64,000 nt of DNA from a virus, in the IMG/VR virus record IMGVR_UViG_3300021091_000020, positions 59,503-123,502 of that record; one strand, written 5' to 3'. The notes below the pieces were generated by a model. The model did not search any database and was not told the origin of the DNA. It saw only the letters and a program-made list of their open reading frames with translations. The position numbers and the translations under genes were made by a program. Each line of letters opens with the position of its first letter. Position 1 is the stretch's first letter. Below are positions 1 through 64,000 of the stretch, piece after piece.

Positions 1-93
1 ACGGACTACCCAAATGTTTTCGTGTTTTTCGATAACAATTTCAGGTAAAGTTATAGTGACATCTTTCGTGGGATATTGAAAGAAGTCTGTCAT
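1..93 (-). CDS. Partial ORF (N-terminus only, runs off the window); possibly a PLP-dependent ACC deaminase/cysteine desulfhydrase-like enzyme
   Basis: ATG at 93 preceded by AAGGTG; manual translation MTDFFQYPTKDVTITLPEIVIEKHENIWVVR. The IWVVR ending resembles the start of the VxRDD motif of fold-II PLP enzymes, but only 31 codons are visible. Confidence 0.35.
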   Translation of the reverse strand, partial: MTDFFQYPTKDVTITLPEIVIEKHENIWVVR

Positions 94-101
94 GTGTCAC
101 C

Positions 102-359
102 TTAAAGACTATTGATAATTTGTTCGTAATATGACATTGGTTTTAATCCAACAACTTGCTGAACTACTTTACCATGTTTTTCAAACAAAACAGTTGGAAC
201 TGCACGAACACCATATTGTTGTGCTATTTCTGAATTTTGATCAATATCTATTTTTTGATAGCCAATCATTGGATATTCCCCAACTATTTTTTGTATGATT
301 GGCGTTAATTGTTTACACGGTTGGCACCATGCTGCTGTGAAATGTTTTATTGTAATCAT
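102..359 (-). CDS. trxA: Thioredoxin
   Basis: WCQPC active site, VPT cis-Pro motif, 85 aa. Confidence 0.92.
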   Translation of the reverse strand: MITIKHFTAAWCQPCKQLTPIIQKIVGEYPMIGYQKIDIDQNSEIAQQYGVRAVPTVLFEKHGKVVQQVVGLKPMSYYEQIINSL

Positions 360-390
360 AATATATTACATATTGTTAAAAATGTATAAT

Positions 391-425
391 CAAATATATG
401 AATTTTTGAAATAAAAAGCAAGCAA
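391..425 (-). promoter_or_regulatory. Putative host-RNAP (early/middle) promoter upstream of thioredoxin
   Basis: Minus strand TTGCTTGCTT-N12-ATTCATATATTTG; contains the Bacteroidota -7 element TAnnTTTG with a TTG 20 nt upstream; near-identical copy at 15898-15932. Confidence 0.65.
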
Positions 426-433
426 ATACTTTA

Positions 434-745
434 TTAAAATTCATCACCTTCTATTTGTATGTCTTTTATACTTGAGAATATGGATGATAAAGAAAACCCA
501 CTATTTGAGTCCATCCCAGCAAAAAAGTTAGTGTCAGGCATATTTTCTCTATCATCTGTTTCTTCCAGAGGAATTGCTTCTTCGTCTGGTTCATTCAATT
601 CACCGAAAGAATTACATAATATTTGGTATATTTTATTGTCATACTCTACTATATGAGACATATCTGTAAAATCTTCGGTATCAAAGTTGTAATATGGTGC
701 AGTTTCAAGTATGATACCTTTTTTATAGACATGTAAATTTTTCAT
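434..745 (-). CDS. Hypothetical acidic protein
   Basis: 103-aa ORF with GGAGG SD, co-oriented with neighbours. Confidence 0.7.
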   Translation of the reverse strand: MKNLHVYKKGIILETAPYYNFDTEDFTDMSHIVEYDNKIYQILCNSFGELNEPDEEAIPLEETDDRENMPDTNFFAGMDSNSGFSLSSIFSSIKDIQIEGDEF

Positions 746-760
746 AAAAAACCTCCAATT

Positions 761-3700
761 CTATGTTGATATTGCAATTTTTAAATATACTTCATCATTT
801 GGTGTTTTAATAATTGGTTTACTTGGTTTAGCTATAGCAACCAATTCATTTTGATCACTGTAAAATCCTATTGCTGTAATATATGTAATCGGTTCATTAT
901 CAAAACACTCATTCTTTATTTTTCCTTTCTGTGATAGTGCATTGTCAGAAACAACAAATGTGGGATTATTACTATAATTTGCTTCCATGTGTTTTATCTT
1001 TAAAAGGTATTCTGTTCTTATTTTCTTATGGGCTTTTCTAGCTCTAATAGGATTATTCAAAGAAGCGGCACCACTTATTGATGTAAATATTTTACTGGAA
1101 TTATCACCATTTATATTACTGCCGGTTACGGTATTAAAGCTCAATTCATTACGCAATTTTTTTCCATCCAATACAACTAAATTTAATAAAGGATATATTG
1201 TTCCATAAGTATGCAATGAACTTGTATTATAGTATCCGTTTACTAAACTACCACTAACAATATCAAATGATGTATACGGTGATGTTGAACAAAATTCTTC
1301 ATTTCTTAAATCATTTGAAGTATCTATCAAAGTTATTATTTTTTTCGATGAACTGACTTGAACATTACTACCAGTAAATACATTGTTGGCATAAGTACCA
1401 CCATTTAATTCTGCCAAACTTAATTCAAAGTTTCCAGGATCTATACCATCTTTTGCATATTCACTATAAAAGTTAATAGTATAAATTTCATCAACATTTT
1501 GGTCAATCACGCCATTTGTGTAGAAACTAAATTTAGTTGTTGGTGATTCTTGTGTTATCAATCTGTATCTCGAATAAACAGCGCGTGATGGTGAATCATT
1601 TGACTCAAATGAACTCTGAACTGATCCTGAACCATTAAAGTTACCATAACTAACTGCAAAATATGGAGAGTATGTTTCACATTGATGACAACCTACAACG
1701 TCTCTATGATATTCATATGAGGAACTTCTTTGCATAGAAGAAGTGAAATAACAATCAGGACTATCTGAATTATTGAACATCGGATAATTTTCTATTATTT
1801 CTTTTGCATATAAAATATCCGTTTCAGGATTTATCTTATGATGAACTTTAACATCAACTTTACCACAATCAATGCTAACCGAATATCTAGTTTCTGTTTT
1901 CTTTGGTAATTTGTTTGGTGGAATTATTTGATTATCATAATAATAAAGACCATCATCCAAACAAATTTCATAAACATTATCTATGTATATTTCTCTGCAT
2001 CCACATGGATCATCGGGATCAATAACTGGTGTTCCAGCAACTTTTATTTCTATACAATCACACATTATTTTTTCGGGTTTTTCCCAAACTGTTTGTGTAG
2101 TTGTGATATACTCTATACTTCCGCTAAAAAATCCATTGTAACGCTTCCAAGCAAAACCATCGAATATAACATTTTCTTCTCCCTCATTCAACGGCGATGC
2201 ATCTGTCCAGCAATCTTTACTATGAGTCACTTCATAGTATTCTGTAATATCGTATACCGTTTTATATCCCTGATAACATGGAGATTGAGGATCTCTTGTT
2301 TTTATAGTTTCTGTTAATTCCTCATTTCTTATTTTTGTTATTTTAGGAACAAAACCAATTATTTTTGGTAATTTTTCTTCAGGAACTTCATCTATTCCTA
2401 CTACGAATTGAAACGAAGGATCTACAAATTCTTTTGCTTCTAAAAATGGATTACTACTGTATGGAATCCACACGGCATCTTCACAATTTACATATTCTGG
2501 TTTAACATCGGCTGCAAGATCCGAACCGGGTGCCTTTGGATATTCGTCTCTAAAATCCCATCTATATGAACTTTGAGTGCAAGGAGTTTCACCTATTACT
2601 TTATTTTTGAAACGAGTTATGTCATAAGGAATAACATATTTATCAACCGCATCTTTTAATACCAATTTACCAAAAACTCCTTTAGGTTCTTGATCAATCA
2701 ATATAGGAAGATTACCAAACGAATAACTGTAATATTTTTCATTTTCTTGAAGATATGGTTGCCAATGTCTATTATTCATCTCCTCATATGCATTTTGTTT
2801 CAATATATGATTCAAGAGAGTTATTCTTGTTTCTCCGTTAATAAAAGAAAGTTCATAATCTTTCATTCTATCTAACGTGACTGGATCTCCAGGTTTTAAT
2901 CCCGGTAAACCCATTTTGTATTTTCTATTTCTATCTGCACCAGTTAGAGCGGATCTTATATTATTTGCATGGTGATTATACCCTTGACTTAATGGAAATA
3001 ACGAATTAATTTGACTAACACTAAATCTGTATTCATATTTAACAGAGTTCCAATCAAATAAATCTTCACAATCTTGATTTATGCTAGTTACTAATTGACC
3101 TCTTGCTAAAATATAATCTGGATAAAGAATACCAACAAACATACGTACTGTGCCAAATGATGGATTTTGTATATCTCTGTAAGTTGGAATATACATATAC
3201 AAATCTGCAATTAGATTGAAAACTCCTGGAATTACTCTATTATTTACTTCCGCAATAGTTCGGGTTCTCTTTTTTACTCTACCACGTGAATCTCTTTCAA
3301 TATCGTATGTTGGAACAAATCGTATATCTCTAAAAAAGTAATTTGCAAATTGTGGATTTGGTCCGTTTGGAACATAATACTTTCTATCATCTTCGTAATT
3401 ATCAACAGGAATTATGTATGCCGGATTCAAAGAATGAAAACCATCAATAGTATTTCCACTCAAAGTATTTCGTGCTCTTTCATTTTCTATTTCCAAATAA
3501 GAACGTGTACTGGCATAAACATCATTTGCATATCCAGTTGTTCCGAATCTAAATGTTGGTGCAAGAATCAATCCTTTTGATGTCTCTATCCACATATCTT
3601 TCGCATCAAATGATAATGGAGGACATCCGGATGAACCCATGAGCAATGCTTTATCGGTAACAAAACTTAAAGATCTCCTGTTTCCTAAAAAATAATCAGG

Positions 3701-5650
3701 TATAGGTTTTAATATATTACCATCTTTATCTAATTGAGTTCCAATTGGTAAATTTTTTGGTCCGGTATAATTTGGTGGGTATCCTGCGTCATTTTGCAAA
3801 ATTGTGTATGGATTTACAAAAAGTGTTGCTCTTCCAGGATATAAACCATTGAATGTATTTGGAACATTTCTTAAACATATCCAAGGACTACGATAAAATC
3901 CTTCACGGCCAATTTCAACTCCTGGTGGTATTTGACCAAATTTATTTTGATCCCATTGACCACCGTACCATAGAACCATTCCTTTTGCCACTTGTGTAGC
4001 ATCAAGTGGCTTAACGTATTCGGTTGGCCTATAAAATGCATTTGCTGGTGGAATAACGGCTGCGGATGATGCATTTGTTAGACCAGCAAGATTTGTTGTT
4101 GAAGTGATATTACCTGAATTTACAAGTGAAATGTTTCCCGATTTAAAAATTTCATCTTGGTATCTGGATGTTCTATAAAATGGTCCAGATCTAGTACCAT
4201 CTGGATTATCTACCCAATATTTTTCAGCTTGATATGCAAAACTTGGACTTCCCCATTCGGGTATCCATTCCCAGTCTATGAATTTTACATACATTCCAAA
4301 AAAATCAAGAAAGCCCTTATCGTTTTTTTGAAAATTTTCTCGGCCTGCGGGTGGATTGTTAAAATTTAACCAATTCATATCTAATTTTTCATCACTAGAA
4401 TTTTCATCAAGTGCCACCGTTCTAGCAACTAGTATGTTATCATTTCCTCTTGCCGGCGGTTTTGATAACCCGTAATATATGTATAGTTTATCCAGCGTAA
4501 CGCTAGCAAATCTAAACATATTAGCTTCAGCATCCGTTTCAACGCTAAAGTCATTATCTTGTCCATAAAACCCAAGTGGTGGTTCCAAGAAAAATGTTGT
4601 ATTCGGTGATGGTGTTCCATCTTTTTTTACTGATTGTTCTTCACCAATATAAGCAATTTTTCTGCTATGATTTGCCCAAATAACGTGTTGTGCTATAGGT
4701 CTTTTGTGTGACTCTATTTTACCATCTGGTGTAAATACAACTCTTGATGTGTCATCTCCCAATGAAACTGTATTTCGTATTCTATCCGCAAGTGAAACTA
4801 AAACACCTTCTTTACCAACTTCGTCACCAAATTCATCAAGTATAGGAACTGTGCCAGATCTTGATGATTGTTGTTTTATTGTTAAGTTTGTCAATAGTTC
4901 AATATCATCTACTTCAAAGTACCATTCATAATCAATACCGTCTGGCTTTCCTGCAGTTTGAGGACATTTTCTTGTTCTATAAACAAGTTTTGAAGTTGCA
5001 AGAACAACATTTTTTTGAACTATTCCAGTTAGTATCTGTTGAAACGGTCTATAAACATCATTTGCAATGTCTTCATTATAGAAAGGACTAGTTGAATCTA
5101 GAGTTGCATCCGAAACAAGTGGTTGTTCTGGAAATTGAATATAACGAGTGAATTTTCCATGTAAATCTGCTACTAAATTCCATCCACCATTTATTATTCT
5201 TTCCCCAATTCTAGTTCTCTGTCTTGCACCAGTTGAATCAACTGCAGGAACTAGTCTTACTCTATCAAATGCATAAGTTATTTCACTAAATTCACCACCT
5301 TCATATTCATATTCGGGCAAAGCACCGTTATCTATAAAATATGCATCTGCGGATTTTACTTCTGTACCAGATCTATGCCATTGTTTTGTTTTTCCTACTA
5401 TTTTTACTTCTTCCGAAAATGTTGATGCCAAATATATCGGCATTGTTTTTTTTAAGTAATTATTATTTTTTGGAATTATATTTAATTTTGCACCTTGCGT
5501 TCCACTATCACCAAAATTACTAACTGCAACATTTGGTTTAAGAATGTAAAAAGGTAATATCCGGGTATCTACTTCTTGTAATGAATCTGGAACTGGTGTA
5601 TATGTAAACGGACTGTCACCGATTTGCGGTGCTATGTATTGATCTGCCAT
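761..5650 (-). CDS. Large virion structural protein (baseplate/tail-fibre attachment-like)
   Basis: 1629 aa; C-terminal NYSNNPTF...TYITAIGFYSDQNELVAIAKPSKPI resembles tail-collar/fibre-attachment domains; Cys-rich segment before it. Confidence 0.6.
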   Translation of the reverse strand: MADQYIAPQIGDSPFTYTPVPDSLQEVDTRILPFYILKPNVAVSNFGDSGTQGAKLNIIPKNNNYLKKTMPIYLASTFSEEVKIVGKTKQWHRSGTEVKSADAYFIDNGALPEYEYEGGEFSEITYAFDRVRLVPAVDSTGARQRTRIGERIINGGWNLVADLHGKFTRYIQFPEQPLVSDATLDSTSPFYNEDIANDVYRPFQQILTGIVQKNVVLATSKLVYRTRKCPQTAGKPDGIDYEWYFEVDDIELLTNLTIKQQSSRSGTVPILDEFGDEVGKEGVLVSLADRIRNTVSLGDDTSRVVFTPDGKIESHKRPIAQHVIWANHSRKIAYIGEEQSVKKDGTPSPNTTFFLEPPLGFYGQDNDFSVETDAEANMFRFASVTLDKLYIYYGLSKPPARGNDNILVARTVALDENSSDEKLDMNWLNFNNPPAGRENFQKNDKGFLDFFGMYVKFIDWEWIPEWGSPSFAYQAEKYWVDNPDGTRSGPFYRTSRYQDEIFKSGNISLVNSGNITSTTNLAGLTNASSAAVIPPANAFYRPTEYVKPLDATQVAKGMVLWYGGQWDQNKFGQIPPGVEIGREGFYRSPWICLRNVPNTFNGLYPGRATLFVNPYTILQNDAGYPPNYTGPKNLPIGTQLDKDGNILKPIPDYFLGNRRSLSFVTDKALLMGSSGCPPLSFDAKDMWIETSKGLILAPTFRFGTTGYANDVYASTRSYLEIENERARNTLSGNTIDGFHSLNPAYIIPVDNYEDDRKYYVPNGPNPQFANYFFRDIRFVPTYDIERDSRGRVKKRTRTIAEVNNRVIPGVFNLIADLYMYIPTYRDIQNPSFGTVRMFVGILYPDYILARGQLVTSINQDCEDLFDWNSVKYEYRFSVSQINSLFPLSQGYNHHANNIRSALTGADRNRKYKMGLPGLKPGDPVTLDRMKDYELSFINGETRITLLNHILKQNAYEEMNNRHWQPYLQENEKYYSYSFGNLPILIDQEPKGVFGKLVLKDAVDKYVIPYDITRFKNKVIGETPCTQSSYRWDFRDEYPKAPGSDLAADVKPEYVNCEDAVWIPYSSNPFLEAKEFVDPSFQFVVGIDEVPEEKLPKIIGFVPKITKIRNEELTETIKTRDPQSPCYQGYKTVYDITEYYEVTHSKDCWTDASPLNEGEENVIFDGFAWKRYNGFFSGSIEYITTTQTVWEKPEKIMCDCIEIKVAGTPVIDPDDPCGCREIYIDNVYEICLDDGLYYYDNQIIPPNKLPKKTETRYSVSIDCGKVDVKVHHKINPETDILYAKEIIENYPMFNNSDSPDCYFTSSMQRSSSYEYHRDVVGCHQCETYSPYFAVSYGNFNGSGSVQSSFESNDSPSRAVYSRYRLITQESPTTKFSFYTNGVIDQNVDEIYTINFYSEYAKDGIDPGNFELSLAELNGGTYANNVFTGSNVQVSSSKKIITLIDTSNDLRNEEFCSTSPYTSFDIVSGSLVNGYYNTSSLHTYGTIYPLLNLVVLDGKKLRNELSFNTVTGSNINGDNSSKIFTSISGAASLNNPIRARKAHKKIRTEYLLKIKHMEANYSNNPTFVVSDNALSQKGKIKNECFDNEPITYITAIGFYSDQNELVAIAKPSKPIIKTPNDEVYLKIAIST

Positions 5651-5684
5651 GATAATAACTTATTTATGTAACAATTATTATTTG

Positions 5685-6020
5685 TTAAATTGATGCAATA
5701 ACTGCACCATATTCTTTTGCTTCAAATTTTTCTCTTACCATATCCATCAACCCCTTCTCAACTTCTTTTTTATATTGTTCAATAAAGTATGGAGTTCCTT
5801 CTTCTGCCTTTTCAATATCTTTTATTGCTTCTAATTTTGTAACACATTTCTTTTCACCAACTAATTTTGCAAGTTCAATGAGTGCCTGTGTATCATCATC
5901 CTTTTCTTCAACCGCCTTTTCAATTTTCTTTATAGCAGTTTTTACTTTTTGTCCAAGTCCTTCATCTTCTTCTTTCAATAAAAGACTTTTTAATTTCAAA
6001 GATTTCATTACAAACTCCAA
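5685..6020 (-). CDS. Hypothetical protein with LKLKSLLLKE leader (candidate internal head protein)
   Basis: Lys/Glu-rich; N-terminal tag shared with other ORFs; probable start at the internal Met after GGAG. Confidence 0.6.
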   Translation of the reverse strand: MEFVMKSLKLKSLLLKEEDEGLGQKVKTAIKKIEKAVEEKDDDTQALIELAKLVGEKKCVTKLEAIKDIEKAEEGTPYFIEQYKKEVEKGLMDMVREKFEAKEYGAVIASI

Positions 6021-6023
6021 TGT

Positions 6024-6227
6024 TTATTTACGAGATAATAAAAAATAAAGTCCAAAAAATAACAGCGCTACCGAATAAAATATAATATCGGTAACGATGT
6101 AACTCCCGGTAAGTTTTGTTACTAAAGCAAAGGCCGCATCGAACCCAAGAGGATTGAAAAATGTCCCAAGCACTAAACATATTTTTGCCAACACATCTTT
6201 TAATTGTTTTGAGTTTCTTTTTGACAT
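6024..6227 (-). CDS. Small membrane protein (two hydrophobic helices)
   Basis: Start reassigned to MSKRNSKQ (6227) because the longer ORF overlaps a terminator and the upstream motif; NPLGFD between hydrophobic segments. Confidence 0.55.
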   Translation of the reverse strand: MSKRNSKQLKDVLAKICLVLGTFFNPLGFDAAFALVTKLTGSYIVTDIIFYSVALLFFGLYFLLSRK

Positions 6228-6293
6228 TACGCCATCCCATGTAGTTGCCTTTGTGTGAAAAAATACTTCTGTAACTATAAATATGAGATAAAT

Positions 6294-6320
6294 AAAAAAG
6301 GGTGATGTTTCCACCACCCT
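6294..6320 (-). terminator. Intrinsic terminator after hsp20
   Basis: AGGGTGGTG-GAAA-CATCACCCT followed by a T run on the minus strand. Confidence 0.8.
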
Positions 6321-6337
6321 AAACTTAACATCTAATC

Positions 6338-6733
6338 TTATTTTACTTTGATTGTTATTTCTTCGGGTTCCGTTGGTTTTTCATACGGAACTGAAATATG
6401 AAGAATACCATTCTCAACACTAGCAGTAACTCCTTTCAAATCATATTTGATTTTACCGTTTGGTAATTCAAATCTCAATTCAATTGTTTTTTCACCGAAG
6501 ATGTTTGTAACCTTTCTGTGACCTGTTACATTAAGGATATTGTTTTTTACCGTAATGTTAATATCCTCTTTTGCACAACCAGGAACTTCTGCATAAATGT
6601 TACGAACTCCATCCGCGTCTTGAACTAATGTTCGAGTATTAAAACGAGGTAAATCAAGATGTGTTTTGGACAACTGATTTACAACGTCATCCCATAAATT
6701 GTCTCTACGAAGAATAGAATTTATCGTTACCAT
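6338..6733 (-). CDS. Small heat-shock protein (Hsp20/alpha-crystallin)
   Basis: EVPGxxKEDINI, RFELP and ASVENGILHISVP motifs. Confidence 0.9.
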   Translation of the reverse strand: MVTINSILRRDNLWDDVVNQLSKTHLDLPRFNTRTLVQDADGVRNIYAEVPGCAKEDINITVKNNILNVTGHRKVTNIFGEKTIELRFELPNGKIKYDLKGVTASVENGILHISVPYEKPTEPEEITIKVK

Positions 6734-6763
6734 AATAACCTCGAAAAATTAAAAATAAAAAAG

Positions 6764-6949
6764 TTAATTAGATAATTTAGCAGCTTTTGCTTCGGCAACA
6801 GATGCTTGATTATACGGTGTAATCAATTTCTTAATTGCACTTGCCGCCTTACGAGCAATAGCAGCATCTTTCTTTTTTGTTGAATTATGTGCAACTGTAA
6901 ACTCATTGAATAAGTTTGTTAGTTGGGCATAGATTTCTTGCTTGGCCAT
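6764..6949 (-). CDS. Histone H1-like (Hc1-type) small basic protein
   Basis: 61 aa, KxAAxARKAxxxIKKL helical pattern; strong AGGAGG SD. Confidence 0.6.
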   Translation of the reverse strand: MAKQEIYAQLTNLFNEFTVAHNSTKKKDAAIARKAASAIKKLITPYNQASVAEAKAAKLSN

Positions 6950-6973
6950 AAAACCTCCTGTGTATAATATAAC

Positions 6974-7849
6974 CTACATTATCTCCGGTATCGGTAATTT
7001 TGCATTGGTTATACTTTGTATAAAAAACTTGCGAATTGTGTCTCGCATTCCTGAAACTTTACTTTGTTTGTTAAATACAACATCATATAATTTTTCAAAT
7101 GATGCAGCATCAGCGATAGTATACTGATCTCCCAAAAAGAAATGTATCATTTCTTCCGGTGTTTGTGTTACAAAACTTTCACTACCTGCAATAGTTTTAC
7201 CGGCTTTGATAATACTACCACCTTTACCGGCATAACTTTTTGCTAATCTATAAATTCCTTTGTCATGTCTCATAACATACTTCTCAACTTCAATCGGAAC
7301 ATCCTTATCGGTTTTCTTTAATACTTTGTAATCAACCGCAGAAACAACTGCAGCCAATAAAAAGTTTCTATATGCTTGTTTATATTTTGACTCACCCTTT
7401 GAATAATCCGGTGATGAATAAACAAATTGTGTCCAATTAACATTATTTGATAACATGAAATCAACTTGCACAGGTTCTTCCGTAACTCTGCCGACTATTG
7501 GAAACGGAATAGAAACTTGTGAGAACCCACGAAGTGGCTTTGCATCATAACCCATCTTTTCCAATTCCTTTATCAACCAATCCAATACATCACTTAATTT
7601 CAAACCATTGGCGGATGCCAATTGATCCATTGAAATACCAATGTCCAAGTCACCTGATAATTGAACATCAGGTTTCTTTCCTGCACTACCGAGTATGAAA
7701 CAATCTGTTCCAAAACCGATAAGACCGAGTGGTTTCAAAACAACTGTCTCAATTTTTGAGACAGTTGCCGCCACTTCATTTTGTTTAATCGCCACGGCAT
7801 CGGGAAACATATTCCCACCCTCTGTCAATAATTTCTTTAATTTAATCAT
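6974..7849 (-). CDS. Pol-beta-superfamily nucleotidyltransferase with MIKLKKLLTE leader
   Basis: LGSAGKK...SGDLDI (hGS...DxD) and a third acidic residue in VQVDFM. Confidence 0.7.
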   Translation of the reverse strand: MIKLKKLLTEGGNMFPDAVAIKQNEVAATVSKIETVVLKPLGLIGFGTDCFILGSAGKKPDVQLSGDLDIGISMDQLASANGLKLSDVLDWLIKELEKMGYDAKPLRGFSQVSIPFPIVGRVTEEPVQVDFMLSNNVNWTQFVYSSPDYSKGESKYKQAYRNFLLAAVVSAVDYKVLKKTDKDVPIEVEKYVMRHDKGIYRLAKSYAGKGGSIIKAGKTIAGSESFVTQTPEEMIHFFLGDQYTIADAASFEKLYDVVFNKQSKVSGMRDTIRKFFIQSITNAKLPIPEIM

Positions 7850-7866
7850 GTTATATCAAAAATATG

Positions 7867-8286
7867 TGTTATAGTTCTTTGGATAATGTGTTTAATAATA
7901 ATTATACTTTATTTTTATTTTACTTTACCCAAACCATCAATTCTTTCATGCACGAATTTTATTTCACCAACAACTTCTTGTTGTGATTTATCAATTCTTT
8001 CGTGGATGAACCGATGTTCTTTTTCAATAACCGAACTCAAGCTATCAACTCTGGAATCAATCATTCGTCTAAAATAATCATCTGTTGATGTAATTCGTTG
8101 ATCCAATTGATTAACTACTGTATCAACTAACCTCTCTAAATTATTTAGTTCTTTGTTTAATCTACTAATTTTGAACATACCCACAACTACAACCGTAACT
8201 GCCGTTAAGACTGTAACTGCACATACACCCAACCAAAATGAAGTTATATCCATAACTTTTCTCCTTATTCCCAAAGAACTATAACA
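7867..8286. repeat. Perfect 16-bp inverted repeat pair flanking one gene
   Basis: tgttatagttctttgg at 7867-7882 and its reverse complement ccaaagaactataaca at 8271-8286. Confidence 0.9.
7915..8253 (-). CDS. Single-pass membrane protein with coiled-coil tail
   Basis: AAGGAG SD before ATG 8253; N-terminal hydrophobic helix (FWLGVCAVTVLTAVTVVVVGMF); heptad-like tail with duplicated F(I/V)HERID. Confidence 0.75.
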   Translation of the reverse strand: MDITSFWLGVCAVTVLTAVTVVVVGMFKISRLNKELNNLERLVDTVVNQLDQRITSTDDYFRRMIDSRVDSLSSVIEKEHRFIHERIDKSQQEVVGEIKFVHERIDGLGKVK

Positions 8287-8293
8287 TTATTAT

Positions 8294-10147
8294 TTATTTT
8301 ATTTCACAGGCACCACCAGCACAAGCCAATTCGCCAGTCAAATCTGTATTGTCTTCCAACTCAACAACATTACTTAAATCAACATCGTGCAGAGTTTCCA
8401 TTAACTTATTATACTTTTCTTCATCAATATCTTCAAAAGGTGCCTGTATGTATGTTCCACCGTCATAAGGCAATACTGAAAGACCATTGAAGTGTTCTTT
8501 ATTTTCCCACATCCAATTACCAACGGCATCCCATTCGTGTTCGCGGATAGATACTGTTGCAGATATATTATGTGTGTTCATACCTGTTCTATGACCTGGC
8601 TTAATCCAATTCTGATTGAACCATTTTACTCTTTCCAATAATTGTAATGGACTTTCACTACGAAGTATTGAACCCTCTGGTGACTTTTGTGGAACACCAA
8701 TTACAGCAGTATCATGTGGGCGGAAGTATTCATCTTCTACCAATTCGGGATGATTGATTGTGAGATAAGTATAAATTGCCTCATTCTTACCAACACGAAC
8801 ACGGCGTAGATAATAGTCATTATGCCATGCATGAATGCCTGATGAACAACCCAATGTCAATGATGATGTTCCAGCAGGTTTAATCGTTGTTGTTCTTGCG
8901 GATTTATTGATACCGATAAGTTCCGCAACTCTTTCGTTTTCTTCTCTTGATGCCTTAGCAGCAGCTTTCAAATCCAACTTTTGAACTTTACCAGAACCGA
9001 TACCTGTCATACCAACACCGAGAAGTGCATCCTTTTCAGTTGTTCTTTGCCATATTGGGCGAAGATAATGAAAATCCGTATAACCTGCCTGCAATGTTCC
9101 GATGAAAGAAGCGGCACGAACTCTATCCTCCAAATCCTCTTGACTTTCAACATCGGAAACATTTACTTCACACAAGTTACAAAATTGGAATGGGCGAAGT
9201 GCAATCTCACAACAAGGATTTGTTCCCCAATCTTTATCGTTGGAAAGATAAATACCCGGCTCACCTGCATTTGATAATTCTATTTTCTTCCAAAGTGATT
9301 TGAAAAATTCTTCTGTTACCTTACTACGAAGAAGAACTGCCGAATTATTAGCTCTGCCTCTTTGTGGATTAAGTTCCCACCAATTTCCAAACTTACATGA
9401 AATCATATCGTCATCATCTGCAGAAAAAAGAGAAATAAGAGCAGCACGGCGAATACCACCCGCAAGAACTGCATCTGCAATATGACAAACAATATCGTGA
9501 ACTTCAATGGGTGATAATTGTTCACCGTCATTTTTAAGTTCAAGTATTGCCCTAATCTTTTCAATACAAATGCGAAGTGGTTCTGGACCGGGTGCCTTAC
9601 CACCACTTGTAATAAGACGAGCACCCTTATGACGAATATCGGAATAATCAAAACGAATAGATGAACCACCGGTGAAATAAGACTTTATTACGGCTTTAAT
9701 TGCATCTGCCCATCCTTCAATCGAGTCACCAATAAGAAATCTTCTTTCTTTTGATTTAGGTCTGTGAATTGGTGGCAAACTTTCTACATGATGCTTCTGA
9801 ACGGAATAACCAACACCTGTTCCACCAAGAAGAAGAAACATTATTTCACCAAATGCACGCCAGTCATCTATTGGAAGATATGCACAGTTGTAAACTCTAT
9901 TAGGAGAAATTTCAATTGGTTTACCACCGAATTGCAATGAACGCATTGATGGTAATACTTTCTTATCATATACCATTTTATAGACATTTTCAATTTCATC
10001 TTTTAATTTTGGATATTTTCTTTGGTGCATTTTTTTATTTCGTGTCACCAATTCTTCCCAAGTTTCCCTACGATTTTTTTCGGGAATGAAACGAGCATAC
10101 TTCATGTAAACTGTGATCTCAGACAAGATGCGATTGCTGATGTCCAT
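8294..10147 (-). CDS. nrdJ: Class II (adenosylcobalamin-dependent) ribonucleotide reductase
   Basis: LPSMRSLQFGG, YNCAY, GGTGVG, TNPCCEI, KPAGTSS, C-terminal ACAGGACE; no beta-subunit gene nearby. Confidence 0.9.
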   Translation of the reverse strand: MDISNRILSEITVYMKYARFIPEKNRRETWEELVTRNKKMHQRKYPKLKDEIENVYKMVYDKKVLPSMRSLQFGGKPIEISPNRVYNCAYLPIDDWRAFGEIMFLLLGGTGVGYSVQKHHVESLPPIHRPKSKERRFLIGDSIEGWADAIKAVIKSYFTGGSSIRFDYSDIRHKGARLITSGGKAPGPEPLRICIEKIRAILELKNDGEQLSPIEVHDIVCHIADAVLAGGIRRAALISLFSADDDDMISCKFGNWWELNPQRGRANNSAVLLRSKVTEEFFKSLWKKIELSNAGEPGIYLSNDKDWGTNPCCEIALRPFQFCNLCEVNVSDVESQEDLEDRVRAASFIGTLQAGYTDFHYLRPIWQRTTEKDALLGVGMTGIGSGKVQKLDLKAAAKASREENERVAELIGINKSARTTTIKPAGTSSLTLGCSSGIHAWHNDYYLRRVRVGKNEAIYTYLTINHPELVEDEYFRPHDTAVIGVPQKSPEGSILRSESPLQLLERVKWFNQNWIKPGHRTGMNTHNISATVSIREHEWDAVGNWMWENKEHFNGLSVLPYDGGTYIQAPFEDIDEEKYNKLMETLHDVDLSNVVELEDNTDLTGELACAGGACEIK

Positions 10148-10255
10148 TTATTTCTCCATTGATTTTTTTATTGAAAACGGTATTTTTTAGGTATAAATCA
10201 ATACCATACACGAATAAGTATATGGTTTTGGATAAAAAAAGTGGGTTTTTCTAAA

Positions 10256-10837
10256 TTATTTTTTAATCCAGTTTTCCCCATCCCACCATTCAAAATTTGG
10301 ATAATTTATTTTGTAATCGAATTGTTTATACCATTCTCCGATATACAAATAAGGATAAGAACTGTTTAATAATTTATCTATAAAATAATAACAAGTAATA
10401 GGTGTTATACCATTTCTCTTCAGCTTACCACCAAAAACTGCAGAAAAAAATGGTATATTGCCAAACCAATTCAAAACACAAAATACTTCCGAATTGAAAT
10501 AATATATTTCATAATCAAATGATAAAACTGTTTGTAAATAAAATTGACAACTATCTGAATAATAGTGTTTGGTATTTTCAAATATCTTTCTATAATCGCC
10601 TTTTTTTGATATTTGCATTTTATTCAGTTTATTTTTTTTACGAGTTGATATTGGTAAAATTTTTACACGCGATGATTTGCTTTGATACCATTCATTGTTT
10701 ATCGTTGGAATCCAACCATGTTCAAACATATAGCTTTCAGTTTCATTTATCGGTTTAGCAAACACTTCACATAAAAATGAAACAGACTTTTCATCATCTA
10801 TGAACATTCCGTTTTGGTGACTGTATCGGATCTTCAT
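10256..10837 (-). CDS. Putative aminoacyl-tRNA-protein transferase (Bpt/ATE1-like)
   Basis: C-terminal YLYIGEW...DYKINYPNFEWWDGENW resembles the ATE C-terminal YxYLGYW...YK...E...W pattern; N-terminal FEHGW. Confidence 0.5.
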   Translation of the reverse strand: MKIRYSHQNGMFIDDEKSVSFLCEVFAKPINETESYMFEHGWIPTINNEWYQSKSSRVKILPISTRKKNKLNKMQISKKGDYRKIFENTKHYYSDSCQFYLQTVLSFDYEIYYFNSEVFCVLNWFGNIPFFSAVFGGKLKRNGITPITCYYFIDKLLNSSYPYLYIGEWYKQFDYKINYPNFEWWDGENWIKK

Positions 10838-11522
10838 TCAATTTCTCATTGTATATTTTTGAACGTTCTTCATTTGATTCACCGGCATCCAAATCGGTAT
10901 GGTCATAATTCATGTTTTCTGTATCGGGTGTTACCCACCTAGCATTTCTCTCTGCAGTCCAAAGTGTCCTATTATACATTCTTTCAATTACAATATCTTT
11001 CTTTACGGTAAATGAAGGATCATGTAATCTCAATCTGTTGTTTGGTTGTATTCCAAAATTACCATTATCCATCATTATTAAATGACCACATTTATGTTGT
11101 GAAGGATATTCAGAAAAAAGATAATCCGTGTCACCTGAGTCTGTACTTGCAGCCCAATCAAGTGTAAATAAATATCTACCACTATATTCTTTTCTACGGC
11201 GAGAAACAAATTTCATTACTTTATTTTTTAAATAAGGAAATTGTGTTACAGAAACATGATACGAAAACGAGTCCCACAAAACTAATTCATCTAATTCTTG
11301 TTCCGGTGCATCTTCTTTCCAACAGAATGCATGGATAGGCATTCTCCACCAGATACCACCATCTTCCATAACAAAATGAAATAGTGGTGCTTGTCCTGGA
11401 ATAGTTGCAACACCAAATATAAAACATGGAAATTTTTTATCAAATGAGTCTTTTTGGTCACGAAGAAAATTCCCTCTAACATATGCCTCAATAACTGGTA
11501 CCGCCGAGTTTAAATATGCCAT
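10794..11522 (-). CDS. Hypothetical protein (MAYLN...YLFTLDW...HKCGH...QPNNR)
   Basis: 242-aa ORF tightly coupled to the helicase stop; overlaps the next gene by 44 nt. Confidence 0.75.
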   Translation of the reverse strand: MAYLNSAVPVIEAYVRGNFLRDQKDSFDKKFPCFIFGVATIPGQAPLFHFVMEDGGIWWRMPIHAFCWKEDAPEQELDELVLWDSFSYHVSVTQFPYLKNKVMKFVSRRRKEYSGRYLFTLDWAASTDSGDTDYLFSEYPSQHKCGHLIMMDNGNFGIQPNNRLRLHDPSFTVKKDIVIERMYNRTLWTAERNARWVTPDTENMNYDHTDLDAGESNEERSKIYNEKLNEDPIQSPKRNVHR

Positions 11523-11523
11523 A

Positions 11524-12876
11524 TTAAAAACCTTCTAATTCTTTGAACTTTTGTGAAAGAGCTTTCTTAACATTAACATCACCTTTCATTGATGTTTGAA
11601 CACTCTGTCCCATGTCAGAACTTGGTTCGTATATTTCAATGTGGCCAGTCATTGTATTTATTTTACTTGGGAATGTCATACCATCTGGACCAAAACGATT
11701 TTTAATAATGTGCCATCTGCCTGTTCCACCGACTTTATCATTTAGTTTTCTCGATAGTGACATAATAAAATCTGCAATCATAATTTTGTTATATGATTCT
11801 GAAACCTTACCGCCTTCAATCACATCATCTTCGAGAGCAGAACGATTTGCTTGTGATGCAGTCCAAATAGGTATTCCATAAGTTCCACCAACACCACGCA
11901 AGTCTTCATAAATATCATTTAGTTCCAATCTCTTATCACCGGCTTTTGATGGTCTTATCAAGTCTGCATAATCAACGATAACCAAATCTGGTGGTTTGCC
12001 TTGACTTATACACTTCTCAATGTGTGATGTAATTGTTGTGATACTTGCAGTTTTGGTTGGATAATACTTTACAATCAAGTCACCTTTGATAGTTTCCATT
12101 GTATCACGGATTTTCTCTTGTGCATATTCTTCGTTAAGATTTTGAAATGCAATCTTTGTAAAGTAAGCATCAAATCTTCTTGCAACATAAAACTGATTGA
12201 GTTCAAGTGTATAATAAACAACTCTCTTACCGGCCTTAACTGCTTGAGCGGCGATACTTACCAATCCCCAAGACTTACCGCCACCGGCAGGAGCAATGAT
12301 AACACCCAACTCACCAGCAGCCAATCCACCGTTTGTAATATCATCAACTACATTCCAACCAGTAGATACACAACTTCTTGCACCTTCTTCATAACGAGCA
12401 ATAATATCTACAAGATATTCATGTCCAATATCTTTGTCAGTTCCGGCTTTGAGTGCATTATCAACTTTCTTTTTGATAAGGTCATACTTACCACTCTTAA
12501 GCAAATCAACCGACTCAATAATTGCAACTTTCATCTTTTGATTTTTACAAAATTCAAGAGTAGTTGATTTAACATATTCTGCATCAGAACTATCTTTATA
12601 CTTTGCACTTTCTTTCAGAGCATCTGCAATAGTGCTCTTCAAAACTTTATCTTCAACGGTAATCAATTCAGACTTGAAAACTTCAGCAGTTGGTGCAGTT
12701 TTATACTTCTCATAATAGGACATTATCTTTTCAACAACCCAACTATTTGCTTGAGACTCAAAATAATTTGGTTCGATAATATCTGAAACTTGTTGTAAAA
12801 ATGCTCTATCGTTTAATAATGAAGTGACTACTTTTGTCTGAAAGGTATGACCATATTGGGATAAATTATCCTGCAT
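11524..12876 (-). CDS. Replicative helicase, T4 gp41/DnaB-like
   Basis: Walker A APAGGGKS, YTLE, IVDYADL, WTASQANR, KNRFG. Confidence 0.93.
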   Translation of the reverse strand: MQDNLSQYGHTFQTKVVTSLLNDRAFLQQVSDIIEPNYFESQANSWVVEKIMSYYEKYKTAPTAEVFKSELITVEDKVLKSTIADALKESAKYKDSSDAEYVKSTTLEFCKNQKMKVAIIESVDLLKSGKYDLIKKKVDNALKAGTDKDIGHEYLVDIIARYEEGARSCVSTGWNVVDDITNGGLAAGELGVIIAPAGGGKSWGLVSIAAQAVKAGKRVVYYTLELNQFYVARRFDAYFTKIAFQNLNEEYAQEKIRDTMETIKGDLIVKYYPTKTASITTITSHIEKCISQGKPPDLVIVDYADLIRPSKAGDKRLELNDIYEDLRGVGGTYGIPIWTASQANRSALEDDVIEGGKVSESYNKIMIADFIMSLSRKLNDKVGGTGRWHIIKNRFGPDGMTFPSKINTMTGHIEIYEPSSDMGQSVQTSMKGDVNVKKALSQKFKELEGF

Positions 12877-13912
12877 ATTTGTTCCTAATGGAATTTAATG
12901 TTGTAAAATTATTTTGAACCCATACATCCCAATTCAATAAAACATTTTGTAGTTTATCTTCTACAAATAGTTTATTCAGTTCAACTTTATTTATACCGTC
13001 AATTTCACCATCAACTAAATGTCTTAATGTTGATTTGGTGCTTTGTGAAATTTCAACATCACTTAATTGCATTATTCTATGATTGGTTTGCAATACATTT
13101 AGGTTGTTCTTTAATTCTTGAATTGCTTTGGATTTATTATCATGTAATTTACAAATTTCTACGAACATTTCCAAATTTATTTTTCTTTTTTCTGATAATT
13201 CTGGAAATAATTTTAATATCGTTTTGTCACCGAGACCACGAATGCCAACTACATTATCACTCTTATCGCCAAGTAAAGATTTGTATATGATATAATTCTC
13301 ACACCATATACCAGTTTCTTCCAATAAATTTTGAGGTGTATACATCTTCTTTTTGGTTGGCAGATAAACACTAACTCTGTCCGAAACCAATTGTAAAAAG
13401 TCTCGGTCATTGGAAAGTATTACACATTTTTCTTTGAAATAAGAAGAAAGGTAGGCAATCACATCATCTGCTTCTATTTTATCAATGGAGATTATTGTTA
13501 GTGGCAAATTTTGTAGGTATGAAAAAACACGAAACAGTTGATACTTAATTGAGGATTGTTCATCTTCAATATCTTCAAACCCAACTACACGGTTTAACCG
13601 TGACTTGATTGCCCTACCTTCCTTATAGTTTGAATAAATTTCTTTTCTTCTTTGTGAACCACCCTTACCATCAAAGACTACAACAACCCGCGTGGGATTA
13701 ACCATACGGATTGTTGCTCCAAGAGACTTCAAGAAACCAGATAATCCACCAACATGAATGCCATCTTCGTTTAGGGTTGGGATGGCAGAAAATGTGCGTA
13801 TAAAAAGGTTCATCCCATCTACAATCAAAACCTTACTATCACGATGTAGGTTTTCTTGTTCTTGTTTTTCTGTTTCTATTTCTTGTAAAAGTCTTTGATA
13901 TTTACGGTTCAT
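12866..13912 (-). CDS. 5'-3' exonuclease / T4 RNase H-like flap nuclease
   Basis: LIVDG, VFDG, YKEGR, EADDVI, SNDRDFLQL, GDKSDNVVG. Confidence 0.92.
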   Translation of the reverse strand: MNRKYQRLLQEIETEKQEQENLHRDSKVLIVDGMNLFIRTFSAIPTLNEDGIHVGGLSGFLKSLGATIRMVNPTRVVVVFDGKGGSQRRKEIYSNYKEGRAIKSRLNRVVGFEDIEDEQSSIKYQLFRVFSYLQNLPLTIISIDKIEADDVIAYLSSYFKEKCVILSNDRDFLQLVSDRVSVYLPTKKKMYTPQNLLEETGIWCENYIIYKSLLGDKSDNVVGIRGLGDKTILKLFPELSEKRKINLEMFVEICKLHDNKSKAIQELKNNLNVLQTNHRIMQLSDVEISQSTKSTLRHLVDGEIDGINKVELNKLFVEDKLQNVLLNWDVWVQNNFTTLNSIRNKYAG

Positions 13913-15057
13913 ACTTCATCTTGTAATAATGGTTCATCGGAAAGTGTTACGTCATCTATGCGTGCCTCATCCAGTTTCTTATATTTCATAATTACTTTCT
14001 CAGCGATTTCATCATAAACTATATCATACAATTGGGGATTACTCATAATCTTTTCAACAAATTCCTTTGATTGAAACTTAATGACTTCTCCGGTTCTTTT
14101 GTCTGTCCATGAATACCATGCACCAGATTGAGAAACAAGATTGTGTTCTTTCATCACAGTTAGCCATGATGAATAATCATCTATACCACTATCAAAATAA
14201 ACTTCATATTCACATTCACGCAGCGGAGGACCTACTCTGTTCTTTACCAATTTCGCCTTAATTCTTGAACCAACAATTTCATCACGACCTTCTCTCTTTG
14301 CTTTTATGGCACCGATTGAAGAAAGACGAAGACGAACAGAAGCATGGAAAGGAATACCTTTACCACCCGGTGTTGTCCAAGGATCAGAAAATGCTGGGGC
14401 ATTTAATTTCTGACGAAGTTGATTTGTAATAATCAAACAAATACGCTCTCTACCAATAAGATTTGTAATCTTTCTCATTGCCTTTGAAATGATAAGTGCC
14501 TTTGCCGTAGCATAACCATCCTTATCAAAGTCTGCAGCCATTTCTGTTTTAGTGGATGCACCGGCTATCGAATCAACTACTATCGTTACCAATCTATCTT
14601 TATCGGATGAACGAACCTTATCAATGATAACATCAACTGTTTCAAAAATATCTTCTACTGTTTCCAATGGAATGTATAACATATCTTTTAAGTTCAAACC
14701 GATTGCGGTTAGATATTCAGTTGATATTGCATTCTCGGTATCAATATAAACAGCAAGACCACCTTTCTTTTGTGTGTTAAGAAGTGCATGGGCTGCCAAT
14801 AGAGATTTACCAGATTGTTCGAGACCTGTTATTTCAGATACACGACCAACAGGAAAACCACCATACTTACGATTGGAAATGGCCAAATCCAACATGGTTG
14901 AGCCAGTTCCTACCCATTCTTTTACTATCGTAGGTGCATCACTATCACCTTCAAGAAAGTAAGCGGTCTTAATGTTTTGAGTTTTGAATTGTTTGTTTAT
15001 AGTTTCGGCAATGAGCCCACCGAGTTCATCGGAAAGATCACTCTTTGATTTTGCCAT
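13909..15057 (-). CDS. uvsX: RecA/UvsX-like recombinase
   Basis: GLEQSGKS Walker A, YIDTE, VVDS, TNQLR, TPGG, KNRVGPP. Confidence 0.93.
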   Translation of the reverse strand: MAKSKSDLSDELGGLIAETINKQFKTQNIKTAYFLEGDSDAPTIVKEWVGTGSTMLDLAISNRKYGGFPVGRVSEITGLEQSGKSLLAAHALLNTQKKGGLAVYIDTENAISTEYLTAIGLNLKDMLYIPLETVEDIFETVDVIIDKVRSSDKDRLVTIVVDSIAGASTKTEMAADFDKDGYATAKALIISKAMRKITNLIGRERICLIITNQLRQKLNAPAFSDPWTTPGGKGIPFHASVRLRLSSIGAIKAKREGRDEIVGSRIKAKLVKNRVGPPLRECEYEVYFDSGIDDYSSWLTVMKEHNLVSQSGAWYSWTDKRTGEVIKFQSKEFVEKIMSNPQLYDIVYDEIAEKVIMKYKKLDEARIDDVTLSDEPLLQDEV

Positions 15058-15069
15058 AACTCACCCTTA

Positions 15070-15825
15070 TTAAAATAAATCATCAAATGTAACACCGACA
15101 TCTTCAGCAGATGTAGATGGCTTCTCACTCTTTTCTTGTTTGTAATTAAGGTCCTTTGATTCTTCTTCTTGTGAAGAAGCACCCATCCAAGTTTGCAATT
15201 GAATCTTCAAATCATCATAAGATGGTTCTGGATACAATTCTGTAATTTGTGGTTGTGACTTAATCTTTTCAAGAACGTCTGCACTTTCTGTAATGGGTGT
15301 TTCTTTTGGTTTAACACGAATACTTGTTTCTGCATAAGTTTTACCAGCTTCTTCTGGTGACTTAACGGTAACAACAATGTCACGACCAGATTTTGGATCA
15401 GACAAATCACCGTAATCAGGATCAACAAAGAAAGCAAGCAGTTCTTCATAGATTTGTTTACCAAATCCCCAAAACTTCACACCTTCATTTTCTTGACCAC
15501 GAACAATAACAGGAACATAGATACGCATTTTAGGTTCCAATTTTCTACCCATTACCCAATCTTCCTTGTCACCAGTTTGTTTAAGTTTTTCTGCAAACTC
15601 AACCACTGGATCAGGACGACCAAATGATGCAGGAGAAAGAATAGACCTCTTACCCAAATTGTAATGGAAATACAATTCGATAAACGGATTTTCTCTGTTG
15701 TGAATGTAGGGAACAATTCTGATTTGGGTTTCACCCGGATCGGGTTTCCAAATGTTAGATGTGCGATTGTTTGTGTTTTTTAGAGAGTTCAAACGACTCT
15801 TGATTGCATCTAGGTTAATAGCCAT
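15070..15825 (-). CDS. Single-stranded DNA-binding protein, T4 gp32-like
   Basis: IRIVP, GVKFWGFGKQIY, acidic tail ending FDDLF; located before UvsX. Confidence 0.85.
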   Translation of the reverse strand: MAINLDAIKSRLNSLKNTNNRTSNIWKPDPGETQIRIVPYIHNRENPFIELYFHYNLGKRSILSPASFGRPDPVVEFAEKLKQTGDKEDWVMGRKLEPKMRIYVPVIVRGQENEGVKFWGFGKQIYEELLAFFVDPDYGDLSDPKSGRDIVVTVKSPEEAGKTYAETSIRVKPKETPITESADVLEKIKSQPQITELYPEPSYDDLKIQLQTWMGASSQEEESKDLNYKQEKSEKPSTSAEDVGVTFDDLF

Positions 15826-15897
15826 GATGTTTCTCCAAATGTGTAATAAATAATGTTTAATCGTTACTAAAAGAATGTTATGTCTAATAGAACAATA

Positions 15898-15932
15898 CTA
15901 ATATATGAATTTAATGTTTAATAAGCAAGCAA
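15898..15932 (-). promoter_or_regulatory. Putative early/middle promoter upstream of the SSB-UvsX-helicase operon
   Basis: TTGCTTGCTT-N12-ATTCATATATTAG, same architecture and spacing as 391-425. Confidence 0.65.
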
Positions 15933-15957
15933 TTTTTATTTTATTCTATAAATAAAT

Positions 15958-15981
15958 ATGGGAAATCCGAAGATTTCCCAT
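15958..15981 (-). terminator. Hairpin/terminator with UUCG loop
   Basis: ATGGGAAATC-TTCG-GATTTCCCAT followed by ATTTATTT. Confidence 0.75.
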
Positions 15982-15985
15982 TTTA

Positions 15986-16834
15986 TCATTTATTGTATTT
16001 CATAAGTTCCTTTAATCTACGAACAACCGTTTCTGGTATTTTTTCCACATTGAATGTGTTATCAACCCAAGCTGGTGCATCATCTGTTTGAGGCATAACA
16101 TCACGCTTTGGAGCACCTGCAACTGGTGGACTTTTTGTTTTTAATGTCTGTACATTACCCCAAATATAGTCCGCAATCGCTTCTGGTGTATCGCCTTTAC
16201 CATATTTCTTAAATACTTCAACTACTGGCTCTTTTATATTATCAATAACATATTTTTTCAATTCACTCTCACCAACTTGAAACAGATTTACACCACCACC
16301 GGCTGCAGTTGGAACTGTTCCAGTTTGAGCAGCAATACCAATTTGAGTGGCTTTAAGTGCTTCGAGTGGTTTTTTAATATCCGTTAAATCAACTGCCTTT
16401 ATCTTTGCATCAGGATTAAGACAGAATACTTGTGACCAACGATGATGTCCGTCAATAACAAATTTACCACCGCCACCTGTTACAATTGATTTCCCAGCAG
16501 GTGCAACTACACCACCTTTCAAGTAGGCCTCTGCACTTGCAGGATCCTTCAATGGAAAACTCAATGATTTATCCATAACAACTTCATTTTGTGTTGGCTG
16601 TAGATCCGTGCACGCAGGTGATAATCCGGATGTTTTAACTGGAGCATCTGACGATAAAGATTTTATGGCATCAACAAATTTAGGATCCTTTATGTTATCT
16701 CCCAATTCTTTTACAAATGATACATAATCCTTTTTTAGAATTTTTTTCAATTCTTCTTGTGCCTCATCTTCATTTAGTTTTGTCTTAACCTCTTTGACTA
16801 AACCTTTTAATAAACTTTTCATAATAAATCTCAA
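15986..16834 (-). CDS. ParB/sulfiredoxin-fold protein (paralog 1)
   Basis: LQPTQNEV and VIDGHHRW motifs; leader ending KLNE. Confidence 0.7.
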   Translation of the reverse strand: MRFIMKSLLKGLVKEVKTKLNEDEAQEELKKILKKDYVSFVKELGDNIKDPKFVDAIKSLSSDAPVKTSGLSPACTDLQPTQNEVVMDKSLSFPLKDPASAEAYLKGGVVAPAGKSIVTGGGGKFVIDGHHRWSQVFCLNPDAKIKAVDLTDIKKPLEALKATQIGIAAQTGTVPTAAGGGVNLFQVGESELKKYVIDNIKEPVVEVFKKYGKGDTPEAIADYIWGNVQTLKTKSPPVAGAPKRDVMPQTDDAPAWVDNTFNVEKIPETVVRRLKELMKYNK

Positions 16835-16849
16835 ATTATTTAAACATTT

Positions 16850-17437
16850 TTATCTTACATTATTTGATAGCAAATGAGTTCTTACTATTTCTTTTATCTT
16901 CTTACGAAGTTTATTTTTTAATCTTTCACTTACTTTTATTTCCGTTTTTTGTTCTTTGCTCATCATTGATTCTATTTGCGTATCTATTTTTTTAGATAAA
17001 TTTTCAGCAACAGAATTTAATTTGGATAAAACAATCTCTAACACTTCAAAATCTTCATCTGTCAATCTTTTTTTAATAAATAATCCAATTTTTTCTATTA
17101 TCTTTCGTATATCAGCTTCATGTGCATCCTTTTCACTTTCAGTATACGCAGCAGATTTTAATGTATCAAGAGATTTGTACAACACCTTTAATGTTGGAAT
17201 TCCTGAAAATCTAGATCCGATTGATTGTAATTTTTCAGAAGTGTCTTTATATTCTTGTGAATCTGCAAACTTATTAAACCAAGAACGAATAGTATTTGTA
17301 TTCTCATTTGGAAAAATAAATTGTAATAGATTTTTATTTCTTTGTATTATATTAGCAACATCTATTAGAACAATGAAACTCATTGGACTAATTGCTGATA
17401 CTGTTATTGATTCATTTACTACTTTTTTTGATTTCAT
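16850..17437 (-). CDS. Hypothetical helical protein
   Basis: 195 aa; VVNE leader and C-terminal LRKKIKEIVR tag. Confidence 0.7.
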   Translation of the reverse strand: MKSKKVVNESITVSAISPMSFIVLIDVANIIQRNKNLLQFIFPNENTNTIRSWFNKFADSQEYKDTSEKLQSIGSRFSGIPTLKVLYKSLDTLKSAAYTESEKDAHEADIRKIIEKIGLFIKKRLTDEDFEVLEIVLSKLNSVAENLSKKIDTQIESMMSKEQKTEIKVSERLKNKLRKKIKEIVRTHLLSNNVR

Positions 17438-17446
17438 TTTATTTAC

Positions 17447-17761
17447 CTATGGCATTAATGTTATATTCAATCTGTTTTGTATAAGATACAAACTAACACT
17501 TGTCTTTTTATTAAAAAAATGTAACTTTCCAGAGATTGGTTTTTTATATTCAAAACCAATTTTTTTCAAAGCATCAACTATTTCATGTTCTTTGTACATA
17601 CTTGCATCAATGGCATTGTCTGGAAGTATGCTTATCTTTTCTAATATTTTTTTTAATTCATCATAGATAGTATCAAACCCACTTCCTTCGGAAATAGATT
17701 TTACTTTTAATTCTTCAATAACTCTGTTTGTTATTTCGTCTATTAGTGTTTTTAGTTTCAT
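17447..17761 (-). CDS. Hypothetical protein with MKLKTLIDE leader
   Basis: 104 aa, downstream of a conserved-motif copy at 17798. Confidence 0.7.
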   Translation of the reverse strand: MKLKTLIDEITNRVIEELKVKSISEGSGFDTIYDELKKILEKISILPDNAIDASMYKEHEIVDALKKIGFEYKKPISGKLHFFNKKTSVSLYLIQNRLNITLMP

Positions 17762-17805
17762 TGAATTAACTTAAATTATTACACATAAAAATATACATAT
17801 AAATA

Positions 17806-18195
17806 TCACCAATTATAGACTTTTACCAAAAATATCTTTACTACACGAAATCCATCTTTGTTTTTTAATAGTGCGCAATTACGATACCTTTCCCATTCTA
17901 TCGGATATGTTTTATCCAATATACCGTTGTTCAGGTTCATAATTAGTTCATTTAATGCATTTATAGTGTATATGGTATTAGTTTCACGTTTTTGGTGAAC
18001 CATTATTGAATTTGGAAGGAATTTTTTGTAACTGTCCATTATGACATTGTATGACAATAAAGAATCTTCTCTTGTTTCCAAAGACTTAAATAAAAATACT
18101 TTATTATTCAATATAGAAAAATTTTCTTTAATTGTATCTATCGTTTCTTCTACGCTATGTTTTCTCGTAAATGTACATACTAATTGTGTCTTCAA
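17806..18195 (-). CDS. Hypothetical protein
   Basis: 129 aa; QLVCTF and TNTIYTINALN; preceded by the motif at 18230. Confidence 0.75.
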   Translation of the reverse strand: MKTQLVCTFTRKHSVEETIDTIKENFSILNNKVFLFKSLETREDSLLSYNVIMDSYKKFLPNSIMVHQKRETNTIYTINALNELIMNLNNGILDKTYPIEWERYRNCALLKNKDGFRVVKIFLVKVYNW

Positions 18196-18242
18196 TATTT
18201 CTCTCTCATATTTTCAAATATCTACTCAATATAAATATCATC

Positions 18243-19454
18243 TTAAATTTGTAGAATACTACCAAAATTGTCTCCCGTGTAAATTTTTACTGACATATTA
18301 TCTGTCTCAAATGCAGACTGTAAAACATCAATTAAATCCATTTCATCTGGATGAATATCAAAAACAAAAGCATCATACAGATACATCATAAACACCGACT
18401 TCTTATTTTGTATATGCGGTAAAATACTTTTTATCTTACGAACATTGTATTCGGTTTCCAATGATTGAAGAACATAATTGAATACTTTATTGGGAGTTGC
18501 ATCTTGAATATCTCTGAAATTCTTTTCGTAAAACCAAGACTTAACTATACCATCGGTTTCATATACCGAATACAGTTCATCAATCATTGCTTGAACAGTT
18601 GTAAAGAAAGGATGTTCTATAAACTCTGGAGTTATAGTTCCATATATGTTCTGAAAAACTTTTCCTTTGAATTGTTCATAGTCCATGTCAATTCCTAATT
18701 CATCTTTTATTTGTTCATACGGATGACTTTGGAATTGATAATCCAATATCTTAGCAAGTAGTTTAATATGAAATGCATCATAATCAAACTGAACTATTTT
18801 GCCATCGTCAAACCTTGAACGGATTTTATCTCTACTACCGTTTTTCTTATTCATTGCGGAGAAATTAAAACCATCCCAAGCGTTACTTGGTCTACCAGTT
18901 GCAGTATACCACATATAGTTTTGTTTCTTCCATTCATCACCAACAAGAATATCATTTCTCTCTATTTCATGCAATACTGTGATAAAGTCATTGCAGTAAT
19001 CTATACATTTCTGTTCAATTGGATTATCTTCATAAATCTTCATAACATATTTTGCAATCTTTCTTGCCCATTCTAATTGTTTTGAAAGTGGTATTACATG
19101 GCCTAAATCTTCTATTTTGTAAAATTTATTGACAAGCGTTTCCATACCCTTCGGATAAAATTCTTTTGGATTGATACTGTCTGATGTATAATAATGTAGA
19201 TATGAATTTAGATCGATACCATCATTAAAACCGTTATAGACTAATGCCTTCTTATTCAATACAAGTGTTTTTGGATGCAATTTTATTTCATTCAAATGAA
19301 TGTCTGTATCTACTTCATCTGGATGTGTAAAGTTTATGTAATGTTCTTCACCATCGGTAAATAAAAAATACATACCGATAATGCCAACTGCAGATTGGTG
19401 TTTGTTTGCATTGCTTATGATTGGAATGCAAACCGAAGGTTTTTCTTGGAACAT
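18243..19454 (-). CDS. Short, divergent family A DNA polymerase-like protein
   Basis: TATGRPSN, motif A-like FDYDAFH, motif B-like ...IYG, FNYVLQS, motif C-like LYDAFVFD; only 403 aa. Confidence 0.7.
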   Translation of the reverse strand: MFQEKPSVCIPIISNANKHQSAVGIIGMYFLFTDGEEHYINFTHPDEVDTDIHLNEIKLHPKTLVLNKKALVYNGFNDGIDLNSYLHYYTSDSINPKEFYPKGMETLVNKFYKIEDLGHVIPLSKQLEWARKIAKYVMKIYEDNPIEQKCIDYCNDFITVLHEIERNDILVGDEWKKQNYMWYTATGRPSNAWDGFNFSAMNKKNGSRDKIRSRFDDGKIVQFDYDAFHIKLLAKILDYQFQSHPYEQIKDELGIDMDYEQFKGKVFQNIYGTITPEFIEHPFFTTVQAMIDELYSVYETDGIVKSWFYEKNFRDIQDATPNKVFNYVLQSLETEYNVRKIKSILPHIQNKKSVFMMYLYDAFVFDIHPDEMDLIDVLQSAFETDNMSVKIYTGDNFGSILQI

Positions 19455-19457
19455 AAG

Positions 19458-20132
19458 TTAGACTAATTTTAGTGTAGTATCATAAATTGTAAATTGTCTT
19501 GGATCTTTTATTATACTATCAAATATACTAACTTTTTTTGTAATGCGCAAAATAATTCTATTATTTGTATCAACAACGCCTGGATTTACCAAATAACCGT
19601 TGGCATCCAATACATCATATTCCGGACCGTTTATCTTCCAAGGAACATCTATCAATTCATACAAGTATTTATTTATACCAGCATGATCTCTATAATAATC
19701 TATTGTTTGATTTGGGGATATTTCAACGAAAAAAATTTGTGGTTCATTTCTTTTGTAAGCAAAATGTCTTATCATTTTACCGTCATTTAATTCACTTTCC
19801 GTTGGTATTCTAATAATGGGTATTGGCTTTGTGTATAATTCAAATTTAGCGAAAGGATTTACTTTAATCTTTCTTGTTCCATCTGGATTTTTTGTATATT
19901 GTTTTTGTTCAACATATTTGAAGTATGATGGTCCACGATCCTTATATTTAACAAGTCTAAATGATTTTCTTGGATCCCATTCAGACTCCGAATAAGTTTC
20001 TCCGGTAACATATTTATGATATGGTCCAATATACTCTTTCCAATTATCAATAGACATCCACTCTTTTCCATTTGTGAAAAGATTATTTTCTACTTGACTT
20101 GGGTGATAATATGTTCTTGATCTAAATGCCAT
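19458..20132 (-). CDS. Hypothetical protein, probably virion/baseplate-associated
   Basis: Last gene of the baseplate run; YIGPYH and WKINGP motifs. Confidence 0.6.
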   Translation of the reverse strand: MAFRSRTYYHPSQVENNLFTNGKEWMSIDNWKEYIGPYHKYVTGETYSESEWDPRKSFRLVKYKDRGPSYFKYVEQKQYTKNPDGTRKIKVNPFAKFELYTKPIPIIRIPTESELNDGKMIRHFAYKRNEPQIFFVEISPNQTIDYYRDHAGINKYLYELIDVPWKINGPEYDVLDANGYLVNPGVVDTNNRIILRITKKVSIFDSIIKDPRQFTIYDTTLKLV

Positions 20133-22277
20133 TTATCCACCCATACTTACTCTTGCTTTTGTATTTAGTGTTGTTGTCCAAGCACCTGCATCTATTTTGT
20201 GACTAACTTTTGTAACGGTGAATGTAACATTCCAAGGAGCTAGATTATATCTCGATGGTATTGCAAAACATCTTATTGTATCACCGAACTTAAATCCCAT
20301 AACACCATCTATTGTTAATGACAAATCTATTGGATATACGGCTTTATTCATCCAATGACCATTTCCGTTTGCACCACCCATTCCTGTTGATGCCGCTAAA
20401 GTTTTTTTCCATGCCGTTATCAACCCACGAACTTGCTCACCCCACGCATTATTAAAACCATCTGTTAATGCCGCTGCATATTTTGCCTGTAAATCTAATA
20501 ATGCTTTGTTTGCATTCGCAATCATTTGTGGCGCATTTCCTGTTCCACCAGTTGTTGGTGTCATTTTGACATCAGAGTTAGTTGCTTGATTTGCTCCTCT
20601 GCTTTGTCCACGAGCAGCAGTGTAAGCTGCCGCTGCAGATGCTGCTGGTGGTTTACATGTTATAGATGCATTTCGTATTATAGCACGGTAAATATCTGGT
20701 CTAAAATCAAAAGGCGCAATAGCGTTTATTATTTCTCTTGGCAAATTAGTATCTTCTATACTCAATATAGCACGAACAGGTGCTGCTGTTCCTCCACCAG
20801 CTGCGCCGGCATTCGATAAATCTTCATCTTCATATAAAACAGGTGTTATTTGATATACGTCACCAGATGCATAATTTATTCTTTTTGATATTGTTTCAAA
20901 AAAACTCGTTAAGTTTTTATGACTTATATTTGCAGCATTTTCTGCAACAAATTCTTTATATGTTTTTTTAATAAAATCTGTTCCAATTAATATTTCCCCA
21001 ATAGCTATATTATTTCCACCCAATACTCCTGGTGGAGCAATTGTTGCCGGTCCAGTAGACCATCTCAACGGAGCTGTTCCAGCTGTAAAAGGTGAAGATC
21101 CACCGTATTGTCCCATAATATCATCTGGAAAAAATATATCCAAGGGAAATGCAGATTTAATTTGATCACTCCATGCAGTAAAATTACCAAAAACTTGTAC
21201 AGTAAATAATCTACCCATTGTATGAGCTGTACCAGCAGGCGTTCCAGCTGCACCAGTTTCTAATTGATTTATTGCTTTATTGATAAACCCAACAATTGAT
21301 TGATACTTTACATAATAAAATGGTTTTGGAATTGGTTGTGTAGGTGGAGCAGCCGAAACAATTTGAGCAGATCCTTGTGTTTTAACAACAGGATCAGTAT
21401 TACCAGTAGCTTCCGGCTCTATCTCTTGAAATGGCAATCCTATCGCCCAATATTCTAACATTTTCATATTTGTGACTGCATAGCCAATATATGCAGCCGT
21501 CATTTGTGCCTGTGTAAATGTTGCAGCAAAACCACTAGCAGGATCTGCCATGTCTTTATCTATAACAGTTGCAATATTTGGACCCGGCAAAGGATTAGTT
21601 CCAACAGTAACATCTGGTGCAGCAGGATCTATTCCTGTGTTTACATCACCAGACATACCAGATGCAATAGTAGCGGCAGATACAACAGAACATTCTGCGG
21701 TTATTGACAAATCTGGATTTACACTCCAATTAAAGTTGTATATTATTCCGGTAAACTTTCCCCTACATGCTCTAGAATTACTTGCATGTACACTCCATCC
21801 CCAAGCAATATTTACTTCAGCACCGGGTGTAAAAAATGCGTTTTCAATTGCATCTATTTGAAAACCGTTTGTGGTTATTCTTGGATATATTGTAAACGTA
21901 AACTTGCCCTTCAATAACGATCCCATAGTACCTTCATTGCTTATATCCAAACTTTGTAACAATGGCATATTTGGAACATTTCTAGCAGCACTGTACATAG
22001 TAAGATTACCACCCCTATCGCTCATGACAGTAGATCCAGCTGTTCCTAAAACTATGGTAGTTCTAGTTGATGCTATTCTACACCAAGGTTTTTTTCCATA
22101 TGACCAATTTAAGTTTCTAGCGGCATCACCACCTCCAGTACCACGAGCAGGTGCCCTGGCTCCTCTAACTCTTTGACCATGAAATAAACCTCTTGTGTTT
22201 AATTCTGCACTAACATATCCATCAACTTGTCTATAAAACGGGCTTTCATATCCACCTCTTGCACCTGATACTGGCAT
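20133..22277 (-). CDS. Baseplate hub-like protein (gp27/gpD-like)
   Basis: Follows the LysM-like gene; C-terminal LSLTIDG...FTVTKVSHKI...WTTTL typical of hub proteins. Confidence 0.6.
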   Translation of the reverse strand: MPVSGARGGYESPFYRQVDGYVSAELNTRGLFHGQRVRGARAPARGTGGGDAARNLNWSYGKKPWCRIASTRTTIVLGTAGSTVMSDRGGNLTMYSAARNVPNMPLLQSLDISNEGTMGSLLKGKFTFTIYPRITTNGFQIDAIENAFFTPGAEVNIAWGWSVHASNSRACRGKFTGIIYNFNWSVNPDLSITAECSVVSAATIASGMSGDVNTGIDPAAPDVTVGTNPLPGPNIATVIDKDMADPASGFAATFTQAQMTAAYIGYAVTNMKMLEYWAIGLPFQEIEPEATGNTDPVVKTQGSAQIVSAAPPTQPIPKPFYYVKYQSIVGFINKAINQLETGAAGTPAGTAHTMGRLFTVQVFGNFTAWSDQIKSAFPLDIFFPDDIMGQYGGSSPFTAGTAPLRWSTGPATIAPPGVLGGNNIAIGEILIGTDFIKKTYKEFVAENAANISHKNLTSFFETISKRINYASGDVYQITPVLYEDEDLSNAGAAGGGTAAPVRAILSIEDTNLPREIINAIAPFDFRPDIYRAIIRNASITCKPPAASAAAAYTAARGQSRGANQATNSDVKMTPTTGGTGNAPQMIANANKALLDLQAKYAAALTDGFNNAWGEQVRGLITAWKKTLAASTGMGGANGNGHWMNKAVYPIDLSLTIDGVMGFKFGDTIRCFAIPSRYNLAPWNVTFTVTKVSHKIDAGAWTTTLNTKARVSMGG

Positions 22278-22280
22278 TTT

Positions 22281-22616
22281 TTATCTCTCCTCGTTAAATA
22301 CTCTAATCAATGCACTGATACCAGAATATTCTGCATATCTAGGTATTCGTATTATCATACCAGCAGGTATATTCAATGTACCTCTACCTAAATTATTTGA
22401 AATTGCTATAACATGCCAAAAAGTTTCATCACCGTAGTATTCTTTTGCTAACAAATCAAGTCTGTCTCCCGGTTGTGATAATATGATACTATCACCTGCG
22501 GTGTCCAATAGTGGATAAAATGTTGAAGATAATCTGCTAACTTTATGAGTGTCACCCTTTGAATCTATTTTTTTAGATCCAGTAACAATAGTGCAAATAC
22601 TATATCTATTTTCCAT
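22281..22616 (-). CDS. LysM-like baseplate wedge protein (gp53/gpX-like)
   Basis: GDRLDLLAKEYYGDETFWHVIAISN...IRIP. Confidence 0.85.
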   Translation of the reverse strand: MENRYSICTIVTGSKKIDSKGDTHKVSRLSSTFYPLLDTAGDSIILSQPGDRLDLLAKEYYGDETFWHVIAISNNLGRGTLNIPAGMIIRIPRYAEYSGISALIRVFNEER

Positions 22617-22677
22617 TTAAAATCCATCTATTGATACAACAATAATTAACTATCTATAAATATAAAAAAGGTAAAAT

Positions 22678-25600
22678 TTATGGTGCACCCGTTGCTGTCA
22701 AAGCAGCAGCTGGAATAGCTCCTTCTTCGCCCGGAGCAACTGCCATATATTCTATAGCATCTTGATCACCACCAGCAATTGTAGTACTTGTGGCTGTTGC
22801 AGTTGGATTTGCTGCAGGACCTGGCATCGCTATATTATCAAATGGATTAAACCAATTGACTCTAGGAGTGCCCATAGATGCATCTGGAATAAGACCGGTT
22901 TCGATAGATCCACCACCCATTCTATCATCATATAATGGATAGAATACACCATATCTTTCAGGACGATATACACCAATTGGTACAAATCCAACAGAAACTT
23001 GTATAGTTTTTGGTAACTGAAGCGCACCTGGAGCCGATTCAGCTACAATACTTGCATCAGTTGCAACATTATATCTATCTCCTTCCAAATGAGCGGTTTC
23101 CCATGTACCATTCGCATTGTCAAATGTATAACTCAAATTACTGATGTATCCTGGCATTTTTCTAAATAGATTACCGATGTTTAATCTGCAAAGTGGTGCA
23201 CGAATGAAACCTGCACTTGTATATTCAGGTGCTGTCCATCCTGCTAAATAATTCAATTTACGCCAAGATGCCTTCGCTTCATCGCGCGATCCAATATGTA
23301 CGGTGAAATTAAAACTAACATCTCTCTCATATCCATCGTAAGTATAGAGTGGATCTCCTCTACCCATATATTTTACAGCAGACCATGATGGTTTGTGATT
23401 GTCAGTTATACTATCGAATATAGCTCGAAATACAATTACTTCTGCAGGACAGTAATTATGACCATCTAAAACAATACTTGAAAAATAAAATTCTATCAAA
23501 TCATCCTTACCCGGATTGTTTATATTATCAAACGCCCCTTTTTCATAAACAAGTTCGTGATTTAAAGCAACATTAGCTCTCTTGTAATCAATTATATTTA
23601 TTCTATCGCCTCTAAATTGATATGGTGGAGCACCTGCAGCTGCGGCTTTCACTATCGGAACAGGAAATGTTCTAAAAGCGACTCCTCTACCAGTTGCGCC
23701 CGCAACAAGTGCAGGAGTAAACAATGGGCCCATTATAGCCGTTTGTACTTTTTCATATATTATATTTGTTACTCTTGGATTTCCTCTGTCTGAACCAGGA
23801 TCTCCGTGTTTTCCTAAACCAAATTTTGTCTCCAAGTTATTTTGATCATAATCCACTACCGCAGGATGAGTTGAAAACTTAAAAGCCATAACAGTTGGCC
23901 ATACAGTAGTATTTCTTGGTGATGCAGCACCAACATTTGTTGCATCAAAGTCATCAATATCCCATCTAAAATCGTTCCATTTCTCACTTCTATTTGGAGT
24001 CCAACTTGGATTGAAATAATTTACACCAGGATTAATTCTAGTAGCGGGAATGGGTGGTCTTGAAGATGCAGGACTTGTTGATCCAAATCTATTTTTACTA
24101 TACCAAGGAGATGTTTTAAAATGTTTAACATTATCAATTGCTATATTATTTATATTCGCATTTATTGTGTCCATGGTGGTATTAGCACTGCCTCTACCTG
24201 ATGTTATTTCTTGAACCGTTGTATTCCTTAATCTATTTTGAGAAGATTCATAAGGAAAATTAAATGTATCCATTGCATTTATTTTTCTAGTTGTTATCGG
24301 TTGTATTGTTACATTTTCACCCCGAAATGGATGTTGGGGATCATTTGGCTCATAAATGCCATGCACATCAAATATACCGTTTAATCTATCTTTATTCTTT
24401 GTTGCTAAACCAGTTGTAATTGCATACAAATCGCCACCCAATTCATTTTGTGGAACTGTACTCGTTGATCTCAATGCATTTTGAACTTTTAATAATCTAT
24501 CTTTGTATGTTGAATAAAAATCTATTGCAAAAAATGTTTCTCTTTGTTTTCCTTCAAGTATACCATCTTGTGTTAATTCTGGACCATGCGTTGAATAAGT
24601 ACCAATTAATTTATGACGAGATTTACTTATTACAGTTCCACCAATCCCAAGAAACGATGAAGCTCCTCCAAAAGTAGATGAAATTCGTATAATTTCTCCG
24701 TCAGTCAATCTCTGTCTATGTGTGGACTTCAGTGAATTACTACTTTTTACTCGCAATTCTGATATTGGATCAACTGACTGTGGTACTGTTACTGGATTGC
24801 CAGGATTAGTATATGTTGCCGTTGTATTTGCAGATTGAGCTGGACCAGAATACTGTGTGCTGATGTCACTAAAATCAAATCCACCACCTGCAACATCGTA
24901 TTCCATTGAATTATCAAATCCTTGTGTCTCAACATTTGGTGCTCTTAATAAAATAGGTGCAAATGATTGTGGCAATAATTCTTTCATCAAACCAATTAAA
25001 CGATTGTATCTTCTTTGACGCGTTATTGCATTTCGTCTAGTTGGTTCTTCAAAATAATCAAGCGCCTCAGCAGTTCCTTGTGAGAGTTGATTACCCGCGC
25101 TTTGTCTTCCAGATATGGAGGAATCCATATCTAAATCGTGATCAGCACGCACAGCATTCCAATTTGGATTTTCTTCTGCAGGAATCATCCAATCGCCATT
25201 TAATCTTCTATGAAAAGACCTTTTTAGATAATTTATACCAGCAATATTTTGATCTATAAATCCAGTTTTATTCCTATATGTTGTTTGTGCCTCATATCCC
25301 CTATTTAAATCTTGTGGAACATTTTGTCTTTGATTTGGATTACCGGTTATATTTCCCAAAGTTGGTCTATATGCAAGATTATTGTTTGCATCAGTTGTAC
25401 TTACCGGATCACCTTGGCCTGCAGCAACAGAATATTGTGTTGTAAATAATAATTCTCTATAATTCGGAGGTTGTTGCATTACACCATTGAAACCAAATCC
25501 AGTTGATCCCCAATGTCTTTGCCAATGAAGACCTATTCCTTTACCAACTGCACTTATTATAGTAGAAAATGGATTATACAACATAGTTGGTGAAGGCATG

Positions 25601-28600
25601 AATATATTTGGATCGGTACTTCTTACTTGATCCGGATTGGAAGATCCATCACCAAATCCAGGCAATACTGAATTTCCTAAAGTATATGTTTGTCTATTTG
25701 GACCACTATCGGTTGATGAACGGGTTTGAAAAACATCAAACGGTTCATTCCATGAATCCATATATGGATTCATAAATTGTAGACCAAATTGTTTTACAAT
25801 CCACAACAAACCTTTACCGGATGTCATCCATTTACCAATTCTCTGTAAATCGGCAAGACTTCTATCTAATAGTGTAGATGGACTATTTCTACCACATGAT
25901 AATACACCCCATCCCCAATTGGCACCTATATTCGATGTGTAATAAGGTTGATCCCATATTAAATCTGGATTGTAAGAATCTTTACGCAAATCAAATTTAT
26001 TGTATTCTTTTTCAAGAGCACCAGATTTTATTGCCCATCTTCCAAGAAATCCATATCTTCTTACAAGATTTGCACTTGAATCATCTTGAACTGAAAAACC
26101 TATTTGATTTGTAATATTTTCATATCGGCCACCGCTACCATCATTGGTTATATTTTTTAACGCAGCTTCATCATTATCAATCGGTTGTGCCCACCAACCA
26201 TTTTTTAATTGTTGTTCATATGGACCACCTATAAACTTTTGTGAATTTGCATTATCACCCTGCAAATCAGTAAAATAAGTAGTTGGTCTTCTATATCCAT
26301 AAAATCTATTGGTTTTATCAGAAGTATATTGAGGGTATTGATTTGCCATTGTAGCAAAAAGTAAATTACCCATTTTACTAGACCAAGGACGTTTTCCCAA
26401 AGAATCTGGTAAATACGTATTTAAAAATTCTTGTTCAGATCCATTATCTAATGTACTCAATGTTCCTTGCTTATGTCCGTGGGCAACGGAATAAACCACT
26501 TGTGATACCAATGCCTCTCTTACAAATCTTTGGTCAGAATTAACATTATTAGCTCTTAAAATTTCACTATAATTTTCTATGGTTGGCATTATTATTGGAT
26601 ATTTTGTTCCATAAAATAATGTCATAAACGGTAAAAATCCATCACTTTGTTTGAATGGGTATGTGTTTCCTGGTCTTATTGATTTTGTAGTATTAGAGAA
26701 GAAACTAAAAAATCTTGTATATTTTTGTTTAGCATCTGTAAACGAGTATTTTGATCCAAGTGTACTATCATAGTATTGATTACCAACGCCCAATCTATTC
26801 ATTAACCGAAGTAAAAATCTTGTAGTTTGTAAATTTTGCTCGTTTTGATCAAATGTAGGTCTATTTAATGTTCCCAAAAATGGCACAAACCCTCTTATAC
26901 CTTGAACTAAACCGGATGCATTTCCTAATCGTCCAGGATCTCTTCCAGATTTATCAAAGTCCGTTGGATATGAGAAACCATTTGGTGCAGGAAAGAAATC
27001 AGTATATGGATCAGCAGTTGCAAGGACAGACAGTTCTGAAAGATACGGTGAATATGCAGTTTGAGTCTTGTTTATGAAAAATGTTCTAAATCCTGGATCA
27101 AGACCTTCTTTTCTAAATAATTCAGGAGGATTAACTCCAGCACGACCTATCTGAACATTTGGTGAGTTTTGTATACTAAATAAAACAATCTTTCTAGCAT
27201 GATCAGTTTTTGGTTCTATCTGTGGAAAAAATGTAACTGCTGGTGCATTTGTACGTATTCCATTCCAATCAAAATAGGAAGAATCTTCAATGTATTTTGA
27301 ATCCAATCCTAATGCAAAAGTATGAAATCCACTTCTTGTAAACAAATTATTTTTATCAAAATAATTAACAGCAGGTGCATTTAATTTAGTACCATCATAA
27401 TCAAATATAGATGAATCTGGAACATATTTTGAGTCATATATTTTTGCTAGTATATGAAAACCTGCAGTTGTTTTGTGAATGTATGGATCTTTATTTCCAA
27501 CCATTCCCAATTGATGTAATATACTACCAGGATTAATTTGAGAAGAATTATTGTTTAATTGTCCATTGATAACAACAGGAGTTGCATTTGTTGTTCCTGG
27601 TTTTGAATTACCATCTATATTATCCGATGATGAACCTAATCCTTCAACCATTCTCATAGAAGGATTATCAAAGAAATTAACTGGTAATGGATTTTTAAAT
27701 GTCAATCTATCAACGTTTCCAACCCAACCATATTGATCAGTATTCATAATATATTGAGTATCATACTTTTGAGCGAAAGTATGAAATCCTGCATATGTTA
27801 CGCCCTCAATTTTAAAATCAAATCTTCTTTGTACTCCCCCAACAGTTGTAAATGCGGGATATTTTGAAGCCATAACTTGTATCCCACGTAAATAATCCCC
27901 ACCACCAAGATTAAATCTAATAAATGCGTCACGTCCTCTAGCACTATCAAAATAATCAACAGCAGGTGCTTTATCTCTTGTACCATCCCAATCAAATCTT
28001 GATGCTCCTGGAATATATTTTGAAATATAATGCTCTGCAAATATATCAAAACCAGACAAAGTTTTTTTAATGTATGCGTCTTTTGTACCAATAGTTTTTA
28101 AGAAAGAAAATCCTCCTATTGGCGATCTTAAATTGTATGCCTCATAATTTTGTGTTGTTCCAGGATTATCCAAAAAGTTATTATCACCAACATTAAATCT
28201 TGCACGATAACGATTTATTGATCTAAATGCATCAAAAAAATCTACGCCTATCGGATTTGTAAAGTTTGTCCTATCTGCTCTACCATCCCAATCATATAAT
28301 GATGAATCTTTAATATACTTGGTATCATACTTTTGTGCAAATATATGAAAACCTGCAGTAGTTTTTGCAATAAAATCTTTTGGTCTATTGAACGCAGCCA
28401 ATAATGAGTTTGCCTCTGATGTTGTTCTATTTGATTCAAGAGTATCAAAGTAATCAACTGGAATAGGATTCCTAAAATTAGTTTTATCAGGAACACCATC
28501 CCAATCATACAATGATGCATATTTAATATATTTTGTATCGTACTTTTGTGCAAAAATATGGAAACCAGCAGTTGTAGTTGCATAAAACTGTCTTGGTATA

Positions 28601-31600
28601 TTTGGATTTATTAATATAGAATTTAACTCTGATGTTGTTCTATTTGTTTTTGCCGTATCAAAATAATCAACAGCAGGTGCTTTATATTTTGTACCATCCC
28701 AATCAAAACGAGAACTTTCAGGAATATATTTTGAATCATATAATTGAGCAAATATATGGAAACCACCAAATGTTTTTGCAATAAATTTATCTTTTATACC
28801 AACCGTCATTATACCATCACGATAATCATTTGGGGTATTTATGATAAATTGAGTCCCAAATCTTCTAGCATTAGCATTTGGGTTATCAAAATAATCTACT
28901 GGAATTGGATTTGTAAAATTCTTTCTATCAGGTTTTCCATCCCAATCATATCGAGAAGAATTGCGAATATATTTTGTATCATATAATTGAGCAAACTTAT
29001 GGAAACCGGCGGTGGTAAATGAAATAAACCCATTTGTAAATTCTGATGTAGTTCTATTTGTTTGAGCAATATCAAAATAATTAACAACTGGCGCTTTATC
29101 TCTCGAACCATCCCAATTGTATTCTGATGATTCTGTAATGTATTTTGTATCATACTTTTGTGGGAATGTGTGAAAACCGCCTATTGTGTTTGCAATAAAT
29201 GATCTTGGGACATTAAATTGAGCAAGCAAAGAATTTTGTTCAGTAGCAGTTCTACTAGTTCCAGCAACATCAAAATAATTTACAGCAGGAGCAACTTGTT
29301 TGTCACCGTCCCAATCATATATCGAAGAACCACGAACATATTTTGTATCATATATTTGTGCAAACTTATGAAAACCAGCAGTTGTTTTTGGAACAAACCC
29401 GCTAGGAAATTCTGATGTAGTTCTATTTGTTCCGGCAACATCAAAATAATTTACAGTTGGTGCGTCTATTCTATTTCCATCCCAATCAAATCTAGATGTT
29501 TCTTCTATAAATTTAGTATCATATAACTGTGCAAATGTATGGAAACCTGTTGTTGTATTTTCAGCATACAAGTCAAAATAATTTACAGCAGGTGCCTTAT
29601 CACGTGTTCCATCCCAATCAAAGAATGATCTTTCTGGAATATATTTTGAGTCATATTTTCTAGCAAATGTATGAAAACCTGTTGTTGTAAAATCTTTACT
29701 TAAATCAAAATAATTTACAGCAGGTGCTTTTCTGCGTTCACCATTCCAATCAAATCTAGATCTTTCTGGAATATATTTTGTATCATATATTTGTGCAAAG
29801 GTATGAAAACCTGTTGAAGTAAATCGACCATTTATGTCAAAGTAATTTATAGCAGGTGCATTTACCCCAATACCATCCCAATCAAATTCTGACGAATCTT
29901 TAACAAATTTACTATCGTATTTTTGTGCAAATACATGAAAACCTGTTGTTGCATTTTTTAAATCAACATCAAAATAATTTACAGCAGGTGCATTTTTTCT
30001 TTTACCATCCCAATCGAATATGGATGCACCCCTCACATATTTGCTATCATATATGTCAGCTAATTTATGAAATCCTTTTTTTGTATATGTGGAATTTATA
30101 TCAAAGAAATTTACTTCTGGAGATTTTGTTCTCTTTCCATCCCAATCATATATTGAAGATTGATTGATATATTTTGTATCATATATTTGAGCAAAAGTAT
30201 GAAATCCTGCATTACTTTTTTCTTTATTAAAATCAAAATAATTTACATTAGGTGCTAAAGGTTTTTTGCCTTTCCATGTAAATCGTGATATATTATCAAT
30301 GTAATTTGATGTCAATGCGCTTGCAAATAAAGTAAAACCAGCATTCGTATGTTGATTTGTTACATCAAAAAAGTTTACATTTCGGACAGTTACAAATGAA
30401 TAATCAGATGTATCAGTATTGTACAAAGTTTCTCTTGGTTGTGCAAATGTTTTGAAACCCTTTGCATGTTCATCTATAATAAAATCAACAGACGGTGCAG
30501 TTTTTTTAATACCCGGCCAACCAAAAATTGAACTAAATTTATTAACTAAATCCGTAGACTTTTGATTTATACTAAATCCTCTAAAAAATCTATCATCAAA
30601 ATTGTTTACACCGGTTGGGTTATTGAATGAATATAAAGATTTTGTTGGGTTTTCATTTCTACCAGATGGATTGGTCTTGATTACATCATCTACATTATAG
30701 ATACTGTTATCTTTATCTTGTATAGTTTCACGACTATATCTCAACAAATCCGGTTCTTGTATTGGTCTTCTACTTTCAAGCATAGAATTTGAAACAAACT
30801 CTATTGTTTTTCCTTTTGGATTTAATTCACTTTCATCGGTAAAATGATTTGTTCCGGATTGTATTCTGAATACTTTTGTTTTTGGATCAGTAACAAGACC
30901 TTCCTTTATTGTATCTTTTATTATATTCGGTGTTGTATTTTCTTTATTTGATGGTTTAAATACCGTATTTAAAGCAATGTTTGGATTAACAACATTATTT
31001 ATCGGTGAAAATAAATTTTTATTTATTACTACCGATTGTTTTTCTCTGTTTATTGTAAGTGGTTTACCATCTATTTTTATTTCTGGAATAATAATGTTAT
31101 TTGTTTCTTCATTATTATCGGTTAATATATTTGGTGTTTGTTGTATTCTATCAACTGTTTGCTTAAATATTTCAGGATTTATACCAGATTGATTGTTATT
31201 CGTTCCTCTTTCTGTTTTTATTATCAATGTATTTGAAGAATTTAAGTTGTTTACAATTTCTTCTTGTTTTATTTCTCCAAATTTTGAAGTAACATTTTCT
31301 ATTGTAGATCTACCAAGTGAATATGTATCTACATCTATATTTTTTGGAGATAATCCTGATACGGAATTAAGCATCATGTCATCAAAATCTTTGCGTACAA
31401 TATCATCCAATTTTGATTTTTTTAGCCTTTCATCTATCGGTGTTTGCTTTGGTTTTTTTATTTCTGGTATAGACGTTAGTAATCTATCGGTAATAGGTTG
31501 ATTTGTTGCAAAACCTTTACTACTTTTTGCAACGGATGTTTGTGGACCTTCTTTTTCTTCTATGGAAGTTTCAGCTCTATATTTTGATAAGTCTGACTTT

Positions 31601-31617
31601 AAATCTAACAAAGACAT
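22678..31617 (-). CDS. Giant (2979 aa) repeat protein with C-terminal tail-tube-initiator/baseplate-like domain
   Basis: Lies between tape measure and LysM genes; C-terminal FRAIFDSITD...W...YMGRGDPLYTYDGYERDVSFNF resembles tube-initiator domains. Confidence 0.65.
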   Translation of the reverse strand: MSLLDLKSDLSKYRAETSIEEKEGPQTSVAKSSKGFATNQPITDRLLTSIPEIKKPKQTPIDERLKKSKLDDIVRKDFDDMMLNSVSGLSPKNIDVDTYSLGRSTIENVTSKFGEIKQEEIVNNLNSSNTLIIKTERGTNNNQSGINPEIFKQTVDRIQQTPNILTDNNEETNNIIIPEIKIDGKPLTINREKQSVVINKNLFSPINNVVNPNIALNTVFKPSNKENTTPNIIKDTIKEGLVTDPKTKVFRIQSGTNHFTDESELNPKGKTIEFVSNSMLESRRPIQEPDLLRYSRETIQDKDNSIYNVDDVIKTNPSGRNENPTKSLYSFNNPTGVNNFDDRFFRGFSINQKSTDLVNKFSSIFGWPGIKKTAPSVDFIIDEHAKGFKTFAQPRETLYNTDTSDYSFVTVRNVNFFDVTNQHTNAGFTLFASALTSNYIDNISRFTWKGKKPLAPNVNYFDFNKEKSNAGFHTFAQIYDTKYINQSSIYDWDGKRTKSPEVNFFDINSTYTKKGFHKLADIYDSKYVRGASIFDWDGKRKNAPAVNYFDVDLKNATTGFHVFAQKYDSKFVKDSSEFDWDGIGVNAPAINYFDINGRFTSTGFHTFAQIYDTKYIPERSRFDWNGERRKAPAVNYFDLSKDFTTTGFHTFARKYDSKYIPERSFFDWDGTRDKAPAVNYFDLYAENTTTGFHTFAQLYDTKFIEETSRFDWDGNRIDAPTVNYFDVAGTNRTTSEFPSGFVPKTTAGFHKFAQIYDTKYVRGSSIYDWDGDKQVAPAVNYFDVAGTSRTATEQNSLLAQFNVPRSFIANTIGGFHTFPQKYDTKYITESSEYNWDGSRDKAPVVNYFDIAQTNRTTSEFTNGFISFTTAGFHKFAQLYDTKYIRNSSRYDWDGKPDRKNFTNPIPVDYFDNPNANARRFGTQFIINTPNDYRDGIMTVGIKDKFIAKTFGGFHIFAQLYDSKYIPESSRFDWDGTKYKAPAVDYFDTAKTNRTTSELNSILINPNIPRQFYATTTAGFHIFAQKYDTKYIKYASLYDWDGVPDKTNFRNPIPVDYFDTLESNRTTSEANSLLAAFNRPKDFIAKTTAGFHIFAQKYDTKYIKDSSLYDWDGRADRTNFTNPIGVDFFDAFRSINRYRARFNVGDNNFLDNPGTTQNYEAYNLRSPIGGFSFLKTIGTKDAYIKKTLSGFDIFAEHYISKYIPGASRFDWDGTRDKAPAVDYFDSARGRDAFIRFNLGGGDYLRGIQVMASKYPAFTTVGGVQRRFDFKIEGVTYAGFHTFAQKYDTQYIMNTDQYGWVGNVDRLTFKNPLPVNFFDNPSMRMVEGLGSSSDNIDGNSKPGTTNATPVVINGQLNNNSSQINPGSILHQLGMVGNKDPYIHKTTAGFHILAKIYDSKYVPDSSIFDYDGTKLNAPAVNYFDKNNLFTRSGFHTFALGLDSKYIEDSSYFDWNGIRTNAPAVTFFPQIEPKTDHARKIVLFSIQNSPNVQIGRAGVNPPELFRKEGLDPGFRTFFINKTQTAYSPYLSELSVLATADPYTDFFPAPNGFSYPTDFDKSGRDPGRLGNASGLVQGIRGFVPFLGTLNRPTFDQNEQNLQTTRFLLRLMNRLGVGNQYYDSTLGSKYSFTDAKQKYTRFFSFFSNTTKSIRPGNTYPFKQSDGFLPFMTLFYGTKYPIIMPTIENYSEILRANNVNSDQRFVREALVSQVVYSVAHGHKQGTLSTLDNGSEQEFLNTYLPDSLGKRPWSSKMGNLLFATMANQYPQYTSDKTNRFYGYRRPTTYFTDLQGDNANSQKFIGGPYEQQLKNGWWAQPIDNDEAALKNITNDGSGGRYENITNQIGFSVQDDSSANLVRRYGFLGRWAIKSGALEKEYNKFDLRKDSYNPDLIWDQPYYTSNIGANWGWGVLSCGRNSPSTLLDRSLADLQRIGKWMTSGKGLLWIVKQFGLQFMNPYMDSWNEPFDVFQTRSSTDSGPNRQTYTLGNSVLPGFGDGSSNPDQVRSTDPNIFMPSPTMLYNPFSTIISAVGKGIGLHWQRHWGSTGFGFNGVMQQPPNYRELLFTTQYSVAAGQGDPVSTTDANNNLAYRPTLGNITGNPNQRQNVPQDLNRGYEAQTTYRNKTGFIDQNIAGINYLKRSFHRRLNGDWMIPAEENPNWNAVRADHDLDMDSSISGRQSAGNQLSQGTAEALDYFEEPTRRNAITRQRRYNRLIGLMKELLPQSFAPILLRAPNVETQGFDNSMEYDVAGGGFDFSDISTQYSGPAQSANTTATYTNPGNPVTVPQSVDPISELRVKSSNSLKSTHRQRLTDGEIIRISSTFGGASSFLGIGGTVISKSRHKLIGTYSTHGPELTQDGILEGKQRETFFAIDFYSTYKDRLLKVQNALRSTSTVPQNELGGDLYAITTGLATKNKDRLNGIFDVHGIYEPNDPQHPFRGENVTIQPITTRKINAMDTFNFPYESSQNRLRNTTVQEITSGRGSANTTMDTINANINNIAIDNVKHFKTSPWYSKNRFGSTSPASSRPPIPATRINPGVNYFNPSWTPNRSEKWNDFRWDIDDFDATNVGAASPRNTTVWPTVMAFKFSTHPAVVDYDQNNLETKFGLGKHGDPGSDRGNPRVTNIIYEKVQTAIMGPLFTPALVAGATGRGVAFRTFPVPIVKAAAAGAPPYQFRGDRINIIDYKRANVALNHELVYEKGAFDNINNPGKDDLIEFYFSSIVLDGHNYCPAEVIVFRAIFDSITDNHKPSWSAVKYMGRGDPLYTYDGYERDVSFNFTVHIGSRDEAKASWRKLNYLAGWTAPEYTSAGFIRAPLCRLNIGNLFRKMPGYISNLSYTFDNANGTWETAHLEGDRYNVATDASIVAESAPGALQLPKTIQVSVGFVPIGVYRPERYGVFYPLYDDRMGGGSIETGLIPDASMGTPRVNWFNPFDNIAMPGPAANPTATATSTTIAGGDQDAIEYMAVAPGEEGAIPAAALTATGAP
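27050..30560 (-). repeat. Tandem coding repeat, basic unit 44 aa (132 nt), about 17-19 copies
   Basis: Consensus S-x-(F/Y)-DWDG-x4-APAVNYFD-[variable]-T-x-GFHxFAQxYD(T/S)KY; boundaries approximate. Confidence 0.9.
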
Positions 31618-31664
31618 TAGTTTTCCTATTATTTCATATAAATATGATATAGTTGAAAATGTTA

Positions 31665-34600
31665 TTACATAGAACGACCATATGTATTATCTGTACCAAT
31701 TTGATATGTTTTCTTAAAATCACCCTTTCCATTTATTTCCTCTACCGTTTTGTCACCAATCTGAATTATAGTTGGTGTACTTGCCATTGAAGATATAATT
31801 GATATAAGTTGATCCATTTTTTGTTCCAACCCACCACCGCCACCAGCAGTTGCACCACCTGCACCGGGTGCACCGGCTGCTCCACCTGCACCAGCTGTTC
31901 CAACTGCTTCGGTTGTTTGTCCAACTGTTGATATTCCACCGGCTTTTGCAGGAGAGGCGGAAGCGCCACCCTTTTCTTCCCCACCGCCACCAAACAAAGA
32001 ACCTATACTACTTACAATCGAACCTATTTTACTTCCACCACTGGCTTTATCAACAGCAGACATTACTTCTTCTAATTTATCAAAGTTTACATTTTGGAGT
32101 GTGTTTGAAAGCATTGTCATGGCAGCAGAAAGTTCTACAATTGCCTTAGCTATACCAGATAATTTTTCTGGCTGAATGTCTTTCATTATAGTTTGTAATT
32201 GACTTAATGGACTTTCACCACCTAATAGTCCACCGATTGCATTTCCTATACCGTCTGCAATAGCACCTGCACCGGAACCACCACCAAAACCAGCGAGAGC
32301 GAGACCTAAAGCAGTTATACCACCGGCAATTTTTAATAAGTTATCCCCATCAAGTGTTGTTAGTCCCATCAACTTATCAATAACTTGTGATATACCACCT
32401 GCAACTGCTTCTATTATTTTAACAATTGCATCACCAATTGTTGTTATTATAGAGTTTATACCTTCAAATGCAACTTGCATTAAAGGAACAACCTCTTTCA
32501 TTGCCTTCCCTAATACCCACATAGCACCTGCAAAGACTATCAATGCCAATCCTAAAACAGCCAATACACCCGCACCAACTAAAAATACAGGAGCAAATGA
32601 ACCCAATAAAGCAGCAACACCAACTAATGCTAAAAGTGCAACACCGGCTTTTGCCATATCTTCCCACGATATTGACATAAATAATTGTAATGCCGCACCG
32701 ATTACATAAAGAGCGGCACCAAGAATTAACATAGCAGCTGCACCTTTTATCATATCTTCTTTTACTTTACCTATCAGGTAAGCAACACCAGCCAAACCTA
32801 ATAATGCAACACCGGCTTTTGCCATGGCAGCCCAATCTACTTTCATAAATTCTTGAACAGCTTTAGCAGTTACCCAAAGAGCTGCAGCGACTACCAACAA
32901 TGCAGCTGCACCCATTAACATTTTTTTAGCATCCATTTTATTAAATGCCTCTACCAATGAGTCTAAAAATCCACCACCACCTTTAGCAGCTTTTCCACCT
33001 GGCATTTTTGGTGTCTTTGGTGCCTTACCTTTTTTGCCACCAAGTCCTAATAGTTTTTTACCCATGTCACCTGCTGCATCTTTTATTTTATCTTCTATTT
33101 TTTCTTTAACTATATTTCCAAAGTCTGATGCCTTTTCCTTTAGCATATCAAGACCTTTACCGATAGCAGCTTTACCAGCAAATAATCCGCCAAGCAAGGT
33201 AACTGATTTTAATATACCACCGAAACCGGCTTCACTTGATTCTGCAGCTTTACCGGCTTCCGTTATACCACCGGTTATATTTTGTGTTTTATCCTCTACA
33301 CCACCAAAAAAACCTAAAACTGATGATACAGGTCCTATTAATGTTGATAATGCACCAAAAAGAGTTTTAACGATTGGAATAATACCCTTTATTACACCAG
33401 AAACAGATTCAACTATATTATCAAAATCGCCACCTGCATCAGCGGCATCCAACATACCGTGTACCATTTCGAGTATTGGTGTTAATAATTTTGATAGTTT
33501 CTCTTGTAGTTTTTGAACAATATTTGCCATTTTTTCTTTAATAGCAGCAGATTCTTTTTCTTTTGCCATTTTTTCTATTTCGGCCTTTAATGCACCGTCT
33601 GCCGTTTCACCTGCAATTTTTTTCAGTTCTTCAGCGTTTTTGGCTTGTAATTCATCCATTCTTTGTTGAGACACACCCAATTTTTGTAGTTTATCTGCAT
33701 TTGTAAGCATAGTAGTCATTTCTTCAACAGACATACCCATAGCATCTGCCATTGCCTTTTGTTGAATACGATTCATCTTTGTGAAATCTTCAAGACCACC
33801 TGCTTGTTTTAACAATTCATCTTGTAATCCAGCAATATCACCATTCAATGCAAGTTCACGTGCTTTGTCCAATTGAAGATTTTTACCAGTCAATACACGG
33901 GCTTCCATTTCTTTTTCAAGTGATTGTTCAATATCGAGCATACCATCACCAATATCTTGAACTTTTTTCAAATCGTGACCAAGTAATTTTGCCTTTTGAG
34001 CAGCAGCTGCAAGTGCAGACGGTATACCTTTGAATGCAACTGCAACTTCTTTTGGAACACTAGCAAGTGCTTTCATGGCCTGTTTGCTTGTCATCAATCC
34101 ACCACCCATTTTAGCAGCAGTTCCTGCAAGTTCACCCATACTTTTACCAGTTATAGATGAAAGACTGTGCATAGATTCTACTTCTTCTTTGGACATTTGG
34201 AATTTTTCTGTAAGTAATGTTGCATCTTTTACAAGTTGTTTTGCTGCAGGATTTCCACTGGCAAGTTGAGCACCAATATCTAATCCACCCATCATATCGG
34301 AAACCATACCAATATTTTTAACAACTTCTTTTGAATTTACTCCAACAACTTTCATTTCACCGGCTATATCTACTGATGTATCTCGTAAGGCCGCTGCTTC
34401 TTTTCTGGTGTACCCAAAATCTTTACCTATATCAGCTACTTCTTCATCCACTGCACTAAATGCACCTATTAAGAAATTAACTGCACCGGTTAATAATCCT
34501 ATACCCAACCCAGCCATCAATTTTGGTGCCATTGAAATCATACTACCCAATGCGGAACCTGCATCCTTAAATGCCTCGGCAGGACTATTTTTACCTTTTA

Positions 34601-35570
34601 TAGCACCTAATGCTGAAGTAAATGCGGTAGACATTTTTTTGTTTACATTATTTGCCGCTTTATCTATACCCAACGCATTTGTTATAGCATCTCCACCTGG
34701 AAGTTTTTTTACCCATCCCCCCATTGTATCACCAACTTTACTACTTGCCGTATTCAAAGTTGCCATACTATCATTTTGTTCTTTTATCTTTGCATTAGCA
34801 ACATCAAGTTGAGTAACTTTATCTAACATTATAGCAAGTGAATCAAGTTGTAATTTTTTTCCTTCACTTGTTAGGTTATTGTTTCCATGTTCTATCTCAT
34901 ACATTCTTACAAGAATTGCCTCTCTTGTTTTATCTGTATCAACAATAGTTGCCTTACCTTTTAATGCATCAGCCGATGATTTTAGCATTGCAGTTTCGAG
35001 TCTTTCTACATCTGAAGCAATATCTACTGTTTCTGCAAGTTCATCTTTAAAGTCTGCACCATATGTTGAAAGATCACGAGTACCAATTCCACCTCGTTCA
35101 AGAGTTTTAACCATTTTCTCTGCAACATTTACAGTCAAACCTATGTTTTCGGCATTTTTTCTTGCTTCTTCCGGAAGTGTTGATAATATGGCTTGTGTTT
35201 TGAAAGATGTTTTACCAAAATCATCCATAATAGTTTGACCGGTAGACAATTTTTGGAGGTAATCATCTGCTAAATTTACTTGTCCCTCTAATCCCTTTGT
35301 AGCATAATCTTGTGCTTTTTTTGCAGATTCAGTTCTTTTTTCAGTATCTTTGTCTATCTTTTCAATTTTTTTGCGTATTTCTTCTTCTTTCTCTACGCTA
35401 TCAAGGCGCAAAGTTTCCAGTTTTATTATTTTTTCTAGATTAGCAACAGACTTTTGTTCTGTTGATTCAATCTTATTTTTTAAATCAAGAATAGCCGCTT
35501 CAATTTTTTTTCGTTCTTCGGATATGACGCGTATCTGTTCTTCTAATTTTTTTTCATTTTCCGATGCCAT
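31665..35570 (-). CDS. Tail tape measure protein
   Basis: 1301 aa, Ala/Gly-rich helical, hydrophobic repeats (WxxMAKAGVALL); follows tube and chaperone genes. Confidence 0.88.
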   Translation of the reverse strand: MASENEKKLEEQIRVISEERKKIEAAILDLKNKIESTEQKSVANLEKIIKLETLRLDSVEKEEEIRKKIEKIDKDTEKRTESAKKAQDYATKGLEGQVNLADDYLQKLSTGQTIMDDFGKTSFKTQAILSTLPEEARKNAENIGLTVNVAEKMVKTLERGGIGTRDLSTYGADFKDELAETVDIASDVERLETAMLKSSADALKGKATIVDTDKTREAILVRMYEIEHGNNNLTSEGKKLQLDSLAIMLDKVTQLDVANAKIKEQNDSMATLNTASSKVGDTMGGWVKKLPGGDAITNALGIDKAANNVNKKMSTAFTSALGAIKGKNSPAEAFKDAGSALGSMISMAPKLMAGLGIGLLTGAVNFLIGAFSAVDEEVADIGKDFGYTRKEAAALRDTSVDIAGEMKVVGVNSKEVVKNIGMVSDMMGGLDIGAQLASGNPAAKQLVKDATLLTEKFQMSKEEVESMHSLSSITGKSMGELAGTAAKMGGGLMTSKQAMKALASVPKEVAVAFKGIPSALAAAAQKAKLLGHDLKKVQDIGDGMLDIEQSLEKEMEARVLTGKNLQLDKARELALNGDIAGLQDELLKQAGGLEDFTKMNRIQQKAMADAMGMSVEEMTTMLTNADKLQKLGVSQQRMDELQAKNAEELKKIAGETADGALKAEIEKMAKEKESAAIKEKMANIVQKLQEKLSKLLTPILEMVHGMLDAADAGGDFDNIVESVSGVIKGIIPIVKTLFGALSTLIGPVSSVLGFFGGVEDKTQNITGGITEAGKAAESSEAGFGGILKSVTLLGGLFAGKAAIGKGLDMLKEKASDFGNIVKEKIEDKIKDAAGDMGKKLLGLGGKKGKAPKTPKMPGGKAAKGGGGFLDSLVEAFNKMDAKKMLMGAAALLVVAAALWVTAKAVQEFMKVDWAAMAKAGVALLGLAGVAYLIGKVKEDMIKGAAAMLILGAALYVIGAALQLFMSISWEDMAKAGVALLALVGVAALLGSFAPVFLVGAGVLAVLGLALIVFAGAMWVLGKAMKEVVPLMQVAFEGINSIITTIGDAIVKIIEAVAGGISQVIDKLMGLTTLDGDNLLKIAGGITALGLALAGFGGGSGAGAIADGIGNAIGGLLGGESPLSQLQTIMKDIQPEKLSGIAKAIVELSAAMTMLSNTLQNVNFDKLEEVMSAVDKASGGSKIGSIVSSIGSLFGGGGEEKGGASASPAKAGGISTVGQTTEAVGTAGAGGAAGAPGAGGATAGGGGGLEQKMDQLISIISSMASTPTIIQIGDKTVEEINGKGDFKKTYQIGTDNTYGRSM

Positions 35571-35597
35571 GACCTTCCGGATAAATTAAAAACAAAA

Positions 35598-35626
35598 TGG
35601 TCTACATACTATAAATATGTAGACCA
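35598..35626 (-). terminator. Hairpin/terminator with the conserved motif in its loop
   Basis: TGGTCTACATA-TTTATAG-TATGTAGACCA followed by TTTTGTTTT. Confidence 0.7.
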
Positions 35627-35631
35627 CAAAT

Positions 35632-35871
35632 TTATCTTCTTGCCGGCGGTTTACTAAATTTTGGAACTTTTGATTGAGACTTTGAAATTTCTGCTTGTTC
35701 CGCTTTATTTTTTTCATCAACCGCTTTTTGAATTTGTTTAAGATAATATCTTCTTAAATGTATTGGTAAATCGTAAACTTCACCCCAAGTAAAACCACCT
35801 TTACCATAATAACAAACAGAAAATATTTCTTCATGTAAACCTATTTTATACTCAGGTGTTAGGCCAAAAAA
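35632..35871 (-). CDS. Tail assembly chaperone C-terminal extension (gpT/gp51-like), probably reached by frameshift
   Basis: No good start codon of its own; overlaps the chaperone 3' end at a T7 run; FTWGEVYDLPIHLRRYY resembles T-type chaperone extensions. Confidence 0.7.
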   Translation of the reverse strand, partial: FFGLTPEYKIGLHEEIFSVCYYGKGGFTWGEVYDLPIHLRRYYLKQIQKAVDEKNKAEQAEISKSQSKVPKFSKPPARR

Positions 35872-36718
35872 ATGACACCTCAAGCGGTATATCCATCTCC
35901 TTTACCTCACCTGTTATGTCAGAGACAAATGTGAAAGTCATATCTAAATCTGGTGAAAACTCTTTAATAAATTGTCTCAATGCTCGTGAATCAGATGCAA
36001 ATAATTCGTTATCAACAAAATTATCAACGGTTGCTCTTCCACGTTCTCCATCAACTGCAACTATAACATATTTGAGTCTTGTTGTTAGTTCCTTATCAAT
36101 TCCAGTTTTAACAAGAGCTTTATTCATTGTTTTCAATTCATTCTTGATTTGTTTTTCAATATCATGTGTTAAAAGTCTGAATGTAACAGTTCTATTTGAA
36201 ATTGGAAGTGTGTAATCAAATTCGGTTGCTCTGCTCTCAAATGGCGAATAATCGACCTCCTTGTGCTCAATTTGAGTTAAATCTATTGTTAGTTTTTGTT
36301 TGTTGCCGGGTGAGAATGGATCATCAATTTCTACCGTATACTCTTTACCATAACCCAAAACTCTGGCTGCAACCATAATTGCATTTTTATCACCTACATA
36401 TAAGTCACCGTAATTTATTGGAGTAACAATCAAAGACTCAAATAATTTATCTAAAACTACGCCTTGTTTTATTAAATTCTGCGAAGTTAAAATATCTTCT
36501 TCCCTTGCCGTCATATATTTCATTTCAATAAAACCATCTGCAAGTGGATGTCCTTCTGAATAAACCAATCCTTTTGATGGCAATGGCACGATTTCTGTTG
36601 GAAAGTTTGATTTTTTAATATTAGTCTGTTTGTGTTCGGCTACTAATCGTGCCTTTAAATCTGCATCAGACGTACCGTTATCGATCGGTACATCATAACC
36701 TGTTGGAATTTTTGTCAT
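35852..36718 (-). CDS. Tail/baseplate assembly chaperone (T4 gp26-like)
   Basis: LPSKG, MTAREEDIL, ends FFWP; between tube and tape measure. Confidence 0.8.
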   Translation of the reverse strand: MTKIPTGYDVPIDNGTSDADLKARLVAEHKQTNIKKSNFPTEIVPLPSKGLVYSEGHPLADGFIEMKYMTAREEDILTSQNLIKQGVVLDKLFESLIVTPINYGDLYVGDKNAIMVAARVLGYGKEYTVEIDDPFSPGNKQKLTIDLTQIEHKEVDYSPFESRATEFDYTLPISNRTVTFRLLTHDIEKQIKNELKTMNKALVKTGIDKELTTRLKYVIVAVDGERGRATVDNFVDNELFASDSRALRQFIKEFSPDLDMTFTFVSDITGEVKEMDIPLEVSFFWPNT

Positions 36719-36771
36719 AACTAATCCTATAACATTGTTTGTAATAAAACTTTTTAATTTACTAATATAAA

Positions 36772-36804
36772 TATGGGTATACCGAAAAAATCAGTATACC
36801 CGTA
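36772..36804 (-). terminator. Hairpin after tail tube gene, overlapping the conserved motif
   Basis: TACGGGTATACTGA-loop-TCGGTATACCCATA followed by TTTAT. Confidence 0.7.
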
Positions 36805-36842
36805 TTTTTAATTTCATCCTTAATATAACAATACAAAATGTA

Positions 36843-37331
36843 TTAGTATTGTAGTATAGCATAATCGTAGGCGAGTGTGAGAGAAATCTCAACAAACGCA
36901 TCGTTTGCCCAATCCATTTCACCGAATGTAGTTGCAGTAATGAAAGCACCTTTGAGTGTCCATTCTTCAACCTTATCACCAACAGGACCGAGAATATGAA
37001 GGGTAATATCTTTCTTGTAGAAGTCAGAATAACCATCACGACCTGTTACAGATTCGTGTGATAGACGTACCCATTCCATTGTTGCCTGTGCAGCGGATGG
37101 CACAATCGGATCATACAATTTGATTGTAATATCTTGCCACTCACCTTTACCTTTTACTTTACGTTTGATGTTAATGTGATCCAAAGTAATCGGATTAAAA
37201 GTTATATTTGGGCGGCCTGAACCTTTTACCAGGTAAGCGGGCACACCTTCAATGTACATAATAAAACGATTTTGTAACTTTGGCTCAAACGGGGTAAAAA
37301 ACACTTCCGTGGGATCAAGTAATTCAGCCAT
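36843..37331 (-). CDS. Tail tube protein (gp19-like)
   Basis: 162 aa after sheath; EPKLQNRF, WQDITIKLYDP, YKKD, EEWTLKGAF, LTLAYD. Confidence 0.9.
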   Translation of the reverse strand: MAELLDPTEVFFTPFEPKLQNRFIMYIEGVPAYLVKGSGRPNITFNPITLDHINIKRKVKGKGEWQDITIKLYDPIVPSAAQATMEWVRLSHESVTGRDGYSDFYKKDITLHILGPVGDKVEEWTLKGAFITATTFGEMDWANDAFVEISLTLAYDYAILQY

Positions 37332-37380
37332 TTATTTCTCCAAATTTAAAATACCTTTAACTATAAATATACGAATTTCA

Positions 37381-37411
37381 AAAAAATATGGGGAGAGTAT
37401 TTCATCTCCCC
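37381..37411 (-). terminator. Terminator-like hairpin after sheath gene
   Basis: GGGGAGA...TCTCCCC followed by ATATTTTTT. Confidence 0.65.
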
Positions 37412-37423
37412 TTTTTATATCAA

Positions 37424-39865
37424 TTAAGCACCTGGAAATGCCGCACCTGTTGATTGAATGTTGAAATCAAGAATGATAAATTCAGCAGTCTTTGCAGGTT
37501 GTAGATAAAGTTGTCCGTAAAGAATGTTACGGTCAATAATATCTGGCGTATTATTACTTTCATCCATGATAACACGGAAGGCGTACAAACCTTGACGTTG
37601 TTGTATAGATTCAAGATATGGGTTCACAATGTTCAAGAAGCGAGTTCTTGTTTGTGATGTGTTTTGTTCAAACACAAGGTATCTTGTGGAGGAAGCAATA
37701 AACTTCTTAGCAGCAATCAAGAGACGGCGAACATTGATACGGTCAAGAGCAGATGGGCGACCTTGCAATGTTTTTTGTCCCCATACGCAGACACCAGATG
37801 CAGGAAATACTGCAATTGGATTTATTCTACCTTCGTATAATTGGTCTCTTTCGGCTTGTGTCAAACGTGTTTTTACTTCAATTACTTCTGTCAAACCACC
37901 ACGATTCAAACCAGCAGGCGCAAACCATTCAGCTGCAACACGGTCATTGAACGCAATAACACCAGGAAGAACAACTGATGGGGGAACCCATACTGGTTTG
38001 TTTCTATCCAAATCAACAATCTTAACCCAAGGATAATATGTTGCGGCATAGTTTGTGTCTAAACCTTCCATTGCAGAAACCGCAGTTGTTATATTATCAT
38101 CATATCCAACTGAATCCATTACATAGAAAGCATCGCCACGAGCTTCACACATTTCAAAGGCATAAGATGTAATACCAGAGTGTAGAGAATGTATAACACC
38201 AGGAGTTACAACCATGTTTACATCAAATTCATCAGCATTTGAAATTGTGTCTAGCGCCTTTTTGTAAGCAGCATATCCACTTGCTCCCTGATTTGAAAGG
38301 TCAAATCCTTGTGTATTAGAAGCCAACATATGTGTTCCTGTTTTCTTTTGAAGATTTGGCTTGTGACCATCGAATCCTCCCTGAAACGGAATCATAAACT
38401 TACGAGTATCAATAGAAGTATTACTTGTTAAAGTAATTGATCCACTATACGGATTAGTTGGAGTTGGAAAATTAGCAGCAGCATGTTGTGTGTAATCACC
38501 CAAATAGAAGTCTACATTAGATCCAGTTGAACGATTAGAAGCAACAGGAAGTGGTCTTAAATAATTAAAATTATCCGTGTTGGAGAAATCATAACTAAAT
38601 CCATAATAAACTCTCTTATTGTATGCAGATCCTATTGTTTGTGAACTTACATAAGTTGCAGCAGCAGGTTGAGTAAATCCACTTGGAATTGGAGTTGTCA
38701 AAGAACGGAAACCAAATGGTACTAAATTAGGAGATACTGCACCATTCTTAACAGCTTCTGTTACTTCAACTCTAATAAATTTTGATTTATTTGAATAATC
38801 ACCATTTACTACAACTTTACCTTCATCGGTAATTGTTACATATCTATCACCAATTACACGAGCAATATATCTTGGAGAATTTGGATCAAGAGTACATTTG
38901 AACGATTCAATTGTTGCAGGTCTTATATCTTCGTCTTGCCATCCATATGGTGTTTGAGGAAGTTTAGATTGATCAACATATCGTACAACAATATCAAAGT
39001 CACCATATTCTGAACCTGCAATTGTTCCAGCAGGACGAATGTTAGAAACACCAACTTTAAGTTCATAATTGGAATGACAACCATGAGAAATAGTTTCAAA
39101 CCTAAATAAGTCTATTGTATTTGCACCAACTTTTTGTGAAGTAACAAAAGGTGTTTGTGCAGCCAAATAATCGTCTGTAAAATCCCATTGTGGTGAATTT
39201 AAAGAACCACTTTCAATTATTAACGTTGTTGCAGCATCGGCAGCAAGTGATGCAGATGCCTGTTGTGTGAAACAAACATAATTGTAAACTGCATTTGTTC
39301 CGTAAGGGTTATATCCAAAAAGATTTCCTATAAAAGATGCATTATTTGGATCTATTGATGAACTAAAAGCTTCACCATTTTGATCCAAAGCATTGGTAAA
39401 TGTTGATTGGTCTGTTTCCATGCCACCTGATATTGTCAGTACAAAACTACCACTATTATTTGATGTTAATGTGGATTTTGCAAACATACTTTCATCATCA
39501 TCATTTCCAATAGCAAATGTTGGATGTAAAAATGATATTAACTTTTTACCCCATGAACCTGTTGCAACGAGAGCAAGAGGATGAGTAAGCATATATCCAC
39601 CAGATCCTAATACTCTAACAATGGTAGCACCACCTGCATTATTTAAATAACTTTTTGCAGTGTATGGAAGGTAAGATTGTTCATACAAACTACCAAACTG
39701 AGCAACAAAATCTTGATAGCTGCTCACTGCAACCGGTACAAAGGCCGGTCCCTTAATTGTAGGTCCTATAAGTGCAGCACCAATGGCTCCCACTCCTGTT
39801 TGGAGGAAGGATAAATCTTTTTCATTGGTAAACACACCAGGACTTATTATTCTTTCAGTTGCCAC
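37424..39865 (-). CDS. Contractile tail sheath protein (gp18-like)
   Basis: SPGVF, YYPW, WFAPAGLNRG, WGQKTL, RINVRRL, PAKTAEFI. Confidence 0.96.
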   Translation of the reverse strand: MATERIISPGVFTNEKDLSFLQTGVGAIGAALIGPTIKGPAFVPVAVSSYQDFVAQFGSLYEQSYLPYTAKSYLNNAGGATIVRVLGSGGYMLTHPLALVATGSWGKKLISFLHPTFAIGNDDDESMFAKSTLTSNNSGSFVLTISGGMETDQSTFTNALDQNGEAFSSSIDPNNASFIGNLFGYNPYGTNAVYNYVCFTQQASASLAADAATTLIIESGSLNSPQWDFTDDYLAAQTPFVTSQKVGANTIDLFRFETISHGCHSNYELKVGVSNIRPAGTIAGSEYGDFDIVVRYVDQSKLPQTPYGWQDEDIRPATIESFKCTLDPNSPRYIARVIGDRYVTITDEGKVVVNGDYSNKSKFIRVEVTEAVKNGAVSPNLVPFGFRSLTTPIPSGFTQPAAATYVSSQTIGSAYNKRVYYGFSYDFSNTDNFNYLRPLPVASNRSTGSNVDFYLGDYTQHAAANFPTPTNPYSGSITLTSNTSIDTRKFMIPFQGGFDGHKPNLQKKTGTHMLASNTQGFDLSNQGASGYAAYKKALDTISNADEFDVNMVVTPGVIHSLHSGITSYAFEMCEARGDAFYVMDSVGYDDNITTAVSAMEGLDTNYAATYYPWVKIVDLDRNKPVWVPPSVVLPGVIAFNDRVAAEWFAPAGLNRGGLTEVIEVKTRLTQAERDQLYEGRINPIAVFPASGVCVWGQKTLQGRPSALDRINVRRLLIAAKKFIASSTRYLVFEQNTSQTRTRFLNIVNPYLESIQQRQGLYAFRVIMDESNNTPDIIDRNILYGQLYLQPAKTAEFIILDFNIQSTGAAFPGA

Positions 39866-39930
39866 TTATTATCTCCGTAAAATTATAGAATGAAATCTGC
39901 ATATAAATATCGTGCAAAAAATCAAAACTA

Positions 39931-40302
39931 TCATTCAGTTGATATAAATTTGCCAGAATCCAAATCTAAAACACCATCACCATATTCTTCATTTAATGAT
40001 TTAACCAAATCCGTTTCTTCGGTTTGTAAATTAGAATATTTTGTAAACAAATCTTCTCTAATTTGTTTTACTTGATCCAATCTTTTATTAAGTAGATGTA
40101 ACTCAATTTCAATTTGACCAATTTGAGCAGTTGTGATTGCGTAAGCAGACTGTAAATCTTTTACCCTTTCAATATCAGAATCATTAAATTCTTTCGATAT
40201 TTTTTCATCCGTAGAATTTTTATTATTTTCTGTTACTGAATCATTTGGCAAAACTAAATCATCCGATGACTTTTCACTAAAACTAGACATAAAAAACCTC
40301 AA
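39931..40302 (-). CDS. Hypothetical coiled-coil protein
   Basis: Heptad pattern, C-terminal YGDGVLDLDSGKF. Confidence 0.7.
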   Translation of the reverse strand: MRFFMSSFSEKSSDDLVLPNDSVTENNKNSTDEKISKEFNDSDIERVKDLQSAYAITTAQIGQIEIELHLLNKRLDQVKQIREDLFTKYSNLQTEETDLVKSLNEEYGDGVLDLDSGKFISTE

Positions 40303-40332
40303 TTAATTATTGTTAAATTACTCATATAAATA

Positions 40333-41313
40333 TCAATCAATTTCGTCTGGATATACTCCTGGCGAATTATTTAACGATATATCTGTAAATTTTTTCTCTT
40401 TACGATCCCTCTCTTTTGATTCTTCGGTAACATCTTCATCTATTGGTCTAAATACAATTCGGTTGTAATCATCAAAAAAATCACTACTTACTGTTCTATC
40501 AACTAACTTTACTTGATTTGGTCCAACAATTCTCTTTGTTGTAGTTTGCATTGCAACTTCTTTTGGAAGCAAATATCCATGCACCAACAGTTGAAAAGAT
40601 GCCCTAACAGTCCTATCTTGTCCTGTTGTATTGTTATCTTCTATCGTAAACCCATCAACATGAGTAGCAAACTTAAAATAATTTTTATCACCAAATGATT
40701 GACCACCAAAATAAATAAAATTTTCTATGACATAGTTTAATTGATTTTGATATTCACACCAAATTATGAAATCATAAGTTACATCAACATAGTCTGGAAT
40801 TGGGGTTAAAAAATATTCACTTGATTTATTTGCACTATACAAATTGCTAAATTTATCATATGGATTGAGTGTATTGTATTTTTGTTTAATAGCATAAGAC
40901 ACATGATATTGATTCGCAACTTTGTTTCTACGAAGTTCATTTTTTACTGTAACAGCAGACCGTCTAAATGTAATCAATGGGACTATTGTTTTTCCTTTTT
41001 TATCTTTTAAGAAACCATCTTTTTGTATTGATGCCCATTTTTCTGCATTAGCATATATTGTTGGAACTGTGATAAATTCACCGTTATCTTCAACGTTCAA
41101 TTGTATTTTTTTATCTATAAAATTTTTTATGGCATAATCAATGTCATATAATGTAATTCCAAAACTGCGAACTTTATCTTTATCTCTACGAACTTCACGA
41201 TGTCTATTACTTCCAATGTCATATATTGGATTTGCCTTTAAATTTTTATTATCAATAAAACTATCATGTGTTCTACTGATTGGGGGTTTTCTATATTTAA
41301 TTGAATTACGCAT
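40333..41313 (-). CDS. Tail terminator / sheath stabiliser-like protein (gp15-like)
   Basis: Between neck and sheath genes; VPTIY, PLITF, PDYVDVTYDF. Confidence 0.65.
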   Translation of the reverse strand: MRNSIKYRKPPISRTHDSFIDNKNLKANPIYDIGSNRHREVRRDKDKVRSFGITLYDIDYAIKNFIDKKIQLNVEDNGEFITVPTIYANAEKWASIQKDGFLKDKKGKTIVPLITFRRSAVTVKNELRRNKVANQYHVSYAIKQKYNTLNPYDKFSNLYSANKSSEYFLTPIPDYVDVTYDFIIWCEYQNQLNYVIENFIYFGGQSFGDKNYFKFATHVDGFTIEDNNTTGQDRTVRASFQLLVHGYLLPKEVAMQTTTKRIVGPNQVKLVDRTVSSDFFDDYNRIVFRPIDEDVTEESKERDRKEKKFTDISLNNSPGVYPDEID

Positions 41314-41837
41314 TATATGTTACCTGGCAAATCATTGCCATCGTTTATTATTTGAGGTCTAAATTCCTCTATATGTATTCTTGACCTTCTTGTTAAGTGT
41401 GTATTAGCTACAATAGAAACATTATGTCCCCATTTTTCTGTAGCAAATGAATAATCTGGATTTTTTCCACCAAAGAATTGATTTTCTTGAATTGCATCAA
41501 CTTCCCAATAATCGCCATTATATTCAATAATATCACCAACTTCTATAAAAATTTCAACCTCTTTCAAATACTCTCGTATAAATGCAAAGTTTGCCGCCTG
41601 TTGGTAATCTTGTCCAAATTCAGTTCCTTCATATGCCTGTGCTTGATAATCTATCAATGACGGAACTTTTATAGGACTATGATAAATCTTTTTGTCCGAC
41701 TCATTGTATATGTTTGTTTTTGTATTTTCCAATGAAAGTTTGTAAACAGCAACTTCTGTATCAATTATATCCGCAATAAGTTCCATATTAAACTTATGAA
41801 CAAGTCCTGCATCTCTGGTTCCGTGAAATAATGGCAT
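41313..41837 (-). CDS. Neck/head-closure protein (gp14-like)
   Basis: NIYNE, EVGDII, YWEV; follows the gp13-like gene. Confidence 0.7.
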   Translation of the reverse strand: MPLFHGTRDAGLVHKFNMELIADIIDTEVAVYKLSLENTKTNIYNESDKKIYHSPIKVPSLIDYQAQAYEGTEFGQDYQQAANFAFIREYLKEVEIFIEVGDIIEYNGDYWEVDAIQENQFFGGKNPDYSFATEKWGHNVSIVANTHLTRRSRIHIEEFRPQIINDGNDLPGNI

Positions 41838-41841
41838 TATT

Positions 41842-42972
41842 TTATCCTATGTAAATTGATAAAGGAGTTCCATTCAAACTAGCTGCAAGTGCTTCAGTTT
41901 CTAATCTTTTTGCTTCTAATAATTTACTTCTGGTCATTGTATCTAACATAGTTCTTAATTGTTCTACCAATGCCTGTTTTTCTGCAGTTGCTGCAGAAAG
42001 TAAATCGGCAGCATTAAGAGTTGTTTCACCATTTGGTATTGGTATACTTCCATATTTACCGCGAATATATCCAAGCATTTCTTTTGCCAAAGCAAGACCA
42101 AACGAATATATCCATGTTTTTCCTGGTGAATTTATTTTAGAATAAACCATATAATCATAAGGTGCATTTGACATATCAGACACTTGACCATTTGGATATT
42201 TTAATGGATTACTTCTTTCTTCTTTTACAATATACTCAATCCACAATTTGAAATTTTTTGTTGGTACTGGAAATATACGAAGTTCATTTTTTATTATTTC
42301 AAATGTAAAGGCAGATTTACGCATTAAATCATTGAACTCTATTGCTTGAATACGAAGCAAATCTGCATACATTGGCATCAACATAAATGATACACCAGTA
42401 GAATAAGCACCGAACCCAAATGTGTCAAGCATTGCTTGATTTCCCAAATAAGGATCGTAAAATCTCATTGAAGCCGGTGGGGAATAGTGATGTACTTTTT
42501 TTATTTCTATTGAACCGGTTGGAACTTTTACATCACGTATTAGTGTATCTAAATCATATCGTTGTTTTCCAACAGTAATATCAATAGATGAAGAATAAAA
42601 TTTAACATTACCGTTAGTAAAAGTTTCACTACCATATTCGGTTGCAAGTTGAACTAATCCACCCATGTTTGTTGATATATTTCTTTGAGTCACATTTGAT
42701 CCTGTTGATGAACCCATCAAACTCAAAAGGTTTTGTTGTATATTAAACTGATTAACATTATATGAGTATTCATATACTGCTTCTTCAAAACAAGTATAAA
42801 AATTTACATCCTGCAATTCAACATCAACAATAGGATAACCTAATCTTTTAGCACACCAATCCGCAAAAGGATCTGCTTCTGCTTGAAAATCAGCATCGCT
42901 ATCAAATGTTCCAAACGGTGTGCTACCAGTTGTAAAACTTGAACTACCAGGCCAAATAGGAATATCTGTCAT
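41842..42972 (-). CDS. Neck/adaptor protein (gp13-like)
   Basis: KRLGYPIVDVEL, ALAKEMLGYIRGKY, TTLNA. Confidence 0.85.
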   Translation of the reverse strand: MTDIPIWPGSSSFTTGSTPFGTFDSDADFQAEADPFADWCAKRLGYPIVDVELQDVNFYTCFEEAVYEYSYNVNQFNIQQNLLSLMGSSTGSNVTQRNISTNMGGLVQLATEYGSETFTNGNVKFYSSSIDITVGKQRYDLDTLIRDVKVPTGSIEIKKVHHYSPPASMRFYDPYLGNQAMLDTFGFGAYSTGVSFMLMPMYADLLRIQAIEFNDLMRKSAFTFEIIKNELRIFPVPTKNFKLWIEYIVKEERSNPLKYPNGQVSDMSNAPYDYMVYSKINSPGKTWIYSFGLALAKEMLGYIRGKYGSIPIPNGETTLNAADLLSAATAEKQALVEQLRTMLDTMTRSKLLEAKRLETEALAASLNGTPLSIYIG

Positions 42973-43722
42973 TTACTTCTCGGTTTTTGTTTCTTCAAAA
43001 TACTTCAATATATCATCAACAATAGGATGACGGTGGTTTGTTTTTAACTCATAAACCCCCAATCCATTTATCTTGTCTTTCATATTAAATAAATATGGAA
43101 GACCAGAATCTTTTTTCTGTTTTAAGTCAATTTGTGATATATCACCAGTTAGCATCATCTTTGAATTGATACCAAGACGAGACAATATCATTTCCATTTG
43201 TGCCTTTGTTACGTTCTGTGACTCATCAACAATAACACAAGCATTAACAAATGTTCTACCACGAAGAAAAGAGATAGGAGCAATTTCTATCTTATCTTCA
43301 GCCATTAACTTTTCAATTTTTTCTTTATGGTATAACATATTCATATTTGCTTGAATAGGAGATACCCAAGGATCCATTTTTTCTTTTATATTACCAGGAA
43401 GAAACCCTAAATCTTCATTCGATACCGTTGGTCTTGTGATTATTATTTTTTCTACCTCACGATAGAAAAAACATTCAAGAGCAATTTGTGTTGCCAATAG
43501 TGTTTTACCGGAGCCAGCTTTACCAACAAATACTGAAATTGTATCACGAAGAGCATCAGTTTTTATTCTTTTTTGTTCGTCATTAAGAGTAAGTTGGAAC
43601 TGTATTTTATTTTTAATAGTTTTTCTTCCTTTTTTTATACCCGTTGTATTAAGACTTGATACTTCTTCTTCACTCAACAAATGTTCATTGTTATTCGTTT
43701 CCTCGTTATGTTCAGAACTCAT
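42973..43722 (-). CDS. phoH: PhoH-like ATPase
   Basis: GKAGSGKT, LGFLPG, RGRTF, DESQN, GDISQID. Confidence 0.95.
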   Translation of the reverse strand: MSSEHNEETNNNEHLLSEEEVSSLNTTGIKKGRKTIKNKIQFQLTLNDEQKRIKTDALRDTISVFVGKAGSGKTLLATQIALECFFYREVEKIIITRPTVSNEDLGFLPGNIKEKMDPWVSPIQANMNMLYHKEKIEKLMAEDKIEIAPISFLRGRTFVNACVIVDESQNVTKAQMEMILSRLGINSKMMLTGDISQIDLKQKKDSGLPYLFNMKDKINGLGVYELKTNHRHPIVDDILKYFEETKTEK

Positions 43723-43730
43723 AATGGCTC

Positions 43731-44330
43731 CTATAATAATTTAGAAAGGGTTTCTCCCATTGATTTTACGTCAGCTTCAATTTCGGATAATATGTTATCC
43801 AATTTCTCAACCTTATGGGTCCATTCAAAACCTACAATAGCGATAAATTCCGATCCTTTTCGTATCGGATAAACCACTGCTGATTTAGACCCTCTCTGTG
43901 AAAAAAATGCTTTTGTAATTAAGTCCTCTATATTATCTACAACAGGATACACCGCCTTATGATTTACTACATCTTCAACGAAGTTTGAGTAAAGAGAAAT
44001 CGGTAAGTTCTGATATTGCTTAAACTCTGTGCTAACCCCTTCTTCTAGTGATTCAAATGAGGTTGAGAGTTTGGTCATTGATTTGCCTGTTTTGTATTTA
44101 CCACCGTTATGTCTTTGAAGTATAAATGCACGCTGACATTTATATTCTTCTAACAGTTGGTCTAATATGGTTTGGATTAGTTTGGCATGAGAAATCTCTC
44201 GGTCAATTCTTTTTTGTTTATATTCACCGTATTTGTATTTGAGGAACCAAGAAAGAAACACACCAAGTAGTGTGGCAATACTTGATACCGCCAAAGAAAT
44301 GATGTCTATGTATTGAATTTGAGTTTCCAT
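43731..44330 (-). CDS. Holin-like protein (N-terminal TM plus GAF-like domain, T4 T-like)
   Basis: One N-terminal hydrophobic helix; RAFILQRHNGG and KSAVVYPI...IAIVGFE GAF-like pattern. Confidence 0.55.
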   Translation of the reverse strand: METQIQYIDIISLAVSSIATLLGVFLSWFLKYKYGEYKQKRIDREISHAKLIQTILDQLLEEYKCQRAFILQRHNGGKYKTGKSMTKLSTSFESLEEGVSTEFKQYQNLPISLYSNFVEDVVNHKAVYPVVDNIEDLITKAFFSQRGSKSAVVYPIRKGSEFIAIVGFEWTHKVEKLDNILSEIEADVKSMGETLSKLL

Positions 44331-44355
44331 TTGTAATAAATAGCAAAGTGAAAAT

Positions 44356-44381
44356 AAAAAAGGGTGACAAATGTCACCCTT
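44356..44381 (-). terminator. Intrinsic terminator
   Basis: AAGGGTGACA-TT-TGTCACCCTT followed by a T run. Confidence 0.8.
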
Positions 44382-44404
44382 ATTAAAATTTATTTTTATG
44401 GAAT

Positions 44405-45772
44405 TTACTTTACATATAATAAATTACCATCTTGTATTTTGAACTCACCACGTGGGTTATATGATTCTGTTTTTCCTGCATCTGCAACTTTCTTTTGTAA
44501 TGTTGGTATCATATTTACTATTACTGTTGCAACACTATAAGCAATTAAGCAACCACCAACAATAGTGATAAAAGTTTTAGCCGCAGCAAAAATAGGAGCA
44601 AGTGGTGGAATAAAAAATCCAACAATATCCGCACCACCAGGAGTTAATAATTTTACAGCAACTTCCATTATCTCGGATATTATTCCTGAAAGAATTACAA
44701 ACTCAAATACACCTGGTCCACCTAATAATTTTGTGGCTTCTGAAAACTTTTTTAGCAATTCTTTACCAACCATTGCAGTTACCACTTGTGTAATTTTTGC
44801 TAAAGGTGCAAAAACTGACTGTAATATCTTAACACTTAATTCAACTATACCTTTCAATGCAGGATTTTTAATTGCACCTTCAAGGTGTGTAAACCCACCA
44901 CCTTCAAAAAGAAATGCCCTATCATTTGAACTATTATACAATTCAGAAACAACATTAGAATTTGAAAATAATTTATTTCTTTCTTTAATAATGTTTAATT
45001 TCATTTTTTTAACAGATTCCATAGTTTTTAAGTCATCCAAACCATCCTCGGCCTTTGCTGCATCAACTTTAACATCTTCTGAAGGTGCAACACTACCAGC
45101 AACCATATCTTTTTCCCAAGTTGGAGCGGAAACCCATTTACTATAAAAAGTTGTTGTTAGATATTTTCCAGACTCGAACAAATTTTTTACTTCTGTTGCA
45201 AACGTTTTTGGATCAGATACATTCTGTATTTTCTTTTCTACATCTGCAGATGCTTTAGCGGCAGCAGATTTTGCCTTTCCAGCGAATGATCCAAATGCTT
45301 TCATCAATCCGTCTTTGCATGCTGATGCAACTTCTGATACAAGTGCAGAAAATTCTTTCCAAACCGCTTTTATTTTACCCCAGCCACCTGAAAGAACTTC
45401 TTTTGCCTTATCACCAAGACCTTTAAGACCATCCCATATATCACTAAAAAATCCTTCGGATAATACTGCATCACCGTCTTTGGATTCAACTATTGTTTTT
45501 ACACTTTTATCCAATTTATTTATTATGGACTCACTTAATGATTTTGTTTTTGTCTTTGAAAACAAAATACGCATAGCAGACGCTTCATTTTTTGTAAATA
45601 CATCTGTTTCCAACAATGAATTGATTGCGGATTCATCAAGAGTTGTAAATCTAATGGTGTTTGCGTTGATTTTTTGTGATAATCTCTTTTCCGATACTAC
45701 CTCATTCATAAGATATTTCAAAGAGTTTAATTGTTTACGGCTGTTTGTCATAATGACCCCATAATACTTCAA
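44405..45772 (-). CDS. Hypothetical protein with multiple LxE sites and C-terminal hydrophobic helices
   Basis: LMNE, LDE, LLE, LSE, VLSE in the first ~105 aa; amphipathic FFSDIWDGLK segment; hydrophobic C-terminal half. Confidence 0.7.
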   Translation of the reverse strand: MKYYGVIMTNSRKQLNSLKYLMNEVVSEKRLSQKINANTIRFTTLDESAINSLLETDVFTKNEASAMRILFSKTKTKSLSESIINKLDKSVKTIVESKDGDAVLSEGFFSDIWDGLKGLGDKAKEVLSGGWGKIKAVWKEFSALVSEVASACKDGLMKAFGSFAGKAKSAAAKASADVEKKIQNVSDPKTFATEVKNLFESGKYLTTTFYSKWVSAPTWEKDMVAGSVAPSEDVKVDAAKAEDGLDDLKTMESVKKMKLNIIKERNKLFSNSNVVSELYNSSNDRAFLFEGGGFTHLEGAIKNPALKGIVELSVKILQSVFAPLAKITQVVTAMVGKELLKKFSEATKLLGGPGVFEFVILSGIISEIMEVAVKLLTPGGADIVGFFIPPLAPIFAAAKTFITIVGGCLIAYSVATVIVNMIPTLQKKVADAGKTESYNPRGEFKIQDGNLLYVK

Positions 45773-45812
45773 AATAGTTGATATAGTTTTACAATAAATA
45801 TCTACTAAAAAT

Positions 45813-45840
45813 AAAAAACCTCACATTATTATGTGAGGTT
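45813..45840 (-). terminator. Intrinsic terminator
   Basis: AACCTCACAT-AATA-ATGTGAGGTT followed by a T run. Confidence 0.8.
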
Positions 45841-45847
45841 CATTTTA

Positions 45848-46864
45848 TCATTTCTTTTTTAATTTACTATTCAGAATTTCAGCAACAATTGGTTTAAGTA
45901 ATCGTGTTAATTTTTCTTGAAGTCTTTGTTTTTTAACTTTCTTAACATAAGATTCTTGTAATCTTTTTTTATTTTTAGTATTATATTCAACAAGTTTTTT
46001 AATAACAGATTCTCTTAATGGTTTTAATCCACGACGCATTTGATAATACGATTCCATTTTATCTTTTACATCTGGACTATATGGTGGCTTAATATCTATT
46101 TCACCAGCTGCAATTGCCTTTGCAACACCATCAACTTCTTTACCGTTGATAACCGGCATTTCAATTCTTGCAGGAGCACCAGGCATAATTTCTTTTGGTA
46201 ATTTATCTGCATTAGCCATAACAACTTTTTTACCGGCCTCGAAATCACCACCACCAAGAGTTTCCATTGCTTTAGTTACATCCTCTGGTTTTGTTTCATT
46301 CCCTTTATCATCTTTATATCCCTTTTCTTTCCATGTGTCTATTATTTTTGCAAATACAGGACCTTTGAAATCAGCTATATTTCCTTTACCAGCATTACCA
46401 CCACGACCAAATTGGCCTACTGTTACAACATTTAGTGCACTAACAAGTGCTTTACCTGGAAGTTCTATTTGAGTTGCAGTAATACTTGCACCGGGATCCG
46501 CAAGAAATGTTGCTGCCCAACGGTGGTGTCCATCCATAATATAATTATCTGCTGAAATTATGGATTCCAAATCTCCTCCAGGACCTCCACTAAAAATTCC
46601 AACTTTATTTATCATTCCTATTGCCATACCAAGTGCCTTCTCTGGAATAATTTCTGTTTGTGCTGCTTTCAATGCACTAGCAGCAATAGAAACTTTTTTA
46701 CCAGCAGCAACATCGTCTTTTGGATCACCGTCTTTTGTTCCGGCACCAATAGCAGCTTTTGCAGCATCTTTTGGAACTTTACTTAAACCTAGAACATCGG
46801 TAGTTCCAAGTATTTCATCGTCTTCAAACAGTCTTCTCTTTTTGTTAGTCTGTTTCATATACAT
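45848..46864 (-). CDS. ParB/sulfiredoxin-fold protein (paralog 2)
   Basis: LKAAQTEI and IMDGHHRW; leader ending RLFE; C-terminal LRE/LVE/LQE repeats. Confidence 0.7.
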   Translation of the reverse strand: MYMKQTNKKRRLFEDDEILGTTDVLGLSKVPKDAAKAAIGAGTKDGDPKDDVAAGKKVSIAASALKAAQTEIIPEKALGMAIGMINKVGIFSGGPGGDLESIISADNYIMDGHHRWAATFLADPGASITATQIELPGKALVSALNVVTVGQFGRGGNAGKGNIADFKGPVFAKIIDTWKEKGYKDDKGNETKPEDVTKAMETLGGGDFEAGKKVVMANADKLPKEIMPGAPARIEMPVINGKEVDGVAKAIAAGEIDIKPPYSPDVKDKMESYYQMRRGLKPLRESVIKKLVEYNTKNKKRLQESYVKKVKKQRLQEKLTRLLKPIVAEILNSKLKKK

Positions 46865-46955
46865 TTCCCATTATTACTAAAAATTACATATTTGTAAAAA
46901 AAGTGATCCGTTTGAACACTCACAAATAAATATAAATTAAAATAAAAAAAAAAAC

Positions 46956-46986
46956 AAAAAAGGAGTGAGAAAAATCTCACTCCTTT
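46956..46986 (-). terminator. Intrinsic terminator after the major capsid gene
   Basis: AAAGGAGTGAGA-loop-TCTCACTCCTTT followed by a long T tract. Confidence 0.85.
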
Positions 46987-47008
46987 ATTTTAACTAATCC
47001 AATACGGT

Positions 47009-48646
47009 TTAGACATCACCGAGAGAATCTACTTGGATAAGACCATAGAACTCTGGACGAACAATCTTCTTCGCATAACGAGTCATCACGCCTTTTCTTG
47101 GTGTGAAGTTCGTTGGATCGTATACCAACGGTGTCATTACAAGTGGAATGTATGGAGCATACACAGCACCAGTTTCGAGGAATTGTGTTCCACGGAAACC
47201 TACAAGAATTTGATTTTCGAGCATATAAGGATTCTTGTAAACTGTGATACGGCCATTCAATTGACCAACTTTTTGAACACCCATTGCGAATTTCATACCT
47301 TCACCATCAACTGCATAGCCAGGCATTGATTCAAGTATTGTAGCAACTTGTGGAGAACATACAAGGAAGTTTGCACCACCACGAAGTGTTTTCTGATGAA
47401 TTACGTTTGATACTTTTTGAATCTTTGTGCCAAGTGTTTGGAACCATGTTTGTTGATTGTAAGCAGAAGCAGCAGCTTGGTTTGTAGAATAGTCACCAAA
47501 TGCACTTGTAGAAGCATCATATGTGCGACCGATACGGGCTGACCATCTTTCTGTTGTTTGTGCATTCTTAATCAACATATCAAGAATTTCCAAATCAATT
47601 TCTTGTGAAATGTATTCGGACAACATAGATGTCAATTCAGCTTCAGCATCAATTGAGTGGTATGCATTCAAATCTTGTGCAAATTCAGGTGTCCATACTG
47701 CCTTCAACTTACGTGTTTTAGCAACTATGGATTCTGAACGCAATTCGAGATTGATTTCTGGTATACCCAAATTGTCACCTGCTGCATTTTCTTCAAAGTC
47801 ACCACGTGTTGTAGCAGTTGGTTGTTTCTCATAAGCAATACCTACTGTTGCAGGAGCAGCAGAAGCAGAAACAACGAAAGTAATGGTTGAACCATTGTTT
47901 GCAGTTGTTGTGTATTGTGGGAAATAACCAAGAATTGTTGAACCAGATACTTTGAAAGCACGAACCGCTTCTAGATCAGGTGTAGACAATGATGCAGATT
48001 GAACAGTTACAGTCATAATGTTACCAGCTGCAAGTGATGCAGAGTAAGCATTTTGGAACTCTGTGTCATGCTGGAACAATGATGGTGTTGAATGTGATAC
48101 AGATCCTGTTACAAACGCGTTTGCAGCCAATGCAGCAGCTTTTGTAAATGTACCTTCGGCTTCATTGATTGAATAACCGAAACGACCTGCACCATAAAGA
48201 CCACCTGAAGGATCAGCATCTTTTGCATCTTTACCTGTTACACCAAATACTGAATCAGCTTGTGAATCTTTACCAGATCCTGCTGTGAAACCAGGTTGTG
48301 CTGTTCCGTATTTGAAGTCCAAGAAGAACACAAGACCAGAAGGCAAGTTCATTGGTTGAACAGAAACAAAATCTTTCGCAGCAATTTCAGAGAAAATACG
48401 GCGAACCAATGGAAGTGCAACACCAGCCCATTCTTCTGAACCAGCTGCTGTACCTGTTCTGTTTGATTCTTCGATAAGTTGTTTTGCTTGATTTTCGAGA
48501 AGAACTGCAATAGAGTTCTTTTCATATTCGTTTTTCAAATTATCAAGAAGACCAGTTTTTGCCCATTTATTGACAATCTGCTTGTTTTCTTTGATAAGTT
48601 GCTTGTGGGGGTTCCCAGAAGTATTTAATAAATTTTGTATACTCAT
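47009..48646 (-). CDS. Major capsid protein (T4 gp23-like)
   Basis: LLENQ, LPLVRR, VQPMNLPSG, KTRKLKAVWTPEFAQDL, YAPYIPL, PRKGVMTRY. Confidence 0.97.
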   Translation of the reverse strand: MSIQNLLNTSGNPHKQLIKENKQIVNKWAKTGLLDNLKNEYEKNSIAVLLENQAKQLIEESNRTGTAAGSEEWAGVALPLVRRIFSEIAAKDFVSVQPMNLPSGLVFFLDFKYGTAQPGFTAGSGKDSQADSVFGVTGKDAKDADPSGGLYGAGRFGYSINEAEGTFTKAAALAANAFVTGSVSHSTPSLFQHDTEFQNAYSASLAAGNIMTVTVQSASLSTPDLEAVRAFKVSGSTILGYFPQYTTTANNGSTITFVVSASAAPATVGIAYEKQPTATTRGDFEENAAGDNLGIPEINLELRSESIVAKTRKLKAVWTPEFAQDLNAYHSIDAEAELTSMLSEYISQEIDLEILDMLIKNAQTTERWSARIGRTYDASTSAFGDYSTNQAAASAYNQQTWFQTLGTKIQKVSNVIHQKTLRGGANFLVCSPQVATILESMPGYAVDGEGMKFAMGVQKVGQLNGRITVYKNPYMLENQILVGFRGTQFLETGAVYAPYIPLVMTPLVYDPTNFTPRKGVMTRYAKKIVRPEFYGLIQVDSLGDV

Positions 48647-48664
48647 TGTTTTTTCCTTAAAAAA

Positions 48665-49735
48665 TTATTTCAAACCTGCTAATTTACGTAAACGATTTGC
48701 CATATCATCACCTTCATTCAAGATTGGTTTAGATGGGCGTGTGCTTGCGGTTGGTTTAGATGCAAAGGATTCTTTAATTTGTTTAACCTTTGTTGTTCTA
48801 AGCGATTCGCAAAGTGTAGCATAGACCAATTTGACTTCACGAAGACTTGATGCACGATCAAAGTTTTCGATAACAGTCATTTTTTGTTTTTCGTTAAGTG
48901 AATGCTTGCGGAATAACTTGTTAGAGAAGAGCAATTTTGAGTTCAAAAGATTGACTTCATTGATTTTAGAACGCAAGAAAGAAATTACAGCATAAGCTTC
49001 ACGAAGTTTTGCTTCTGCCACTTCCTTTTCCTTTTCTTCTTCAGCTTCTTCAACTTTTTCTTCGTCTTCTTCTTCACGAAGAGCACGGAGAACTTCTTTG
49101 ATGTCTACTTCTTCTTCATCTTCACCTTCTTCAACTTTTTCTTCTGCCTTTTCACCTTCTTCTTCTTCACGAAGAGCACGGAGAATTTCTTTGATTTCAG
49201 CAACTTCTTCGGAATCTTCATCTTCTTCTTCAACAAGTTGAACAAGTTTTTCACCCTTATCTTCTGTGCTGTCATCAGATGCAACTGCGGAAGGTTTCTT
49301 GTTGTCACCGCCACCGATTTCGGATGAATCAATGTCTTCTTCTAATTGACGAATAATCTCCATCAATTCTTCATCCATTGGTTCTTCTTCATCTTCACCT
49401 TCTTCAACTTTTTCTTCTTCTTCACCTTCAGCTTCTTCAACCTTTTCTTCTTCTTCGGCTTCTTCAACCTTTTCTTCTTCGCCTTCACCTTCTTCCATAG
49501 CAGGTTCTTCATCATCACCTTCGCTATAAAATCCGTATTCTTCTACGGGTGCTTCTTCTTCACCCTCACCTTCCTCAACTGGCTCTTCGGCTTCTGCCTC
49601 CTCTGCCAACTTTTTGGAAAGCATAGACTGCAAACGCGGAGTGAATGCTTCTTCCAATGCCAATTTAGCGTTTGCTAATGCTACTTCCTTAACGGCTTTT
49701 GCATCTGCAATAGCTTCTTTCAATAAATCATTCAT
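48665..49735 (-). CDS. Prohead scaffold/core protein (gp22-like)
   Basis: Very Glu-rich with many (V/L/M)xE sites; ends RLRKLAGLK; directly upstream of capsid; start at MNDLL after GGAG. Confidence 0.85.
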   Translation of the reverse strand: MNDLLKEAIADAKAVKEVALANAKLALEEAFTPRLQSMLSKKLAEEAEAEEPVEEGEGEEEAPVEEYGFYSEGDDEEPAMEEGEGEEEKVEEAEEEEKVEEAEGEEEEKVEEGEDEEEPMDEELMEIIRQLEEDIDSSEIGGGDNKKPSAVASDDSTEDKGEKLVQLVEEEDEDSEEVAEIKEILRALREEEEGEKAEEKVEEGEDEEEVDIKEVLRALREEEDEEKVEEAEEEKEKEVAEAKLREAYAVISFLRSKINEVNLLNSKLLFSNKLFRKHSLNEKQKMTVIENFDRASSLREVKLVYATLCESLRTTKVKQIKESFASKPTASTRPSKPILNEGDDMANRLRKLAGLK

Positions 49736-49843
49736 AAAAATCTCCAACTATTTTTAGTGTTATTTGAAACACTAATTGCAATAAAAAATAATATCGGACT
49801 CTATAACGAATAGAGTATTATGTAAGTATAAGTATAAGGAAAG

Positions 49844-49972
49844 TTATTTTTTTTCTATTTTTTCGATAGGTTTTTTTGTAGGATCATACTGAAAGATTGA
49901 TTTTGCATCATTTTCTGTATAGATGTATCTCTTATTTCGGTCTTTTGTATCTATTTTCTTTTCATCGGCCAT
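49844..49972 (-). CDS. Small 42-aa protein coupled to the ADP-ribosyltransferase (not in the ORF track)
   Basis: GGAG SD 7 nt before ATG; MADEKKIDTKDRNKRYIYTENDAKSIFQYDPTKKPIEKIEKK; overlaps the ART stop. Confidence 0.6.
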   Translation of the reverse strand: MADEKKIDTKDRNKRYIYTENDAKSIFQYDPTKKPIEKIEKK

Positions 49973-51149
49973 AGTTTTGCTCCACTAATATCTTGTAAAT
50001 ATTTCTCGTATCGTTAAATCCTTGTATAGTATATCTACAATTTCTTGGAAGTGTTACCTCTGTTTCGTGACAATAATCATTTGAGTGACATGGTAATGTT
50101 AGTATAGAAGTTCCAGCAGGAATTAAAAATTCAAATAATGGCAATCTCTTTTTTCCAGTTCCTTCTGTAATTAAAGGATTTAATGATGTTGTTACAAATG
50201 ATTTATCTACCCATTGTCCTGCATCAATAAACATTTGTAATACTTTTTCATTTTCTACGGAACGATATGAAACTATATTATATTCTAATTTTTGTAATTG
50301 TTCGTCAAATGCATAGTCCATTTCACGAATAGTAAATGCATTCATTGCACTTTTATATTGTTTTTCCCTTTTATCGCCTTCTTTTGGTTTACCTAACTTT
50401 AATTGTTTTTGTATTTCAGGTTTTGTTAAACTTGGTTTAGCAAATCTCAATATGTTAATTATTCTTTCAGTGTTCAAATAATAATAACCCAATGCCATTA
50501 GAGTTTCTTTATCTATTGATTTTGGTGTTATTAAAGAATACTTTGATACTGCAATCATTTCTGCTCGTTTGTATAACTTTTTAAAATTTACCCCATCTTC
50601 ATCAAATCTTAAATCATACATATCAATTATATCTTCATAATCATATTCCAACAGTTGTTCACGTGTTTTTGGATATAGATTGTCTGTTTTGGTATCTAAT
50701 TTTTCTGCATCAACTTTATTCAAAAAACCAACAGTTTTTAATCCAGTTTTTTCTTCATTTGGTTCTTTTGGTTTTTGTTCTGGTTTTTTTTCTGCTTTAT
50801 CACCCGCATCACCTTTTGGTTTTTCTTCATCAGAAGTTGCAGAATCTTCTTTTTTTGAATCATCGGTTTTAATTTCTTCTTCAGAATCAGTTGGTGTTTC
50901 TTCTGAAGAAGTTTCTTCTTCTTCTTTTGTAGTTTCTTTTGGAGCAGATTTTTGATGTTTTGCTGGATCAAAACTTTTTTTACTTATGTAATACGACTTT
51001 CCACTTTCTTTATTAACAACAAGCATTTTTTCAGGATCTTCGCTTGCAGGTTTTTCGTCTTCTTCTGATAACGAAAAAGACCTTTCCAGGTTTTCAATAA
51101 CTTTCCGTGTTTCCTCACGGATTAGTTTTTCAATACTAGCAAAGGTCAT
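49962..51149 (-). CDS. ADP-ribosyltransferase (R-S-E clade, VIP2/Alt-like) with N-terminal leader
   Basis: YR, FVTTSLNP and HETEVTLPR (ExE) catalytic motifs; leader EKLIREETRKVIE...LSE. Confidence 0.82.
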   Translation of the reverse strand: MTFASIEKLIREETRKVIENLERSFSLSEEDEKPASEDPEKMLVVNKESGKSYYISKKSFDPAKHQKSAPKETTKEEEETSSEETPTDSEEEIKTDDSKKEDSATSDEEKPKGDAGDKAEKKPEQKPKEPNEEKTGLKTVGFLNKVDAEKLDTKTDNLYPKTREQLLEYDYEDIIDMYDLRFDEDGVNFKKLYKRAEMIAVSKYSLITPKSIDKETLMALGYYYLNTERIINILRFAKPSLTKPEIQKQLKLGKPKEGDKREKQYKSAMNAFTIREMDYAFDEQLQKLEYNIVSYRSVENEKVLQMFIDAGQWVDKSFVTTSLNPLITEGTGKKRLPLFEFLIPAGTSILTLPCHSNDYCHETEVTLPRNCRYTIQGFNDTRNIYKILVEQNYGR

Positions 51150-51159
51150 TTTATCTCCA

Positions 51160-51393
51160 TTAAATGTTTTCTGAATCGAGTTTTCTCTGTCTTCTTACAG
51201 CAGCATTTCTTTTTTCAGATTTTCTTTTTGATGGTTTAATGTATTCCATGCGATTTTTATATTCTTCAAGAATACCGGCTTCTTTTACCTTACGTTTAAA
51301 TACCTTAATCATTGTATCTACATTCATTCCACCTGCCTTAACTTTAACATGAGCAGGTTTTGAACTGGTATAAACTCTGTCTGACATAACCAT
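51160..51393 (-). CDS. rpsU: Ribosomal protein bS21
   Basis: IKVFKRKVKEAGILEEYKNRMEYIKPSKRK matches the bS21 signature. Confidence 0.88.
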   Translation of the reverse strand: MVMSDRVYTSSKPAHVKVKAGGMNVDTMIKVFKRKVKEAGILEEYKNRMEYIKPSKRKSEKRNAAVRRQRKLDSENI

Positions 51394-51400
51394 TTTTCCT

Positions 51401-51997
51401 TTATTTTTTTATTTCGTAAAATGTTCCGAGTTGTTTACCTATGTTCTCGTAGATAGACTCCAGGATTCTTTGTAATTTAACAATTTTTTCCGATATTTTT
51501 TGAAATTCATTTACAGATTCTCTCAATCTTTTTGAGTTTCTTCTATGTGATACACCTTCAAACCAATCGCCAGACTCCTCAACCATGTTTTTACTTGCAA
51601 ATTCAACAAGTCTTTTTATTTCAGAAACTATTTCTGGTAGTGCCTTTGAACGATGAACTACCTCTCTGTATTGATTGTATTTTGAAATTGCCTCAATATA
51701 TTGTTGTTTTTGTTCAGATGTAAGAACTTTTGTACTAAATTTTTCGTTCATTACTTCTTGAACAGCATCCGAAACAAGTTTATTTATTTCTTCTCTTGTC
51801 ATTGATGTTTTTGTTTCACCAACTTTTTTAGGAAGACCTTTATGTGATGTTCCAGCATATTTTTCTAATTCTTTTTCAGACATTGATGACGCCAAATCCT
51901 TTACAGATTTACTAACATCACTTGAAGCAACTTTACCTCTTTTGTAAGCAAGTGCAAGCCCCATTAACTTCTGTTGCTGTTGTGATAATGCCGGCAT
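51401..51997 (-). CDS. Hypothetical head-module protein (DUF3008-like N-terminus)
   Basis: MPALSQQQQKLMGLALAYKRG...MSEKELEKYAGTSHKGLP; family name from memory. Confidence 0.6.
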   Translation of the reverse strand: MPALSQQQQKLMGLALAYKRGKVASSDVSKSVKDLASSMSEKELEKYAGTSHKGLPKKVGETKTSMTREEINKLVSDAVQEVMNEKFSTKVLTSEQKQQYIEAISKYNQYREVVHRSKALPEIVSEIKRLVEFASKNMVEESGDWFEGVSHRRNSKRLRESVNEFQKISEKIVKLQRILESIYENIGKQLGTFYEIKK

Positions 51998-51999
51998 CG

Positions 52000-52671
52000 T
52001 TATCTCCCATCAAATATGCATTCACAAACATTACCAATTTCACAAATAATGTTTGTTATATTATTATGGATGCGATTTATTTTAGGATCTATTTTTGCGA
52101 TTGTTGAAGTTGATATACCTTCTGTAATCAATTCTTCATGTAAACCTTCTTTCATTCCTTGTGGATACATAAATGCACCATGAGTTGATGGATTTGAAAC
52201 AAAATCCCAACCAATCAATTCAAAATCATCTTGAACTTCAACTGTGCTTTCACTTATTTCTTCAACAGAACCTAACCCTCTTGATGATATTCCAAGACGA
52301 ATACCTGCACCAAGAAGTTGTTTTAGTATATTTCCGGATGGTGTTGGTAGTATCTCAACTGTGCCAACTACATCATTATCTTTCCAATGTACACCAAGAA
52401 CATTATGTGAAACATTACGAAGATTGATTATGGATGAATCTGGATGGTCAAGTTCACCGAGAGCACGATTTTCTTTTATTTGATTTTCGGCATACTTCTT
52501 AACTTCACGCATTAAAATCTTTTTGGGATATACTCTACCATTTTGATTTTTTGCTTCAGCTCTTTGTAATACTCCGGAAACTATAACTTTGCCACCATTT
52601 TTCTTTTCAGATTCGGTAATCATTTTTGGGGTTACATTAAAAAGTATAGTATCTACGAGTAGTTGTTTCAT
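52000..52671 (-). CDS. Prohead core protease (T4 gp21-like)
   Basis: NQNGRVYP, GELDHP, GISSRGLGS, DFVSNPS. Confidence 0.95.
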   Translation of the reverse strand: MKQLLVDTILFNVTPKMITESEKKNGGKVIVSGVLQRAEAKNQNGRVYPKKILMREVKKYAENQIKENRALGELDHPDSSIINLRNVSHNVLGVHWKDNDVVGTVEILPTPSGNILKQLLGAGIRLGISSRGLGSVEEISESTVEVQDDFELIGWDFVSNPSTHGAFMYPQGMKEGLHEELITEGISTSTIAKIDPKINRIHNNITNIICEIGNVCECIFDGR

Positions 52672-52673
52672 TT

Positions 52674-53177
52674 TTATGCACCTAATTCGTTAATTTTTTT
52701 TGTAATTCTGTTTATTCTTTCGGATATTTTTCTCAATCTAGTCATTGATTCACCCCAAAGAGTTCTTTGATCAACATTCATTTCTGTTTTTAATCTCAAT
52801 GCATGTTCAACAACTCTTTCTACTTCGTAGATTGTTCTGTTTATATTCTTAATCGAATCATTTATTTTTCTGTTTGAACTTCTTGTTTCATCCGTTCTAA
52901 AATCTTTATATGTTCCTTCCGAAATTAAACCCATTGCCTGTTTGTAGGTTGATTCATAATTTTTCTTTTTTGTTTTAGGAACAAGTTTATATCCATAAAC
53001 TTCTGCAGTTTCTTTGTTGTGTTCTTCAAAATCTTCTTCACTCTTAGCAAAAGCATTTGGCGTTTGGTATCCGGGAACACCAGCAGTTGTGCTCATTTCA
53101 TCGAGTGATAATTCTTCAGCAAACTGACGATATTCTTCTGTTTCTTTTAATTTTGTTATGAAAGATTCAACATTCAT
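52674..53177 (-). CDS. Hypothetical head-module protein
   Basis: LDE/ISE sites, GYQTPNAF motif, C-terminal coiled coil. Confidence 0.7.
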   Translation of the reverse strand: MNVESFITKLKETEEYRQFAEELSLDEMSTTAGVPGYQTPNAFAKSEEDFEEHNKETAEVYGYKLVPKTKKKNYESTYKQAMGLISEGTYKDFRTDETRSSNRKINDSIKNINRTIYEVERVVEHALRLKTEMNVDQRTLWGESMTRLRKISERINRITKKINELGA

Positions 53178-53185
53178 ATATTACA

Positions 53186-53503
53186 TTACCTAACAAGTTG
53201 ATTTTTTATTAAAGCATAAACTGTTCCAGAATCTACTGTAACAGAATTTAATGCAAATTCAAATATACGTTGTGCTCCAGATAAATCAGATAACGGAATA
53301 CTACCACCTGCAGAAAAATATGCAGTTCCACTAGCGCCTGCAGGAACAATTAAACCACCTTGACCATAGTTTGAACCGGTGAATGTAGTTGTTCCAGATG
53401 TGCATGTTATTGATTTTAAGAATTTTCCAGGATGCCCCTTTCTTTCAAATTCATTTGCCTGTGATGCAGGAAAATTATATGGGTGTATTTCATTGACTGA
53501 CAT
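53186..53503 (-). CDS. Hypothetical protein, small and beta-rich (possible head decoration)
   Basis: Gly/Ser/Thr-rich 105 aa in the head module. Confidence 0.55.
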   Translation of the reverse strand: MSVNEIHPYNFPASQANEFERKGHPGKFLKSITCTSGTTTFTGSNYGQGGLIVPAGASGTAYFSAGGSIPLSDLSGAQRIFEFALNSVTVDSGTVYALIKNQLVR

Positions 53504-54345
53504 TATTTACTCCATGATAAATCGTCTATTAAACTGTAATAACGAAGTAGAGCAGATATATGATTTTCTTCTACTTTCTTTATTGTTTCATATTCATCCA
53601 AAAGTCCTGCAACTTCTTGTAATTTTATTTTTAGGGATTTGTCTTTTACCCTATGCATATTTTTTGTAAACAATCTTTTTATAGTTACCGCTTCTGTTTG
53701 AACAAGAGACTTTAAGTTATTTGTATTACTAACATTTTCTATGTATTCTCTTAACAATACCTTTTGTGACTCGGTTAAATTGTTATATTTTGCATTAAAT
53801 TTTTCAACAAGATACTTGTAAGCCATCAAACGAACTTCTTTTGATTCTTGTGTAATAGCAAAATCTTCTGTTATCACGGATGTATTTGGTTTTGATGTTA
53901 TACTTTCAAGTATTGTTATACGAGACTTTGTAATTTCAATTGGGTTATCCAACTCATTATATTCAAAAACCTTGTATACTGACGCAAGTATTTTATAGTT
54001 TTGAACTTTTGTTTGAAAAAATGTATCAATATCAAAGTTTTCTTTGATTGATTTTATCAATTCATACTTTTCGTTCTGTAATTTATGTTTGTTTAACCCA
54101 CGTCTTGCTTTCAATACTGCCTCTATTAACATATTTGCCTTCGTGTCTGACTTTAATTTTTCATCACAAAGGGTTTTATACAATTTATATTCCTTAATAA
54201 GTTCTGTGTTCTTATTAAAGAATTTTTTGAGAATCTGAATGGCAACAGATTCGTTGGAGGAAATGATGTCTGATGTTATTTGACGAGTCAATAACTCAAA
54301 CAGCATTGCAGTATTTTTGAATTTAGAATGTTTAATTTTCTTCAT
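53503..54345 (-). CDS. Hypothetical head-module protein following portal
   Basis: KIKHSKFKNT...LFELL; helical 280 aa; own copy of the upstream motif. Confidence 0.7.
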   Translation of the reverse strand: MKKIKHSKFKNTAMLFELLTRQITSDIISSNESVAIQILKKFFNKNTELIKEYKLYKTLCDEKLKSDTKANMLIEAVLKARRGLNKHKLQNEKYELIKSIKENFDIDTFFQTKVQNYKILASVYKVFEYNELDNPIEITKSRITILESITSKPNTSVITEDFAITQESKEVRLMAYKYLVEKFNAKYNNLTESQKVLLREYIENVSNTNNLKSLVQTEAVTIKRLFTKNMHRVKDKSLKIKLQEVAGLLDEYETIKKVEENHISALLRYYSLIDDLSWSK

Positions 54346-54396
54346 TGTTCCTTATACCTGTTTATGTGCACTTTCATAGAATAAATATAGGCAATT

Positions 54397-56262
54397 TTAC
54401 AATTCATCTAATAAATTGTTCTCATTCAACAAATTTGATTCATTTTCGTGTTTAATAGTCGGTTTAAGACTTTCCGATATTATTTTTTTTGTTTTAATCT
54501 TTATACCGGACATACTATCTATCAACTTACCTATATCACGGTTTTCAAGTGATAACGGTGAATTTCCTTTGTAATTTACTTTTGGTGAATTATTAACCTT
54601 CAATGTATTACCAACATCTTTCTTTCCAATAGGATCCCTGCCAAATGGACTGTTATCTGTTCCATAACTTAAATTCTTAGCAGGTCTACCAGCTCCAGGC
54701 CAACCACCTTCTGGAACTTCGGCATCGTTTATTACTTTACCACCACCGCGAACTTGCATACTTGCAATATCATGTGGTGTTCCAAACGATTCTTTTGTTA
54801 TCGCAGGATCATTGCCTTCATTTTCAATTTGTTTTTGACGGAACATATGTTTAATATCTTCAAGAACTTCATTCTTTTCAAATTCTGCCTCGTCTTCTGA
54901 AAGGTTGAATATGTTTGAATAAATATATTTCAATGAAAATAGTTTCTTTTCTATCAGTGTTCCCGCCAAGTCCACTTTTTCTTTCATAAGAGCAACTTTT
55001 TCTTGTTCATATATGATAGAAGGTCCTGTTAATCCTAATTCAAAGTTTACCAAATCTGCATTTTCATATCCTTGAGCATACAAATGAACAATTGCAATCT
55101 TTGTCAATTCAGAAACCACAATTCTTTGCACTCTTTCTATTGTTCTAGCAAAACGAATATCAAGAGCGGCAAGTGTTGCCTTTCCTTCTATACTTTCATC
55201 ATAGCCCAAATACGGTTTTGGCACTTTAAGTGCAGCAAAGATTTTACTTTTTAGATATTCAATATCTTCAATTGCTTGATATTGTAAACCTGCAAGTGTT
55301 TCTATTGATGTACCAGATTGTCCACCACGAACAGGAAGATAAAAGTCTTCCAAAAGGTTTTGCATATTAAAACGAAGATTATAGTCACCAGTTTGTTCAT
55401 TTACGAGTGGAGTTTTCTTCATTCTATTCATAAGATTGTTCATGTATTGATCTACTTCGGCAGGTGGTATATTACCAATATCAACTTTAAAAATACGTTT
55501 TTCAGGAGCACGCATAATACGATGTATCAACATCGCATCTTCCATTAGAACTAGTTGTTTGTATAATTTTCTAGCACCTTCCAACATTGATTTACCGTAT
55601 GGTAAAAAGTTAGTATCACCGAGTAAACGAAAATGAGCAATTTCATAATTTTGAAATTCACCCCTACCGAGAGGACCTTCATAAACAAATTTAGTCATAT
55701 AGATATGTTCCGGATCAGTTCCTTCTTCTCTCTGCATTTCGTATGGTGAAAACGGAACAACATTTGTAACACCAAGTTCTTCTTTTACATCCATATACAA
55801 ATAAAAATCACCGTATTTACAAAGATTACGAATCCACGGCCAAAGATTATATTCTATATTAAGAACATCATAAAAAAGATTACGAAGTATTTTACGAATG
55901 TTATCATTATCTGTTTTTATGGTGAGAACATCACCTTGATCATTTTTTAGAGTGCTTTCATCAGAATATATGTCAAGTGCAGATGATATTATGGCATCGG
56001 TGTCCATTGCCTCATAATCAGTATAAAGATCTATTTTTGTTGCTGCGAATGAATTGTATTGATTGTATACTGATATTGGAGTTCCCTTTGTTCCATGTAA
56101 TCTGCCATATCTATCAATAACTTTTGATGTGTGTGGGTTTCCATCACCTTGATAGCGAGCAGTATCAACAACTTTTAATTTTTTACCACCAACATTACGA
56201 ACAACAACATTAGTAGAAAAAAGTGTTTTTAGTCTATCAAATAATGATTTATTTTGTGCCAT
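54397..56262 (-). CDS. Portal protein (T4 gp20-like)
   Basis: MEDAMLIHRIMRAPEKRIFKVDIGN, EDFYLPVRGG, ALKVP. Confidence 0.96.
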   Translation of the reverse strand: MAQNKSLFDRLKTLFSTNVVVRNVGGKKLKVVDTARYQGDGNPHTSKVIDRYGRLHGTKGTPISVYNQYNSFAATKIDLYTDYEAMDTDAIISSALDIYSDESTLKNDQGDVLTIKTDNDNIRKILRNLFYDVLNIEYNLWPWIRNLCKYGDFYLYMDVKEELGVTNVVPFSPYEMQREEGTDPEHIYMTKFVYEGPLGRGEFQNYEIAHFRLLGDTNFLPYGKSMLEGARKLYKQLVLMEDAMLIHRIMRAPEKRIFKVDIGNIPPAEVDQYMNNLMNRMKKTPLVNEQTGDYNLRFNMQNLLEDFYLPVRGGQSGTSIETLAGLQYQAIEDIEYLKSKIFAALKVPKPYLGYDESIEGKATLAALDIRFARTIERVQRIVVSELTKIAIVHLYAQGYENADLVNFELGLTGPSIIYEQEKVALMKEKVDLAGTLIEKKLFSLKYIYSNIFNLSEDEAEFEKNEVLEDIKHMFRQKQIENEGNDPAITKESFGTPHDIASMQVRGGGKVINDAEVPEGGWPGAGRPAKNLSYGTDNSPFGRDPIGKKDVGNTLKVNNSPKVNYKGNSPLSLENRDIGKLIDSMSGIKIKTKKIISESLKPTIKHENESNLLNENNLLDEL

Positions 56263-56321
56263 TTGTCACCTATTTTATGTAATGTAAACTTAATATAAAT
56301 ATGTAGGAAAAAATACAAACT

Positions 56322-57905
56322 CTATTTTATTAACCAAGTTAAATCTTCATTATGTCCATTTACTGTCATATTCCAACCATCTCGGTCATCTCCATATTGA
56401 TATGAAGGTTTTAGTGGTGTTGTTGATTTCCCCATGTAATCTAAACTCATTCGTGTCTTCAGCAATCCCTCTTGACGAAGTTTTAGAGCAGTATCTCTAA
56501 CCCAAAGTCCTATTGCAAATGACATAACCAAGTCATCATTATATCCTGTTTGTGCCTCTGCTTTTGCACCATTCCAAACAAACACATATAGTTCTTGTGT
56601 TAATCTTGAAGACTTTATTATTGGTAATCTTTCACGAAAATATGTTTCCAATTTTGAAATCAAAAGTGGTCTTGTTTTAGCACTTGTAGTAAATCCAGGA
56701 ATCATTTGTGCCTTGTCTTTTAAGTCATAACCCTTTGGAATATGAACGGATGGATCAGTATACCCATCTTCACGGTATGTATAATAAAGATTTGGATAAC
56801 CTCTATCAATTATTTGTTGAATTGCTGCCCACCCAATGTTAGCATTTTCAACTACAAGAAGAGCATCGTTATATTCTGTTGCAACTGATACTAACATATT
56901 ACCATAAGTTTTTGTATCAAGTTTTCCTTTGTATTCTGCAACTTGTTCCATGTTTTCAACATCAATCACATGGAAAGCTGAATTATCATTTCCGTCACCA
57001 CGAGCAACATCAGCAATAACCATATATGTTTTATTTGGTTCTGGATAATTCCAAATCCAATAAGCATCCTCTGCACCACGCCGTTCTTTTGGTTCACACA
57101 CATAAGTTTGTTCATACCATTGGACAAGTTCACCATCAATTACGGAACGACCAGATGTAAGAAAATTCCCATCACATTCTTGTTTAGCCATGTCAGGACC
57201 CAATAGTATGTCCTGTTCATCACGCCATTTTTGGTCACGGTCTGGATGAACGTGCCATAATAATTCTATCGGATTGAAAGAACTTTCACCGAGTTTTGCC
57301 TTTACCCATTGTTTATGATAAAAGTTACCAACACCATTTGGGGTAGAGTTGATAATAGCAGTTCCACCGGTAGCAAGTGTTTGTTGTGCAGATGCCCATA
57401 TTCTATCTATGTCATCAATAAAGGCGGCCTCGTCTATGATAAGAAGTGAAAGTGCTTCAGAACGAGCGGAGTCAGCGGCAGCAGAAACGGCTTTTATTTG
57501 TGAACCGTTCTTAAATCGAAGTGAAAGTTTGTTATCTTCTTGAACACCGGTTTTCAACCAACTCGGCATATTGTCATACATAACACGAACTTTTGTTACC
57601 AAGTTTTTAGCAGTTTCTTGTTTTGTAGCAATAACGAGAATGTTTTTATCCTGATTGAATAACATCAACCAAAGTGAATATCCAGCAATAACTGTGGATA
57701 TACCTAACTGACGAGACTTTAATACGATATTCCACCGGTTACTATTAAATTCTCTAAGCACATCTTCCTGAAATGGATATAGGTCGAATAATATCTTGCC
57801 ACGAGTTGGATGTTGAATTTTAGCATAACGCTTCATAAAGTATACCGGATTAGCGGCACACTTTGCATATTCTTCTTTGATAATATCTTTTAGATTCTTA
57901 CTCAT
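56322..57905 (-). CDS. Terminase large subunit (T4 gp17-like)
   Basis: KSRQLGIS, IIDEAAF, STPNG, DVARGDGND, NDDLVM. Confidence 0.96.
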   Translation of the reverse strand: MSKNLKDIIKEEYAKCAANPVYFMKRYAKIQHPTRGKILFDLYPFQEDVLREFNSNRWNIVLKSRQLGISTVIAGYSLWLMLFNQDKNILVIATKQETAKNLVTKVRVMYDNMPSWLKTGVQEDNKLSLRFKNGSQIKAVSAAADSARSEALSLLIIDEAAFIDDIDRIWASAQQTLATGGTAIINSTPNGVGNFYHKQWVKAKLGESSFNPIELLWHVHPDRDQKWRDEQDILLGPDMAKQECDGNFLTSGRSVIDGELVQWYEQTYVCEPKERRGAEDAYWIWNYPEPNKTYMVIADVARGDGNDNSAFHVIDVENMEQVAEYKGKLDTKTYGNMLVSVATEYNDALLVVENANIGWAAIQQIIDRGYPNLYYTYREDGYTDPSVHIPKGYDLKDKAQMIPGFTTSAKTRPLLISKLETYFRERLPIIKSSRLTQELYVFVWNGAKAEAQTGYNDDLVMSFAIGLWVRDTALKLRQEGLLKTRMSLDYMGKSTTPLKPSYQYGDDRDGWNMTVNGHNEDLTWLIK

Positions 57906-58273
57906 TGAACTGCAAATACTATCCCAAGAGTAGTTCCAACACCAGTAAAGAACCAGAGTAATTTATTATCATACCAACGAGGTTGAAGTTCATCAATTAT
58001 TTTTTCCAATTCTACACTTCTTTTTTTACAAGCATCAATAGCTTGGTCACGATTTTTTAATTGTTGATGATATAAGTCAAAACGAGTTTGGTGAAATTCT
58101 ATCAAAGTATCTTGAGCATTTACAACTGCGGTTAAATATTCAACTGAATCACGAATTAGTTGAATACGATTTGCCATCTTCACCACATCAGTTTTCTTAA
58201 AACATATAACAGAGTCATTTTCAACTGCAAACACAGTTGTTACTGAAAATAATAAGGCAATTAAATATTTCAT
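57902..58273 (-). CDS. Secreted coiled-coil protein with C-terminal hydrophobic segment (spanin-like)
   Basis: Signal-peptide-like N-terminus, coiled coil, WY followed by LLWFFTGVGTTLGIVFAV. Confidence 0.5.
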   Translation of the reverse strand: MKYLIALLFSVTTVFAVENDSVICFKKTDVVKMANRIQLIRDSVEYLTAVVNAQDTLIEFHQTRFDLYHQQLKNRDQAIDACKKRSVELEKIIDELQPRWYDNKLLWFFTGVGTTLGIVFAVQ

Positions 58274-58276
58274 AAA

Positions 58277-58615
58277 TTAGTCTTTCAGAAAGTTAATAAT
58301 ATACTTTGTGGCTTCATCAGGATTTTTTATTTCTTTATCACGATAAACATAGAATTTTTTTCGTATGATAAGAATACTGTCCTTACGAACTTTGATTAGT
58401 GAGTCTAATTCGTCTGCTCTTTTTTTCAAATTGGTATAATCAAATTCATATTTGTTTATTAGAGCTTCCAAACTATCTGCGGTTTTGTGTGATTGTCTTA
58501 ATTGTTCTTTTGAACGATTATATTCATACCCATTGTATATCAATAGGATTGAAAGAAATACTATGGCAAATATCTTTATGTAATTGCCAATTTTTTGTGT
58601 CAAAACATCTTCCAT
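58277..58615 (-). CDS. Inner-membrane spanin-like protein
   Basis: N-terminal TM helix followed by coiled coil; adjacent to the secreted partner. Confidence 0.5.
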   Translation of the reverse strand: MEDVLTQKIGNYIKIFAIVFLSILLIYNGYEYNRSKEQLRQSHKTADSLEALINKYEFDYTNLKKRADELDSLIKVRKDSILIIRKKFYVYRDKEIKNPDEATKYIINFLKD

Positions 58616-58617
58616 AA

Positions 58618-58962
58618 TTAACCTTTTGTATAAGTTGAAACCATTTTTGCCTTACCACGAGCAGTTGCACCCTTTTTTCTCTTTCGTGTTACGGCACTTC
58701 TTTTTTGTTTTGATGACATCGAAGCGGCTTTTGCTGCAGGAACACATTTTGGATATGCTCTCTTACCACCTTTTCTGGCCTTACTACCAGCAGAGGCGCC
58801 GCATGGTGGATGTCCACCACTTTTTTTCTTACGAGAAATATCAACCCATCTTTCTCTAAACCAACCAGTTAAACCACCACTCGGCTTTTTTCCTTCACGA
58901 ATATATTGTGAGATATACTCTCTGATGATTTCTTTAACGATATTTTCTGTTGTTTTATTCAT
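58618..58962 (-). CDS. Basic Cys-containing protein with VKEIIRE leader
   Basis: GLTGWFRERWVD...CG...YPKCVP; very Lys/Arg-rich. Confidence 0.7.
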   Translation of the reverse strand: MNKTTENIVKEIIREYISQYIREGKKPSGGLTGWFRERWVDISRKKKSGGHPPCGASAGSKARKGGKRAYPKCVPAAKAASMSSKQKRSAVTRKRKKGATARGKAKMVSTYTKG

Positions 58963-58993
58963 ATCAATAAATATAATAATTTTTTTATTTTAT

Positions 58994-60562
58994 TTATTCT
59001 TCCCAAGATAAAACTGTTGAAATTGCTCTACCGTTATCGCCTTCCGCCTTTAGTTTTATTGTACCATCTGCAACAAATGTTGAAGAACCACCACCATCAA
59101 ATGAAATCCAAGTTGCATCTGGATTTATAGATAGTAATGTATTTTGCCAAATTGGCCAATTTTGTTTTCCATTCTTTGTGGATACATATTTATGTTTTCC
59201 ACTTGGAACAGTTACTGCAATAAAAATTTTATCTTTGTGAAATCCGATTGATGTTTTTGGTCTAGATTTATCTTTCTGTAAAAATTCTTTGTTACTCAAA
59301 TCTATCGCCTTTCCTTCTAAAATGAGAACTTCACTTCCTGAAAATGCATAATTTACATCTTTTAATTTTGATAAAACTTTTTCTTCTGCTGTTATTGTTC
59401 TTCTTTGACCACGATCATATTTAGTTTGGAATAATTCTATATGACCGTCATTAAATACGGTAATTGTTTCGTAATATTCCAAACTTCTACCGGTAGTTTC
59501 ACTTAGCATCGTATAGTATTTATTTCCAGTTTTTGGATGATTTGCACTACCATCTTTAATAAATGTACTTGTTGCTTTTCCAGAAGGTTCGTATAGAGTT
59601 AAATTGATAAAATTTTTCAAAGGCAATCTTCCTGTTTGGGTGTTGCCCTCAATCCATTTTTTAGCGTTATGTAAACTAAATCCACCTGATTTTGGATCAC
59701 CAATATGAACAGATACTATTCTTGAGTCGATAGCTCTGTAATCATAATCATCTGGATGTACGGTTTCGCCAATTGGTTTGCTTGGAACAATGTTTGTTGA
59801 ATATTTTATACTATTCCACTCTAATTTGACAACCTTTTTTTTATCACGTATATCAAAACCATAATACTCACCGGAATAACCATTGAAATGCTTTTCTAAT
59901 GATTGAGATAATTCTCTCAAAATGGCAAAAAGTGCTATTTCTCTTTGTGCTTTATATGTGTGTCTTGGTGTGAAAAATTTAGTAAATGCATTTTTTAATT
60001 CTTCTTTTGACTCATCAGTATTTCCATTTACTATTAATTTTGTAGTATTTTCTATTTTGTCACATACACCACACTCAATGGTATGCACTTCAGGTTTTGA
60101 AGTTCCTTCTACAATATCGTCAGACCATTCTGATTTTTCCCAAAAAATTTGAAATCCATCTATTATATCTTGAAGACCTTTTGGTCCGTCTGATTCAGCA
60201 GATGATCTCATTGATGAATTTTTTTTAAAACCAGTAGCAACTTTACTTAATGGTAATGGTATTTTTTTTGTTGTTCCATCATTTAATATAAATTCTACAC
60301 ATTCACAATTTCCTCCAACAAATCTAGCATTACTAATTTTATCTGAAAATGATATTCTTGCATTATCGATTAAAGATTTTTCATAAGAAGATATGAATAA
60401 TTCCGCTATATTATAGGAATCCGAATATTTTGGTGACGATGCTTTTAATAATGCGTTATATGTTCGTTCTATAAAATTTTCCATGAATGGAGTGATTTCT
60501 ACATCTGGAAATTGAACACCATAATCTAAATACATTTTTTTAATGTCATCAATAAATGCCAT
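58994..60562 (-). CDS. Protein with C-terminal phosphodiester glycosidase (NAGPA-like) domain
   Basis: RPKTSIGF...IFIAV and ISFDGGGSST motifs near the C-terminus. Confidence 0.65.
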   Translation of the reverse strand: MAFIDDIKKMYLDYGVQFPDVEITPFMENFIERTYNALLKASSPKYSDSYNIAELFISSYEKSLIDNARISFSDKISNARFVGGNCECVEFILNDGTTKKIPLPLSKVATGFKKNSSMRSSAESDGPKGLQDIIDGFQIFWEKSEWSDDIVEGTSKPEVHTIECGVCDKIENTTKLIVNGNTDESKEELKNAFTKFFTPRHTYKAQREIALFAILRELSQSLEKHFNGYSGEYYGFDIRDKKKVVKLEWNSIKYSTNIVPSKPIGETVHPDDYDYRAIDSRIVSVHIGDPKSGGFSLHNAKKWIEGNTQTGRLPLKNFINLTLYEPSGKATSTFIKDGSANHPKTGNKYYTMLSETTGRSLEYYETITVFNDGHIELFQTKYDRGQRRTITAEEKVLSKLKDVNYAFSGSEVLILEGKAIDLSNKEFLQKDKSRPKTSIGFHKDKIFIAVTVPSGKHKYVSTKNGKQNWPIWQNTLLSINPDATWISFDGGGSSTFVADGTIKLKAEGDNGRAISTVLSWEE

Positions 60563-60586
60563 AACAAATTTACCAAATTTTAATTA

Positions 60587-61174
60587 TTAAGTCTTATCTA
60601 TTGCACCTTTACCCGAACTTGGCCATCCAAAACGGCATGACCAATATCTTGCCTTATGTCTTGGTCCTGGTGATTGACAATTGTGACGAGCACGGAAAGA
60701 CTTTCTTCGGGCTGCATTGCTCTTTTTAATACGCATTGTTTTCTTACCACCCTCACCCTTGTGACCAAAGTTTACTTTTACGATATTACCATTTGATTTT
60801 TTAACATAAACAGAAAACTTTTTTGGACCACCGGGCGTTCTAAACGGTTTTCCTAAACTAACTTTTCTACCACGATATTCAGCTTCATTCATCATGTTAG
60901 GTTCATTTTCTTGAATACGAAAATGTAATTCAGTAATTTTACCACAAGGATTTGTAGCATATCCTTCAAGTTGATAGCCGGGATTTACAATAGTTTCTTT
61001 TACATTACGAAATCCACCACCCGCAGCTTTATATGCTTTAACAAGAGCACCTGAAGCATATGCACTTGGCCATACTTTATATTTACTTTTAATTCTTGAT
61101 TTTATTCTTGAATAAAGTTTTTTATTTGTAGGAACTGCCCTTTCAATTATTATTGATTTCATCACCTTCTCCAT
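60587..61174 (-). CDS. Two-domain basic protein
   Basis: Domain 1 WPSAYASGALVKAYKAAGGGF; MNE linker; domain 2 RRKSFRARHNC...ARYWSC. Confidence 0.75.
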   Translation of the reverse strand: MEKVMKSIIIERAVPTNKKLYSRIKSRIKSKYKVWPSAYASGALVKAYKAAGGGFRNVKETIVNPGYQLEGYATNPCGKITELHFRIQENEPNMMNEAEYRGRKVSLGKPFRTPGGPKKFSVYVKKSNGNIVKVNFGHKGEGGKKTMRIKKSNAARRKSFRARHNCQSPGPRHKARYWSCRFGWPSSGKGAIDKT

Positions 61175-61409
61175 TTTCTATCTTTGTAAATTTGTTTGCA
61201 AATTGTTCTGATGCTACTGAAAAAAGACTACCAACTACTATGTAAAGAAAACCATCGAATATAAATTGTTCAACTTTCTTATCATAAAAGGTTGATACTA
61301 TTGCCATAAATATCATAACACCAAAAGAAAAAAACATCATCACACGCTTGGATGATATTCTACCACTAAAACCACTAAAAGTTTGAGCAACTGGATTAAG
61401 TTTATTCAA
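61143..61409 (-). CDS. Small two-TM membrane protein, holin-like
   Basis: SSKR followed by two hydrophobic helices and a charged tail. Confidence 0.55.
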   Translation of the reverse strand: MNKLNPVAQTFSGFSGRISSKRVMMFFSFGVMIFMAIVSTFYDKKVEQFIFDGFLYIVVGSLFSVASEQFANKFTKIENGEGDEINNN

Positions 61410-62019
61410 CTCTTTCTCCTAAATCTTTTTCTAACTTTTCAATAAAGTTCTTTCTAAACTCTGCAAATTCATTTTGTATTTTTTCTAACATTTCTTCTTT
61501 GTTAAATGGCGTTTTCCAATTTTCAATATCACCAAAATCGTTTGTAAATTCCATTCTTGATAATTCATTGGCAATTATATTTTTATCACGTTCTGCATCT
61601 TCCAACCATGCAAGTGCATTTTGTTTCAATTTTGTTTTTTCATATTCATCCCACTTGCCTTCAAGACGAATTTTATGTTCCATATCAATCACACAATCAA
61701 AACACATACCGTGAATTTTTTTCATTTTTTGGTCAAGTCTTTTAGGCATACCACAAGTGCAAGTTTCTTTTGGGCATTTTGGAAATGTATTCAAATACTG
61801 ATGTAACTCTTGTTGCCATTCTTTTCCAAGTTTTATTTTATATCCATTCTTTTGTTCCCATTCGTTACCATCTTCGTCAAACCACTTATCACCAATTTTA
61901 CGAATTTCGTTATCTTCTTTTTTATTTGCAGAAAAACCAACTTGAACTTTTTGCTGACTATCGTGTTCTCCCGCAAGAAGTTTTTTTACATCTTGTATAC
62001 TATCAATTTTAATATCCAT
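61402..62019 (-). CDS. Hypothetical protein with Cys pairs (possible Zn binding)
   Basis: CPKETCTC and CFDC; GDKW...WEQKNG. Confidence 0.7.
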   Translation of the reverse strand: MDIKIDSIQDVKKLLAGEHDSQQKVQVGFSANKKEDNEIRKIGDKWFDEDGNEWEQKNGYKIKLGKEWQQELHQYLNTFPKCPKETCTCGMPKRLDQKMKKIHGMCFDCVIDMEHKIRLEGKWDEYEKTKLKQNALAWLEDAERDKNIIANELSRMEFTNDFGDIENWKTPFNKEEMLEKIQNEFAEFRKNFIEKLEKDLGERVE

Positions 62020-62030
62020 AACATAACCTT

Positions 62031-62774
62031 TTACTTTATTATTTCGTTGTAAACTTTATTCCAAAATTTTCTTGTTATCATGTGCATAGGTCTTAACCCA
62101 TTTTTATCGGATTTTACTTCTTTCATTTTTCCACGTTTTGTATTGAACTTGGAAACAACCATATTGAATATCTCAACATCAAACCATCCAAATATAGAAA
62201 TAAAACGAGACTTTAATTCAGCTAATTTAGCACTTCTATCGGCCAAAGCAGAAAAAATACTCTTTGATCCCATTTTGCCAAAACTTGGAATATCGTAACG
62301 AACATGATTAACAATCATATAATATACATACGGATTTTGAATATCTTTGTATGCCAATTGACTACTACCATTCCAACGCATCAATCTCTTGTAGTCTTTT
62401 AATTTAGATACATGATCTTTATCAACCGCATAAATTACAATGGTGCTATCGTTATCAAATTGTTCGATGACATCTGTTGCATGAAATGGTGTATTTGATT
62501 TCATAATCCGCTTAACATTATGACGACGCATAATTGCAGACTTTTCATCAAATGTTAGTGGTTTTTCTATTGGATCAGTAGTATCGTCTGTAACAATATA
62601 AACATTTTCTTTATCAAACTTACGGCAAATTCTATCATATTCTTCTTTATGATATATTGCCATCGGTTGAAATTTACCAGGATAAATTACAAGAACATCC
62701 TTATCTACCAAATCATTTTCATTGAATATGGCAAGGTTCATTTCCTTAATCAATTTTAATATTGATTTATTCAT
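62031..62774 (-). CDS. Cytidylyltransferase-like (HUP fold) protein with degenerate HxGH motif
   Basis: VIYPGKFQPMAIYH, PLTFDEK; leader LKLIKE...IFNE. Confidence 0.6.
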   Translation of the reverse strand: MNKSILKLIKEMNLAIFNENDLVDKDVLVIYPGKFQPMAIYHKEEYDRICRKFDKENVYIVTDDTTDPIEKPLTFDEKSAIMRRHNVKRIMKSNTPFHATDVIEQFDNDSTIVIYAVDKDHVSKLKDYKRLMRWNGSSQLAYKDIQNPYVYYMIVNHVRYDIPSFGKMGSKSIFSALADRSAKLAELKSRFISIFGWFDVEIFNMVVSKFNTKRGKMKEVKSDKNGLRPMHMITRKFWNKVYNEIIK

Positions 62775-62840
62775 AATATCAACTTAAAATATTGTTACAT
62801 AATACTATAAATATTTATTATATTTTTAATAATGTTTAAA

Positions 62841-63005
62841 TTATGAATGTGATTGTAATATAATTTGTTTGGCATCCAATTCAGATCCACTAATGGCTGT
62901 TTGTGTTCTCCAAATATCTCCATTTTCATCTATAAATTTCCAAACAAAAATATTATTATTATTTACATCTTTTGCTTCTATTTTTTTGTAAAATTCTAAA
63001 TTCAT
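62841..63005 (-). CDS. Small 54-aa protein after the fibre gene (not in the ORF track)
   Basis: TAATG stop-start overlap; [54 protein letters not shown]. Confidence 0.6.
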   Translation of the reverse strand: MNLEFYKKIEAKDVNNNNIFVWKFIDENGDIWRTQTAISGSELDAKQIILQSHS

Positions 63006-64000
63006 TATGATGCCTTGAAAATTTCCAATCTACTTCCTTTTTTTATACGTGTACCAGTCAATGGAGTTTCTGTATATTGACACCAATTTAGTGCTAATGA
63101 TCCAGCCGATGTTGGTTTTACTGCTCCAGTAAGTTTAAATACTCTTGGTTTTGATGCATCCGTCCCTAGGTTTTGTAAAAAGTTATCACTGTAACCATCT
63201 GTCAAGAAATAATTACCAGGACTCACTGTAAAAAGTTCCCAATAACCTGTTCCACTATTTGCATCATCAACTGCTATTCTTATACCTGGATCCGTAAATG
63301 CATTTGTTCTTTCTACTATAAGTATAAAATTAAAGTAATATATTGCATTAGCTGACATACTATAAAATAATTCGTCATCACCTTGAAGTGCTCCATTATT
63401 TAAGACTGTTTCATCTGTGGTTTTTTCAACAACAGCAAACGGTAATAATGTTCCAAGACTACCTGTAATACTATTCTTACTAACAAATGAAGCGGTAGTT
63501 GCAAAAGATGCAGTTCCTTGAAGTGAACCAGTAAATGACATTGCAGTAACATTTCCGGTAACAACAAGTGTTGAACCATTAAATGCTAAATTTGTTTCTG
63601 CAACAGCAGCATTTGATGTACCATCGGATGTTAGTATTCTATCGTTTGAAGCACCTGATATTGTTGTAAATCCAGTTCCACTTGTTCCACTACTACCAGC
63701 AGCACCAGATATTCCTGATGAACCTGATGAACCTGAAGCACCAGTTGCACCAGTAGCACCAGTAGCACCAGATGTTCCTGATGAACCTGAAGCACCAGTG
63801 GCACCAGTGGCACCAGCAGCACCAGAAGTTCCTGATGAACCTGAAGCACCAGTGGCACCAGTGGCACCAGCGGCACCAGATGTTCCTGATGAACCTGAAG
63901 ATCCAGAAGTTCCTCTTGTTCCCGATGAACCAGATGTTCCAGATGAACCTGAAGCACCAGTGGCACCAGTGGCACCAGCAGCACCAGAAGTTCGTGATGA
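63005..64000 (-). CDS. Partial collagen-like (Gly-X-Y) fibre protein with C-terminal globular domain
   Basis: Frame is open from the window end to the stop at 63005; [12 protein letters not shown] triplets, then a beta-rich C-terminal domain. Confidence 0.8.
63680..64000 (-). repeat. 9-nt-period Gly-X-Y coding repeat with a higher-order unit of about 54-63 nt
   Basis: Recurring gcaccagtg / gaacctgat / gaagcacca blocks. Confidence 0.9.

Follow-up and report, generated by a model that had tools for sequence, protein, structure and literature searches.

Unrelated proteins of a far-T4-like phage carry N-terminal leaders resembling the head-targeting propeptides of T4

Mutually unrelated proteins of a far-T4-like phage begin with a short leader that is enriched in the genome, keeps the register of the T4 capsid-targeting sequence (CTS), is conserved and portable among homologues and is linked to one phage lineage. 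On sequence comparison, these leaders are probably propeptides of the T4-CTS kind, which serve head targeting and are then cleaved off. The proposed leader would be an N-terminal amphipathic stretch with an essential Glu, relative to which positions -6, -3 and -2 are hydrophobic (Phi-x-x-Phi-Phi-x-E), often with Lys or Arg preceding, and M-I-K-L-x-x-[LI]-[LIV]-x-E as its purest form. It would dock the new protein into the assembling prohead, where a gp21-family serine protease would cut after the Glu and leave the mature protein within the head, from which it may be ejected into the host. The leader rule yields as candidates at least ten proteins in the window (the 64,000-nucleotide stretch analysed, which is the second half of the 123.5-kb genome) and six further leader-bearing genes elsewhere in the genome. 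The candidate set comprises a Pol-beta-type nucleotidyltransferase, two ParB-like proteins, two extremely basic DUF5872 proteins, a large helical protein, a SAM-lyase-like enzyme, a beta-flower protein, a DUF7178 protein and several orphans.

Every gene of the window lies on the minus strand (Table 1). Gene calls and start choices are our own: the long start of Cargo B was put back by hand, and one plus-strand ORF was replaced by two minus-strand ORFs, Cargo X and candidate D. In the ORFs at 5685, 15986 and 48665 (the scaffold) a TTG four codons 5' of an ATG overlaps a GGAG Shine-Dalgarno-like site, making the ATG the likelier start. No late-promoter signature linking the leader genes was found; Cargo I has its own terminator (44360-44381). 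The related genomes compared include those of the cultured Flavobacterium phage immuto and Microcystis phage Mel-JY01, and the major capsid protein (MCP) of the lineage shares just 28-30% identity with those of T4-type phages. A literature search found no paper that names Mel-JY01 and, among the papers listed, none that describes such leaders in the lineage.

Table 1. Head-module proteins and candidate leader-bearing proteins of the window (a slash follows the Glu of a predicted cleavage site)
Feature	Length (aa)	Coordinates	Strand	Leader or terminus	Encoded at	Remark
Cargo A, helical, K/E-rich	107	5685..6008	-	MKSLKLKSLLLKE/EDEG	5970-6008	
Cargo B, Pol-beta-type nucleotidyltransferase	291	6974..7849	-	MIKLKKLLTE/GGN	7820-7849	
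Cargo C, ParB-like (DGHHRW)	278	15986..16822	-	MKSLLKGLVKE/VKTKLNE/DE	16790-16822 (first 11 residues)	paralogue of J
Cargo X, pI 9.5	195	16850..17437	-	MKSKKVVNE/SIT	17411-17437	C-terminus LRKKIKEIVR...
Candidate D	104	17447..17761	-	MKLKTLIDE/ITN	17735-17761	weaker case
Cargo I, all-alpha, pI 9.0	448	44405..45751	-	MTNSRKQLNSLKYLMNE/V	45701-45751	
Cargo J, pI 9.4	336	45848..46858	-	MKQTNKKRRLFE/DDE	46823-46858	paralogue of C; just downstream of MCP
MCP, gp23-like	545	47009..48646	-	QLIEE/S, predicted maturation site after Glu60	48467-48646 (propeptide)	PHROG major head protein E 1e-74
Acidic scaffold protein	356	48665..49735	-	N-terminus MNDLLKE/A; conserved C-terminal tail RLRKLAGLK	48668-48694 (tail)	directly upstream of MCP
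H, acidic scaffold-like head-module protein	395	49962..51149	-	MTFASIEKLIREE/TRKVIE/N		between bS21 gene and scaffold
Prohead protease, T4 gp21 family	223	52000..52671	-			Pfam Peptidase_S77
Cargo G, DUF5872-related	114	58618..58962	-	likely a long leader ending YIRE/GKKPSGG	58894-58962	
Cargo E, DUF5872	191	60587..61162	-	MKSIIIE/R	61142-61162	mature part pI 10.6
Cargo F, possible HUP-class nucleotidyltransferase	247	62031..62774	-	MNKSILKLIKE/MNLAIFNE/ND	62742-62774 (first 11 residues)	

The head module contains the machinery that such leaders would use. A gp21-family protease, which a previous reading of the DNA without database searches (the sequence-only reading) had expected, is borne out by the Peptidase_S77 match (E 4.1e-30, 105 bits against a cut-off of 27). 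The protease has possible self-processing sites near its N-terminus (MITE/S) and near its C-terminus (ELITE/G), the latter's ITE motif being comparable in kind to that of T4 gp21 (KEITE/S). The MCP is 72% identical to the capsid protein of Mel-JY01, alignment places the T4 gp23 site SFLTE/A on its QLIEE/S, and this maturation site reads Phi-Phi-x-E/[ASNTQ] in 80 of 80 relatives. The scaffold has 114 D+E among the 349 residues following MNDLLKE and is 50% identical to the same-position protein of Mel-JY01, in which the N-terminal LLKE is not retained; its tail motif, R[LFWMI][RKQ]x[LI]A[GN][LIM], closes the ORF upstream of the MCP at 80/80 related loci.

Genuine protease sites need not be delivery tags: the leaders might belong to proteins of the core or scaffold that are cut to pieces and leave the head, as do T4 gp22, gp67 and gp68, or they might hold enzymes inactive until head maturation; in neither case would anything be injected. 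The scaffold N-terminus itself bears the motif, and H, which is acidic and repeat-rich and adjoins the scaffold in the head module, appears to be an additional scaffold or core protein, not cargo. Its relatives have Pro/Glu/Thr-rich repeats and acidic repeat regions of differing length, while the N-terminus is conserved at 28 related loci (residue 12 being E, D or K). The available text of PMC9026906 describes T4 core proteins as cleaved to fragments that exit the head, but also such N-terminal propeptides on the IPs, Alt and gp24, which are retained in the virion. Most carriers here, moreover, differ from acidic scaffold-like chains in being folded enzymes or strongly basic proteins, and their genes lie a long way from the head module. 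We regard this explanation as unlikely.

The ten N-terminal leaders quoted in the sequence-only reading are all present, at the N-termini of minus-strand genes; the coordinates attached to them are the low, stop-codon ends, because all genes of the window are on the minus strand, with the leader codons at the opposite, high ends. That observation held in part: the strings are present and a tight motif is enriched, whereas the loose motif is not enriched and the C-terminal tags are not established. Plain hydrophobic-x-Glu, proposed as the shared tag, occurs at chance level, [LIVM]-x-E being found within the first 14 residues of 35/142 ORFs, where internal windows predict 28.5 (P 0.10) and shuffled N-termini 27.1, with a count of 35 reached in 19/1000 shuffles. 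Two tighter patterns, both defined post hoc on data already seen, are enriched: [LIVM][LIVM]-x-E (21/142 against 6.2-6.8 expected; 0/1000 shuffles) and Phi-x-x-Phi-Phi-x-E (16/144 against 2.5; 0/500). A third was taken from the T4 literature, where residues 4 and 7 of the mapped CTS serve targeting, 8 and 10 serve processing, and the cut follows L/I-x-E (PMC9026906, available text). This T4 register, with hydrophobic residues at 4, 7 and 8 and Glu at 10 (^M..Phi..Phi[LIV].E), is found in 4/144 ORFs of the genome against 0.22 expected (0/500 shuffles), five times in immuto (0.44 expected; 0/500), four in Mel-JY01 (0.38; 1/500) and four in T4 itself (0.51; 1/500). The T4 matches are ipII and ipIII (verified), gp61.1 and a 427-aa ORF that we take to be at the gp24 position; alt is picked up once Phe is permitted at position 8.

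Generic amphipathic helices, or A/T-rich codons after the start that aid translation initiation, could in principle produce such N-termini with no capsid link. The 33% G+C of the genome favours Lys, Ile, Leu and Asn codons, and in Staph phage K the loose motif is slightly over-represented (11 against 6.2 expected, 23/500 shuffles), due in part to genes duplicated within the terminal repeats. Chance matches to the motif occur in the terminase (MSKNLKDIIKE) and the exonuclease (MNRKYQRLLQE); their orthologues do not match, so some single-genome matches are spurious, as in 2 of about 17 function-annotated proteins. In Mel-JY01 the loose motif is not significantly enriched (7 against 5.0), and RM378, which has an S77 homologue, shows no enrichment of it. 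However, the shuffles that give 2.5 matches instead of 16 preserve N-terminal composition, and the strict register does not rise above background in two AT-rich controls, K (1 against 0.51 expected) and SPO1 (0 against 0.38), both of which lack an S77 match. The Glu is invariant and its distance fixed while codons change synonymously: in 14 distinct leader DNAs from homologues of Cargo B and of carrier L, residues M, I, K, L and E (positions 1-4 and 10) are constant and positions 7 and 8 always L or I, with 5, 6 and 9 free, which points to selection on the peptide rather than on the DNA. Scaffold-tail sequence can substitute for the leader, as described below, and loci selected by pattern come disproportionately from the S77 lineage. 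A blind DNA-pattern scan of IMG/VR for M-I-K-[LF]-K-x-x-[LF]-[LF]-x-E in ORFs of at least 60 aa gave 38 matches, 37 at ORF starts and in 21 unrelated clusters, and lineage hallmark genes were present at 13/35 loci within the DNA fetched. We give a generic helix or codon effect little credence.

Among homologues in the families tested the leader is variable, yet Phi-x-Glu is always found at the junction to the conserved domain, and this conservation spans hundreds of homologues. For Cargo B, 58/76 homologues start with M[IL][KR]L[KRT]x[LIV][LIVQ]xE, E10 is invariant, Phi-x-E immediately precedes [GS]G[NH] in 65/65 homologues that include the junction, and insertion variants bring a second Phi-x-E; conserved as a linear motif, this leader is yet disordered in the only AF2 model of high confidence (pLDDT 89; residues 1-11 below 50). 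In Cargo X, whose relatives reach down to about 30% identity, [LIV]-x-E/[SATG] was seen by eye at the junction in each of the printed N-termini, 16 distinct ones from 33 related loci. Cargo I (AF2 model all helices, pLDDT 66) retains L-[KR]-x-Phi-Phi-x-E in 64/68 full-length homologues, two of the others having A or G for Glu and two another Phi-Phi-x-E leader such as IKLKSVLEE, and carrier P follows the junction rule in 114/120 homologues; the residues after the Glu are conserved as well in P and I, so it may be structural there. Cargo E keeps M-[KS]-x-Phi-Phi-Phi-E in 80 close relatives (MKIKKIIFE/D in Mel-JY01), Cargo J keeps [KR][KR]LFE/DD at 4 related loci, and Cargo G has Phi-x-E before GKKP[STK]GG in nearly all of 49 related loci, an earlier IIRE being less constant. 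The Mel-JY01 orthologue of Cargo F (42% identity) starts MGKLINILLSE. The leaders of D and of carrier O are not retained in Mel-JY01, and only two related loci were recovered for D. That a few duplicated genes with a common N-terminus, padded out by pattern-seeking, account for the set is already disfavoured and highly improbable: carriers M and N, which are tandem paralogues, both start MKDLVNEGR, C and J are paralogues (BLASTP E 3e-7) and motifs were refined post hoc, but no similarity was detected among the remaining carriers, the register taken from the literature is over-represented in T4 as well as in three related genomes, and the junctions are widely conserved.

The leaders are also exchangeable between homologues, as the idea of a portable tag predicts. 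Across 16 related loci of Cargo A, three different leaders precede a conserved [EVT][DE]EG[LVI], all ending Phi-Phi-x-E (LLKE, or LIKE at three close loci; MIRE; IIKE). The 61 homologue loci of Cargo C comprise 39 with a leader of the MKNSLKxLVNE type, 7 with T4-register 10-mers, 8 with scaffold-tail-like leaders (IRLRKLAGLVINE/D), 5 without an anchor and 2 others. One contig has a scaffold ending NRFKKLAGLK and a cargo leader IRLRKLAGLVINE. Since in relatives the same cargo starts with an exact copy of the scaffold C-terminal tail in place of its leader, the leader probably docks at the site to which that tail binds; in the genome studied here the likeness of leaders to its own scaffold tail is limited to K-L-x-x-L. 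The echo of the scaffold terminus is real, but it belongs to N-terminal leaders of relatives and not to the C-terminal tags on which it had been placed. The three C-terminal strings and the scaffold RLRKLAGLK are present as quoted, although the strict scaffold-tail motif closes 0/17 candidates; a loose, post hoc 'basic amphipathic' C-terminal rule finds 7/144 against 2.7 expected, the three strings included, and C-terminal tags are weak and not established.

The supported payload consists of the Pol-beta-type nucleotidyltransferase, the ParB-like proteins, the very basic DUF5872 proteins and the SAM-lyase-like enzyme. A nucleotidyltransferase had been anticipated, and Cargo B fits (Foldseek Pol lambda/beta, E 2.5e-5; motif GSAGKK..SGDLDIGIS). 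The two ParB-fold proteins are moderately supported, Pfam ParBc_2 matching 7/12 members of the Cargo C family (best E 5.9e-4). Charge composition confirms the basic proteins, the mature part of Cargo G having pI 11.6 with 27 K+R and 2 D+E; it matches Pfam DUF5872 weakly (E 2.5e-4, below cut-off; PHROG 23735), while Cargo E matches from residue 11 on (E 7.4e-10). The Mel-JY01 homologue of Cargo X is a fusion with a SAM-lyase-like domain. The proposed HUP fold of Cargo F is a weak lead, from an orthologue annotated as cytidylyltransferase-like and a weak PDB match to phosphopantetheine adenylyltransferase (E 0.53), and no ADP-ribosyltransferase was found. The sequence-only interpretation is supported in part, namely for protease, register and portability.

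The closest known system is the T4 CTS of IPI-III, with the Alt and gp24 propeptides, all gp21-processed (available text of PMC9026906, PMC3012670 and PMC12373910): both systems have an N-terminal leader of about 10 residues, hydrophobic positions 4, 7 and 8 with Glu 10, an L/I-x-E cleavage rule, the same protease family, and otherwise unrelated carriers at scattered loci. The leaders described here have no sequence identity to T4 MKTYQEFIAE, range from 7 to about 23 residues and are found on about 16 candidate carriers, many enzyme-sized, against a handful confirmed in T4, which has no counterpart to the scaffold-tail-copy leader of the relatives (gp22 ends ...VASRF). In giant phages the cleavage motif is S/A/G-x-E, not L/I-x-E. 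The diverged gp21 homologues of phiKZ, 201phi2-1 and SPN3US are described as cutting many head-internal proteins after Glu, from propeptides that may hold several cleavage sites (PMC9026906, PMC5694885, PMC7411985, PMC10052503, in the text available). Those propeptides are long, unlike the 10-mer tag here, and the present genome, at 123 kb, shows no sign of inner-body proteins. Encapsulin cargo-loading peptides and engineered P22 scaffold fusions likewise send unrelated enzymes inside an HK97-fold shell by a short peptide common to, or taken from, a partner that binds the shell interior. Encapsulin tags are usually C-terminal and uncleaved, whereas the tag here is N-terminal with a protease site after it, and its binding to the shell is putative. 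We know of no leader motif in common with the Dar system of phage P1, which belongs to another phage lineage and assembly hierarchy. Dar nevertheless provides enzyme-sized anti-restriction proteins that are packaged in a myovirus head and injected, according to the available text of PMC9024508 and PMC12810830.

If the leaders act as propeptides, the T4 trick would extend to a widespread environmental phage lineage, with the present phage most likely loading a dozen or more unrelated proteins into its head.

The short N-terminal leaders carried by otherwise dissimilar proteins of this phage are, judging from sequence, probably targeting and cleavage propeptides resembling the capsid-targeting sequence (CTS) of T4. 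As in the T4 CTS/gp21 system, a prohead protease of the S77 family (PF03420) is encoded in the genome, the leader is about ten residues long, hydrophobic at positions 4 and 7 and with L or I at 8 and Glu at 10, and it is common to proteins without other similarity; the leader sequence itself differs, only the hydrophobic/Glu pattern being common (MIKLKKLLTE here, MKTYQEFIAE in T4). In an all-against-all BLASTP of the leader-bearing proteins, only C and J, and the two MKDLVNE proteins, were similar to each other. A motif scan added six further leader-bearing genes elsewhere in the same genome.

Head genes, leader-bearing candidates and auxiliary genes (window positions unless marked genome)
Feature	Position	Strand	Remarks
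Large terminase	56322-57905	minus	Pfam Terminase_6N; first of head module in transcription order
Portal	54397-56262	minus	after terminase, then three small ORFs
167-aa ORF	52674-53177	minus	just upstream of protease
Prohead protease, T4 gp21 family	52000-52671	minus	Pfam Peptidase_S77 PF03420, E 4.1e-30, above cut-off
DUF3008 protein		minus	downstream of protease
Ribosomal protein bS21 gene	51160-51393	minus	after DUF3008 gene, between protease and scaffold; Pfam Ribosomal_S21, E 5.6e-13
H, 395-aa acidic protein	49962-51149	minus	between bS21 gene and scaffold
Acidic scaffold	48665-49735	minus	directly before capsid gene in transcription order
Major capsid protein (MCP)	47009-48646	minus	last of listed head module
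A, candidate	5685-6008	minus	
B, candidate nucleotidyltransferase	6974-7849	minus	
C, candidate ParB-like protein	15986-16822	minus	
X, candidate	16850-17437	minus	
D, candidate	17447-17761	minus	
I, 448-aa candidate	44405-45751	minus	
J, similar to C	45848-46858	minus	
G, basic candidate	58618-58962	minus	
E, basic candidate	60587-61162	minus	
F, candidate	62031-62774	minus	
Beta-flower domain protein	genome 17594-18031		leader MIKLKDILEE
DUF7178 protein	genome 18028-19191		leader MIKLRNILNE
Two genes	genome 22005 and 22327		MKDLVNE start
Gene	genome 26643		MHPIKKMIIE start
P, SAM-lyase family protein	genome 57659-58306		just outside window; leader MAKLKHLLPDKQLNE
Cpn10 and Cpn60	genome 14546-16507	plus	outside window; GroES-like, E 1e-25; full-length GroEL-like, 548 aa, E 1e-75
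Thioredoxin	102-359	minus	E 3e-18
Hsp20-like	6338-6733	minus	PHROG 432
PhoH-like	42973-43722	minus	PHROG 170
1629-aa ORF	761-5650	minus	no Pfam or PHROG match
2979-aa ORF	22678-31617	minus	no Pfam match
LVPLVPLV... repeat ORF	63631-63984	minus	upstream of, and in another frame than, 5'-open ORF 63005-64000, which runs off the window end

The window, 64 kb long, spans bases 59503-123502 of a phage record of 123,502 bases. All real genes of the window lie on its minus strand; its G+C content is 33%, no tRNA genes were found, and beyond the head module it holds tail and replication genes. Identity to the MCP is 72% for Microcystis phage Mel-JY01, 55% for Flavobacterium phage immuto, 38% for Rhodothermus phage RM378 and about 28-30% for T4-type phages, and gene order matches that of Mel-JY01, in which the gene at the bS21 position is annotated RpsU. 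The 167-aa ORF ends in ..TRLRKISERINRITKKINELGA, resembling the scaffold tail NRLRKLAGLK, and may be a core protein in what we take, from T4 gene order, to be the gp67/gp68 position. Behind the MCP gene (46959-46986) and the two genes after it, those of J (45816-45841) and I (44360-44381), lie strong terminator-like hairpins of 9-12 bp, which suggest separate, probably abundant transcripts; 19 terminator-like sites were found in all, against 7.0 expected. To judge by their position, the two giant ORFs presumably belong to the tail, baseplate or fibres, and the LVPLVPLV ORF may result from reading a repeat-containing gene there in the wrong frame.

Every leader string quoted in the sequence-only reading is present in a window ORF. 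The positions quoted are stop ends of minus-strand ORFs, and the leaders lie at the opposite gene end. In three genes the TTG start of the longest ORF overlaps a GGAG ribosome-binding site, making the ATG four codons later the likelier start. For enrichment tests, ORFs of the whole genome were called with a simple script of our own, which kept the longest non-overlapping ORFs and chose each start from its codon and Shine-Dalgarno score without regard to the peptide; 142 ORFs were usable, and two manual corrections raised the number to 144. A hydrophobic-x-Glu within the first 14 residues, the definition originally proposed, occurs at chance level (35/142, against 28.5 in internal windows and 27.1 in shuffled N-termini), whereas tighter patterns are enriched: with Phi denoting a hydrophobic residue, Phi-Phi-x-Glu is found in 21 of 142 ORFs where 6-7 are expected (0/1000 shuffles), and Phi-x-x-Phi-Phi-x-Glu in 16 of 144 where 2.5 are expected (0/500 shuffles). 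Since these two patterns were picked after inspection of the data, a third, derived from the literature, was also applied. For T4 IPIII, PMC9026906 states that the first 10 residues suffice for packaging, that residues 4 and 7 matter in targeting and 8 and 10 in processing, and that gp21 cleaves after L/I-x-E. The resulting T4-register pattern is ^M..Phi..Phi[LIV].E.

Proteins matching the T4-register pattern
Genome	Observed	Expected	Shuffles reaching observed
This phage	4	0.22	0/500
immuto	5	0.44	0/500
Mel-JY01	4	0.38	1/500
T4	4	0.51	1/500
RM378	1	0.30	133/500
Staphylococcus phage K	1	0.51	198/500
Bacillus phage SPO1	0	0.38	not applicable

Neither phage K nor SPO1 gave an S77 match. The T4 matches were ipII, ipIII, gp61.1 and a 427-aa ORF at what we take to be the gp24 position, and alt was recovered once Phe was allowed at position 8, so the register test finds known positives. 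Gp61.1, a hypothetical 54-aa protein (T4 record 18966-19130), begins with MKTFKEFIKE, which matches the CTS register of ipII and ipIII exactly. The loose motif was enriched neither in Mel-JY01 nor in RM378. The terminase and an exonuclease of this genome match the motif and the orthologues of both do not, which points to a few false positives among single-genome matches (about 2.5 expected). Mel-JY01 does not keep the leaders of D and of the gene at genome 26643, nor the LLKE at the scaffold N-terminus.

The leader is conserved most clearly in B, for which 76 database homologues were found, down to 49% identity. Fifty-eight of them start M-[IL]-[KR]-L-[KRT]-x-[LIV]-[LIVQ]-x-E, eight have been annotated to start at an internal Met where many other members have Leu, and three are fragments or N-terminally unrelated. 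Phi-x-Glu stands directly before a conserved [GS]-G-[NH] in all 65 homologues that include the junction, and variants with a six-residue insertion (MIKLKSLLKE-IRAISE-GGN) close it with a second Phi-x-Glu. Across 27 aligned sequences Glu10 is invariant, with Lys3 and Leu4 nearly so. In the AlphaFold2 model of B (mean pLDDT 89), residues 1-11 are unstructured with pLDDT below 50; conserved yet unstructured, the leader is a linear motif outside the fold. Among 14 distinct leader DNAs of B and the DUF7178 protein, positions 1-4 and 10 undergo only synonymous changes, positions 7 and 8 hold L or I, each encoded in several ways, and positions 5, 6 and 9 vary freely, a pattern not expected of an RNA or DNA element.

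A Phi-x-E site was present at every variable/conserved junction examined, which lends indirect support to the predicted cleavage after the Glu. Homologues of X (33 loci) have [LIV]-x-E before [SATG]-I in every printed N-terminus, as read by eye, and those of A share the same [EVT][DE]EG after three different leaders, ending LLKE, MIRE and IIKE. Full-length homologues of I keep L-[KR]-x-Phi-Phi-x-E in 64 of 68 cases, with Ala or Gly replacing Glu in two. In the SAM-lyase family, leaders of 3 to 20 residues, the canonical MIKLKNILKE among them, end in Phi-x-E directly before a conserved S-S-L-S-R in 114 of 120 homologues.

Sites in the MCP and in the protease itself bear on the protease's likely specificity (a slash marks the predicted cut). 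In alignment, T4 gp23 SFLTE/A, which we take to be the Glu65 cleavage site, falls on QLIEE/S here, QLISE/A in Mel-JY01 and QIVSE/A in immuto, and the MCP site Phi-Phi-x-E/[ASNTQ] is present in 80/80 relatives. The window protease has MITE/S near its N-terminus and ELITE/G near its C-terminus, and T4 gp21 has KEITE/S near its C-terminus; according to PMC9026906, gp21 is processed at the C-terminus and also has an LIE site close to the N-terminus.

The leader also behaves as a portable element. When IMG/VR was scanned blind for DNA that encodes M-I-K-[LF]-K-x-x-[LF]-[LF]-x-E (an 11-mer with two free codons after M-I-K-[LF]-K), 88 matches came up, 38 of them followed by an ORF of 60 aa or more. 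The match lay at the ORF start in 37 of these 38, and with the leader removed the 37 proteins fell into 21 clusters without mutual similarity. Within a few kilobases around, 13 of 35 loci carry hallmark genes at 43-65% identity to the capsid, protease, portal, terminase, sheath, UvsX or DnaB of this phage; the tag is thus tied to the lineage and sits on many unrelated proteins. Genes with MIKLK leaders on unrelated IMG/VR contigs often have a ATATTTATA(T/A)AA box just 5', ending at the ATG (L369:2043-2062, L405:4733-4752, L419:1373-1392 and others), which could be a promoter.

Homologues of C, found at 61 IMG/VR loci, combine the same mature domain with differing leaders: MKNSLKxLVNE-type (39/61), a T4-register 10-mer such as MIKLMDLLKE or MLKLLDILKE (7/61), R-Phi-[RKQ]-x-L-A-[GRN]-[LI] followed by a Phi-x-Glu site (8/61), no anchor found (5/61) and other (2/61). 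Seven of the eight leaders in the third class end ...IRLRKLAGLVINE/D and one ends ...RRFKKLARLNE/D. RLRKLAGL, which those seven carry, also forms the scaffold C-terminus in this phage, and the ORF preceding the capsid gene ends in the tail motif in 80/80 related loci as well as in Mel-JY01, immuto and RM378. One contig bearing both genes has the scaffold end NRFKKLAGLK and the cargo leader IRLRKLAGLVINE. When RLQKLAGLLKE and MIKLMDLLKE are aligned from the cleavage Glu, K-L-x-x-L-L-x-E is common, from which we infer that the short leaders look like minimal tail-type leaders; in this genome the core shared by leader and scaffold tail is only K-L-x-x-L. Two immuto proteins (record 111675-112139 and 25097-25456) have N-termini, ..RRMQKLAGIITE/S and ..FLAGIITE/S, that are near-copies of the immuto scaffold C-terminus RWQKLAGIIK followed by a Phi-x-Glu site.

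On the assumption that the scaffold tail binds the shell, mimicry of that tail by the leader is a tentative mechanism. The leader might, as a rather speculative extension, be a detachable copy of the scaffold's C-terminal docking tail, giving a natural plug-and-play loading of cargo with release by the protease, in more than 20 unrelated families across the lineage, for first-strike delivery with the DNA. On that reading, which is on balance unlikely, SAM lyase, Pol-beta nucleotidyltransferase, ParB-like nucleases and Nudix-like enzymes would be among those families. Such loading would be like that of encapsulins, which differ in the protease release step. A separate proposal, that C-terminal tags on the candidates echo the scaffold terminus, gained no support from a strict test, the scaffold-like motif occurring in 0 of 17 candidates.

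The payload had been described as a set of enzymes and basic proteins. The nucleotidyltransferase assignment held: B is Pol-beta-type by its G-S...D-x-D motif (G54, D67 and D69 invariant, S55 nearly so) and by a Foldseek match to Pol lambda/beta (E 2.5e-5, TM 0.36-0.40); B itself has no Pfam match, and PF01909 occurs in 33% of members of a neighbouring Atlas cluster. The ParB fold proposed for C and J is supported in part. The two are paralogues, DGHHRW is invariant in the C family and 7 of 12 family members match ParBc_2 (PF08857; best E 5.9e-4), but the window's own protein does not. E and G are, as proposed, basic: both are DUF5872-related and extremely basic without the leader (pI 10.6 and 11.6), like the DNA-associated internal proteins of T4. 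F is at most weakly HUP-like, less than had been suggested. P matches the SAM-lyase family PF23780 (E 3.2e-13, 50.2 bits against a cut-off of 28), with the activity predicted. In Mel-JY01 a 428-aa protein (record 52405-53691) fuses a P homologue (residues 8-189) to an X homologue (residues 192-349), and its gene adjoins a homologue of D, linking these three candidates.

The proposed ADP-ribosyltransferase was not found: no such family matched at E <= 0.01 in 18 leader-bearing candidates (among 20 proteins scanned), and the model of I is all-alpha. In that model, I is a large helical protein; a BFVD search with the model gave no match at E <= 0.001, an Atlas search was uninformative, and a TIR-domain lead (E 0.07-0.13) was dropped on the all-helical AlphaFold2 model. 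For H, which is acidic, repeat-rich and located in the head module, the likelier role is that of a second scaffold or core protein.

Other searches on the candidates were negative. PHROGs matched three of ten, all in unnamed families, and PADLOC none of the ten; phmmer against PDB gave nothing significant for B, C, F and X, and calmodulin matches to a C-family profile were rejected as noise. Upstream of genes, the T4 late promoter TATAAATA (at most 1 mismatch) showed no pattern setting leader genes apart, and a sigma-70 scan found 80 sites against 81.4 expected. A complex prediction for MCP and B, run without controls, scored 0.00 against a mark of 0.32 and was given no weight for or against. 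The literature search found no paper naming Mel-JY01 and nothing useful on DUF5872, DUF7178 or beta-flower; in main texts of the papers listed it found nothing on such leaders in this lineage and no virion proteome for it.

Recognising ip genes by the signal sequence they carry is a long-standing practice in T-even phages, as PMC12373910 and PMC3012670 describe. The system here differs from that of the T4 internal proteins in lineage, in leader sequence, in how numerous and enzyme-like the candidate cargo is and in the relation of the leader to the scaffold tail. If the rule holds, an N-terminal Phi-x-x-Phi-Phi-x-Glu leader together with an S77 protease in the genome would predict which proteins lie inside the heads of one widespread, mostly uncultured aquatic group of T4-like phages, and leader-bearing proteins would be in the host ahead of any phage gene expression. 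The SAM lyase, nucleotidyltransferase, ParB-like nuclease and DNA-coating basic proteins would then be candidates for injected counter-defence or takeover enzymes. Furthermore, short natural tags are suggested for loading foreign proteins into phage heads, and capsid-targeting sequences may have originated as copies of the scaffold tail.
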